Positions 1 to 64,000 of a stretch of 64,000 nt of DNA are shown here, in pieces. The stretch spans positions 65,162,001 to 65,226,000 of the forward strand of contig OZ336885.1 in the NCBI GenBank assembly GCA_965287045.1, given 5' to 3'. Within the stretch, counting starts at the first letter, position 1, and each line of letters starts with the position of its first letter. Source of the stretch: Carcharhinus amblyrhynchos. Taxonomy: Eukaryota. The notes under the pieces were generated by a model, which saw only the letters and a program-made list of their open reading frames with translations, was not told where the DNA came from and ran no database searches. The position numbers and the translations under genes were made by a program.

Positions 1-189
1 CAACCACCAGACGCATGACCCAGTGCCGCCCCCCACCCCACCTATCCCAAAGCAGTATCCCGTCTTCTATCATGATCAGCGCCCTTCTTTTTTTCCAGTG
101 TAGGTGGTTTTGCAGCAGTACTGTACTTCCCATTTCACTTTTATCGCCAGATGTTTTATTTTTGCCACTGCTTCTTCCTCTTGTTTCCA

Positions 190-2330
190 CAGACGTCTGT
201 ATTGTGTAGACACCTGAAGGTATTCAATGAATTCGGCTTCATCACCGTTTCATCAGCTTGGGTGCCAGCTGTGGAATGTCTGGCAAAGGTAGCTTGCTAA
301 GGACTTCGGCATTTGCCAACAAACTTCTCAGCCGGTGCTCCAGCTGATATTGGCATTTTACCAGTAGTAATACCTGGCACTGTGATTCAGACTGACTCTA
401 TTCGTAATAGTGCTAAGTTGCCCTTGATGAGACCAAGCAGTGGTTTGTGATCAGCGATGATCGTGAATTTTCGCCCATATACGCACTGGTGGAATTACCG
501 TACTGCGAAAACTAAGATGATTCCTTCCTATGATCTGGATATACTTCTGTCCCACCATTGCTCAAGTCCTGCAGACACATATTATTGGCCGTCCTATACA
601 TTTGAGCATCTGTCTGCAAGAATTGCGCACACTACATATGAAGACGCAATTTAAATGAAAACAAACTATTCCCAGTGATCATGCTGCACTAAAACATTTG
701 CTGGGGAGAAACGGCGCAGTGGATCCAAAATGGAAGCCCTGTTTTGTGTCACTTCCCGAATGTACGTCACCAGCCCGAACAAGGACCTTAACTCTTGGAT
801 TATGGTGGGGTCATGACAACTTTTCCTGCCCACATTTGATCCTCTGGAGGATGTAGATCTGGCATATCATCATTGTGACCCAGAAAGATCACTGTGCGTG
901 CCAAAAAGAATCATTCTCCCTCTTTAAGTGCATGCCCGCTGCTGCACACCTAAACTCTTTCTCCAGGTTCTCTAGTGGTTTGGTCCTTCTTCTCCCCCGG
1001 ACGGGGATATCGTTCAGGTAAAAGTTATAAAATGTTCTCCATCATTCTCAGCGAAATATCGCAGATGCCGACGATCCCACGCCTTTTTTTTTGTAGACTG
1101 GAAATGCCCTTAAGTGGGCTGACTGTGAAGATTTTTTTTTGTGAATCTCTGTTAAACATCAGCAATAGCATGACTCAACTGCAGTTTGGAAAAGAGGAGT
1201 TGTCGCGCCAGTTTTGCGTATAATTCCTCAGTCCAGATATTTGGGCACTTATGAAGTTGTGAGAAACCATTTATTGTCTGATTAAAATTTCCACCAAGAC
1301 GATCCCTGCCGTCCGGCTTCAGAATAGGTACCACAGGGGCTACACTTTCCACAAACTGGACCGGTTTCATTCCGTCTTTGCCGTCCGATCTGTTGATTTC
1401 CATATTGACATTTTCTTTTAATGCGAATGGACTCTGCTGGGCGTGCCAGTATTTTGGCCTGCCTCTGAATCAACATGTAATGTCGTTTTTGCTCCTTTAA
1501 TTGCTCCTTGAATTTCTCGGAAAAAAGAAATTCTCCAGGCATTTGCATAGGGCCACGCTCAGAACATTTTTTTTTCAAAGCTGGAAGACATGCCACAAAT
1601 CTAGATCTCCTTCAATTAATTTCGCACCAGTCGGCTTTGTCCTGAACATTCCATTGCCATCAAAGTTACCTAATTCAATGGTATGCGGGTTAGGTTGATT
1701 GGCTCTGCTAAATAGCCCCTTAGTATCAGCCGATGTGTACATTAATCAGGATTAGCAGGGTAAATATGTGTGGTTGCGGGATAGGGGCTGGATGGGGTTG
1801 CTGTGAGTGCATTGTCGATGGGCCGAATGACTTCCTTCTTCACTGTAGAGTTTCTATGGTTTCCTATGATTTCAAACCAGTTGTTTTGCGCAAGTAATAA
1901 CACTTGTTGTGCCGAACACTCTGAATGTTCCCCTGAATAAGTCGTCACTCTTGCCGATATCTTGCTTCGAGATAAAGTTGGAGTTCATTGCGAGTTTTGT
2001 TGAACACTGTTTCACTCACCACGGATATGGCTGTGCCTGTGTCGATCTTCATTAATATTGGACGTCCATTCTGCGCATGGGCATTTTGATATATTCCTTT
2101 TTCTTCATTGTCATGTACAGTTTTTATTTCTCGTCGGAGCGAAGTGGGGCTTCAAAGATGTACATTCCACTGTACACTGGCTAACGTGTTATTTCCGAAA
2201 TGTCCGTTTTGGAACCTTGTCTTTCACCTCCGACTTTGAATGTTGGCAACAGTTGCAATACCTTGATTGGTGGGACTTAGCAACACTGCTCTCTGTCTCG
2301 CCCGAATTCGGCCTTATTTAGGAGTAGTTA
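190..2330 (-). mobile_element. Decayed Ty3/Gypsy LTR-retrotransposon internal region (protease-RT-RNaseH), with frameshifts and stops
   Basis: Minus-strand translations: protease NGRPILMKIDTGTAISVVSE (~2015-2070); RT PVQFVESVAPVVPILKPDG...ELYAKLA..LFSKLQLSHA (ORF 1152-1403); RNaseH FHQCVYGRKFTIIADHKPLLGL (~430-495); ANAEVLSKLPLP (~280-320). All match Gypsy pol motifs, in the correct order. Confidence 0.9.
1681..1870 (+). mobile_element. HE1/V-SINE-like SINE, 3' half, inserted in the Gypsy remnant
   Basis: gcgggttaggttgattggc...gatgggccgaatg...cactgtagagtttctatggtttctatgat matches the SINE body and tail at 45030-45490. Confidence 0.8.
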
Positions 2331-3299
2331 TGTGAGCGCCTTGGTCCTTAGATATCTGGATCCTACTTGAGGGCGCCTATATTTGTTGCCTGTCCCACAG
2401 TGGCAGTCATTTAACTTAATTGCATCGATGTGCACGTCTACCTATATTGAAATACTGTGTAAAGCATGTGCTCCGCTCCTCACTTTTTTTACATTTCCAA
2501 GAGCAACGCCAGCTGGAGGGACAAAACCAGATCGGGCTTCACAATCAAACGTGTTTCTATGATCACGTCATTTATTTCGCACATCAAAGGGTCTCCAAGA
2601 AATTTATTTAACGACAAATGCATGCATAAACCTCTGCTCATCGTATTCTTGCTGTCAGCAAATTCGGGGCTCACTCCCCATCTCTCTGAATGCTGAGTAA
2701 CACAGATGCATTCGTAAGATCAGAGGGGGCTTCGCGTAGCAGTTACAAAGTCCATCAATTCCTGAAAGGTTTTCGTGATTTGTGCTTCCAGTAAAGTTAA
2801 ACTATTCATTCCGACGAAAGCTTTTGCCCACAAGCCGTCAGCTGAATGATGCATTCCTGGGAATTTCTCAATAGCTCTGAATAAATGATTCATCCGATCT
2901 GCATATTGGGCCTAGTCATCCACGACAGGGTCAAAAGAATCTAATTTCCAGAATCGAGGCACGTTCGGCAGACAATGGATTCTCCTCGATGTTAGTCGCT
3001 GATAGTAAGCAACTTCTTCAAGTCGGTATTTTTTGTCGGCTCTGTAATAAGTCCTCGGATCAAAAGTCCTTTCGCAAAATTCCCTCCATTTTCAACTCTC
3101 AGAAGATCATACTTATTGATTTCAGTTAGCACTCTACACTAGGGTTTAAAATGGAACAGGCACGCCTCGTCAAGTTCAAAACAAAAGGTTAAGTGCAAAA
3201 CGCTGCCTAATTGGACCGTTAATTGTCCTCAGACAAGGAATTCATATTTTAAAAGGCCATCCTCAGTTGCCTGGTTCCACTCATTACAAATGTCCAAAC

Positions 3300-3460
3300 G
3301 ATTTATGTGGAATCAAGAGCTTTGGGAGCGGTGATCCTGATGAAGTTGTAGCCCTCCAAAAGTTCGTGATTCCAAATAAATCCGTTGGATTTTAATCTGG
3401 TTTTGTGAGTTGTCTTACTGTGCCCACCCCAGTCCAACGCTGGCATTTTTTCATCACATA
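3300..3460 (+). mobile_element. Penelope-like element terminal (pLTR) fragment
   Basis: ctgatgaag...ccaaataaatccgttggattttaatctggttttgtgag...ccccagtccaacgctggcat is the same terminal sequence as 37460-37590 and 41070-41455. Confidence 0.7.
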
Positions 3461-4339
3461 TATTTCCATTTGATGTAAGCAGTGAAAAGTGTATTTCCTG
3501 TCAACATTGCCCAGGTTCCTCACAAAAAAAACAATTGTTTTCGATGCCAAGCCTCATCTGTTTATATGTAACCTGTTCTATCCTTTCCAGTCTCCTTTGT
3601 TTTGCATGTCAACGTAATTCAAATCATTGTTGGTAAACTTCTCAGTTCTCTTTTGACGGATATTGCATCATCGGTGCAGTGTGCTGAACAAGAATATACA
3701 GAAAATGCCAATTAAAAAACTGGCGAAGTAGGTGTATAATTTCACGTTTTCATTAATGTTTCAGTATTCAGTACCACTCCCAATAGATTAAGCATGACAT
3801 CCACTTTATTCACAAAGATTGCATGCCTGAGTTGCCAACTGCAAGAACTTTTGACGATGACCACACATTTATTATAAGTTCAACATTAATTCATATTGAT
3901 CCATTTATTGAGTTTTCCTATGCAATTCTTATCAACTCGAAAAAAAAGACCTTACAAATTTTCAAGGTAGGATTTAATTTTTCACTGCCCCACCCACTCA
4001 ATCAATCCATTCAAACAATTCCAAAATCTATCAATTTCATCTCAATTGCAGGAAGTCGTTTTTCGAAGTACCGTAATTGGGACATGTTAATTGCGAATGA
4101 TAAAATGTGAAGGGATATTCCGTGTGTATTCCTAAATTCGTTACACTGGCCGGCTGGAAGTGACCTTCTGGACTCCTTGCTATATAGCTTGATTGCAGGG
4201 TTGGTGTAAAGAATTTCACGAATTGGTCTGACGATTTCAGCGGAACAAAGTACTGAAAAGATTTTAAAAATGCTGAGCATCTGAAAGCATTGCACCACTA
4301 TTTTTTTTCATGTTGTTTACCTTTGAAGGACATGTGTAC

Positions 4340-4560
4340 GGTTAGTAGGACAGCGGAGTGGCATAATGGTTAATGTACCATCATAGCAGGAGGGGCAGGG
4401 ATTGATTGTAGCCTTTGGTGAATTAAAGTATGAAGTTTGCACCTTCTCCCTATAACTGTATATGTTTGGGATATTAGAAAGCTAACAATGTGGGGCTGTG
4501 GGGATAGGACAGGAGGATGCTGAATACGAAGTCCTGAAATGTCAGCAACGAACTTTCCTG
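4340..4560 (+). mobile_element. Highly degraded tRNA-derived SINE (HE1-like)
   Basis: A-box-like gtggcataatggtta, then gaagtttgcaccttctcccc and gtggggatagg motifs shared with better-preserved copies. Confidence 0.4.
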
Positions 4561-6512
4561 AAAAATAGAGAGATAACTCTTGGCCTTTCTAAGTCACAGC
4601 TTATCCTTTCTTTCAGGATGGTTTCAAATAGTTGTCCCACTGCTGAAATATAGGTCTATAATTCTCTGATCTTTCTCCAATACACATTTCCTATACTCCC
4701 TCATGTCTGTGATCTGGCGTTTGCCCTGTAAGTTTCAGAAAATTATGCTCGCAGGATTCAGTAGGTTGTTCCAATGTTAACAAACAGCATGAGACACAGT
4801 CAATGTTGTGAGAGCAATACACACAAATTCACTGATGCAAGACCCATCAGGATTTCACAGTTCACTGTGTTATAGGAAATAATATGCCACACAAATAGCC
4901 TTTCGACAGAAATCGTGTGACTTTTTTTTAGTGAACACGATGCAAAACAACTTAATCAGAAGACTGTGAACACAATCCTTTTCAAATAGTTCGTGGCGCT
5001 GGCCGTTTTCTTGACACGTGTTTTGTCGACTTGATGACTGAATATTCCTTCTGCGCAATAGATTTTCTATTTTGACCCACACGAAGACATGTACCTCCAT
5101 AATAAGCATTACTATTTACTTCGTTTTTCACTTGCTCTTAGTGTACGATTATATTTTACGTAATTATTTCATTTAGCTGCAGTGTATTTCTCTGTTTCCA
5201 CTTTGACTCGCGACATTATATTAACTTCACGATGTACTTGGCTTAATCGGCTATGCTTCCTAACTTATTACCTCAATTGTGATTGTTGCAATGTATGTTT
5301 ATTGTTTGTGTTGGCTTGCATGCTTCTGCAGAATACGAGTCTGTATTGTTTGATGTGCCAACATTTTTTTTTCGTGGCATACCGGAGTTTTGCCTGCAGA
5401 ATAACGCTTTATTATGCGTCCAACTTTTGTATCTTTTTATTTCTAGTAGTTGTTCCAGGCAACTCTGGTTGTTTTGCATCTTTGACCTCCTAAATTATAC
5501 TTGTGAGCAACTAGAGATGTCGATTTTAATTCATATCCGTATTTTTTTTTTCATAATGAATCTGAAAACAAATGTATTTTGAACAGTAACATTAATTTTA
5601 TACCCATTTTCTACTTCATTTGCCTTGTATCCAAAATTCAATTTAACATACATTTACATTGCCTTTTTTTCTGCTGATTAATGTGAACCATTGACTGTTG
5701 TTTAAAACGTGTGGAGGTTTTGTAACCTTCACGCCATTTATCAATTTATGTTGTTGAAGCTGAAGAAACAAATATTGGATGGCCAATTGTTTCGCGATAA
5801 AAACATGTTTATATATTAGCCTTCCTAAAACCCATGTGCCATTGCTCTCTCACAACATTCTGTCCCCGTTTAGTTAATAATTGCATTCACTGTACATGAT
5901 AAATTCGGTGTTTCATTTAATATTCATGCCTGGCCACAGATGTACTTGGTTCCTTCGATACACAGGTCAAACGAATAACTGGTTATACACCTCTACACAT
6001 GGTATCTGATAATTTCATATCCACGGTGATTGTGCATGCATTTTTGCCCCTACTTAGGTCAAATTGCAAGCTGCAGAGTTCAAGATGCAAGGAGTGCAAC
6101 AATGTTGATTGATTTAAATACGCAAAATACATATTTTCCTTTCGTCGTTTTAACATAACAAATGAAGGACTGTTGCCAATTCAAATGTAGTTATTTATGG
6201 TTATTTTAGGCCTAATTCATATTTTAAAACAAAAAAAAAGCTCCACTGGTCTTGTAGCTCATTGTGGGGGGTGTGTGTGTGTGTGTTGTGGGGGCGGGGG
6301 GGGGGAGGGTGGGGAGGCGGTGGGGGTGGTACTCAATTAAGACAAAAATGTTCAGTCTGATTCTTGAATCCGGACAGACCTCAGGTATATAAGCGAGGTC
6401 TACTGTGCAACCAACACAAAATGCATTCTGCAGAAAAGTAAGCAAGAGACTCGAAATAACGTGGGACTTCAACGGGAGGGAGGAATTGCCAAGCGTTGAC
6501 TCAAGTAATATA

Positions 6513-7240
6513 AGGACCTCGGGGTCCCTGTGCATGAGTCGCAAAAACCCAGCTTGCAGGTGCAGCAGGTGGTCAGGAAGGCGAATGGATGCTGGCCTTC
6601 ATAGCGAGGGGGATTGAATATAAAAGTAGGGAGGTCTTGCTGCAGCTGTATAGGGCATTGGTGAGGCCGCAGCTGGAGTACTGTGTGCACTTTTGGGCGC
6701 CGCACCTGCACAAGGATATTTTGGCCTTGGAGGGAGTGCAGAGGAGGTTTACTAGGCTGATACCGGAGTTGAGGGGATTGAGCTATGAGGAGAGGCTGAA
6801 TAAACTAGGCTTGTACTCGTTAGAGTTTAGAAGAATGAGGGGAGATCTCATTGAGACGTATAAGATGATGAATGGGATGGATAGGATAGAGGTGGAGAGA
6901 GTCTTCCCGCTCAAAAAAGACAGTAGGACTAGGGGGCACCGCCTCAAGATAAAGGGGAGGCGGTTTAGAACGGAGTTGAGGAGGAACTTCTTCACTCAAA
7001 GGGTGGTGAATCTCTGGAATTCTCTGCCCGTTGAAGTGGTGGAGGCTGCCTCGCTAAATATTTTTAAGAAGCGGGTTGATGGGTTCTTGATAAGAGAGGG
7101 GATTAAGGGTTATGGGGAGAGGGCGGGAAAGTGGAACTGAGCCACGACAGATCAGCCATGATCTTATTGAATGGCGGGGCAGGCTCGAAGGGCTAGATGG
7201 CCTACTCCTGCTCCTATTTCTTATGTTCTTATGTTCTTAT
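6513..7240 (+). mobile_element. Young 5'-truncated CR1-type LINE (ORF2 C-terminus and 3' UTR)
   Basis: ORF 6589-7140 (LYRALVRPQLEYCVHFW...RRMRGDLIETYK...FFTQRVVNLWNSLP) is the CR1 ORF2 C-terminus. Tail (ttcttatg)n. Flanked by direct repeat taatata at 6506-6512 and 7241-7247. Confidence 0.95.
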
Positions 7241-8243
7241 TAATATAGTTGAAGCTATGACAGGAGTCGAGCAGAAATTAAGCTTCACAGAGTTGTGTGG
7301 GACCAACCGAAGCAACTGCTTGAAATGTGAGGCTGTTTCTTGTGATGTTTGATGGTGTTTAAACTTAAATGCGCGTTCTCTGTTATTTAACGAAAAAAAC
7401 GGCCTGAATTGTCATTGTGTCTACAAGAAATAGCTCACTAATTTGAAAAAAAAATCACAGAGAGGAAAAAAAAAACACCTGGTTTTCGGGTTTCAAGACC
7501 TTGAATCGGAATTTCAGAGCGCTTTCATAGCAATTTTTTTCTGAATATATTTTCGCCAGTATTAATCAAGTGCAGTCATTAGTGTTTTCTCGAACGGCGC
7601 TGTCACTGGAAACATCATAATACATTGAAATAAAACATGTCGCCGAACTTCGAATAGCAACTTCCCAGCCAAGTAAACCACACCCCAATTATCGAAGCCA
7701 GAATATCCAATGGTGCTCCTGGCCTCACGGGAATTATGCAAGATCTATCCAAGTTTTCCTGAATGTGAAAACGACAACATTTCGCTTTCGGCCGCGTGGT
7801 ACTTGTCATTTGGTATCATAAATGCTATCAGCTTTGAAATTAGACATCTATCAATCTCATGTGTTTGCCACAGTGACCAGCTGTAGATTGATACCCAAAA
7901 CATGGGGATCAATGTTTTGCTCCTGATGATATTTAAGATTCACTTGTTTCACCAAGACATCACTATCATTCACATCTGTCCTTACAAGACAAGATGCACC
8001 ATGGAATTGAACTGGGCCAGCGTGTAGTCATTTCCATCTATTTATTCTATTTGTTGTTGATTCACCCATATAATATGCTGTTGCCCATTATATATTTGAC
8101 TGAAGTTCTCTGATGCTTTGTTTAATTCTTTAATTATCAGTAGCCGTTTCTGTTGCAAGTTGTGTTTTTAAATGCATGTGCAAAACGTAGCTTCCTTTCC
8201 GAACAATAGATGTTCACCAACAAAGCAAGGTAAGTTTCTCGTA

Positions 8244-8320
8244 TTATGTTGTATGATGTTTCTCAATCTCAGTGACCCCGTGTAACGTTTCATCTCCTGG
8301 ACTATTGGAGAAGTGGAAAG
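8244..8320 (-). CDS. Candidate terminal coding exon of the putative micro-exon gene: (A)FHFSNSPGDETLHGVTEIEKHHTT*
   Basis: Strong minus-strand acceptor tttttttttgtttcctttccacag. Phase-1 reading ends at TAA 8244-8246. Lies 342 nt downstream of the 21-nt exon at 8663. Confidence 0.3.
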
Positions 8321-8662
8321 CTGTGGAAAGGAAACAAAAAAAAATGGACAGCAAAAAATCGTTGTCCCTCCAACTCCATATGCACTGCTGCCCAAAACTC
8401 TCTGTAATTGTACTATGTTAGAAAGCTTTGTGTAACTCCTAAATTGACAATTACATCGGACGTTATGGCATTTGCTTGCATTGTTTTTTTTTCTGTCATT
8501 CTCTTCAGCGAAGAACAAATTGGCTTTTGAAACGCTGCTCGTATGACTAAAATAAACCCAAAATAGTGATTGCAACATCAAATATGCTTTGCTAGAACGT
8601 GCAGCATTGATTCAAAGGATCATCAATGGTAATGCAAAATGGAGAATTCGTTGACGACTCAC

Positions 8663-8683
8663 CTTCCCGACAGCGGGCTCGTT
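8663..8683 (-). CDS. Candidate 21-nt micro-exon, phase 1: (E)RARCRE
   Basis: ctgaacag|AACGAGCCCGCTGTCGGGAAG|gtgagt, preceded by an ~168-nt pyrimidine-rich, AG-free tract (8686-8853). Confidence 0.5.
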
Positions 8684-8934
8684 CTGTTCAGTCCGCAATC
8701 AGATAGGGAGAGTAATGGAGCAAGTGATAGTGCAAAATAGTGTAAAAGAGGTAGGTCAAGAGGGAGGGTACGATTAAGACAGAGGGAGTGAGGGATGGGG
8801 GATGAAAAATAAGGAAAATTAATGACAAAATGCACCACAAAAACAATGGTCAACTTATTTACTCATATAATTGATGATTGGAATTTGCAGTTTATTGTTA
8901 AGAAATTGTGAAATATGTTTTGTTTTTAGACAAT

Positions 8935-9875
8935 AATAGGGGGCGTCAATAGTAAGTTTGCAGATGACACTAAAACTGGTTACATGGTGAACAGTGAGAA
9001 CGGTTATCTCCAATTGCAGCGGGATCTTGAGTAATTGGGCCAGTGGGCTGACGAATGGCAGATGAGTTTAATTCAGACAAATGTGAGGTAATGCGTTTTG
9101 GTAGATTGAACCAGGGGAAGACTTATTCAGTTAATGTTGGGGCGTTGGGGAGAGTTAGAGAACAAAAAGACCTAGGAGTACATGTTCGTAGCCCCTTGAA
9201 ACCGAAGGCACATGCACAGAGTGGTGAAGAAGGCGTTCAGCATGCTTGGTTTGATCGGTCAGAACATTGAATACTGGACTTGGGACGTTGTGTTTATGTT
9301 GTACAAGACGTTATTTAGGACACACGGAATATTGTGTGCAATTCTGGTCGCCCTATTATAGAAAGGATACTATTATACTAGGAAGAGTGTAGAAAAGATT
9401 TACTAAGATGCTACCAGAACTTGATGGATTGAGTTATAAAAAGAGGCTGAATAGACTGGGACTTTTGCCTCAGAGGCTGTGGAGTGATCTTATAGAGGCC
9501 AATAAAATAATGAGGAACATAGACAAGTAGATAGTCAACATCACTCCACAAAGATCGAGGAGACTAAAACTAAAGGCATAGGTTTAAGATGAGAAAAGGA
9601 GAGATACAAAAGTGTCCAGACGGTCATTTTGTTCACGCAGAGACTGGTGAGTGTCAGGAACAAGCTGCCAGAGGTAGTAGCAGAGGCGGGTACAATTTTC
9701 TCTTTTGAGAAAGAGCATTGAAATAGTTGCGTGGCTACGATGGATATAGAGGGATATGGGTCAGATGCGGGCAATTGGGATTATTCTAAGAGTTTAAAAA
9801 GAAAAGGGCGGCATGGACAAGTTGGGGCAAAGGGCCTGTTTCCATGCTGTAAACTTATATGAATCTATGACTCTA
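8935..9875 (+). mobile_element. Older CR1 LINE 3' fragment (RT end to tail)
   Basis: aagtttgcagatgacactaaa (KFADDTK), FNSDKCEVMRFGR, tail ending ctatgactcta; multiple stops. Confidence 0.9.
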
Positions 9876-11518
9876 CATATGACTGTTGATCTCTCGAGTT
9901 TTTTTTTGTAATTTGTAACACTGCGTCCAACGCGCAAATACGTACAGAATTGTACAAATGCTATTGCTTGCATGTCTACTCATCAAAATTGCCTTTGACA
10001 TTGTGTTTAATTCAGTTAAGATATTATGAAGTCAGTGTCCAAATCCTATTCAGGATCCAAAATTATCTTGCCAAATGAAAACAAAAACATTTAACTTAAC
10101 CCAGGCTCCGTCGACAGTTCAATCCATATCAGGACAAGACAATTATCGAGTATCTGTTTCACAAATTCATAATACAGCCTGCAGCCCTTCCGATTCCGTA
10201 GCAACATAAGTGTAGCAAGTATAATACATTTCGTTAATATTACTTCAGACGAATTATTTCACAAACATAAAGAAGAGAATATTGCAGCCATCAGACAAAC
10301 ATTTATTTTATAATCAGCAGTAGTTGAAAATATAATGCGTGCAACAATTGTCACAGGCCTCTCTTTGCACAGAAGTGTTTGAAAACGTTCAACTCTTCAA
10401 TTCGGACGCACACACAAAAACATTTGATATATTAACTTTTCTTCAATTTGTTTCTCCTGCGATTCCGTTACAATTCTAAATTTAATAAAACAGCCTAAAG
10501 GAAATTTAAATCTGTGTCATGTACCTCATTAAACTAATACCTGTTCAACTCAGAACTACATGTAAAATACAGCAGCTTTGTCTGTGCGGATTTCAGAATT
10601 TACCGCTAGTGCAATCTTAACCTTCACAGCTATCTCAGAATAAATATATGCAAGTGCGGAATTACTCTGGCTTAGTCGCATGCTATAAGAGCATACTAAA
10701 AAGGAACTGTAGTAAATTGACAAATATTTATTTCCTGCGATATAAATAAACCCCTCAGTTGTAATATTGGTTCAAATTTAAAACAGAACCTCATTTCGTT
10801 TCCATAGCTTTCCTGAAATTTGAATGTGCATTAAACGATTGGTCAATTTGCTTTAAACGTTGACATATAATACCAATTTCCGTGAGTCCATAACATTCAT
10901 TAACGCACCTGCCTCCCAAAATCTGTAAGTCTATGGTCGCGTTGCCCACCAGCATTAAAAACTAGACAAATACTGACATATTTGTAATTATGTGGCAAAC
11001 ACTCATCCTTATATCTACGAACTGTACAAATGCCTTTGCCTCTTCTTGTTCTACCTGTTTTTTTTTAAGTAAACTGTCTAAGAATTCATATTTGTCTCAC
11101 TGGCACAAATTATGTTCTTCCATCGCTTCACATGTTTGCCAGGCAAAATATGACATCACATATGTTAATCGCATTGATTTTAGAACTTTGTCTTCTCCTT
11201 CTTTTGTTCAAGAGTGTGATCTGTTGCTCCATTGCCTTCGATTAAATGTGCATGCCTAAGTGCCCTATCTATTATTTTCTGTAGAGTAACCGTGTTCTAC
11301 CTTTCTGTGTCTCAATTCCATAACCGGTTTGTGCCTCTGCACTATGTTTTTTTTTTACTTTTGATACCTATTGGCATTTCTTAGTCCATTTTCATACAGG
11401 TTCTGTTGTCACTTTTCTAAAACTATATGCATCTCGATCTCAATATAGATTCCGTGTCCCGCCATGTCTTCCATGCATTTGCTCTATCTGCATGAGGTCA
11501 AATGCATTCCTAGGATCA

Positions 11519-11542
11519 TTATATATATATATATATATATAT
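11519..11542. repeat. (TA)n microsatellite
   Basis: Direct read. Confidence 0.95.
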
Positions 11543-11715
11543 GCACTTTCTCACAATATCAAATAAGTATGGAGAAATCCTGGATGTGGGGTGTTAGAAT
11601 TCTGGCATAAACGGATTTTATTTCATTTTTGACAACTTTTCAGTGATAGCTGGCTCTCATCATTCCGATTGTCCTAATTTCACACTTAAGTAAAACGAAT
11701 CCATTGCATCCTTAC

Positions 11716-11745
11716 CATATTTGCACCAGGCGAAATTTTTATCCT
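11716..11745 (-). CDS. Candidate 30-nt micro-exon, phase 1: (E)DKNFAWCKY
   Basis: ttctttttttccttttcctag|AGGATAAAAATTTCGCCTGGTGCAAATATG|gtaagg; near-consensus sites at both ends. Confidence 0.55.
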
Positions 11746-14687
11746 CTAGGAAAAGGAAAAAAAGAATTCTGCATAACACATTCTTGTGATGACATTACTT
11801 CTCAGATCCAGATAAAAAAAAGAGATACGGCAGGCACGAGACATATGCAGATCATATTCTTGTCCTTAGCAGAAGTGTTTCATCATTAATTGAAATAAAA
11901 TGGAAAAGTATTTATGACGAACAAAATAATAAAATTTTGTAGCTCATTTCATATTTTCAACTCGTTAATATGTGATATTCCAACATGTGTTTATTCTTCT
12001 GCATTGTGTTATATTAGAAGCTTCAGTAATATAAACCAATAATCGAAATAAATAATAGTGTGTTATTGCTCCCGCCATTCACCACACATTATGACGAAGC
12101 AGGTAGGTAAATTGAAAAACAAGGGAAGAACTTGATTGCCAGTATCAACCAGTGTTAGATTTAAAATGACTGAAACAATGACCAGATAGTTAATTGAGCC
12201 AAGGTTTATTATCCTCTGGATTGGCGAAACAAAATGAACGTTCGAGGTTCTGTTTTGGCGACAACAGCAGGGAAATTACATAAACTGTCGGACACTTGTG
12301 AAGACAGAGAACTTTCCAGATTTATCCATGCTCGTGAAATATGTTTTGTTTCGTTTCGATCGTCTGTGCAAGCCAAATTTTACGTGAAATTGAAGGTGAC
12401 TATTTCAAAATCAGCCTTTTGTGTTGAGTCGTCAAGCATTAGACAGTAGAGGCTGACGACGGATTCGTGAAAACAATCGTATTTGGTTCCTTTCATCAAC
12501 TGGATTTACACCCTAAAATGTTATCAATATTTATTGTCAGATTAAGCCTGGGAACGTTTTACAAAACCAGATTCATACACTGCAGGTTAATATGCAGGAA
12601 CTAACAGCAACAAATCACAACGCAATTAATTATCCGTAGTTCAACGTTGTACTTCCAAATCCACAGCAGCTTCTCATTTGCACATCGATAATGGAATTGA
12701 TTTCAGTTCATTTCACTTGATCCCATGCCTTAAAGAAAGCATCCACAACTACACCTCGTGATAATTCCTCCTTATGCATATAACAGTGGAAAATGATCCA
12801 AACCACAATTTGAAGACAAATTTTTGGTTCATAAGCAGAACTTCTTTCTTTATGTTTATTTTCCTTAATGACTAAGATGTCTCCGATGTTATCACTCACT
12901 GTCTCTATCAAATGACGAGATGGTTCACACTATAGGAAACATGGAAGAGACATTCTTTCTCATCTGTCGCTCCCAATGCTTTCCTATGATGGTAATCTTT
13001 GACGCACACAAATATGCAAATATTACTCTCACAGACAAATATGTGGCATCATATCTGTCACTTTTCAGAGAAAACATAACTCTAAAACAATCACGAATTA
13101 ACGAAAAGTATTTACTTCACAGGCGGCTGCGGAGAGAGTAAATAATGGCCCAAACATTTCTTTTCCTAACTGCTGTTTCCCTGTTAAATGAACTAACAAA
13201 GCATGCTCAGGTGTTTGCACTCATCGCATTCCCACAAAGGAATGGTAAATCTTCAACTGCGCGATCAGTGATGTTAAATAGTCAGTAAAATAACACATGT
13301 GCGAGACTGAAAAAAAAAAATGAGCGTGTATCTTGGCATTATTAATTTTTTCCTTGGTTCAAATTGTGAATTCGGGGCCTCAAATGGAATATGTTTTAAG
13401 TTAGGCTCATGCAATAATTCCGAAAAAACATTTAAGTGCTGAAATTTAGTGAAGTTCGAGAGGAATGAAAAAATACACACGGGGGTCACATTGTTTTTTT
13501 TATATATATATTTTTCAAATTATGCACGTTTCGGAGGTGGGATTTATCTGCTGCAATATTAAATGCGGTTTATTAGACGATTTCCTCGTGATGAAGCAAG
13601 GCGTTTTCTTTTAAGAAAGGGTAACCAATTCAAGCAGTTGTGCTGAGTTTAATTGCTAATGATAATTCGGAACAAAGAAAAATATATCTGAATATCTGAA
13701 CTCGAAACTTCTTAGCTTTTTATTTTCCACTTTGTCCAGGGCCGGGCGGTCAACAGTCGATGTTTAACGATGGTGTAATCTTGACTGAGAGTTTCCGGTC
13801 TGGATCCTGAGGTGCACATATTGCAATGCATCATTGAGGTATTTGTGAATTTAAGTGGATTGTTTGCTTCGGGGGAAAATACGTTACAACACATATTATG
13901 AAATGATTTCGGATTTGTTATCAACTTTTTTCAAAGCAATTGGGCTGCAGTGTTAATGAGCGAATTGAGTTTCTTCATAAATATACAACAAACTATTAAG
14001 GGGGGTGGCATGGGGATGGACGGACATGTTTGTGGGTGCGGTGGAGGCAGAAACTCTGTAGAAGGGAGCAAAATCATTAAAATAATTCGCGCAATTATTG
14101 GCAGCACTGAGAGCAAACGCAGATGGCTGACGTCATATTTCTAATTATATGGAGATTGTTTGAAATGGACAATGGAACAGAAAACGCAAACTTGTTGCTT
14201 ATTGAGTACAGTGTCTGCCAGCTAGAAATAATTGGATGTTGCTATATAACATGTTCAAACAGGGCACATGGGTTGCAACAGGAGATAAAGGCAAAGTTTA
14301 TGTGGTTTTGTGACATGGAAATCATGTTTCTTCAACAAATTTGCTTTTCTTCAGTAAGGAGCTTGTGCTGCGAATAATATGTCACAACGGGATGAATATT
14401 ACACGTGTCTCCACATGATTTATGCTAAATGTCTACGTCAATGTTGCTGCAGAAAACAGAATCTCAAATAATATGGGTCAACCCGCATGCATGCACGGAA
14501 GATGGGTTGCTATTCCAAAGCAAAAAGTCGACAACAAAAAAACGCATTCTAAGTTCGTTAAAATGCGATGAGATGAGTGTCATTCTATCTCAAACTTTTC
14601 AATTCACAGGGGTGATGGAGGTCAAAGGGTTGAAGAGATGGTGTTCCAGTTTGATGATGCCAGAAAATGAGGAAAGTAAGTATCTAC

Positions 14688-14910
14688 GAATTCTCTGCCC
14701 GTTGAAGTGGTGGAGGCTGCCTCGCTAAATATTTTTAACACGCAGGTTGATGGGTTTTTGATAAGAGAGGGGATTAAGGGTTATGGGGAGAGGGCGGGAA
14801 AGTGGAACTGAGCCACGACAGATCAGCCATGATCTTATTGAATGGCGGGGCAGGCTCGAAGGGATAGATGGCCTACTCCTGCTCTTATTTCTTATGTTCT
14901 TATGTTCTTA
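14688..14910 (+). mobile_element. Young CR1 3'-end fragment (same family as 6513-7240)
   Basis: Near-identical to 7018-7240, with the (ttcttatg)n tail. Confidence 0.95.
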
Positions 14911-15734
14911 TGAATGCAATTTCATGACAGAATATGAGGTAGTGTAGAATTCTTTGTACGAGGCCCTTCATTTGATTTTTACAATAATAAGCGGACAAGG
15001 TTAATGTACTTGTAAAGTGCCTCATTATATATTGAGAATTCACAACATGCCGGAAACAAATTGTACACTGCAAAGCTATTATACTGTGCATAATTTAAAT
15101 TAACCACATATTAGAAGTTTAAATCTCATTTTCAATTTCTAAGAATAGTGTGTCTTGGGCAACTTCGTTCTGAATGCAGCATCATGGGGCACAATGATAG
15201 AAGGCTAATTTTTTCGAATGCAATGGGGCAGGGAAAGACAGCTTTTGTTACCTGTTTTTGCCTGTACTAAATGATGTTTAATAGGGTTTTGTATGAAAGA
15301 GAGTGGATTTGTTCACAGTGCAATGTTCTTGGGTAGCGAAGCTGGAAATGTCTCTCAGGCTGATCGCGGGAGACAAATTCGGCCGATTAATTATCCAAGC
15401 TACAACGACTGACCTTCATTATCTGAATTTACAAGGCTTAAGTTTTCTAGGTAATGGTCTCATATTTCTGTTGGCAAGTGGGGCATTAGTTTCCAAGTTA
15501 ACAATAATCAATTTTGTGAGTGGATTCTCCAGTTTGATTGACAAGGCTGGGCAGCATATTAAAATGCTCAAAATAATATAATACTTTTTTTAACGATTTT
15601 GAGATTAAATCGGAGAGCACAGTCAACCCTCATTGAACGTGTCTCCCTCCTGATGCAAACATCGGCAAACCAATTCATTTTCGTTCTTTAAATATGCTGT
15701 CTTTTGCAGTCCACCTGTTGTTTGAATGTTTCAT

Positions 15735-17140
15735 AGTGTCACAGAGTCATAGAGGTTTACAGAACGGAAACAGACCCTTCGGACCAATGTGTGAATGCGG
15801 CCTTTTTAACACTTAATTTAGTCCCAATTGTCCGAGTTGATCCATATCTCTCTATACTCATCTTGCCCATGTAAATGATTATTTTTTTAATACAGAATTG
15901 TACCTGCCTCGACTACTACAGCTGATGCGTTCCAGGCACACATCACCCTCTGTGCGAAAAATAAATGCTCCTTTGGACCCTTTCATATCTCGCCCCTCTC
16001 AAATTAAACCTCCGTCCTCTATTTTTAGACTCTCCAATCTTTGGGAGAAGATATTGACAGATGAATACCCTGATTATTTTAAAAAACCCTCTAAGGTCAC
16101 CCATCAGACTTTTATGCTCCAGAGGGGTAAAAAAAAATCACAATGTTTTCAGTCTTATAACACAAAACATAACGTCCCAGGAGCATGCTATTAAATTTTC
16201 TCTGCAGTCGTTCTAGTTTAGTAATACATTTTCTATCAGAGTGACCAGGGCTGCAATCAGTATCTCAAGAGTGGCCTTACCAATGTCTTGCACAACTTCA
16301 ACAAGGCGTCAGAACTCCTGTATTCAATATGCTGACGAATGCAGCCATGATGTGGAGATGCCGGCTTTGGACTGTGGTAAACAGAGAAAGAAGTCTCACA
16401 ACACCAGATTAAAGTCCAACAGATTTATTTGGTAGTAAACGTCACTAACATTCGAGGTTTCCTCCTTCGTCTTACGAATGCAGAGTTCTGTTCACAAACA
16501 GAACATATAAAGGCACACACTGTTCACAGATACTGGTTAGAATGCGAATCTTTAGAGTTATTCAGTTCTTAAACTGCAGACAATGTAGGTGGAGATAGCA
16601 TTAAGCATTGGTTAAAGAGTTGCGTATTGTCTCCAGACAGGACAGTAAGCCCCGTCTGAAGACTGGATCTGTAACCCTCATCACTTGCCTGGGCTTGCAA
16701 CATCTCACTTATTGTCCTGTTTGGAGACAGTACACAGATCTTTAACCTATGCTTTATGCTATCTCCATTCATTGCCTGCACCTTTAAGAATTGATTTGCT
16801 GTAAAGTCTCACATTCTAATCAGTATTCTGTGTGTGCCTTTATATGCTCTGTGACCAGAACTCTCCACTCACCTGACGAAGGGGCAAACCCCAAAAGCTC
16901 GTGGAGTTTACTATCAAATACGCCTGTTGGACTTTAACCTGGTGTTGCGAAACTTCTTACTGACCAATGTAACCAAGCATGCCGAATGCTGTCTTCACCA
17001 CTCTGTCCATCTTTGTCACCAATTTCAAGAAACTATGGACCTGTATCCCTAAATATCTTCATTCTGTAACTCTACCCAACGCCATATCATTAGCTGGCCT
17101 GGTTCCATCTAGCAAAATGCGTCAGCTCAATTTCATCGAA
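15735..17140 (-). mobile_element. Older CR1 3' fragment interrupted by a Penelope hairpin element
   Basis: Begins with the reverse tail acagagtcatagaggtttacag, homologous to the reverse complement of 8935-9875. Resumes after 16960. Confidence 0.8.
16347..16960. mobile_element. Penelope-derived palindromic element (inverted pLTRs)
   Basis: aagaagtctcacaacaccagattaaagtccaacag (16388-16422) pairs with ctgttggactttaacctggtgttgcgaaacttctt (16924-16958), and the inner arms are also complementary. Imperfect flanking repeat ctgacgaatgcagcca / ctgaccaatgtaacca. Confidence 0.8.
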
Positions 17141-18385
17141 ATCAAAAATATCAAAACTGTGATTTAGTAATTGACACTCAACTGTCAACTAAATACAGGG
17201 CCCCCCAAGAAGGCAAAAAAAAATGTTTTTTTTCTTACAAACATAGAATCTCCATTGACGGAAGAGTAACATTCAAGAAAATACACGTGCAAATACTAAG
17301 AGTTTGCAGAACAATAGCAGACAGTAACATGTGGAGCTCCGAGAACACACATAACCCAAATGCCGACTTACAATTTCAGAAAGTAAGTAAGCAAAACAAA
17401 TAAACATTTCATGACGAGAGTGATTGTAAACAATGCAAGCAATCAAGCTGTGTGTGGGTGTGGGGGGAGGTGCGATCAGACCACTTTTGAAAATATTAAA
17501 GGAGGAATTATGCAATTAGGTTAGAAGTAGCGCAGAGAGGAAAAAAAAAACTTCAAAGCCTACTTGCTTGAAGGCGTGTGTTGACTTATCAGCAAATGTT
17601 TGCAGACACATCTTATATCGCCTTTTTGAGTTTTACAGTAAGATACCTGAGAGAAATGTTCAAAATTCTCAGGCTTCTACACAGGGTGGATATGGATAGA
17701 AATGATCCTCTTCAAGAAGAATACAACCCCATCGAAATTCAGTAGTAAGAAATAAAAAAAAATGCCTCCCATTTGAAACGAAGATGAACAAAAGTATCAC
17801 AAAAATAATTGTGACGTTTTTGGTAGTGGCTTCTTGAGTTTTTTTTTTAGTTTTTTTTCATTTATGTCGGGTGGTTGGATATCTATTTTCGTCAGCAAAA
17901 CTTGTCATGCAACAGTACGTAGGATGATGAATTATTAATATCAGGTTATATACTGTTTTGACAAATGACACAGAATTCATATGCAGCTGAATGACCTACT
18001 GCTGTTCCTTTTGCCTAAGTTTCATGTTTGCATTGTCGTTCCACAATGCTTTTGAGAGTGCATAATTGTTTGACAGCTTACTTAGTTCTGAACCGTCTTT
18101 AACCGAACAACAGTAATGATTTATTTTCCTGTCAGCATAGATGTAGATAGCAAAAACTAAATGAACGGGATATTTAAAAGCACATCCGCCTGAATTCGAT
18201 ATGATCGTGCCCGAGGCCAACACATAATTGCGCTCTCGGAGCTTCACCCACCCGCGGAATCGGGGCAGCGGTGCTGGTAAACCTCTGGTCATTCATTCTC
18301 CACAGTGTGTAATAGTATTCTCGATGTTCGCTATCGACACATAAAATCTCAAACACAAAGTCAAACAAGAGAAAAAAATATGTAC

Positions 18386-18406
18386 CAGCAGTGTAAATAT
18401 CCACCA
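18386..18406 (-). CDS. Candidate 21-nt micro-exon, phase 1: (V)VDIYTA
   Basis: ttcatttgtcttctcttatacccaacag|TGGTGGATATTTACACTGCTG|gtacat. Confidence 0.45.
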
Positions 18407-18579
18407 CTGTTGGGTATAAGAGAAGACAAATGAAGAATTGCAACATTTCGTTTCTTTCCCATGAACAGAAATCTAGTTCGGAGGAAACACATATCATACC
18501 AACACTGAAACCTCGAAAGGACTTTCTGCAATCCTACACAAGGTGTATACACATAACCCATGTCACACTATAACTGTAC

Positions 18580-18603
18580 CTTCAAAAATCCTTTCATCAA
18601 TAA
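18580..18603 (-). CDS. Candidate 24-nt micro-exon, phase 1: (V)IDERIFE
   Basis: ccttctctccttcctcttctgctgatttgcag|TTATTGATGAAAGGATTTTTGAAG|gtacag. Confidence 0.45.
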
Positions 18604-19028
18604 CTGCAAATCAGCAGAAGAGGAAGGAGAGAAGGAAACTATTTCTGAATATTTGGCTGTATTGCAACATTCTTGGAGGATCCATGTCTGATTTCGGGGA
18701 AAACATATATCAGTGTTCGTCCATGAAATAAGTTAGGTAAGTTATTGAAGATTTCACGAAAATCAACAATTTGAATAAATCGGTACAAAATCATTTTGCA
18801 GGATTGTGGGTTTGTAAAGTAATGTAAAACAACATGAACATCTTTGTTCACCAAAAAAAATCATCGTTTGAAATTAACCCATCAAATGCAATAATGCAAG
18901 TATGATCTTTTTAATACAGCATGAGTTTTCATCCTCTGAGGAGACTTATGTAACATGTGGATGTATGAATTTTTCGAACGTAACACTAAAATTTATGCTC
19001 TCAACCACATAAACCAACATACGAATAC

Positions 19029-19061
19029 CTGTCCAAACGTATATTTTACACGATGGCACCC
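19029..19061 (-). CDS. Candidate 33-nt exon, phase 1: xVPSCKIYVWT
   Basis: ttttattgtatttacaaag|GGGTGCC...TTGGACAG|gtattc; AAG acceptor, weaker than the others. Confidence 0.3.
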
Positions 19062-20100
19062 CTTTGTAAATACAATAAAATTAGACACAACTATTTCTGT
19101 TTCTCTGTCTTTTTCTATTACTTGAAAATTATTTGTTTATATTCCCTCAGACCTTGCGACTGGATTGTTGTAGTCCATCTGAGCTCTTCACAACTTGTTT
19201 TCCGTCCTAACTTTGTCTGCTGTGGAAATTTAATTAGTTCTGCCTTGGCACTCCATTTATATAGGAAAATCACATTTAATACAACTTGTTGAAATTTATT
19301 GATTCCTGTTGCACACAACCTGTGGCAGCTTACAAGTTGAAGTTACTTACACTCATAGTCAGATTGTTGAAATCCTCTTCGCCGCGCTGTTGTTTATCAG
19401 TTTTCCTCTTCTCCCCCCGAAAACAAGTTTTTTTTTCGCAAATAATTAAATAGTGTACATTGCAAGTACCTTTTCAGGCACCAAATAAAAGTAAATGTCA
19501 CATTTTTTTTTCCTTCGTCAGTTATTATACCTCTCGAGGCATAAATTATCAAAATATATCCCCCTTCATTTAATGTAGGCATAGTGCAAAAAAAAACGGC
19601 ATCATTGGTTAAGAAGATGCAAGCTATTATACTGTGTAAATGTCAGGGCAGAGGGGCTTTGTTTTGCGAATTTTCGTCTATCTCCTTTTCTCAAATACAG
19701 GAACAAGATTAAATAGCTTGCAGTCAGAAAGCTTCTCAGCATGTAGCCAATTTACAAAACTTGCATCTGCTACATCAGATTCGTCCTTTATTAGGGAGGG
19801 CATTGCAGGACATCAGCTCTCCTTAACATCTGAGCTTTGAGTTTCAAGTGTTTTCTCAACAATCTTTCCCATGGATTTTAATTGCTTCAAGTTCCACCCT
19901 GTCTTAGTTCGCTTGGTTTCAAAGATTTTCCCATATGCTGTCTTTGCATTCAATCATGAAGACTGATGGGGGAAAAAAATGACTAACATCTCATCACCTT
20001 TAAGATGTTTCCACTGCTAATTTCCCCAGAGACTTTCTTTAGAGAATTATTTTTCAGTCAGGTTTTTTATTATGTTTGAATATACTCGGTGTGGTGTTGC

Positions 20101-20565
20101 ATCAAAAATAAAATCACACAGTAAAATAAGTTTTTCCTAAGTCAATCACGCAAACTTCGACCGATGCAATTAGGGAATCGATAAATGAATTTTCCACACA
20201 CAAAAAAAACATCAGCTGCAAGTTTGAAGGTGATGGCCTTTTAAAACTGCAGGTCCTCATCGGTGATTAGAGTCCCTCCAACACAATGGCCATGCAAGGG
20301 ATAAAACAAAGTGATGCAGCTCAAGGATTTTGCAATTAACATACGTAATGTTGCACTAATTTGAAAATAAAATGTAGACTTCCTTCACAGCGGGTGAGTC
20401 GCTTAGTGACCAGATCATTAAAACAAAAGTGACGCCAGAACGATGAACAAACAACGGTGAGGAGGATCAAGCTACTCAGCTGAAAACAGAAATATCCCAT
20501 AACATTGGCAAATGGCTTAGATTATGAGTTTTTTACTTTTGTTCATTTTTTCCCCAAACTCTGGC
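20101..20565 (+). repeat. Left arm of a ~460-bp long inverted repeat
   Basis: atcaaaaataaaatcacacagtaaaataag... is the reverse complement of the sequence ending at 21960. The match runs to ccccaaactctggc, pairing with gccaaagtttggg at 21501. Confidence 0.95.
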
Positions 20566-21500
20566 GTTGCAATACTGAGAGCAAGCGTAATTTTATTTGA
20601 TAATTTAATACTCAGATATTGTTATTAGCTATTAATTATTAGATTTTTTTGGACTAATTGTGTCTGTATTTTTTTATCTGACTCCAAATTTGATGATGGT
20701 TAGAACCTCCCTTCCAATTAGCAAATACATATAATTTATTAAGAACTAAAACCAATGCACATCAGATTTCTGCAGCTCTTTTATAGTCTCTCAAGAACTC
20801 GTTTTTTTTTATCGGGCGGAAATGTCCTATATATTTCCCAGGAATTTTAATGGGTGTGATAACAATTCACGAGAAAAAAAAGGCAAGCAATAATGTCGTG
20901 ACAACATCCAGCTCAGCATGATTTAAACATTTGGCTTAACTGAAGTGTCAAATAAGTGTGCAACCTGAGGAAATGTACTTGTTGTTTAAACAGTGTTCTT
21001 CACTTTCTACTTAAGTTCTGTGGTGGTTTCCACTTGCTACATGCAATTGGCATGTACTGTTAAGTTGTGCGATGTTCTCCACTTCTTTTTCAATGACATA
21101 CTTGACAGTAGACAATTATTTCCATGCAGTGTTAATATATTTAATGTTGTTGATCACCTCATTCTTCACCACTTCGATTAAAAACCTCACTGAGATTTCT
21201 CAGTTCAGCACATACGATTGAATCATCTTACTACACTGAAGTTATCAAACTACCTAACTTTTTTTTTCTGGACCCCTACACTTGTTCAATCGTAAACAAG
21301 TTTCCAATGAGATTCTAAATTTTGACCCTCACGTCTGCAAACATCACCGAAGAACAGGTTGCAACTTGTTTAATCAATTGCAAGTTGCATGCAATACATT
21401 CCAAATCACAAGTTGATTGTGACACTGAAATTGTTTTTTTTAATCTATATCAGGTAATGTGATTAGTTGCTTGTCATGAGGACGTAAAACTTATGTCACA

Positions 21501-21960
21501 GCCAAAGTTTGGGAAAATGAAATAGGAACAAAAGACAAAAACTCATAATCTAAGCCATTTGCCAATGTTTTGGGATATTTCTGTTTTCAGCTGAGTACCT
21601 TGATCCTCCTCACCAGTTCGTCCATCGTTCTGGACTCATTCTTTTTAATGATCTGGTCACTATGTGACTCAACCACTATGAAGGAACTGTACGTTTTATT
21701 TTCAAATTAGCGCAACATTACGTATGTTAACTGCAAAATCATTGAGCTGCATCATTTTATTTTATCCTTTGCATGACCACTGTGTTGAAGGGACACGAAC
21801 CAACGATGCGGACCTGCAGGTTTAAGAGGCCATCACCTTCAAACTTGCAGCTGATGTTTTTGTGTGGAATATTTATTTATCAATACCCTTAATGCATCGG
21901 TTGAAGTTTGCGTGATTGATTTAGGGAAAACGTATTTTACTGTGTGAATTTAATTTTGAT
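21501..21960 (-). repeat. Right arm of the long inverted repeat
   Basis: Reverse complement of 20101-20565 with scattered substitutions and small indels. Confidence 0.95.
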
Positions 21961-22132
21961 GGAAGTAAATATAAAACAGAAGCAATGTTAAACATTTCAA
22001 ACTGCTTTGACGATACAAGAAGCTGCACTTTACCTCAGCGATCCTAAAAAAAAAAGGTGCCCCTCAAATACATCGTTCGTGAAAAACATACAACCTCTCA
22101 TCTAGTTTTGTTGGTCCCTCAGTGAATGTGAG

Positions 22133-22135
<3 letters not shown>

Positions 22136-22167
<32 letters not shown>
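22136..22167. repeat. (CT)n microsatellite
   Basis: Direct read. Confidence 0.95.
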
Positions 22168-22170
<3 letters not shown>

Positions 22171-22179
22171 ATGCAGTAC

Positions 22180-22203
22180 CTCCCACGACCGCCATCCCAA
22201 AGT
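22180..22203 (-). CDS. Weak candidate 24-nt micro-exon: (H)FGMAVVG
   Basis: ttatgtatgacag|ACTTTGGGATGGCGGTCGTGGGAG|gtactg; weak pyrimidine tract and only a 72-nt upstream intron. Confidence 0.2.
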
Positions 22204-22275
22204 CTGTCATACATAATCGATGACGACGCAAAGTAGCACCATAAGGTCAACTGCGCATGATTCTGAGTCACTCAC

Positions 22276-22296
22276 GTTTTTGAAGTTTATCAATAC
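22276..22296 (-). CDS. Candidate 21-nt micro-exon, phase 1: xIDKLQK
   Basis: tttcgtttttgtttcccatag|GTATTGATAAACTTCAAAAAC|gtgagt. Confidence 0.55.
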
Positions 22297-23627
22297 CTAT
22301 GGGAAACAAAAACGAAATGGGTATCCAAAGACTACTTAGAAGTAAACGCATTTGAAAGAAATTTTGTTGAAAATGAGTTTCACAGGATAACGTGCACACG
22401 TGTCAATTACATCGTTTGGCGAAGTGCCAGCGTGTGAATTAGATATTTCAGCTGACAGCGACCAATAATCTGAAATCATATAGTGGAAGTAACTCAATAA
22501 GCATTCGCCCTGTAATACTTTTATATGGGGCGCTACTCACTCGCGACGTGAAATGTCAGAAACTGCATGCTCGTGTTGTTACCACTCAACATTTGACAGA
22601 AAACTTCCGAAGTCCAGAGATATACATGGGTTGCATCCACAGTCTGTTGAATCTAAGACGAGGGAAACAATCAGGAAATGGCAAATAAAATGATTTGGGA
22701 GCAAATTCTCCGGACAATGGAAACTTGAGGCGTAATATTGGCATTTAGATTCAGGACAACTGAATAGGCATTTACGAATCAGCAGCCAGAAATGATGGAC
22801 ACGGAGCTTTTGTGGATTTGCACAATGGATGGCCTTGATATAAGTTGTTGCGACGAAAGTGTGTTTTGAAACAGGGAAAACGATTTCAAAATCGCATACG
22901 CTTATTTTAATAAACGTCTAATTCAAGGCAGAATAATATAAACGCCGTCTTTCATTACAAGCAATGATGCTACGTTGTGTTACTTCTTTCAATTATTTCT
23001 GGAACAGTTGTATGTCAGTAGATTGCGACCATACTGTCCCAATATATGTAAGCCTTCTTTTTCTAAAATACTGAGGAGTCATCTGAAATCAACAATTCCA
23101 ACAGAGCTGGATAAAACGAAACTCATTTCTAAACAGAAATACATGTCATCCCATGCTTTCATAATTTTTTCTTCGCCTTTTTTTCAGTTTCTGTTACTTC
23201 GTTGTCAAAATGCATTCAACTCCAACGAACCTTACAATTGCAGGAACATTTTAAAAGACACGTCAAACCACTGCAAAAGTTTTTTTTTTCTATTTATATA
23301 TATACTTCCTAAGCCTCAGATTAAAATGCTAACTTTGGTTCCTCGGAAAGAACAAAATAGTTTTTTTTTTCACATGACCTCTGGTTGTTCAACGTAATCA
23401 AATTGCACTTTGAAACATTGATACGGTCGTCGTGTCACGTATGCAGTTTTAGCACACATGTAAAACTATACGACGTTTCTTCAACTTCTTGCACCATGAA
23501 TCCGCTAATTTCAAAGATCCTTCGGTTCCATTATGAAAATGAATCATCTTTATCCCCCGAATAATTATACCAACTAGGAAGCTTCAGTATTTTCAGGAAG
23601 AACGGCAAAATATTATTAGTGCCTTAC

Positions 23628-23648
23628 GGGCTTTATCTTTTTCTGACT
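23628..23648 (-). CDS. Candidate 21-nt micro-exon, phase 1: xSEKDKA
   Basis: ttgtttatcttctttccgatag|AGTCAGAAAAAGATAAAGCCC|gtaagg. Confidence 0.55.
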
Positions 23649-25262
23649 CTATCGGAAAGAAGATAAACAAATTAATATTCAACGTATGTGCAAGAACAAC
23701 CATAACACATGTAAATTCTACTGTATTATTGTGGTCTCATTTTAAGCACCTCGGCTCATAATCAAAGCTTCCAGCCATGATGTGTGCAGATGCCAATGAT
23801 CTCTCTGAATGGAAAGCTGCGATGTCTTTCAGAAGACGACGTCGGAAAGAAAAGGATAACAGATCAAAGAGACGATGGATTGAAATCCTGAAAAACACAC
23901 TCGTTGTACCTGCATTGCAGAAACTAAAAAAAAAAGTAATGGCAAAACAGTTTTTTTTTTACGAAGTACGATGTCAGTAAATGCTTTTCTGGATTGTTTG
24001 CAAACGTCATTTGACAACAAGTGACATCAGAGCCTTCACTGGACAATCATCATACATTGTTTTTTTTTCACAGGCAGATTTTGTCGGCCCTTAAATAAGG
24101 AAATAAGAATGAGTATTTGAGAGACATTTCCGGGAGGATTCGCAAAAATCTGGCATCCAAAAATTTATCCTGAATGCTGGATTCACGATAATTTATTTCG
24201 AACTTATACATGATAAGGTTAAATTCGTATGAACAAAAATGTTTCAGGTTTGATGTTTATCGTGGTCATAGCATTGGGATAGATAACACACAGTTAAGCA
24301 TAAGGGTAATGATTTTCAAACAAGCGTGCTGAATTTAAGGTGATTTATTTCGAATGACGATAGTTACAAAGCAGTTACTCTGCAGAGTCTCAACAAAAAA
24401 AGAGTTTGTATGTGCATACCATATAATTGACGGCAGATTTGAGGAAATTATCGCGGATAATTAGGGCACTTCAACTCAAGTCGGAGCAATGGGTGAAATT
24501 TCCAATTTTGTTTGGGTGCAAAAGTGTTAAATTCCGTATTTTAACCAAACTTCCAGTGAAAAGCTTTAGTAAGCCAATCGGCTTGCAACTTTTTTTTTCG
24601 GTATGTGATGCCCATTTAAGTTGCATGACTTAGCAAGTTGAAAACGAAACTCTACTTCGCAGTTCATGGAATACATTTTAAATACGTATGAAATTATTGA
24701 GTACTGCAAAAATAACGTCAGCGCAACCACGGGGATATGTTGAATACAACTTCATGCTACGTTGCATGAATAAGTTGGCTTCTCTTCCTGATTAGCGTGT
24801 GATTTATGAATTCAGGATTCAAATCACTTATGACTTTGTATTCATCAGAAGAGCATATATAGAATGCAGACTGCAGAGTTTCTATTTCAGTTCAGATTAA
24901 GAGCAGATAACGCAGTTTATGCGGGCTTTTTGTTCTCACTGCAAGGAACGATGTGTTATATATATTTTCTCCCATTTCTGAAAGCACAGAGAACTAATAT
25001 TAGATCTGTTTTATTTTGCACGTGTCTGGTGATATATATTTTAGTTGCAGAATCGCATGCGGCCCTGATTAATATATGCTTTAGCGTTTATATCAAATCT
25101 ATTGCAATGTCACAGAATTCGTTGAAGGGGATCTCTGTCAAAAAAAAACAAGCGGGCTATGGTTTTATCACATGACGGAATGACTTTCTTTATTCGTCTC
25201 TTGGACATACTAAAGCTGAAATGAACAACCAACATTTCACATCGAGTTTGGCATACACTTAC

Positions 25263-25292
25263 GAAAAAAGTGCGACATGAATTCTTCTAAAT
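25263..25292 (-). CDS. Candidate 30-nt micro-exon, phase 1: (D)LEEFMSHFF
   Basis: gaggtttcag|ATTTAGAAGAATTCATGTCGCACTTTTTTC|gtaagt; 116-nt intron from the 25409 exon. Confidence 0.4.
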
Positions 25293-25408
25293 CTGAAACC
25301 TCTTGAAATCTATGAAAACCTGACCATTATCTGACGATCTCCCAAATGGAATCATCAAGGAAGCAAACATAAGTTCATGAAGAACGAAGAAATATAAAAC
25401 TGTCTCAC

Positions 25409-25429
25409 CTTCTTTACATTTTACCACGG
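25409..25429 (-). CDS. Candidate 21-nt micro-exon, phase 1: (A)VVKCKE
   Basis: ttgtattatttcctaaag|CCGTGGTAAAATGTAAAGAAG|gtgaga. Confidence 0.45.
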
Positions 25430-25724
25430 CTTTAGGAAATAATACAAATGATTGAACATTCAGAGTAAAAAGTAAACATGTCTAAAGTTACGCCTTCAAG
25501 GTAACATTCAATCTCATGTTAGCAGCTCATTCATAATCACACCGTAAGTTAATTTCCTGTGTTGATTCTAATGATACATTCTGAAAGACTATGTCAGCTG
25601 GAAAACAAAACGCCATTCCGTCAACGGTAATAACAGATGGTGGGAAGAAACGCAAACACCTCTCACCTTCCAATCTCATTGCAGAATAATTTCACCAAAA
25701 AAGCCAAAATTTGCACAATCAGAA

Positions 25725-25757
25725 GCGCGCGCGCGCGCGCGCGTGTGTGTGTGTGTG
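25725..25757. repeat. (GC)n(GT)n alternating purine-pyrimidine microsatellite
   Basis: gcgcgcgcgcgcgcgcgcgtgtgtgtgtgtgtg. Confidence 0.95.
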
Positions 25758-26164
25758 TTTAATAAGACGGCAGAAAGTGAGTCACCGGATTTTTATTATC
25801 AATTTCTATCGACCTTCGGAAATGCAGCACATAAGTCGAGTTAAGGCGTTGACACGTTTGCTATTTCGTTAAAGCAAAATCTGGTTTCACAGCGGCACAG
25901 ATAGTGATCTTAAGTGGCAGAGACATAGAAAGTAACTTTTGCTTCTTCATTCGGGCGTCTTATAGGATTCATAATGTTTATTTAATAGTCATAAGTAAAG
26001 TTATATGAATACGGAATTAAGTTTGTGTGAATATCCACATTTGCACTTTCGCTTAGCATATATCATCTCTCTTAAACTTATTCTTACAAATGGTAATTGG
26101 TCGCACAATGATGCAAACACAATCGTAAAATCAATCCAAATGTGCTTTTATTTTTCAATTTCTT

Positions 26165-26440
26165 AGAAGTCTTGCAACACCAGATTAAAGCCCAAAAGGT
26201 ATATTTGGAAGCACGAGTTGACTCATCGTGTGAATGGATGTAGGCTCATAAATAACCCTGTACTTGCGAATGCAGGTGAGGGTTGGCGGCTCATAAATGG
26301 CATCAATATTTCAGCTAAGACAGAATTGGGAAATAAGTTCAGTTTGGAATGTGAAAAATATTTTGACTGCGAGCCTTCACAATTAATCACTTCCTTACAG
26401 GTACAGACAATGTGAGAGGGAATTCAAGTTGCCTCAGCAC
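26165..26440. mobile_element. Degraded Penelope pLTR arm
   Basis: agaagtcttgcaacaccagattaaagcccaaaagg and ggtacagacaatgtgag match the arms at 16388 and 36724. Confidence 0.65.
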
Positions 26441-26762
26441 GCTCTGAACATCATTAAAAGATCATTTACCTCCACGATTTTAATTTCTACTTCGTGTCCT
26501 TAACTTTCTGTTGACCAAACATCTACCTTACAAGTGTATGCCAAATACTGACCTGAATTTGGCCTGTCAATCCCCTTTGTGCATTATTAATGGAACTTCC
26601 ACGCCTCTATGGAACACTGAGTTTAGAACCCAACCCGCGCTAATACTCCTTCACCACCTGTCACTCAACTATTTCCTTTCGAGACTATCTAGCATATTTC
26701 TACTTGTTATATTTAGTCAGATCATCAATAAACCTCTTCTGCTTTCTGACCATTATCCTTAC

Positions 26763-26783
26763 CAACAGAAAGTCTCTGAATGC
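26763..26783 (-). CDS. Candidate 21-nt micro-exon, phase 1: (G)IQRLSV
   Basis: aatattacaactcag|GCATTCAGAGACTTTCTGTTG|gtaagg; weak pyrimidine tract. Confidence 0.35.
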
Positions 26784-28524
26784 CTGAGTTGTAATATTCT
26801 TCAACACTGTTGGCAAGGCCTTTGCGAAGCAGTTATGACCTTACTGCAAAACAGTGACCAAACCTATAAAAAAAACATAATTGCCGATGTTCGAATGAAC
26901 TATTATCGATGCATGTTGATCATTGCAAACAAACGGTTCTATTATGTAATCTAAAAAAGGAAATACTTGTGCATGCCTCTTTATATTGGTTCTGCATCCG
27001 TGGACATGCTTTTGGAGGTTTTTGTCTTCCATGAACACTCTTAACCTGGTTCTGCTGTTTTGTTTGCGCACCAGTAATGCATACATTACGTTCTTCCAGA
27101 GAAAATTGCGTTGACTACTTGTCCGACCATTTGAGAAATGTATTGATGTCATTTATGAGCCGCCAACCCTCACCTTCTTTCGTAGGTACAGGCTTATTTG
27201 TTTCATTACACGCAGATTTCCAAACCACATTTTCTTTTTATGTCTGAATCAGCCATATGTAGGTCATCCAACAAATGACCTGTTCCAAACCAATGAAATA
27301 TGAGAAAATTAGCGAACGACAACGACACATTTTTCGAATCACTAAGGTAATTATGTTTTCAGCCCCTCCTCTTCAAATCTAACTATGAGATTGTCTTTTT
27401 TTTCCCTCTAATCAGGCCTCCATTCAGCACATAGTTAAATATCGTGCCAAATTCGCTGCAGAAAGCATAATTTCCAATGCACTCATCAAATAGAATTGTT
27501 CTTTTTGATACAAAATTCATTAATCAGAAATAAAGGACTGCCATCGTAAACAATCCAAAATCACGTTTTCTGATCGTTCGAAAACATTCATAGTGGCAGT
27601 CCAAGCTGTCTCAAATTTTTGATTCAATTTTTTTTTTGCGAAATAGCCCGACAAAATTGTCCTTTACTACATATCGTTGTATCATTTCCAGTCGTCCAAT
27701 CAGATTGAAAACAAACAGATCTTCTAAGTCCAAGATTTCGCACATGCACTCTTTCAACAGTCAGAATTTTTTTTTAAAAAGTCAAGAACAGTAAGCATTT
27801 GAATTGCATCCTGTACTTCAGCTTTCACTGTACTAATTAACGAGAGCCTCCAGCAGTCTTATTCTCCGATTAGAATGTGTACATTGTTTACTTTTTGATT
27901 GACGAGGGAAAAACAGTAACCATTCCAAGATTTTCTGCATGAAGCTCAGATTATCCCTCATGTCTCTAAGAGGCAATAAATTTCCCTTGGAAATCATTTT
28001 GCTTTTAATGGACTGTTGTGGCATTGTGGAAGTCTCTTTGATTTTGCTTCCAAATAGTATATTCTTCTCCATCATTTTCTCTCAAATTTACAATTTTTAC
28101 TCTTCCCTTGCACTTTCCATACATCCCTAGTCTCCCCAATGTACTATGCATGTTATGATTCTTGCAAGTATATTGTTTTGTTTTCTTGACTTATTCACGA
28201 CTGCACTACGATTTTCCACACCTGAGAGTTGTTACAAGGTTGAGGTTAAGATGTTTTTTCCCCCCAAAGATATGCCAAATCGCACAAAAAGGAATAGCTT
28301 GCCCTGATAAAAGTGCTTGGGAAGGTCAACGGTCCTTTTAGTACCATTTTGACGGTAATTAAGATAAATTCCTGGCACTCACTTTAGAACACGTTATTAA
28401 CAATTTACCTATGTAACTAACCGGAACATTGAAAAAAAAGTGGTAACATACCGAGGAAAATAAAATTCTAATCAAATGGCGTTCACATAAATGCAATGCC
28501 CATTCCATTCATTAAACTAATTTA

Positions 28525-28670
28525 TAGTAATAGTAGTAGTAAGAAGAAGAAGAAGAAGAAGACGAAAAAAGAAGAAGAAGAAGACGAAAAAAGAAGAAGA
28601 AGAAGAAGAAGAAGAAGAAGAAGACGAAAAAAGAAGACGAAAGAAAACGAAGAAGAAGAAGAAGAAGAAT
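28525..28670. repeat. (TAG)n/(GAA)n compound microsatellite with recurring gaagacgaaaaaa variants
   Basis: Direct read. Confidence 0.95.
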
Positions 28671-30356
28671 AGAATTTTGATATTTTCAAAAAAGAATCGG
28701 AAACAGACTTTGCATCTTTCTGAACCTGGAGGTGTTTTTTCCGGTTAATCTATCTGTGGGTATGTTCTATTCTGATTCGATGTCTTGTGGTGGTTATATG
28801 ATGCATTCCCATGACGCAAAGTTAAAGTTGGCATAGTTGACGGCTCAGAAGGCTTAGCTCGTGGCAACTAGCAATTATTCTCTTCCTCTTGAGACTTGAA
28901 AGATGTCAGTGTTTCACTCCAGGTTTTGTCTCTTGCATTCGGGTTTATGTTTGTTATGATGTGTCAATTTCCTACAAAGGGATTGTACTGACTTTGGCAA
29001 AGCCATTAAAATCAAAGGTAATCGGTTTCTGGTCGCACTGTGACTGTTTTAAATTTATTGGGCATATAAAATAGATTGTTTTGTCAAGTCGACAGCTTGA
29101 CGTTTTGATGTGGTTTTTCAGCTTGAACATTGCCAGTCCAGGCAAACTCCAAGTACTGAAACAAATCGTACTGGCAAATTCCAAGTACTGAAACACACGT
29201 CAGGTTTCAGTGTGCCGCGAAACGATCCCCCCACCCCCATCTTTTTGGCATTTTTAAAAATATTTACATCGGTATCAACATCAATTTCCATATCACAAAT
29301 TCAACTGTTCAACAGGCCCTTAAGAACGACCATACAACCAGTATAATGAAAGTATGGTTTCATAATTTATGAAACTCGGTACAAAGCATCCGCACTGATA
29401 TTTTCACGACCAACAACACTCATAATTTGTTAAGCAAATGTTTGTAACGTGGGAATCAACCGAAATAACCGAGTATTTTTGACTTTAAGCAGAAATGTCA
29501 ACGAATTGTAATCAGTATGCAGAATCATTTTCCACACAACCATACAAATAATACAGCAATGTTGTAAGTTCATTATTAAACTCGATAACTCCATTGAGTA
29601 TATATCTGTTGGATACTGAGACATTTTGAAAATGAAACGATTGGCCTTTTAGTTCTACCATCATCCTCCTGTACCAACACAGCGTGAACAGTAACATCTA
29701 TGGCACCAGTTGCAACTTTGAAGGTTTTCATGACGAAAACAGACACGGTCGATAACGCTGCTTCAAATTCTCAAAAGCCTTCTAGAATTGACCTTTCCAC
29801 CGAAATTGAGTACTTATTGTACAAATCCGGTACTGGTGCCAGAAAGCTACTGAGGTTTGGTACAAATGTCCCTCCAAATCCGCTGACTCCCAAAGTTCAT
29901 TGTACTCCCCTGTTTGATAATGGTCTTGGAAATGTCTTTAGATCCTTCACCTTCACGTGTCATCGTCTCGCATCCAATGATGAGTTCTTAAGATGTCACT
30001 TCTGCCTTCCTCAGTGTTGTATATGCCAAGAATATGGCCGAGTGTGCCTTGCATAATTTCTCGAAGAGCTGTGCCAAATATTTTGCTAGAATGGTAAATT
30101 ATCATTACATCGTGTACGCAGGCAGCAGTAGTAGTCAATCCTCCAACACATCCTTCCACGAGACTTGAAAAGCTTCTGGCGTTTTTTTTTTTATTTTCAA
30201 ACGGAAGGACATTTAAAAACATGATATACACCATTTGGAGTTATTAAAAGAAACATTTTGTTTTCCTTTCTCTGACAAAGTCAGTAGCCACGAACTAATT
30301 CCAACTTTGTGAGCGAAGTGGTTTGTCCCAGATTTTCCACGTAATCCTCCAGAACT

Positions 30357-32025
30357 GAACATAAGAACATAAGAAATAGGAGCAGGAGTAGGCCATCTCG
30401 CCCCTCGAGCCTGCCCCGCCATTCAATAAGATCATGGCTGATCTGTCGTGTCTCAGTTCCACATTCCCGCCCTGTCCACATAACCCTTAAGCCCCTTGCC
30501 TATCAAAAACCTATCAACCCGCGTCTTAAAAATATTTAGCGAGGCAGTCTCCACCACTTCAACGGGCATAGAATTCTTGAGTGAAGAAGTTCTTCCTCAA
30601 CTCCGTGCTAAACAGCAGCCCGCCCCCCCTTTATTTTGAGGCTGTACCCTCTAGTCCTACTGTCCTTTATGAGCGGGAAGAGTCTCTCCACCTCTATCTT
30701 ATCCACCCCATTCATCATCTTATATGTCTCAATGAGATCTCCCCTCATTCTTCTAAACTCCAACGAGTACAAGCCTAGTTTATTCAGCCTCTCCTCATAG
30801 CTCAACCCCCTCAACTCCGGTATCAGCCTAGTAAACCTCCTCTGCACTCCCTCCAAGGCCAAAATATCCTTGCGTAAGTCCGGCGACCCAAAACTGCACA
30901 CAGTACTCCAGCTGCGGCCTCACCAGTGCCCTATACAGCTGCAGCAAGACCTCCCTACTTTTATAATCAATCTGCCGCGCTATGAGGGCCAACATCCCAT
31001 TCGACTTCCCGACAACCTGCTGCACCTGCAAGCTGTTTTTTTGCGACTCATGCACAAGGACCCGAGGTCCCTCTGCACCGTCGCCTGCTGCAGTTTTTCG
31101 CCACGTAAGTAATAGTCCTTCCTACCATTATTCCTACCAAAGTGGACCACCTCACACTTGCCAACATTAAATTTCATTTGCCAGTTCCTGGACCACTCGC
31201 CCAGCTTATCTAGATCCTTCTGCAGACTCTCCACACTCTCCGCACAATTTGCCGTTCCACCAATCTTGGTGTCATCTGCAAATTTCGACACCATAAACTC
31301 GGTTCCCTCCTCCAGATCATCTATATAAGTGGTAAATAGCTGAGGCCCCAGCACCGACCCCTGGGGCACTCCACTCGTCACCAACTGCCAATCCGAATAG
31401 CGCCCACTAACCGCCACTCGCTGCCTCCTATTTGACAACAAATCCTCTATCCACGCGAACACCCTACCCCCAACTCCATGCCCCCTTACTTTCTGCAATA
31501 ACCTCTTGTGAGGTACCTTGTCAAACGCCTTCTGAAAATCAAGAAAGACCACATCCACCGGCTCTCCTCTATCCACCGCCCTAGACACATCCTCATAGAA
31601 CTCCAATAAATTTGTCAGACGTAACATTAGCCGTTTTCCAATCTTCCGGCATTTCTCCGGAATCCAGCGACGTTTGGAAAATAACCACCAAGGCATCCAC
31701 TATCACCTCCGCCATTTCTTTCAGTACCCTCGGATGCATTCCATCCGGTCTTGGTGAGTTGTCCACAATCAGTCCCTCCAGCCTGTCGAGCACCGCCTCT
31801 CTAGTAACAATAGTGTCATTGAGACCCTCCAGTCCTATCACCTTTCCATCGCTAACACCCGGCAAATTATTCACGTCCTCCTCCGTGAAGACCGAAACAA
31901 AAAAGTTATTCAAGACCTCAGCCATTTCCCCATCCCCTACCACTAAGTCCCCCCTCTCATCCTCTCAGAGTCCACCGTTCACCCGAACCAGCCTCTGCCT
32001 TTTTATATATTTATAAAAACTCTTA
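30357..32025 (-). mobile_element. Young CR1 LINE, ~1.67-kb 3' portion with RT, internally deleted
   Basis: RT motifs VFLDFQKAFDKVPH, GVPQGSVLGP and KFADDTK (ORF 30980-31696). Upstream PRPDGMHPRVLKEMAE...WKTANVT. Reverse tail gaacataagaacataag at 30357. Confidence 0.95.
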
Positions 32026-33164
32026 AACATCTGTAATTTCCCAGCAGTCGTGCATTCCCGCCAGTTTGCCACTCAGATTGGCAAAATCCGTTCCCATCGT
32101 CCACAATTTTAATCCTTCAGTCCGGTTTAGCTGTCTGTGTTGCCGGAGTTTTCCTATATCCAAACATAACGTGGCTGCATTCACGAAATTGGCAACCAAA
32201 TCCCATTTTATCTATTTGTTCGGCATTGTTACCTATAATTAACGATTAACACTTGTTGGAATTAATGTTAAATTAGATGTATCTCCCTAGGTGCCTTGAG
32301 TACTTTTCAAAAAAAAATCATTATCGATTATTTCCTCATTATCTTTTGCAATCGAAACTGAAGCCGCTCATTTCCGGCATTATGCAGTACATTACGCAGT
32401 ACATTCCTAACAACGTAACTGCCTTTGTTTTCTGACTTAAAATTGTTTCGCCTGATCTTCAGCTCCACTCGATATGTGTGTCATGCTCGCAGTTCTAAGT
32501 GATATCTCGAAAAAATAATGCACCCTCCATTTTCAACTGCCATCGTAACTTGTCTTAACACTCTGTGGCAATGTTTGCTCAAAAACGGTTGCCGCTTGTC
32601 AATTCACGTTTTATATTTAGTGACGACATCAGTCTTCCCTGCATCGATTTCTGCCATCCACTCCGCGCTTAAAGTTTCTGGGTTTCATCAAATTACACTT
32701 TGAAGACTACGTAATTCAATTGCTGCACACTTCACAGTTCTGTCTTTTGCTTTCCAGGGTCGCACATTAATAATCTATCTTGAGTTATTTGTTTTCAATT
32801 TTCCCTCATGCTCCCGTCATACGAACATATATTTTAAACTCTTCAACAACACTTGGTTTTATCCCTGGTAATTAAAAGTCGTCCAATCATTAACATGTAG
32901 TATTGCATCACTGTTTCCAGTAGCATTTATTTCCGATCAATAGTTGCTTTCAGCAAGTAATCGTACTTTTTTGCAGCTATCTTGCCTGATATGTGCATGA
33001 ACGCTTGGCGTTAGAGTGGCATTGCGGTGGATTGAGGTAAAAATTGTATATCTGCAAGTCACTATCGCAAATGTCGTGGAGGGAACCTTGAGATGATAAT
33101 GTGCCTTGGTGTCTTATGATCTTTACTTGCTTGGTGGCAGTGGGAATAGGTAAGACTTAAAAAA

Positions 33165-33490
33165 AAAGTGGCACAATCGTTCGAATTGCTCCTTCGCAGT
33201 GCCAGGAACACAGGATAGAATTGCATCTTGTGTCAATGTCTAAGTGGAATCTGACATTCTCCCCATGTCTGCGTGGGTTTTGTCCAGGTCGTCCGATGCC
33301 TTCCTCAGTCCAAACATATGTTGGCTCAGTCGAATGACGATGCCAAATTGCTCGGTAGTGTCGGGGGGTCGAGCGAAGTTAAATGTAAGGAGCAATGTGG
33401 AAAAGTCCTGTGTGAGATTGTGGTCGCCTTAGACTCGAAGGGATGATTGACCTTCTTCTGCACTGTGCGAATTTACGATTCTATGATTCT
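33165..33490 (+). mobile_element. Degraded HE1/V-SINE-like SINE
   Basis: gtggcaca...gacattctccccatgtctgcgtgggtttt...cttctgcactgtgcg...gattctatgattcta. Confidence 0.75.
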
Positions 33491-35789
33491 AAAGTGCTGC
33501 ATGGGGAATCTTGTCATATTCTTCCAGTGGACAATGCCGGCTGTCATTGTTTGTTTTTCGTGGAGGAAAAGAATGTTTTTGGAAGGTTAATAATCAAATG
33601 TGTCATTGATCATGAGACAATTGAATGTATGTAGATTAGCACGCATCATGACACGTGGAATGTGTTAAAATACACACTTGAGCTGTGTCTCCTACATTGT
33701 GGATAGGATTTCAGCAGACAAGAGGGGAGTTGCTCGCTGCAGGGCTCGTATACATGTTCATGCTCTGGTACCCACTGTAATTATGGGGCTAGAATAGTTG
33801 AAGTTAGAATCACAAGTAAACACCAAGGTGTTATTTGTCTTGGATTCAGCTATGATCGTGCAATTTTATGCCAAGAATCAGTTTGTCGAACACCTATTTT
33901 TAAAGAGTTATTCATTCTCATTTGTGTGTCGCGAATGTTAACTGCTATTTGACAACTGTATCCCGGTATTGTACAGTCGATGAATTGTTTCTGTTCTGAA
34001 CATCGTGCACCTATCGGCGAAAATGTTCAATACTACTGCTGTGATGGTGAAAAAAAAAGTCATTGAACAGGAAACTGTGCATGTTCAGGCTGAGGGCCTT
34101 AAATACATATGTCCTGGATTTGAACTCACTCCCCACCAAGTCAGTTTATTGATAGTAATCTGTGGACCTTTTCACCCTGATATATGTAGCTTCCACTTTT
34201 GCATGAATTTCTTGATGAGGACATTTGCCACATTTTACCTGCATGTGAAAGACAATCAGTCTTCCCTCACCTTTGATATTCATCTCTTCTGTCGTTGCAT
34301 CAAACAATGTTCCATTGATTTAAAAAGTTGAGGGACACCAGTAGAATACAATGCGAACGATCGTTCACAGCTTACCACGAAGTAGGTTTCGCTTGACAGC
34401 AAAGTTAATGACTAGTTACACGACTCTGCTGGTTATCTAAATTCGACTGATGGAAAACCAACTGTTGAAGTTGGATTCACCCTGTATATTAGTGCAAGTT
34501 GCCTGTCCGAACGTCACATAAAAGCTACATTCTTCCTCATGGACCAAAGATTCAATCTTTAGATCTTAAGGGTGTCTACTTCGGACGTTAATCAAAGGTG
34601 AGACTGAGATTTACCTGAAGGTTGCGAGTGTCTTGCGTTTTTTTTCAATATTCGCATTAGCTACGATTATTATCCATAATGATGTCAAAGCCTTTCCCAA
34701 ACCATGCCAATGTTAATATTGTAAAGATGATCACCCTTCCTAAGAATATGATCCTGCACCTGTTCAGTGGTGCTGGAATGTGGATGGCAGATGATGATCT
34801 ACCAAGAATTGAAACCTTTTTATTTCTAGTTTTGCCGAGCCCTAAATAATTAGTGCACGTCTCATCGTCTTTCTCCAACCCTCTACCCTAAATTCGCCAG
34901 TGGATTGCGAACCCTGGAGTTAGCTACTCCAAAGGAAACACAACTGAATTCTGACTGGTGGTAGGAAGACTGGTGTATTTTTGCTCGACCTGACGTGCTT
35001 TTTCTTCAGCTCCCTGTTCTTAATGTTTTCACATTCTGCCTTCCAATGCCAGAGATTCCACAGAGGTTATTTGAATGCAATTATTTTGCAGGGCTCAGAC
35101 TTTCGGATTCGTCAGAACGCATCCGGCCACTTCTGAGCGCTAAAACCCACTGATGCATGTTGTGCAGCTTGTGATGATAACTATGCACGTTGTATTGTAG
35201 GAAAATTCGCGACGTAATAACCTTCCACATATGACGGGGCATGCAATCCACAAGATCGAATTGCACTATTTTTAGGTTGCAATATTTTTGGCTTCGTTTC
35301 TTCATGCAGTTTTTATTCGCCTGGTCTCGATTTGCCTTTTCTTTATGCGGTTTGTTGTATTACAAAATTAAATTGTGCTACTGGTGATTTGTTGTGCAAA
35401 GACTTTTCTCCTCATACACATCCTATTGAACCAACTAAATAGAAATGTCTCGTCAACAAATGGACTAGTATTTTTTTTCTGCCATGTTACCGGTGAACAG
35501 TTACGGCTGCATGTCAATTGCTGATGTACCAGAGGATATCATAAACAAATAGAAAGAGAATGGTAACTGATAGGTGCAGCCTCAACCGTGTTTCATCAAA
35601 CAGCTTACGCACCACAATTATCTCGACAGCACTCTGTGTTCGTTCACTTGCTGTCAGAGCACGCAGCCATTCTTAACATAGCACTGTGAGTTACAATTGT
35701 TTTTACTGAGCTCTTGAACGGCCTAATAAGTGTAGTGGCTAAATTTTCGAAGCTCCTGTGCTCTTCAGCAGCACGCGGTCGAACGTTCC

Positions 35790-38000
35790 TTGGAGCCTGC
35801 TTCGCCTTTGACTGTGATCATGGACGATCATCAAACTCAATCTCCCAATCTCTCTTTTCCCCAAATCCTTTGATTGGTAGTGCCCAAAAGAGCAATATTT
35901 AACACCTTAAAAAAAAAATACAACTTTGGCGGTCAACTACTTTCTGTCGTCCTAAAGCCCTCAGGTTTAGGCACCTCTGGTGTCGTAATTTATCTTCCTC
36001 TTCGTCCAAAAATGTTCATTCCTGTTTCCTCAGATTACTATTCTTGGTTCTGGATATCGACACCACTTCCTGCATCTACAATGTCCAGTTCACCGAGTAT
36101 TGTACACCCTTCTGTGAAATACCACTTCAGTTATCTGAATGGCAGCAATTATAATCATATGCAACTGAACCTCTCCTCGTACTTGAGGACTGAAATCAAA
36201 GCAATGGGTCTCTGGAACGTGCTTTATACTCTGTCCGCAGCAAGAGCATCTTTCTCTAGATAAACAGAAACAGATCAAAATGGCACACGATATTTCAGGT
36301 GTGGCCTCACCCAGGTCTTCTATGTTGAAGCTTGTGATCCCTGCTCCTCTGCACAACAACTCGTGCAAATAAGGTCAACGTACAATTTGCCTTATTTACC
36401 GCCTTCATGGATGCCGCCCGTGATTAATTTATGAGGACACCTAGCGGCTGCAGTATATAGCCATTGAGGTAATATTGTGTCTTCGAGCTCTTCCTGCAAA
36501 AGTGAAGAACCTGATAGTGATGCGGATTATGCCGCATTCGTCATGCATTTACCTATTAAGTCTTTTTTTATGCCCAAATTATACTGAAGCCTCTTTCCCT
36601 TGTTCTCGCAGATCAAAGTCGTGCAATTTGAACATTTTTTTGAAAACATTTTATAAATACCTGGGTTCCAAACTACAGTCCCTGCGCTATCAATTGGGCC
36701 ATTGTCCAGCGCTCGGAAAGTGAGTAAGAAATCTCACAACACCAGGTTTAAGTCCAAGAGCTTTATTTGGTAGCAAAAACCACTAACTTTTGGAGTGCTG
36801 CCCCTTCTTCAGGCGTTTAGAAGTTCTAATCACACGCACGACATATAAAGACACAAACTGAATTTATAAAATGGCAAATGGATTACGAGACTTTACAGGT
36901 AATCAAGTCTATTAGGTACAGACAATGTGAGTTGAGAAAGTGTTAATCACAGGTTAGAGGGATGTGCATTATCTCCAGAAAGGTCAATTAGTGAGATTTT
37001 GCAAGCTCAGGCAAGTTGCGGGGCTTATAGATCGTGTGGCTTGAATACAAGATCGCAGTTGAGGCCGCCCTCATTTGTGCGGAACTTGGCTATCAGTCTC
37101 TGCTCAGGGACTCTGCGTTGTCGAGTGTCGTGAAGGCCGCGTTGTAGAATGCTTACCCAGAGATCAGAGGCCGAATGCCCGTGACCGCTGATGTGTGCCC
37201 CCACAGGAATAGAGCAGACTTGCCTGGCTGCCGAACAAGCTTACTCCAACGACATGACTGGGCTGGCAAAACCTCACTAACTGTCTGGTCTGGAGAAAAT
37301 ATTTATCGTTTTAACCTGTGTTTAACGCTCTCTCCCCTCACGTTGCCTGTACCATTAAGACTTGACTACCTATAAAGACTCGAATTCCAACCATTATTTT
37401 GTAAATAGTGTTTGCCTTTCTTTTTAATATATGCCTTGTTTGTGAATAGAACTCCGACTCACCTGGCGAAGGGGTAACGCTCCAAAAGGTAGTGGATTTT
37501 GTTACCGAATAAAGCTATTGATTTTTTACCTGACGTTGTGAAACTTCTTACTGTGATTACCCCAGTCCAATGCCGGCATCTGCACATCATGATTGGAAAG
37601 CGAACCATTTATTCCCATTACTATTTCCCCCTTTCTGCCATTCAGTTTTCAATGCATACATTGCACCCAATCTGATTGGCTTTGATTGTGCATTCGAATG
37701 GCCTTTGTGGGGATTTTTTGAATGCCTTCAGAGATTCAAAATAAACCACGTGAGTTGGTTTCACCAATAACAATTCGATGACTCGCACCAGCGAAGAATT
37801 CCAGTGGATTCAAAACGCATGTTTCAACTTTTGTACTCTTGTGCTGACTCTGTCCAATCATATCCCAGTTTTAGAAGTGTTTTTCTGTAAAGCGGTTGAT
37901 AGTGGGCTCGAAAATGTTCCCCAAGACGGACACAAAACAGTCTAGTGCATCATTTCCTGTTTCTTCTGAAACTCATTTTTGTTAAATAGTATTTTTTTTC
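35790..38000 (-). mobile_element. Old, degraded CR1 LINE interrupted by the Penelope element at 36724
   Basis: Reverse 3' UTR ttggagcctgcttcgcc...gatcatggacgatc, caggtgtggcctcaccc and gaatgccttcagagattc (reverse LDFxKAF region). Confidence 0.55.
36724..37590. mobile_element. Penelope-derived hairpin element retaining a GIY-YIG endonuclease C-terminus
   Basis: Inverted arms gtaagaaatctcacaacaccagg / cctgacgttgtgaaacttcttac. Minus strand ~37052-37215 reads SIPVGAHISGHGHSASDLWVSILQRGLHDTRQRRVPEQRLIAKFRTNEGGLNCD. Flanks cggaaagtga / tggaaagcga. Confidence 0.85.
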
Positions 38001-38600
38001 AGCTGAAATTGAAACTGTCAGAACTGTTCCGCAGTCGATTGAATCTGGAAAAGGTGACAATAAATTGCGTCATTTTCGCGGTTTTTCTTTAAGTAGCATT
38101 TGATATAGATTGTCAGGCCAGTGGCATGTATCGGCTCTCAATCCCATCGAACTTCCGAGCATTATGTCTCCACAGGCATTGGTTTATCACAGTTCCTCTC
38201 ACACTGAATGTTGTATTTGCGAACATTTCCAATCTGTCATTCGTATCCTACATTGTACTGATATAAACGTATCTGACATTTCACAATTATACTGTTTGAA
38301 TATATGCCATCACCGAACCACATTTAATTAACCGTTTCTGTTCAATTGTAGCTCATGCCACGTCAGAATGTCATACTTTATGGTGTTAGGATTCTGCATT
38401 CTGTTCACTCTCTGTTAAATATGCCCCTATTTCTCAGTGCAGGAGACCCATATTTGTCTTTGCCAACGTTTTATCTTCCGAAATTTGAGCAAACTCCCGT
38501 GCAAGTCTTTATGATCGCAACAAACAAACTCGTGTACACAATTTTCCCCAACTCAATCAATCACTTCGTCCTCCTTTGCTGGATTCTCAATGGCTTCAAA

Positions 38601-38763
38601 NNNNNNNNNNNNNNNNNNNNNNNNNNNNNNNNNNNNNNNNNNNNNNNNNNNNNNNNNNNNNNNNNNNNNNNNNNNNNNNNNNNNNNNNNNNNNNNNNNNN
38701 NNNNNNNNNNNNNNNNNNNNNNNNNNNNNNNNNNNNNNNNNNNNNNNNNNNNNNNNNNNNNNN
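38601..38763. other. Assembly gap (N run)
   Basis: 163 N bases. Confidence 1.
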
Positions 38764-39529
38764 TCTGCCTCTTCATTGCAAATTAGAGGACCTTTAATTT
38801 TGTTTGTCAATCACGGATTGGCTTCCTTCACTGTTTTGCTCTTCAACCAGATGACATTAAACACATTTGGCATTTCACAATTGAACTCTTCGATTATATG
38901 CCTTCACCTAACCACCTGCAACTTTAATTAACTGTTCCCGATGAATAGTAGCTAACTCCCAACTTTTAAGATCATATTTCATTTGTTAACATTCAACACC
39001 ATTGTCTCAGAATAAATTACAATAAATTCAGTACTGGACCTTACAAATAAGTAACTTTTTTATTGTTTCACTCACTAATACTCAGATAATCGACATTAGT
39101 CTACAAATAAATTCATAAAGAGGTATGGCCGGAACGGAAAATGTCAATCACTAATAATGACATCGTTGATATCAGTCTACCAACACATTCACAAAGGCAT
39201 ATGGCCGGAACGGCAAATGTTACAAAATATCAGGAGTTTTCCAATCGTAAGCAATAACATGACAATATTCACTCTCATTTTATTGGCTGGAAAAATAAAG
39301 TTAGCAGTACAATTATCGTGGCGTTATGCAATGCAGCTATAGCTGCCTTTGTTATATTCAAAGGAACATTTGCAACTGATAACCCATTTAATTTCATTTT
39401 GTTATTTTGATGCTGTTCTATCAATGTTACATTTCAAATCTCCTGTTCTAATTATGAGCTGTTGTAATGCATTTTGCAGATCTATTGCTTGTGAACATCA
39501 TTGCATTGCAATGTTTAAATTGAAGACGT

Positions 39530-40150
39530 GACTGTGCAGAATGTTCGTGTCCTAGTGTCTGATGCATACGCAGAATTGCGCCACGCCCTTCGGCCCATCA
39601 TTTGCACGATGACTTTCAAAAAACATACCACAATCGTTTTAAAGGGCTTTTTTATCCATTGCCTAAAATAATTCTGACAAGAGTGTCCATCGAAAAGCTC
39701 CTTAAATGTTGAGAGAGTCCTTGTTTCTTTCATCCTTTTAGACAGTGTGTTCCATAATTCCAGCACCCGTTGTGTATCTTTAATTTGCTAAGACCAATTA
39801 GTCATCACCTTATCCCAGAGCCCTCTTGTTATATGCACCGATGAGGTTTGCAATTTATTCTTACCGTTTACCATATTTATGTCATTTACAATGTTGTGTA
39901 GCTCTCCCATATTCCCTTACGTATCTCTGCTCCTGGGAAAAGCAAATCTTGTGTACTCAGTCTCTTCTCATATCAGAAACTTTCCGATCCAGGCAACGTC
40001 TGATGAATGTGGTCTGCACACTTTGCAATGCAGTCATGGCCCCCGATAGTGTGATTGCCACAACTGCACATAATATGCCATCTGTGCCTTAAGCAATGAC
40101 TTATGAAGTTGCAACACGATGTCGGTGCTGTGTAGCGCGGCTTTCCCTTT
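39530..40150 (-). mobile_element. Old CR1 3' fragment
   Basis: ORF 39515-39766 (LELWNTLSKRMKETRTLSTFKELFDGH) resembles the CR1 ORF2 end; gcccttcggcccatc reverse 3' UTR motif. Confidence 0.6.
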
Positions 40151-40958
40151 AGGAAATGTACATTGATCACGCACTCAGCAGCTATAAGCAGCATTCATAT
40201 TGTGTCACTGTCTGCTTGATTAGATGTCCTTGTGCTGCTGCTTAGTGGTTTAAGTTGGCTTTTTTTATTTTAATTTAATTTGGGGAGAATGGGATGTCCT
40301 GTAATATTCTGAGTTTGCAATCATTTTGAATTGCTGCGGGTATATTGGTTGATAGGCCAATGTCAGACGGTTCCTTCCCAGACGAATCAAAGATTTCACT
40401 TTCGGTTTTTGTTTGAGGCTGTTGTATTAGAGTCAACAAAAAAAAAGTCTGCGTTTCAGTCTAGAATTGCAAATTTGCTAGTGCTGGCTGTATGGCTCCA
40501 CACGAGAGGCAGCGGATGCTTCGGTGCCTTGGGGAGGCTTGTAGTCACAATTTAAAGGCCAGCAGTGTCATTGTCTCTAACTCCAATTGCTGGGACATTC
40601 TAGAATGGAGACACCAGATTCTCTATTATCAATCGAAAGGGCGAACTGACAGAATGCATTGCTGAGCTGTAAATCACGTGAACATGCTTGTTTACTGTGT
40701 TCAACCTGGGACAGGTGTGTTCATGTACAGAGCGTCATTTGATTGGAAAAATGCACTTAACTGCGAGGTTTAAACAATATATGGTCTCTTTTGTTGTTTG
40801 TATTTGATAACAATTTGGTCAGTTGCCTTTGTATATGTTAAACATACTTAATTGACGTTAATTATAAACATCCCGAGTGTTTCGTTTGAATCATATCTGT
40901 AATGAAATTTTGTGTGTTTCCACTATCTGAAAAAAAACGAAGTATTTTTTGGCACCAT

Positions 40959-41455
40959 AGTAAGAATCCTCACAACTCGAGGTTAAAGTCCAACAGGTTT
41001 ACTTGGAAGTAAACACCAGGAGCTTCCAGGGCTTTTCCCCTTTGTCAGGTGCATAGGACTCCCCACTCACCTGACGAATGGGAACATCCCTGAAAGCTAC
41101 TGGTGTTTGCTACCAAATAAGTATAGAAAACATATAAAACTACAGCACAAACAGGCCCTTCGGCCCACAAGTTGCGCTGATTATAACTCTACCTACAAGG
41201 TCTATTTATACACCTCAATCCCATTAAATCCCATGTACTCATCCAGAAGTCTCTTAAAAGACCCCAACGAGTTCGCCCCCGCCATCACCGACGGCAGCTG
41301 ATTCCACTCACCGACCACTCTAAGAGTGAAAAACTTACCCCTGACATCTCCTCTGTAGCTGCCCCCAGCACTTTAAACTTGTTGAACTTTAACCTGGTGT
41401 TATGACACGCCGTACTGTGTTTACCTCAGTCCAACGCCGGCATCTCCACATCACG
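40959..41455. mobile_element. Short Penelope hairpin element (inverted pLTRs) with a nested CR1 fragment
   Basis: gtaagaatcctcacaac...tttgtcaggtg pairs with cacctgacgaatggg...tgaaagctactggtgtttg. Ends ccggcatctccacatca. Flanks tggcaccata / tggcatcata. Confidence 0.8.
41122..41380 (-). mobile_element. CR1 3'-end fragment nested in the Penelope arm
   Basis: tagaaaacatataaaactacagcacaaacaggcccttcggcccacaag reverse tail. The pLTR resumes at tgttgaactttaacctgg. Confidence 0.8.
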
Positions 41456-41459
41456 TCTG

Positions 41460-44400
41460 GCATCATAACATACCTTCGAGTTTCTGACCTGGATTATAAC
41501 AGCTCTTGTATCCTATTTCCTGGGTAATGCCCACAAGGATTATGTATGCCTTCTTGAATGGTCTGCCTAAATTTGATGCTCAAATTTCGGACTTTTTGGA
41601 CCCTTAGTTTTTTTTCCAATACTCACTGGCAAGGCACCATTAAATGCATTTATCCTGCAGTCATTGGAGTTTGCTGTATGAATCAACTCACACTTGCACA
41701 ATGTTAAATGAAGTTCGCCATTGCTCTTCCCAGTTGAGCAACATCAGTCCACTAACTAAGTCTCTCCTCCTTACTCTACAAAAAAACACCAAAGATTTTC
41801 TTGTCATCAGCGAACTTACTTGGTGTAAATTGTACAAGGAGATGTCAGTTGTTAATGAACACAACGGACATCAATGGCCCCAACACCGGTCTTTGGGTGC
41901 GCCACTGACAGCAAAATTCCTTTCATAAAACTAGAGTTTCAGCCTCAAGATTTACTTTCTATTGACAGGCCAGATTTTGACTCACGTTCGCAACTTCCCT
42001 GGCATTCCCGTTCAAATATCTGCTAGCTCGTCCTTATTAATCTTAACGTGCAAACATAATGTTCTCTATACTCGTGAATATCCACGCCATTCACACTGCT
42101 GAGAAGCTAACACATGATTATTCATTTATCTTTATGAACACCTCGGAATATCTTATATCCAACAGTCCTTTTATTTAGGAGTGCTTGCTCTTCAGCCCTA
42201 GAGGAAGACATTGACCCTGAACTCTCGATATTATTTTATTTTTAAAAGATTCCTACTTTTCAATTACTTGTAAGCCTGCAAGTGCCTACTCTCGATCCAC
42301 GGTTGTCTGATCTTTCCAGTGGCATATGCACATGATATCCACAAATTCAAAAATGTGAAATCTGGACTAGCAATAACTCTTTTCATAAAGACTGAACAAA
42401 TTACAGATTAATGTTCACTACGCCTAAAATGCCACCCAATAACATTACAAATAATTGTCCGGCTCCCTGAGTGTATCACTGCACCCTTACATAAGGCAAT
42501 CTATGGGCTCCCACAACAGTTTTCCTCCATGTGCATGAATTTTCTTACCCCGTCAAATACTTTCACACTTCAATTACAATTCGGAGGTTGAATTCTTTTC
42601 GAACTATATAACGTTGTTCCACTCAGTTATCGGAGATTCGCCTAAATTGGTGATCCTACATCACCCTCTGATTGCTGCGAAGTCCGCCGTTTAATCCCAG
42701 CAAATTAAGATACACCCATGTAGTCTCACTTGAAGATGCAACAGAAGTATCATTCTGCATTACACAACTCGTGCACTCATTTACATGTAATGCAATGTCC
42801 CTCCTCTCTGATTTCCCTCCTTATCCCATCAGACATTTCTATACCCTGGAATACTTCGTTCACTGTTTCTAACTTTTCTTGACCTATGTTTCAGTGATTC
42901 TAAAAGAAAACATACTCTTCCGTGAGCTAGTCAAACCTCCAGATTAATCTCATTTAGAAGGCTTTAATGTGACATTACATGAAGTGCATCTTGCATTTCC
43001 AAACTTTCAAATTATCATTTCCATGTCTTCCCTTTGTAGCCAAACGGGCCATCTAAAATGGCGTTTTGTAAAGCACCCTCGGACAATTGGACAAGAAACT
43101 AAACCGGCAGGCTGCAGTTTATTGACAGAGACAAACAGGCTGCAACCCTGACGAGTGAATAAACAGGACATGGGTCATCTCCAGGATGAATGGGACTTCA
43201 CAGTCACACTGGCTTGTTTCATCTCCAAGATGGAAGAGACATTCTGGTGACACTGGGTTGTGTGCCAGACATAAAGGCACCATGAACCCTTATTTAGGAG
43301 GGAGGTATGTGACCTATGTGCCTCCAACACCTACAGACATGGCCGCTGGGGACATACCCAGAGGTCGATGTGGTAGCACCTGATTGGACTCTTATCGATC
43401 AGGGTGATCAAGTCCTGATCAATTGATTGGCAATGGGCAAAAAGGGGCGTAAAACCAAATGGGGTATAAAGGGTGCTGCACAACCAGGAATCGCTCTCTT
43501 TCTCTGACCCCAAGAACGAGCTACAACAATGGAGAACATCGCCATAAAGAGGAGAGCCACCACGCCCGAGAAGGAAGGAAGGAAGAAAGACAAGAGCCAG
43601 AGTGCCATCCCAGACTAAACGACCAGACTACGCAGACGACTACCGAGACCGACGCACAGATAAAGGCCAATATCAGCTTGGATATTTGCCAGTCACGCAA
43701 CGTAAAGTCAAGGTCTTGTATTGTACTTGAATTCTAGTATTTTCCTGTAAGATGTCATTGTTGGTCGGGGGGTGATTATTGAGTGTGTGGGTTTAAATAA
43801 ATATTGGCTGTACTAATAAGACGACTACTCGTAGTTATTTGTCCACCGTATAAGGGTTAAGACAGACCTTGTGGTAGGCAACACCTGCATGTTTTGCAGA
43901 ACGAATTTTCATTCTATATCTGACTGAAGCTCTCTGCCATTGACTATATGCATTGTGCCCCATTCCTGTGCCAAATTATTTACGACCACCCCTGCAAAAC
44001 GACCAATCATCCAAGCATGGATGTTTAAATATTTTCCATTCGAGTGCCAGCTACCCCACAAACTGTACCAGTGATTCAAGTATCTAACGCCATCCCTCCT
44101 ACACCGATGTTGATTCATTGCTGATCTGTATTTCTATTCGTGTCCTCAGTGTTTCGAGCCACGAAAGGCAACTCAAATATTATGACATTGGATTTACCAC
44201 TACTTGAACTCGCATGCAACTCCTAAAACTCGTGCTGTAAGCACACAAGTATGTTACCAAAGATGTTGCTGCCAACTTACACGTCGACCATTGCCTGTTC
44301 AAACTACCTCACCCCCGCCAGCACCGAATACATTTCAGAATGTTCTGCAGATTCTCCGAGGCCCCCCCTGAACCCAGCACCAAGGAGGCAACGCATTATT

Positions 44401-44700
44401 CGAGAGCCGGGTTTTCTGCCATAGAAACGTCGGTAAACTCCACATCCTATAATGTAATTTAACACTAATTACCCATCGGCATATGAACTCGCCAATTGTC
44501 ACCGCATTGCCACAGATTCGTCAGATTTTTTTTTTCACTAAGGGCCCAGCATTTTGCAGCAAGGCATATCTATTTGAGAGGTCGATGAGCACAGTCATCT
44601 CCTGCATTACACGCTTACCCCCTAATACTATTGCTTCTGCTACCCAATACCTTGCATCTGTGCGATCATTCCTTTCGATGTGACAATTTTGCTAAGCATG
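41460..44700 (-). mobile_element. Old, internally deleted CR1 remnant including an ORF1 SGNH-esterase-like region, split by a solo LTR
   Basis: ORF 43909-44118 (RCRRDGVRYLNHWYSLWG...GRFAGVV) and RRFYGRKPGSRIMRCLLGAG near 44375-44435 resemble the CR1 ORF1 esterase. Reverse RT-like pieces lie near 41800-41900. Confidence 0.55.
43035..43883 (+). mobile_element. Solo LTR (849 bp), probably Gypsy-type
   Basis: Starts TGTAGCC and ends GGCAACA (TG...CA, 6/7 inverted terminus). Flanks cctt / cctg (4-bp TSD, one mismatch). TATA ggggtataaagg at ~43461-43472; AATAAA near 43796. Confidence 0.8.
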
Positions 44701-44879
44701 CTATTCATGTGCAAAACAGTCATTTAGGAGTTGCCGTTTGACACACTTCCTGTACATACAATCGTCAGAGTCACTGGAAGTGTCCTTAGTTTACAGCATT
44801 TTGCAACAAACCAAATGGTCATACTTATTTTCTGCAGACGTTGATTCGGAACTTCACAACACAATATTCTGAGGAACCA

Positions 44880-45490
44880 AAGGCACAGTATCCTGGGTTC
44901 TAGGTTCCATAGTAGCCATAGTTCCTGGGTTCGATTCTCGGCTGGGGTCACTGTTTGTGTGGAGTTCGCACATTCTCCTCGTGTCTGCGTGGGTTTCCTC
45001 CGGGTGCTCCGGTTTCCTCCCACAGTCCAAAGATGTGCGGGTTAGGTTGATTGGCCATGCCAGGAAATAACCCCTTAGTGTCCAGGGTAGCGGAGGTTAG
45101 AGGGATTAGTGGGTATAATATATAGGGATGTGGGGATAGGGTCTAGGTGGGATTGTGTTCGGTGCAGACTCAATGGGCCGAAGAATATAAGAACAAAAGA
45201 AATAGGAGCAGGACTAGGCCATCTAGCCCCTCGAGCCTGCCCCGCCATTCAATAAGACCATGGCTGATCTGTCGTGTCTCAGTTCCACATTCCCGCCCTC
45301 TCCCCATAACCCTTAATCCCCTTGCCTATCAAAAACCTATCAACCCGCGTCTTAAAGCTATTTAGCGAGGCAGCCTCCACCACTTCAACGGGCAGGGATT
45401 CTTAAAGCTATTTAGCGAGGCAGCCTCCACCACTTCAACGGGCAGGGATTCTTTCTGCACTGTAGGGTTCTATGATTGTATGATTCTACT
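44880..45490 (+). mobile_element. HE1/V-SINE-like SINE interrupted by a young CR1 3' end
   Basis: B-box gggttcgattctc; conserved core cacattctcctcgtgtctgcgtgggtttcctccgggtgctccggtttcctcccacagtccaaagatgtg; tail ctgcactgtagggttctatgattgtatgattcta. Confidence 0.9.
45181..45450 (-). mobile_element. Young CR1 3' fragment with a 50-bp tandem duplication at its 5' junction
   Basis: Reverse of the 7020-7240 sequence; cttaaagctatttagcgaggcagcctccaccacttcaacgggcagggatt occurs twice (from 45351 and 45401). Confidence 0.92.
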
Positions 45491-45705
45491 ATAATTATTC
45501 TTCTGTTGGTTTATATTTATTCACAAAACTTACATAAAGAGTACAAAACTAGTTGGCAACAAAGGGTTCACTTCATAGCTTCAAGCGCTTACCGCCCTTT
45601 AGGCTACATCAAAGATGTTTTTTGTTACGGTGAAAGCGTGTATATGAAATGGAAAAAATATTTTCAGTTATGTTGCAGGAACATAACATTCAAAATATTT
45701 TATTA

Positions 45706-46107
45706 ACATAAGAACATAAGAACATAAGAAATAGGAGCAGGAGTAGGCCATCTGGCCCTTCGAGCCTGCCCCGCCATTCAATAAGATCATGGCTGATCTG
45801 TCGTGGCTCAGTTCCACTTTCCCGCCCTCTCCCCATAACCCTTAATCCCCTCTCTTATCAAAAACCCATCAACCCGCTTCTTAAAAATATTTAGCGAGGC
45901 AGCCTCCACCACTTCAACGGGCAGAGAATTCCAGAGATTCACCACCCTTTGAGTGAAGAAGTTCCTCCTCAACTCCGTTCTGAACCGCCCCCCCCCCTTT
46001 ATCTTGAGGCTGTGCCCCCTAGTCCTACTGTCTTTTTTGAGCGGGAAGAGTCTTTCCACCTCTATCCTATCCATCCCATTCATCATCTTATACGTCTCAA
46101 TGAGATC
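45706..46107 (-). mobile_element. Young CR1 3' fragment
   Basis: DLIETYKMMNGMDRIEVER...GYGERAGKWN, near-identical to the end of ORF 6589-7140; (aacataag)3 tail. Confidence 0.95.
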
Positions 46108-46600
46108 GATGATATCTTCATTCTGCATTTTTGGAACAGCAATGAGATGTTTGACATCACATGCGGACTGATGCAAGAACAGTGTCTTCATCACTGCCAT
46201 TAGTCTTTTGAATGAACCTCCCATTTATAAAGCTAAAATCTGGCTGCGCCCTAACCATGAGTGTAACGCTCGCTTCTGAACACTGTTCTTTGTTCCCTTC
46301 GACGCACTTTACGAAAGTTACGTTGTGTTTGTGCAGCAAACAGTAGAAACGACTGTTCACTGTATCTCAATGCATTCGGAATAGTATATAAAGTCAAATA
46401 CAACCATGTTCCACCGTCTACTTAATATAGTCACGATATGGATTCATTGCAGCAAGATTTTGTTTCCCAAATATTGTACCCTCATGATTGAAATTCCATT
46501 TCTCTTTTCCTGAAATCTCATGCTTTGTTTCGAACTTGCAGAAAATGTTTGCCGATTTCTAATTAAGAATGGAGCAAAATAGGTTACGTAATATTTACTT

Positions 46601-46604
<4 letters not shown>

Positions 46605-46648
<44 letters not shown>
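46605..46648. repeat. (CA)n microsatellite just downstream (minus sense) of a candidate exon donor
   Basis: Direct read. Confidence 0.95.
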
Positions 46649-46651
<3 letters not shown>

Positions 46652-46668
46652 TGTCATAAATTCCTTAC

Positions 46669-46698
46669 CAGCTTGACACTGCACGAGATTAGTAGGAC
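46669..46698 (-). CDS. Candidate 30-nt micro-exon, phase 1: (G)PTNLVQCQA
   Basis: atgtttatttatgtaatcttag|GTCCTACTAATCTCGTGCAGTGTCAAGCTG|gtaagg. Confidence 0.4.
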
Positions 46699-48079
46699 CT
46701 AAGATTACATAAATAAACATTTATTTTCTGCAGTTGAATTCATTTTACAACAACAAAAAATGGGCAACGACAATTCACCGATATTTCAAAATGAAATTCC
46801 AAACGATATCTGGCATGTGTACAATCCAAATTCATGGAACATGCCATAAATCATCAACCATTATGTTGTCAAAGTCACGCAGATTGTTTTTTTAGTACTG
46901 ATACAAAAAGGCATAAAATGGCTAGAAGACGATCAGTTAAATTAACACTTAGAATTTACAAACACCCGTAATTCCAATTTCAACATCACCATGAACACGT
47001 CACACTTATGCATGTGAACGTTTTGCAACATGTATGGCGATGGAACGAATTAAATTCGTCGAACATTTAATCCAGAACAGCAGTGTCAATAAAGTGGCTA
47101 GAAACGCATCATTGTAACTAACAAATGCTAATTATTGGATTGAAATATTATGACTTTCATTTGAAATCAATCACCAATAACAATGATAAGCGGGATGACC
47201 AGATATGTAAAAAGCACAGTGTTTTCAATCATTTAGTAAAATGCAACTGAGGTGTCGATTCTGCAAAGTTTGGAACAAGTCACTGAAGTTTTGCTAATGC
47301 AACTGAACCAGTAATTCTATGCCTAGAGAAATAACTTTACAAGTGCAACCTGTTTGACATCAGATGTGTTTCCAAATGATCAGTTGAAATACTCCGAAAT
47401 TCTAAAGGGTGAGAAAATGTGTTTGCAAAATAGAGATCAAGTTTTAAAATATAGATTACAACTTTTCTTGATCAAGTCAGAAGAAGAAAGCTTGGCCAGA
47501 AGACACATATATTTCGGGTATTGGATTCAATTTGATTTTTGGTCTGCAATTAGCTTATTCAAATTTGGACGCATCATCGTCCAAATCATGCGTGCAAGAG
47601 GAAAACGAAACATGAGAAACATCTATCTGCGCATGTGTTTTGGACTATACCGGAGTTGATTTTGTTGTGTCATTCGTGTTTCAAACGCGAAATGTTTCAA
47701 TTGATTTCAACCGCTTACTCCAACCAGTAACCTTTGGGCAATTTCACAAAACATATTTAATTCAGACTGCGAGTTGATAAGAGCTGTTCGAAGTCTGAAT
47801 CAGCAATAATAAGTTAATATCCGTCTCAACGCCTAAAGATCCTTAATGGTTGTTTTCAACTGTGAGAGGATCCTGAGTTGAACCAGTTGTTTTTTTTTAA
47901 AGGTCTATATTGAATTCTATGAGGCAGCCTCAGTGACAAGGGATTTTAAGAGCGAAGAATGTCAAAACTACAACAGGCAGCTACGAACTCACCAAAGCCT
48001 TGAAAACTGAGCAAACATTTTTTTCCCAAAATTTTCAAATGCGTTCATAGGAATGTAATTAAGATTGAAAAAAAAGGAG

Positions 48080-48365
48080 AGACTCAATACAGGGACAAGA
48101 TACTCAATGGAAGTTCCGCATCTTCAAATCCACATGGCTCTGGGCTCTTTCCGTCAGGATTAAAAACATCCAGGAGTAAGTTGATTGGCTAGCTAAAAAT
48201 TGTCCCTTAATGTCTTGGGATGCATAGGTTACAGGGATTAGCGGGTGAATGTGTAGGGATATGGGGGTAGAGCCTGGGTGGGATTGTGTTCGGCGCAGAC
48301 GCGATGGGCCGAAGGGCCTATTTCTACACTGTAGGGTTCTATGGTCAATGATGTTCTACGATCTA
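48080..48365 (+). mobile_element. HE1-like SINE with a degraded 5' end
   Basis: ttgattggct...gggattagcggg...gtgggattgtgttcggcgcagacgcgatgggccgaagggcct...cactgtagggttctatg. Confidence 0.8.
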
Positions 48366-49830
48366 TAAGATTTTATCCAGTACGAGACGCTTAGCCGGTC
48401 CAAAATGTTGGAGATCTACCTCAAGACGAAAAGACTTGAACGTTCTGCCTGAGCCTGCCAATTTAGAATATTTGCTTGATCTTGCTTTTCAGTTAATAAC
48501 AGTATTAGCAAGTCATTTCGTAGAATCCAGACTAAAATGAAAACGTCTCCTAGACTTTTCTCAAGGAAAAGAAAACAATGTTCCTGAGATTGACGTTGAC
48601 ACCTGTTAACAGATTGACTCAATATCAAACTGAACTGTAATCACTTTCAGGAAACTTCACGTGGATTTTTTTTTCGCTCGAGCCAGAGGAGATCAGAACC
48701 TTTTCCTTGCAAGTTTTTGACTCTCATAAAACTGTAAACTAACGGAACGCCAGACGTCCAAAATCCTGACATACTGGTCATTAGTATTGAAAGAGAGTGG
48801 TCCAATTAAAAAAAGTCAAACCTGGGCAAAAAAAAATCAAGAATTTCCAGGTAAGCGCATTGAAATAAATACACGGTACGTAGTTTACAACTGAATTAAA
48901 CAGAAATAAGAGTAAACACAACACAAATAAATATGCATGGAAGTTACTCTCAACGTCGACTTTTCTGGTAGAAGTTTTAAATCCCCGGCGGACAAAATAA
49001 AACATGAGATAACTCAAGCATGATGACATAAACATCACTTGGACCATCAAACTGCGATCAATGGAGATGCCAAAATTATTAGCAGACGTTAAAATGTATG
49101 CATCACGCCGTCGAACAGCAATGAGCCATGTAGTTGGATCTGCATGTCTACTTGTAGGTAGAAGGGTTAGCCTGGGAAAGAGAAGAATGCCCACTCCGCC
49201 TGCAATGGTACAACCAACAGCTAAGAAGCCATTGATTTCTCTGGCCGAATGTTTCACAGTGACTTAGAGTGGAGCCCCAAAAATATCGAACATTCCCAAG
49301 AGAGCTGTGAATTGATTTGTCCCAGCATCAGAAAAAAAAGGAAAAAAAACAAGCATAATAACAACCAGAGGGCAGAATTCACTGAATGTCAAAGAACGTA
49401 CAAGACATACACACACCTTTGATGACATCAGAAATGGAGAAATGCATTGGCCAGCATCACTTCAACCTGACAGATATCTGTAAATCAGCACAGTTGTGTC
49501 TATTGATTCTGCCCTTTTCTCTGATGTGGACATTCAATCTTCTCCTGTCATAGGTTTTTCCCTCATTGTTTCATCGATTTGTCCTTCGCTTATCGTGAAA
49601 TCCGGATAGTGCATTGAACATGTACAAAAATAAGATGCCCATTTATATGAATCCTACAACTGCAAGACACCTCCTTTATAGTAGTGCAGCAATCGTGGAC
49701 TCCATTGTTTTGAAATAAAACTCTCCATTACTATTTACATACTACAAATGACAGAGCAGCATATGCCACCACAGCTCAGCTTCTTCCGGGATCACACATT
49801 AATATCACAAATTCTTAATCATTTCCTTAC

Positions 49831-49851
49831 CAGTCTTATATCTGTTCAGTT
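49831..49851 (-). CDS. Candidate 21-nt micro-exon, phase 1: (E)LNRYKT
   Basis: ctgctttattccccag|AACTGAACAGATATAAGACTG|gtaagg. Confidence 0.55.
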
Positions 49852-51009
49852 CTGGGGAATAAAGCAGTGCAATGAAATTTGCAAAAGTTCTCCATTCGAA
49901 TATGAGCAACAGGCAATTTTTAACTGATTCAAACAATCAAACTGAAATTCAAATCAGCACATTGGAGGAAGATCGACCTTAGGTATGATTCAACTTCAAA
50001 TGCTGTATCACGCAATTATAATCTGTTCATCGGTTAAGAATTGCATGGCATTTAAAACTCATTCACCAAAGAAGTGTACGTGTCAACAAATCTAAGACCA
50101 TATATGTAAAATTCGGGATGTTAACGCATTTTTGTCACCTGCATCATTAGCAAGCCAATTCAAAGATCTGTGGAACAGTTGTCCTCTAATTCCAGTTTCT
50201 CGTCCCTCAAAATTAATATTTTGAACAGAAGAATGGATAATTCAACAGCGTATATATTACCCCGTCACACACATGCAAAAGTTATTTCTGTAGAAGAAAA
50301 ATGGAAGTTCGAATTCGTCTATGGGCCAGTAGGACCCACGGGGATTATGTATTGCATGTCAGTGTAGTAAAGTAAATTAATACGGAAATTGAGGATGCAG
50401 ATCTGACATATGTGAGAATGCTTAAATTCATGCAAAATCCCTGAGATTTTCAACCTGCAAACGTTAAATCCTCAATCTGAAAAGGATGGGGAAATAAAGC
50501 AACTTGATCCACACCAATTACTTCAACACCAAACATTAGACAAATACTAGATGTTTAAAAAAGTGAGACATCAGAACATTAAAAAAAAGCAACACAATCA
50601 AGTAAATCAACCTGGTCTCAAGACCAATAGGTAATGCGTGACAATTTTATTGGGATTTTATGATGTGATAAAGAGCAGGATAGACAAAAGGGAACGCACA
50701 GATTTGATATACGTTCATTTGAAAAATAGGTTGCTTGCAAAGGTACAGTACAGAATGAAACATAATTACACGCGAGCCCTTGGCATTGTGGACGTTTATT
50801 AGCATGTTGAGCGTTTTACTTGAATTGTAGCAGACAGAGAATTGGGTTCAGAGAGCCGAATCCATCCTGACAATAGGGTTGTAAATTGTTTGCACAATGG
50901 GATGCACCGTTGTCAAGCTTAAGAATGACATAGCATTGGTTCAGAACGAAAATGGCGATTATACTACGAAAAACTAGAAAGGGATTAAACATGTTTTGAA
51001 AGGGTAAGC

Positions 51010-52110
51010 TATACGAACATAAGCTGGGAGAAGGTATAGTGCGCCTGACCCCTCGAACCTGTTCCACCATTCAATAAGATCATGGCTGATCATTTTGTGG
51101 ACTCAGCTCGACTTACGCACCCGCTCGCCATAACCTTTAATTTATTTACTGTTCAAAAATTTATCAATCCTTGTCTTAAATACATTCAATGAGGTAACCT
51201 CAATTGCTTCACTGGGCAGGGAATTCAACAGATTCACAACCATTTTGTGTGAAGACGTTCCTCCTCAGCTCAGTCTTAAATCGGATGCTCCTTATGTTGA
51301 GGTTATGCCCCCAAGTTCGAGTTTCACCCACCAGTGGAATCAAATTCCCTGTTTCTATTGTACCCACTCCCCTCTATAACATCTCCCCTCATTCCTCTGA
51401 AGTCCAATGAGTATAACCCCACTTGACTCAGTCTGTCCTCATGAACCAACCCTCTCAACTCCGGAATCAACCTGATGAAGCTCCTCTGCAAACCATCAGT
51501 GGCAGTATATCTTTTCTCCAGTATGAAGACCAAAACTGTACACAGCACTCCAAGTGTGGTCTCACCAGCGACTTACACAGCTGCAAAATAACCTCGTTGT
51601 TTTTAAACGCCATTCCTCTAGAAATGAAGAATTCAATGGAATTCTTCATTACCTGCTACACCTGCAAAGCAACTATTTGAGATTCTTGTACAAGGACAAA
51701 CAAGTCCCTCTTCACAACAGCATGCTGCAGTGCTTTACCATTTAAATGATAGTCCATTTTGCTGTTATTCTTAGCAAAATGAATGACCTCACATTTAACA
51801 ACATTGTACTCCATCTGTCAGACACTCGCCACTCACTTAGGCTACCTATATCCCTTTGCAGACTTTCAGCGTCCTCTGCACATGTTGCTCTGTCACTCAC
51901 CTTAGTGACAGTCGCGAATTTTGACATACTACTCTTGATTCCCAACTCAAAATCACCTATGTAAGTCGTAAACAATTGCGGTCCCAACAATTATCCCTGA
52001 GGCACACCGTTAGCCTCTGATCGCCAATCACAAAAATAAACACCATTTATCACACTCTTTGATTTTGGTTAGTTAATCAATCCTCTGTGCATTCTAATGC
52101 ATTATACGTG
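51010..52110 (-). mobile_element. Degraded CR1 LINE 3' portion
   Basis: ORFs LGPQLFTTYIGD..SKFATVTKV, LCKSLVRPHLECCVQFWS and GLYSLDFRGMRGD. Confidence 0.9.
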
Positions 52111-52224
52111 ACATTGGAAGCAGGAAATAATCAAAAAGAAACGAAAACACACACTTATAGCGGAAAGAATGAATAAAGTCAATATCATTTAATGAAGTGA
52201 GCTGACAGCAGGTTTTGGCAGAGA

Positions 52225-53400
52225 GAATCATCAGTAGTTACCGACCGGTGAGTCTAACCTCAGTGGTTGTTATGTTGATGGAGAGGATCCTGACGAACAC
52301 GATTTATGAACATTTAGAGAAGTTTAGTGTGCTCAAAAGTAGTCAACACGGATTTGTCAAGGGTTGGTCGTGCCTTACCAGCCTGGTTGAGTTCTGTGAA
52401 AATGTGGCTAAACACATTGACGAATGAAGAGCGGTACATGTGTTGTATATAGACTTCAGCAAGGCGTTCGATAACGTCCCCCATGCAAGACTTTTTGAGA
52501 AAGTGAGAGGGCATGGGATCCATGGGGCTGCCGCCTTTTGAATCCAGAACTGGCTTGTCCACAGAAGGCAGAAAGAGGTTGTTGTTGGGTCTTTTTCTGC
52601 GTGGAGGTCGGTCACCAGTGAAGTGCCCAGGAATCTGTTCTGGGACCCTTGCTGTTTGTAATGTTCATAAATGACCTGGATGAGGAAGTGGAGGAATGGG
52701 TTGGTAATTTTGTCTACGACACGAAGGATGGTGGTGTTGTGGATAGTCTGGAGGGATGTCAGAAGTTGCAGCGTGCCATAGATAAGATGCAAGGCTGGGC
52801 GGAGAAGTGGCAGATGGGCTTCAACACGGATAAATGTGTAGTGGTCCATTTTGGCACGTCAAGTGGGCTGAAGGGGTATATTATCAAGGGTAAGACTCTC
52901 AGCAGTGTAGTGGATCAGAAGGGCCTTGGGGTCAGGGTCCATACGACTCTTAAATCGGTCCCTCAGGTAGAGGATGTGGTCAATACGGCATTTGGTGTAC
53001 CGCCCTTCATCAATCTAGGGGTTGAGTTTATAAGTCGGGAGATAATGTTGCAACTTTATAAGACCCTAGTCAGACCGTACTGGAAGTATTGTGCGCATTT
53101 CCGGTCGCTTCATTACAAGACAAATGTGGAAGCTATTGAAAGGGTGCAGAGGATATTTACAAGGATGTTGCCTGGATTGAGTGGCATGCCTTATGAGGAT
53201 AGGTTGAGGGAACTCATTCTTTTCTCTTAAGAGAGACGAAGGATGAGAGGTGACCTGATAGAGGTTTATAAGGCGTTGAGATTTATAGATCGGGTGGATT
53301 CCCAGAGGCTATTTCCCAGGGCTGAAATGGTCGCTATGAGAGGACACATTTTAAGGTGCTGGGGAGTAGGTACAGAGATGTCAGGGGTTGGTTCGGACAG
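52225..53400 (+). mobile_element. CR1 LINE RT region, degraded
   Basis: YRPVSLTSVV...QHGFVKGWSCLT; LFVMFINDLDE...YKTLVRPYWKYCAHF; MRGDLIEVYK. Confidence 0.92.
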
Positions 53401-54810
53401 TAGAAAATGGTATGCCTTTGTTTAAGTAAGGCTGCAAGGAAAATCCTGGGAACTATAGGCTGCTGAGCCTCACAGCTGTAGTGGCAAGTTGTTGGAAGGT
53501 ATTCTGAGGTACAGAATCTTCAGGCATTTAGAGAGGCATGGAATAATTACGGAAATCAGCAATGCTTTGTGAGCGGAAAATCATGTCTCATAAACTCGTT
53601 TCAGGTTTTGCTGGGGGAACCAGGAAGGTCAAAGAGGGCAGTGCAGTTGATTTTGTCTACATGGTCTTTAGCAAGGCCTTTAACTAGAAACCGCATGGCA
53701 GGTTGTTGCTTATGTTTAAATCTCATGGGATCCAGCGTGCAGTAGCTAAACGGATACATCACTGGCTTGATGACAGAAGATAGAGGGTGGTGGTGGAAAG
53801 GTTTGACCAGCCGTGTGCCTTAGGGATTGGCGTTGGATTGAATGCTATTTGTCATCTGTATTAGTGATTTGGATGACATATAGCAGGAATGACTCATAAG
53901 TTTGCAGATGACATAGGATTAGTGGCATAGTGGAAAATGAAGAAGGATATCGCGGGCAGCAATGGAGTACTGACCAAAGGGGTCAGTGGGTTGACGAGTG
54001 GCAGATGCGTTTAATAAAAAAAAAGTGCTGCGATGCGTTTTGGAAAATCGAACCAAGGGGGGCAGGACTTATTCAGTTCATGGTAGGGCGTTGGGGAGAG
54101 TGACAGAACAAATTGTTTTACAGGCACATGATAATAACTCCTTGAATGTGGAGTCACACGTGGACAGAGAGGCGAAAAAAGAAACATTTGGCGTGCTTTC
54201 ATTTGTCAGAGCATTAAAAAGTCTGACAGCACCAGGTTTTAGTCCAACCTATTTATTTGATAATATACTACTCACAAGCTTAAATAAATAGGTTGGACTA
54301 AAACCTGGTGTTGTCAGACTTTTTACTGTGTTTACGCCAGTCCAACGCCGGCATACCCACATCAGAGTATTAAATACAGGAGATGGGACGCCTATTGAAA
54401 TTGTACAAGACATTGGTGAGGCTCCACTTGGAATACTGTTTACAGGCCTGGTAACCCTGTTCAAGCAAGTATATTATTAAACTGGAAAGACTGGATAAAA
54501 GACTTATTTGGACGCTTCCAAGACTGATGGTTTGAGCAATAAAGAGAGGAGTAATAGACTGAGACGTTTTTCTCTGGAGCGTTGAAGGGTGAGAAGTGAA
54601 CTTGCAGAGGTTTACAAAATAATGAGGAGCTTGGATCAGCTAGACAGTCGTTTTTTTTCCAAAATGTAGGGGGATCTTAAACTAGAAGGCATCATGGTTA
54701 TGGATGAATATTTGCCAAGCGTGGGCATTTGTGACTTGCCTAGTCGTTAAAAAGAGGGGCATGGATAACATGGTCCAGAGGGCATGTTTCCAAGCTGTAA
54801 ACCTCTATGA
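53400..54810 (+). mobile_element. Second tandem CR1 fragment (RT to tail), more degraded
   Basis: gtctacatggtctttagcaaggccttt (VYMxFSKAF), aagtttgcagatgac, tail gctgtaaacctctatga. Confidence 0.85.
54215..54363. mobile_element. Miniature Penelope-derived hairpin inserted in CR1
   Basis: aaaagtctgacagcaccaggttttagtccaacctatttattt pairs with aaataaataggttggactaaaacctggtgttgtcagactttt (near-perfect). Flanks tcagagcatta / tcagagtatta. Confidence 0.85.
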
Positions 54811-54964
54811 AACAATGCAGTCCCAACGATTTCGTCACATAGGTTAGCAATTCTGGTGTGTTTGTCACAGAATCGACAATTTGTGATGAGTTAAAGAAAA
54901 CATGCTTGTCTTCAATGGCTGAAACGAATAACGTTCCAAATATTGCTCATGTTATTATCACTAA

Positions 54965-55250
54965 GAGGCGACACGGTGGCACATTTGGTAGCACTGCTGC
55001 CTCACAGCGCCATGGACCCGGGTTCGATCCCAGACTTGGGTCACACTCTGTGAAGGAATTGTACCTGCTCGCCGTGTCTGCTTGCGTTTCCTCTGGATGG
55101 TCTGGCACTGTGACGCCCCAACGATGTGCAGGTTAGTTGCATTGGCCATGCCAGATTTTCCTTCCCTGAACAGGCACCACTCTGCGACATTTAGTGGTTG
55201 TTCATTGCAGTGTGATTACAAGCATTTTCTGACACTAATACATAAACGTT
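54965..55250 (+). mobile_element. tRNA-derived SINE (HE1-like head, variant 3' end)
   Basis: ggcgacacggtggcaca...gcactgctgcctcacagcgccatggacccgggttcgatccc (A and B boxes). Confidence 0.8.
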
Positions 55251-57381
55251 AAAGAAAGTCAAGTAAGTTGACACGGTTTATGCACTAGCTTTGTTGGAAT
55301 AGCAAAATATGTATGTACTTCCATATCTCTGATAACGTATAAAAAGTTATCCAATACTCAGAGTCAGTTATTAAGCAGCCTCAAAGATCGTTTGCGATGA
55401 CAGAATGACCAAATTCTGGCAAATTATTAACAGGTGCAGGAAAAGAAAATACATGTCGCCGCCTTAAAGGAAGAGACATTGTCCTGCCAGAAACTTAGGA
55501 TTTAGTTGTTCCTACGCGTTCTCCGTGAAATGCAAAAAAACCCGAAATTCGGAAGAGTACTGTTCTGTCAATAACATGATGCGGATATTCATTAAAATAC
55601 TCATGTGAAGAGAAAATACGCAGTCATGAAGATGAGACTTACCTCAACGCGTTTTTCCCGAAAGGCTATACAATGTTTGCTGACAGTTGTTCGGAATTTT
55701 ACACCATGCTCAACTCGACCGTCAGCATTTTCTCTACTCTGCTGCTGGCCCGAATTTCCCTAAATGGTTGATGCAATGAACGGACTTGCTCCTTTAAAAC
55801 GATTTATCGAATGTATTTACTCTTAATGCGAAGAAATACTGAGGTAATCTAAATGACAAAAAAAAGAGCAAATGAACAACAACAAAGGATTGCTCAAATA
55901 TTTTGCATCCCTCTCCAGGCAAATTAACTCAGCAATCGGTCCAATGAATTATTATCTGTCCGAAATGGTTGGAAATCGATTTTCCGATTTGTGGGAGAAG
56001 TACAGTTTCAGATTCTGGAAGAAACTGGTGATGAAGAATGAGAAGCATTAGTAAAGTGGTTTCAAGCATATTATAAAGCCTTATGGTAGCGTCGACCTTC
56101 CTCGACCGATCAACAGTTGTCAGGTGAAACGCCTCTCAAAGACAGCAATCAGAGTGGAATAGAGCCTTCGCTGAAACACCACCCTGAGGCTCATGCTCAT
56201 GCCTTCTGTGGAAAAGCAGCAACTACGTTGAGTGTATATTTAATGATGTATGACAAGGATAAATGGCAAATAATTTCCCACAGTCGTCCAGAGGGGTTGA
56301 AGGTGATGCCGCCTTTTCGCCATAACTATCAGAAAGCTCAGTGAGAGTTTCCCACACAACGGAACAGCATTTTCTGAATACAATGGACAGCTTACAACGC
56401 AAACATGAAGGCTAACCAAGCCCAAGCTGACTGGAGCCAAACTGAGCCTCCAGGGTGCAGTGGAAAGTGGAAAATAGTGGAATTTTGGGATATTTTGCAA
56501 AATTCCAAGTCTTGCAGCAAACATAATGGATCGCATTTTTACGACTGTTTGTCAAAGTGTCGAGCGGTCTTTCAACTGGGAGAGCTTCAAATCGTTTTGT
56601 TTGCACGTTTTTAGCAACCCCTCCCCGACGCATAACAAACCCCCCCCCACCACCCCTCCCCCACCACCACCAACACCACCACCCATCCGCCCTCCCCACC
56701 ATCCACAATCCCGTCATAGACAATCTGTCTGCAACAATTTGTGCGAGACCGTTTCACGAGTGAGACGCATGTGAGTGGACCATAGCTCGCCACAATGCCT
56801 GCAGCTCCGTTCGGAGCCTTCAGCTGCGTGAACGCAGAGTGAGAGAAAAAAACAGACGAGGTAGCTCCCGTGCCAGCTGGCTCCCTTGCCAGGTAAGGCC
56901 TCCCCAAACCCAATTTGGACCGCGCCCAACATCAGCAACCGCCTTATCGACCTACTCTATTCCCCCCAACACAGCCCCTGAACACTGCCCGGTTACCCAG
57001 GCTGATCATGTCGCTTCACCGCTGATCGCAGTCAGAGTGACAGCGCCCCTCACAGTTTGCAGAGTGGCAGCGTATCGCCTCCCCACGCCGATCGCAGGCA
57101 GAAAACCTGCAATCTCCCCCGTCACACCACGGACACAGTAGCACATAGTCACCTTTCCCCTGGCTCCGATGCCTGTCTGAAATCTCCCTTTCTCTCCCCT
57201 ACCAGCATTTAATCTAGAGGTGCACGTCCCCCATGCCACCAGTAGCACACCTGCGTGTTCTTACTTCCGTTCCAAGGGAGAAAGCAAACTGCGGTGGACT
57301 TGCTGGTGTTCTCTTCAAACCTGCCTGTTACTGATCTGCCCTTGCAAGCGGCAGCCCTACACACACAGCAAAGAAAAAAAC

Positions 57382-57990
57382 ATGACTGATGGGCAAGCAG
57401 GCAGTGCAGCAAAAAACAAAAGTCCGCTGAAGACGGGACCCCAGATTTTCGGAAGCAGAATGAACACTCTGTGGAGGGAAGGCGGGACACCCTCAATCCC
57501 ACAGCAAGACTCAGGGGATCTGATGACAAAGCTGCTTGGCACGATAAAGCCACCTAGGTTAATGCCATGGCATTGGCCCACAGAACAGCGACGCAGAACG
57601 ATACGCAGGTCAGTATCATCATCAACGCAACATGGTTGAGTGTTGAACTCCATCTGGCATCTTCCCCCAAATCAACCCGAGATTTTCCACCCAGCACCTG
57701 ACATGCTTCCAGCCCCTGATTACCAAACACTTCCTTCCTATTCCCAAGGATATTCCAAATGTTGTCCTCTTACAGCCACATCCTAATATATAGGAGTCAG
57801 GCAATCATTTTTTTTCATGGCTCCCTCTGTTTCCACGGGAGAAGAATGGCCATAACTGTCGAAAAGTGCAAATGCAGAGTTAGGTGAGCCTGACATCTGA
57901 GTCCTCACCCCCTTGATGAGGACGCTGGAGCCGTCGGGAGAGGAGTTGATCAGGGCCACGAGCGACTACGTAGTCGAGCTGAACAAGACA
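57382..57990 (+). pseudogene. Harbinger Myb/SANT-like DNA-binding protein remnant (two apparent exons)
   Basis: RRDPRFSEAE...VEGRRDTLNP...AAWHDKAT*VNAMALAHRTATQ, then EKNGHNCRK...EPDI*VLTPLDE after an intron-like gap. Fits the Harbinger MSANTD-type pattern. Confidence 0.7.
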
Positions 57991-58019
57991 AGAGAGCATC
58001 TGTCAATCCACTACTCAAT

Positions 58020-58300
58020 TTAGTCAAATACAAGGGTGCATAGGTTTAAGTTGCATTCGGCAAGGTTTGAAGAAGATGCCAGTGGCAACTTTTGTTTTCA
58101 CACAGAGGCTTGGCTGCACGTGGAACTCCCTGCCACGTTAGATCATGGAATGAGACAAGACAGCGACATTGAAGGGCATCTTGACAAACAATTAATGCGA
58201 TGGGAATAGCGGCATATGGTGCCCAGAAGTGTAGATGTTCTAATTCAGATGGACACCATGATTGTGCAGACTTGAACGGCAGAAGGGACTGTACAAATGA
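58020..58300 (+). mobile_element. CR1 3' fragment nested in the Harbinger element
   Basis: agggtgcataggtttaag...ttttcacacagagg...tggaactccctgcc (GHRFK...FTQR..WNSLP). Confidence 0.7.
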
Positions 58301-59799
58301 TGTCATTGTCTTTGTTTTCTTGTTGGACATTCAACAAAGGTATGTGAAACACGTTTCCATCTTCCTCTCTTTAGTTTGTAAATAACACTGCGCCTTGTGG
58401 AGCAGAATGAAATCCAAACACCCTGGAGCCATTTGGCAATGGGACCGCACTGCTCTCTCTGCCCCACACGTTTCAAATCTCCTCGGGGGAAGACGATAAA
58501 GGGGTTTCCAAGGATTGCATCTTTTGCTCTGCCACCTCACAATGCACCACCCCAGATGCACTCACTTCCGCGGGTACAGATAGTGGTGAGGCAAATGTTT
58601 GAATCCAGTTGCTCCGATGAACACAATAAATCTGTGTATGTCGGGCAGAGCAGTAAGTGTCCAAGGCTTCTGGCATGTGGCGGCCTTCCATATGCAAAGA
58701 CAACTTTGGCAACATCCAACATGCTGGCCCTCTGTAATCACATTTACCCCTGCAGCTGGAGATGCAGAAACACAGTCATAGAATGCAGGAGAGGCTGACA
58801 GTCACAGTCGACCAATATTCTGGCTATTGGAAGGAGTTCCACATATTTCTGGCAGATCAGATATTGCGTGGTTCACAGGTCAACACTGCAAGGGTTGTGA
58901 CGAATGTGGAAAGCCTGGGGCATGAAATTCTAATCATGAGTTGAAGGCTCCAATCGATTTGCGAGTCACAACAAGCCACAACAGAGTCCCAGAGAGCCAT
59001 GGCTGACAGACCACAGAGAGCAATGAAACTTTTCAACAAGCTTATTGAGGTTCGTTGGCATACGGTTGACATGCTCGAGAGCGTGAAAGAAATGCAACGG
59101 GACAGTTGTGAGAAAAATAATCGGCAACGTCATCAGCCCTTGAGAACATGACCCAGTCACAGAAGAGGGTTACAGCAGTGCGTGACCAAGTCTCGGAGGC
59201 CTCTTTCTGCAGCCAGCAACGGGAGGTGACTGACAAATGGCCATCATAAAGCGTTGAGCCATCATGGGTAGAACACAGGTGATCCTCCAGGACTGTCATG
59301 TCGAGATGACGCTGGAGGTTCTGCAACTCATTCTCGAAGTGCCAACGCCCCATCGAATGACCCAGGGATACACAGGATTTCCGAGGGAGGAGGAAGAGCT
59401 CAACACAATGCCAGGAACTTCGAGTTAAGGGACTATGACCGTGGCAATATATTCTGATTCCATCCTTATTAACATCGGGGCATCTCATGGGTAGTGGATG
59501 AAGAGTATGCCATGGATAATTCACAGACACCTGGAAGCAGGACACGGCCCGAATGGTCCAGGCCCTCCAGAGAATGCCCGCCAAGACGATCACAGCCGGG
59601 TGCCTTGTTAGGCAGCTGGACACCTTTTCCTCTGACGTACTTTCTTGGGAGACACTAAGACAAATCGATAGGGAACATCATTTTAATAAGTTGTCGTTGC
59701 ACTAAGATGGACGGGTGAAGGGAAACAATGGTTCGACAGATGTTTAATCATTTTAAAGATTTCTGTTCACATGGTTTCATGGGAGCAATTGTTGGACGG

Positions 59800-60820
59800 A
59801 CACTTCCCTAAACGTCTTTTCGCTGTTGAATCAGGGTGTGAAAGGTATAGCACAAGGACGATTCAAGACAAAATCAGGGATCATTGCGTAGGGCCACGGA
59901 GGTATTCCAAGCCCCTGAGCCACGTTTTGAGGAGCCGTCTGCATTTCTCCACGACTGTACAGATGGCAACGTGGGCCTCGTTACACAGGGTCTCCACTTC
60001 AGTCTCAGGCATCCGGATAGGCTTTATCAGCCAAGTACAACGCAAAACCCCATGTCACCCACGGTCCAACACTGTAAACTTGACTCAATTTATTAAGACA
60101 TCCAATATATCTGAGCTCCTCAATAAAAATCTCTCATGCTCAGTGGTGGGATGTCTTTCACAGACATGAGTGATGCTTAATTTATGGTCACAAACCAATT
60201 GCATAATTACGGTATGGAACACGAACCATGAATGGATTGCTGTGAACTCTGAAGCGGGGTCGTGAGTGCAGTCGTTCGAGCCCCTGCAGATGAGGCACCC
60301 CTGCAATGGCCGTGAATCCTGCAGCCCAGACTTCTTGTTGGGCCTAATCCAGGTCAAAATTAAGATATTGGCTTGCACAGGCATACAGGGATTTAGGAAC
60401 AAAATTGTGGATCGCTGTGAAATGCCACATACAACTTAACTTGGAATCCAGAATGACCCCAATGCATACACATGAAGGCGGTTGTCAATTTCACAGCCAT
60501 CGAGAGTGTGTTTAACTCTCCCACTCCACACCGAGGCGCAGGTCCAATAAAAAGTAGCACAGGTGTTGCAGTGTCTCCTCTCAGATCCGGAGCCGTCGGT
60601 ATCGCCCGGTTTCCGGCATCTGTTCAAACACAATCCTGAGCCAAACAGCCGGGGTCTCCACTCTCTTCCTCCCCTGCACTCCACAACCCGGACATGGCCA
60701 CTCCCTGCCTCTGTTGGCTGTTTCTCTCTACACTTGCAAGTGTTAATGCCTGAGCCTTCTTTGCCACATGTTCCCTTCTCCGCTACACCCTCCAGGCAAC
60801 AGAAATTCTCATTCCCCACT
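59800..60820 (-). pseudogene. Harbinger (HARBI1-like DDE) transposase remnant
   Basis: FEQMPETGRYRRLRI*EETLQHLC; YALGSF; GSNDCTHDP (cf. GAIDCTH); FHTVIMQLVCDH..ITHVCERHP..EHERFLLRSS; WLIKPIRMPETEVETLCNEAH...VVEKCRRLLK. Confidence 0.85.
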
Positions 60821-63264
60821 GAATCGCCGGATCACAAGACCCCCTCCCCCTCAAACAGCCCATATCTGAACCATACAGCTTCCTACCAACACAGACTCCA
60901 TCACACTCACAGCCCCTTAATCCTCAGCCCACAGCCCTCCACCACACTGTTCCCCCCCAAACCCCCCCCCCCCCCCAGTCTCGCCACCGACTCCCAGCAA
61001 CAATACCAGCCCAGCCTCCATTGCAGCTCCCATCAACAGAACTCACACACTCCCACAGCCGTTCCGAAAGGCAGCGCCTGATTAAATCAACATTCCCTGC
61101 GCCAACACAGACCCCCCTCCACCCCGATACTTTCAAGAGTAACGTACATCCAGAACTCAGGCAGTAGTGAGCAAAGACGCTGTTAATTGAAATTTCCTAA
61201 GGTTACAACACTGTCAGGCGAAAAAAATATTTCAGCAAATCCTTTACTCCCGCACGCACGCACTTGAACCCAGCAGCATCCCAAATCCAAGGTTAGCTGT
61301 CAGGCCCGGGTCCATGCGCAAATTCCGAGAACGAACACCAAGGTCAGCAACGAATCTCGCTACCAACGCACTCACAGATCTTACCGGCAAGCATCATGGC
61401 CTCTACGTAATGACATCCTGTGAGGAGGAGGGGACCGTCATATGCTGGACACTTGCCCCCTCACTAACAATCAACAATGGAGCGCCAGAATCCGCCAAAA
61501 TTGGAGTTGTTTTGCAATCAGATATCTGTTGGTCGAACATGGTGGGAATAGACAGACACGAATAAATTGGCGCTTGCAGCTTACTAATTGCATGTATGCA
61601 AGCTTTTTTATTTAGTTGCCTCGGACCCGTTTTGGGCAAGCTTCCGATCTTACATTTTTCCCCCCTTGGTATAGTCGGGCAGGACTGAAAACGGGCGCGC
61701 ATCACTTGAATCGCATCACGCTTTCATTTTGCCGAACTCGGGTGCAACGTGACGGTAAAAATCACCCTTCAAAAGGAGGTGTCTATCGAGACCGATCCGG
61801 ATTGGACGAACACATTAGTAAAGGCAGGTGTGCTGCGAAGTTGTAATTTGCGGCTCGCTCACTGCATTAAGATGCATGGAAAAAAAATGTAAATTGAAGC
61901 TATGCCCTTTTTTCAGCGTTTTCCGATCGCGCTGATGTATTTCCCGGAGTAAAATGGGAAATGACCTGCAATAGGCACAAATGCGCTAATGACTCGGGCC
62001 GTTATTACTGTATTTTATATCCGAATAGGCGCAACGTGACGGTAAAAATCGTCCCAATGTTAGGGCTATGGGCCATGCTGGCGTTGTAACCAGCATTAAG
62101 ATAGAAAAAAAAACATAATCTTGTGATTAACAATGGCTTGGTGACGGGCTGAATCACTTAGCCTGCCGTCGGGCTTAAACTTTTTCTTTGCTGCTCAGCA
62201 TCATTAAATGTTTCCCCACAACTTATTCCTGTCCACAGGAAAAGGTGCCTCCGAGAAAAGCAACCCTATCTTCCGGCAAGCGCTGGTACAGAATCATGGA
62301 GAGAGTCAAAGCTTTTGTCATTATGGAGGCAGGCATGGGGTAAAGGTTGGGACAGTTGGCCGGGTGGCGGGGAGCGGGGGGGGCGGGGGGGGTGGCTGGA
62401 GGCTGGGAGGGGGGAGTTCGGAGGCTTGGGAGGTGCTGGTGGCCGAGATGAGGCACTCGAAGCAGGATAATAAACACAGCATGGAATATATGGAAAGCCA
62501 GTAAGCAGCACTAATCGTCTGGCAAGTTCTGTGCACAGGTGATCCATCAGCCCCACTTGTTGTGAAACGAGAGAGAGAAAAAAAAATACAGCAGCCTCTG
62601 GAGGAAAATCTGTCACTCGTTGGAGAGATAGAAGACTGATCGTATCTGAGGTGATTTGGAAGTCTAACATAATATTACCTGAGTTTTTAAACAGACGATT
62701 GACCAACTGACCTTCTAATGTACTTCCCCGGGGACAGTTAATTGGGACTGAAAAATTGGGGTGTTAGAGGGTAAAACCACTTCATGCATATTTTATGTAC
62801 CTTAAATATATGATCCCTCTTTTCCATGCACCCGTGAAACACTGATCGGTAGGAAACCAAAAATGCAATCTCATCAAAACTGAATGTCTCCAACTGTTTT
62901 TTTCTCTCAGTGAAATCAGCCATAGTCGCTGACACCCAGGTATTGTTTTGGCTTTCAAAGTGATCTTGCTGATTATGGTCATTAAAACACAATCCCGGAA
63001 TTCCACTATTCTCCATTTCCTTTGACACGAGACAGTTATTTCACTCATTGACATCAGATCGGTGTCACTCATTGCTGAGCCGGCTCTGTTAGCTTTTGAG
63101 CAGTGCCAGTTCCCTATTTTTTTTTACCCACGCCATTACATGTAATGAAGTATCTTCGAACGTCTGTCATCCAAATCGATTTTAAAAAGGCATTGGTGGC
63201 CTGGAATGGACGTAAACGCTAGCCCTCCAATCAACTGACTTGATTTATCCCGAAGCATTGTCAA

Positions 63265-64000
63265 AACATAAGACCATAACACATAGGAGCAAATTAGGTT
63301 ACTCCGCCCATTATATCTGTTCCGCCATTCAGTCATGACTGACATTTTGTTTTTCTCTCACTCCCACTCTTATGCATTTTCCCCAAAACCCATGATCCAC
63401 TTATTAATTAAGATCCTATCTATCTTTGTCTTAAAACACTCATTAATCTGGCCTCTAAAACCTTCTGCGGCAGAGTTTCACAATTTCATCAATTTCCAGC
63501 TGAAGAAATTCCTCCTCAAATCTGTCATAAAGATCGTCCTTTAGCCTGAGACTATTCCACCTGGTTCTAGTTTTTCCCATAAGTGGAAACATCCTCTCCA
63601 CATCCGCTGTATCCAGGCTTCGCGGAATCCTATGAGTTTTAATAAGATCCACCATCATTCCTCTAACTTCCAACTAGTGCAGACCTAGCGCACTCAACCT
63701 TTCTTCATAAGGGATACTTCATTCCAGTGAAAATTCTTTTGAACCCCCTCTGGAAGTTTTCCAAGGCCAGCACACGCAATCTCAGATACGGGGTCCAAAA
63801 CTACTAACAATACTCCAAATGTGGTCTTACCAGAGCGTTTTACAGCCTGGTGAGTACGCCCCTGCTCTTGTATTCTAGCCTTCCTGGAATGAATGAAGAC
63901 ATTGCATTTGCCTTCCGATCTGATATCTGAACCTAACGTTAACCTGACGAGAGTGTTGCACAAGGTCTCACAAGTTCCTATGCGTCTCTGATTTTCCCCA
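63265..64000 (-). mobile_element. Older CR1 3' fragment running off the window end
   Basis: Reverse tail aacataagaccataacacataggagc; ORF DLIKTHRIPRSLDTADVERMFPLMGKTRTR. Confidence 0.88.

Follow-up and report, generated by a model that had tools for sequence, protein, structure and literature searches.

The question raised by this locus is whether a stretch of shark DNA can hold a gene whose exons are only a few codons long, and what such a gene might encode. The window, that is, the whole stretch of DNA analysed, comprises 64,000 nucleotides of the Carcharhinus amblyrhynchos genome (contig OZ336885.1, positions 65,162,001 to 65,226,000). An earlier note had picked out twelve short units on its minus strand as candidate exons of an unannotated gene. 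All twelve are present on that strand, with AG upstream and GT downstream of each. Seven are exactly 21 nt long, nine end in G, and phase 1 is free of stops in all twelve, their concatenation giving 98 residues without a stop.

The units were graded with a splice model trained on 45 exons from outside the window, and the antisense strand over 469 kb served as the null. A unit was called firm when no antisense unit scored as high; the others were graded by the number of chance units expected in 42 kb. Four units are firm. Three of them are 21-nt phase-1 exons: the heptad exon at 49831..49851 (score 22.1, reached by 29 sense and 0 antisense units), the heptad exon at 25409..25429, with Cys at codon 5 (15.7; 53 versus 0), and the exon at 23628..23648 (18.0; 47 versus 0). 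A nearly identical copy of the peptide of 25409..25429 is encoded by an exon 74 kb downstream. The fourth is a 30-nt phase-1 exon at 11716..11745, whose score of 22.5 is matched by no other 30-nt unit on either strand of the 469 kb; it is rich in aromatics and would interrupt the heptad register as a stutter or hinge. Four further units are probable or borderline, namely the 30-nt phase-1 exon at 46669..46698 (score 11.7, chance expectation 0.09), the 21-nt phase-1 exons at 22276..22296 (generic score 11.1, trained 12.7; 0.36) and 8663..8683 (Cys at codon 5; 11.6; 0.54), and, as the borderline case, the 21-nt unit at 18386..18406 (10.0; 0.63). The remaining four lie at chance level: 26763..26783 (21 nt, 6.2, expectation 1.9, not counted as an exon), 25263..25292 (30 nt, 7.4, 1.3), 19029..19061 (33 nt, 2.4, 3.9) and 18580..18603 (24 nt, 7.6, 1.25). 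Judged by sequence, the majority of these minute exon-like segments are thus real. The joined peptide that had been read from them is probably not the true product, because four of its twelve exons are at chance level, including three of the five that are not 21 nt long. Another 33-nt unit with a strong score, at 61385-61417, was not counted, as it falls inside an old dispersed repeat with seven other genome matches at 68–87%. A weak DDE_Tnp_4 match was noted near it.

The strand and length of the units are far from random. Between 8.2 and 49.9 kb, five 21-nt units reach a generic score of at least 5 on the minus strand and none on the plus strand, in agreement with the remark that the plus strand holds no comparable set. 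In 100 local dinucleotide shuffles, the mean count was 0.44 and the maximum 2. The window proved to lie within a block of 21-nt exons that occupies 470 kb of the minus strand, with 60 sense and 3 antisense units and a median distance of 4.1 kb between detected exons. Phase 1 is free of stops in all 60 sense units; in the other two phases, 21 and 16 of them have a stop. The exons are also regular in what they encode. In 59 21-nt exons, the share of L, I, V, M or F at codons 1 to 7 is 2, 76, 12, 7, 19, 3 and 3%, and codon 5 is Cys in 32%. One 21-nt exon would correspond to one heptad, with Glu/Asp at g, Leu at a, Cys or Leu at d and Lys/Gln/Asn at e. Exons of 36 and 27 nt carry on an a/d pattern, and one 36+27 pair appears to make up three heptads.

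The whole window (1..64000, minus strand) is likely a slice of one gene at ~63.735–65.43 Mb of C16, the sequence that carries it. The chain of exons is ~1.69 Mb long, and its last member, ~1.43 Mb downstream of the window, is a B30.2 exon in phase 1. The span of 42 kb first proposed was too small by a factor of about 40. In coordinates relative to the window, all on the minus strand, exons of 27, 30 and 36 nt occupy +265 to +110 kb, and the 21-nt block extends from +103 to −361 kb, the exon class shifting abruptly at both of its ends. Below the window, the 21-nt exons carry on without interruption from −2.4 kb, and no start exon intervenes. At −387 to −527 kb come nine 27+36-nt exon pairs in tandem, with AG/GT and an open frame kept in 9/9 copies, and then 27/36-nt exons as far as −1.42 Mb. 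This stretch includes S/T/P-rich exons between −727 and −740 kb. The B30.2 exon itself lies at C16:63735740-63736264, ~−1.426 Mb from the window. The chain keeps one strand down to this exon, and the next ~90 kb contain few exon-like units. Between −950 and −1,350 kb, the sequence read covers 70 of the 400 kb, so that the boundary of a B30.2-less gene could hide there. The whole gene likely has ~200 mini-exons; its predicted product is estimated, partly by extrapolation, at ~2,000 residues, and the rod at ~1,800.

A search of the flanks for B30.2 had been suggested, and it was the terminal exon outside the window, on the same strand of C16 and in phase 1, that rewarded it. Five further paralogous B30.2 exons occur on C16; all six have a phase-1 acceptor and an open 175-codon frame. 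Among the matches listed, none of the family falls between 63.74 and 66.44 Mb, and a 5-sequence profile found no B30.2 near the window in 1.614 Mb of contiguous sequence (best E 0.93). Genome searches with Pfam PRY and SPRY gave none on C16 among the 150 scored of ~375 candidates. The terminal exon matches Pfam SPRY only, PRY being absent, and its closest solved structure in the PDB is BTN3A1 (E 8.7e-19). In a tree of 13 rows, which includes neither true butyrophilins nor two C9 exons, this B30.2 belongs to a separate divergent clade with 100/100 support, apart from the TRIM-like rows. The two C9 exons, at 103.96 and 106.38 Mb, are family-like. Of 193 candidates in a word-indexed database, one, a distant teleost protein, is a long homologue of this B30.2. 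The architecture of the relatives suggests that the heptad exons would be spliced to the B30.2 exon.

Relatives of the family are found in a chimaera, in rays and in sharks, with RefSeq models in seven chondrichthyan genera. The chimaera model XP_042192744.1 (P0057; 1697 aa) comprises a long rod with 11 [ED]LxxC motifs, S/T/P repeats and then the same type of B30.2. In a catshark model, a 9-residue stretch shortly before B30.2 agrees with the shark exon at −1,412,784 in 7/9 positions. An exon-by-exon orthology of the window exons to P0057 looked suggestive by eye and failed controls: the match was not significant, equal scores being reached in 302/2000 exon-order shuffles and 6/40 spliced-alignment controls. 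Alternative splicing, also part of the original proposal, is seen in the relatives' RefSeq isoforms, which differ by single cassettes only, as in-frame blocks of 6 and 9 residues, and is indicated nowhere else. The relatives are named TRIM39-, TRIM58-, TRIM69- or A33-like, and also "nuclear-pore anchor-like"; the TRIM-like names derive from B30.2 alone. In current annotation, the design seems to be split and given wrong names, with the genes reduced to B30.2 fragments. The N-termini of the family's RefSeq models are unreliable, and that of P0012 looks LINE-derived. For the skate relative P0153, a single-sequence AlphaFold2 model of low confidence (mean pLDDT 45) shows long helices at 3-57 and 67-105. 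Residues 370-900 of P0057 scored at best 0.87 in the ESM Atlas, below the useful mark, and a heptad-profile search gave no match among 1591 candidates.

No IgV exon was found upstream: the IgV motif is absent from 42,805 frames over 1.614 Mb, and none of 134 open frames of at least 92 aa in the 5′ region matches an Ig family (two frames spanning locus joins left out). Ig domains are likewise absent from 7/7 relatives scanned, and RING or B-box domains from these seven and from the 5′ region. Upstream, no start or anchor exon and no convincing transmembrane exon was identified. First-exon candidates at +295,104 and +304,745 are indistinguishable from chance, and a comparison of two head-to-head 5′ regions found nothing. 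A hydrophobic N-terminal stretch is present in the models of three relatives (P0057, P0153 and P0088).

Taken together, the strand-specific 21-nt block and the B30.2 exon outside the window support the proposal of a gene of symmetric phase-1 heptad micro-exons resembling butyrophilin and BG tails, and the gene does appear to be unannotated and lineage-specific. We give a probability of about one half to the reading that the product is a coiled-coil rod of ~1,800 residues ending in B30.2, encoded by one 1.7-Mb gene and likely serving as a cytoplasmic spacer or tether. Such a gene would act as a greatly extended butyrophilin tail without immunoglobulin domains. Because all exons are symmetric in phase 1, they could be duplicated in tandem or skipped without loss of frame, and the length of the rod would be changeable in evolution and probably also by splicing. 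Paired in parallel, two chains would place two B30.2 domains at the distal end of a ~250-nm rod. The rod is likely to be cytoplasmic, either free or anchored via a short N-terminal hydrophobic segment, and may hold at a distance, or tether, the target bound by B30.2, a predicted ligand-binding domain. B30.2 is the only feature that hints at an immune role.

The same giant gene could also encode a product that is secreted or displayed outside the cell, with a signal peptide, inter-chain disulfides at d positions of the rod, a mucin-like hinge and an extracellular B30.2. This reading, which we consider unlikely, draws on the hydrophobic start of the three relatives' models, on a furin-like basic motif near residue 60 of P0057, on the cysteines at 32% of codon-5 positions, on the S/T/P-rich exons of both the shark gene and P0057, and on a signal-like first-exon candidate at +295 kb, which is, however, one of 13 such candidates. 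Under the positive-inside rule, a basic cluster that comes after a hydrophobic stretch favours a cytosolic C-terminus. Such is the order of charges in P0057, and a cytosolic C-terminus is therefore favoured there. Moreover, only 1 N-glycosylation sequon falls inside the 67 confident 21-nt exons, which together contain 27 Asn (junction-spanning sites left out), and the B30.2 of butyrophilins is intracellular (PMC12841164).

Alternatively, the chain may not be one transcript. Its 5′ part, including the window, would then be a shorter gene or major isoform ending at 8320 or elsewhere before B30.2, and would encode a heptad rod in soluble form, comparable to the chicken zipper protein. A candidate alternative last exon lies at 8040..8320 on the minus strand, with a strong acceptor, a stop after 25 codons and three poly(A) hexamers. 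The acceptor at 8320 is equalled by 4/3782 minus-strand AG sites in the window, and among 25 strong acceptors on both strands it is the only one without a donor and with at least two poly(A) hexamers. In addition, BG genes produce truncated tails via intron read-through (PMC5938342), the switches of exon class at +103 and −361 kb are abrupt, and 330 kb of the chain lie outside the sequence read. Against this, the sense strand of the 469 kb shows no excess of acceptors scoring at least 9 (11, compared with 14 on the antisense strand). The last exon at 8040..8320 thus stays unproven, and the stop at 8244, which the earlier note had taken as the gene end, is probably not the main end. The continuation of 21-nt exons directly below the window and the union of comparable segments in the single model P0057 also speak against a short gene, which we regard as quite improbable. 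Least of all would we expect the units to be splice-like motifs produced by chance or the remains of a gene that is no longer functional. The four picks at chance level point that way, as do the duplicated exon copies, which, being recent duplicates within the gene, are not clearly better conserved than their own flanks. Such an origin is very hard to reconcile with a 20-fold strand excess at exactly 21 nt, the stop-free phase 1 of all 60 units, a window count reached in 0/100 shuffles, the open B30.2 frame of all six paralogues and the RefSeq relatives in seven genera.

The cytoplasmic B30.2 rod remains the best reading. A broader proposal is put forward here only tentatively and with more doubt than belief. 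Cartilaginous fishes may possess an ancient gene family that has so far escaped description. Its members, at least eight, of which some exceed 1.5 Mb with ~200 exons of 21–36 nt, would encode modular molecular rulers. Exon duplication or skipping would set, by one or three heptads, the distance from the anchor of paired B30.2 heads on a disulfide-stitched rod hundreds of nanometres long, as an immune or structural device without a bony-vertebrate counterpart. A literature search, with most subscription journals outside its reach, found no description of this family. If the reading is true, several megabases of seemingly gene-free shark chromosome contain genes that are among the richest in exons of any in vertebrates, and the family lends itself to testing how symmetric micro-exons are recognized across 4-kb introns and how growth by exon-plus-intron duplication proceeds.

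Among known systems, the schistosome MEG genes, to which the locus had been likened, share the size of the exons and nothing else. In the portion of PMC10526429 available, MEG genes have many very short exons and encode secreted proteins of at most 189 residues, compared with an estimated ~2,000 residues for the shark product, and that portion mentions no heptad rod or B30.2; the likeness would be convergent at most. TRIM/B30.2 E3 ligases resemble the shark gene in having a coiled coil and a C-terminal B30.2, whereas RING and B-box were not found here. Guinea-pig enterophilin-1, a mammalian protein, has a long heptad zipper of ~30 heptads fused directly to B30.2, with no Ig domains. In this architecture of zipper plus B30.2 without Ig, it is like the shark gene. 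It has a role in SNX1/EGFR trafficking (PMC13749957).

The closest parallels are with butyrophilins and chicken BG. In butyrophilins, B30.2 stands at the end of the protein, after a short stretch of heptads (PMC8813856 and PMC12841164). The shark gene agrees with this in the genomic order, strand and phase of its heptad exons and its last, B30.2, exon, although no IgV or IgC exon was found and its rod would have ~200 exons rather than a few. Butyrophilins are usually linked to the MHC, whereas the shark gene is on C16 and the MHC class I matches (82/82) are on C9. In chicken BG genes, 21-nt exons are numerous, and the first codon of each is split; every such exon encodes one heptad, the number of exons varies, and the tails are cytoplasmic and carry cysteines in the rod (PMC5938342). 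The shark gene shares this long tail of 21-nt split-codon heptad exons with cysteines. It differs in its core codons, 2 and 5 rather than the 4 and 7 given in the same text (PMC5938342), in its 27/36-nt pairs and in its far greater length; it also has B30.2 and no IgV, whereas BG has IgV and a transmembrane segment and no B30.2 (PMC8813856). The gene is thus best read as a butyrophilin-tail-like, length-tunable coiled-coil spacer that would carry B30.2. If this is true, the heptad-exon/B30.2 design of butyrophilins and BG also occurs in a gene that lacks immunoglobulin domains and whose heptads run in another register, a point relevant to the origin of these immune genes.

The micro-exon pattern that the earlier note described in the window is real. 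All 12 of its units are present on the minus strand at the positions it gave, with AG before and GT after each; seven are 21 nt long, nine end in G, and none has a stop in phase 1. The minus-strand enrichment of 21-nt units was also borne out. With a generic splice matrix, five units scoring at least 5 were counted on the minus strand of the note's interval (8244-49851) and none on the plus strand, against a mean of 0.44 and a maximum of 2 in 100 local shuffles. The 12 units were additionally scored with a splice model whose training set was 45 strong 21-nt units from beyond the window, with the antisense strand of 469 kb as the null. The minus-strand units starting at 49831, 25409, 23628 and 11716 were firm, those at 46669, 22276, 8663 and 18386 were probable or borderline, and those at 26763, 25263, 19029 and 18580 scored at chance level. 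Because of these last four, the peptide that the note had joined from the units is probably partly wrong. At the proposed last exon (8320) the acceptor is strong and three poly(A) hexamers are present, but equally strong acceptors are as frequent on the antisense strand; a shorter form with its 3' end there is a further possibility.

The window also holds other elements. LINE copies of one family, which we take to be CR1-type, lie at 6514-7245, 14688-14915, 30357-31699, 45181-46107 and 51010-53230 and carry reverse-transcriptase frames (RVT_1 at 30983-31699, E 8e-22). A 15-nt unit in the last copy (52379-52393), with good splice sites and similar to a rod-exon start, is probably due to chance. 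The GC-richer stretch at 57000-62000, with a weak DDE_Tnp_4 match (E 0.008) and seven other genome matches, resembles a decayed DNA transposon of the Harbinger type. Within it, a 33-nt unit at 61385-61417, whose splice sites are very strong and whose phase-1 frame is open, is possibly an exonised transposon piece. An inverted duplication of about 470 bp (20097-20565 and 21501-21964, 87% identity) lies between two exons, and the 163 bases at 38601-38763 are N.

The window, at C16:65,162,001-65,226,000, is part of a much larger block. From +105 to -365 kb, window-relative and with negative values downstream, there are 60 units of 21 nt on the minus strand versus 3 on the plus, and the minus strand has 1-8 units at each of the remaining lengths between 12 and 48 nt. 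The 60 units contain no stop in phase 1, versus 21 and 16 in the other two phases. Their consensus heptad is [ED]-L-x-K-[CL]-[KQN]-[SA]; in 59 exons, codon 2 is LIVMF in 76%, and codon 5 is Cys in 32% and LIVMF in 19%. Such spacing would be compatible with a coiled coil in which these two codons occupy positions a and d and the split acidic codon occupies g. At -136 to -108 kb, about 16 similar 21-nt exons are densely clustered in low-copy duplicated blocks; here the heptad block expanded more recently.

Upstream of the 21-nt block, from about +265 to +110 kb, lie 27-, 30- and 36-nt exons, part of them in a 22-kb tandem duplication. Downstream of -361 kb there are nine tandem pairs of 27- and 36-nt exons. 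The tandem cassettes at C16 ~64.63-64.79 Mb (-531 to -375 kb) are 14-21 kb long and ~92-94% identical. In each of them a single 27-nt and a single 36-nt rod exon stand beside an endogenous retroviral element and pieces of CR1; the host exons were therefore multiplied together with the provirus. Tandem duplication of rod exons preserved splice sites and frame. Beyond this array come further 27/36-nt exons, with a few S/T/P-rich exons of 27-30 nt at -727 to -740 kb. A second, intronic retroviral element at -910 to -903 kb has open frames of 574, 318, 851 and 635 residues. Between -950 and -1,350 kb, typical rod exons were found in six of seven sampled 10-kb pieces. Near the gene end, at about -1.40 Mb, both strands carry short splice-like units that recur; these are apparently a local inverted repeat and not exons.

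The contiguous sequence from -1,350 to -1,560 kb contains the final rod exons, a same-strand B30.2 exon, about 90 kb poor in exon-like units and then the next chain. This B30.2 exon lies at C16:63,735,740-63,736,264 (minus; own profile E 1.7e-25, Pfam SPRY E 4.8e-13); it has a phase-1 acceptor at its start and a stop at its end, and poly(A) hexamers come after the stop. An IgV exon was found neither by family scan nor by motif: of the 134 open frames scanned in the 5' region, none matched an Ig, RING or B-box family (two more fell outside the scan), and IgV and RING motifs were absent from 42,805 frames across 1.614 Mb. Start, signal and transmembrane exons were sought, and none could be fixed. 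In a genome search with the B30.2 exon (150 of 333 candidates scored), the top ranks were six C16 exons with 35-100% identity, and none of this type was listed between C16 63.74 and 66.44 Mb. The simplest reading is that the whole chain forms a single gene about 1.69 Mb long. Over the 1.22 Mb counted, sense units of 21, 27 and 36 nt outnumber antisense ones by 138, or about 1,200 residues. Extrapolation over the remaining 0.48 Mb raises the figures to roughly 200 exons and a rod of roughly 1,800 residues, which would be about 250 nm long with a rise of 0.15 nm per residue; the estimate is probably low because weak exons escape detection.

The exons of the chain are symmetric in phase 1 and show a heptad pattern, and the terminal one encodes B30.2. 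They would be spliced into a single message, and the predicted rod may form a parallel coiled coil that acts as a spacer for B30.2. A cytoplasmic rod is favoured by about two to one over a secreted form, because butyrophilin B30.2 and cysteine-bearing BG tails are cytoplasmic (available text of PMC12841164 and PMC5938342, respectively), the best solved relative of this B30.2 is BTN3A1, and the chimaera model XP_042192744.1 has a basic cluster after its hydrophobic start. The cysteines in the rod core, the S/T/P repeats and the signal-like starts would fit the less probable secreted form.

The gene belongs to a family. The closest paralogous B30.2 among the scored candidates lies at C16 66.436 Mb (59% identity), and towards it heads a plus-strand sister chain that starts at +371 kb with 21-nt exons followed by 36/27-nt exons; the two genes appear to lie head to head. 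Other genes of the family end at six further B30.2 exons of this type: C16:63068074 (+) and C16:63148851 (-), facing each other 80 kb apart, C16:61084230, C16:60448814, and C9:103955189 and C9:106383661, which adjoin the MHC class I cluster. The MHC class I matches, 82 in total, all fall on C9, so the window's gene is not MHC-linked.

Relatives occur in other cartilaginous fishes. In a 13-row tree, a protein of a bamboo shark (52%) groups with the six C16 domains in one clade, separate from five TRIM-like domains and one teleost protein with support 100/100. A full HMMER search gave 1785 matches at E<=0.001; of 160 proteins examined, 18 scored clearly better on the C16-exon profile than on the TRIM-like profile. 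Every one with a name belongs to a chimaera, a skate, an electric ray or a shark, and the names liken them to TRIM39, TRIM58, TRIM69, A33, butyrophilin or the nuclear-pore anchor. SPRY is the sole Pfam domain in all seven relatives scanned. The chimaera model (1697 aa) has the whole design in one chain: hydrophobic start and basic cluster, a long rod in which the [ED]LxxC motif occurs 11 times, S/T/P repeats and a B30.2 of this type. The window's own exons had no match to it above controls. In a catshark model, a 9-residue stretch shortly before B30.2 agrees with one of the chain's last rod exons at 7/9 positions. Among the gene models, electric-ray isoforms differ by in-frame blocks of 6 and 9 residues and chimaera isoforms by blocks of 9, and catshark isoforms differ in length by steps of 9; such a pattern would be expected if exons of 18 and 27 nt were skipped.

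Literature searches found no description of this rod and B30.2 family. The known architecture nearest to it is probably that of enterophilin. The latter is named in the available part of PMC13749957. The likeness to schistosome MEG genes that had been proposed shrinks to exon size (available part of PMC10526429). The shark rod would act in the manner of a butyrophilin or BG tail, but its gene fails membership of both. No IgV was found in the gene, in contrast to either; the rod's core is at codons 2 and 5, whereas the available BG text places it at 4 and 7; and the gene has a B30.2, which BG lacks according to the available part of PMC8813856. Nor is it a TRIM. Judged from the sequence, the pattern is real, and the predicted gene would be a variant on a known design.
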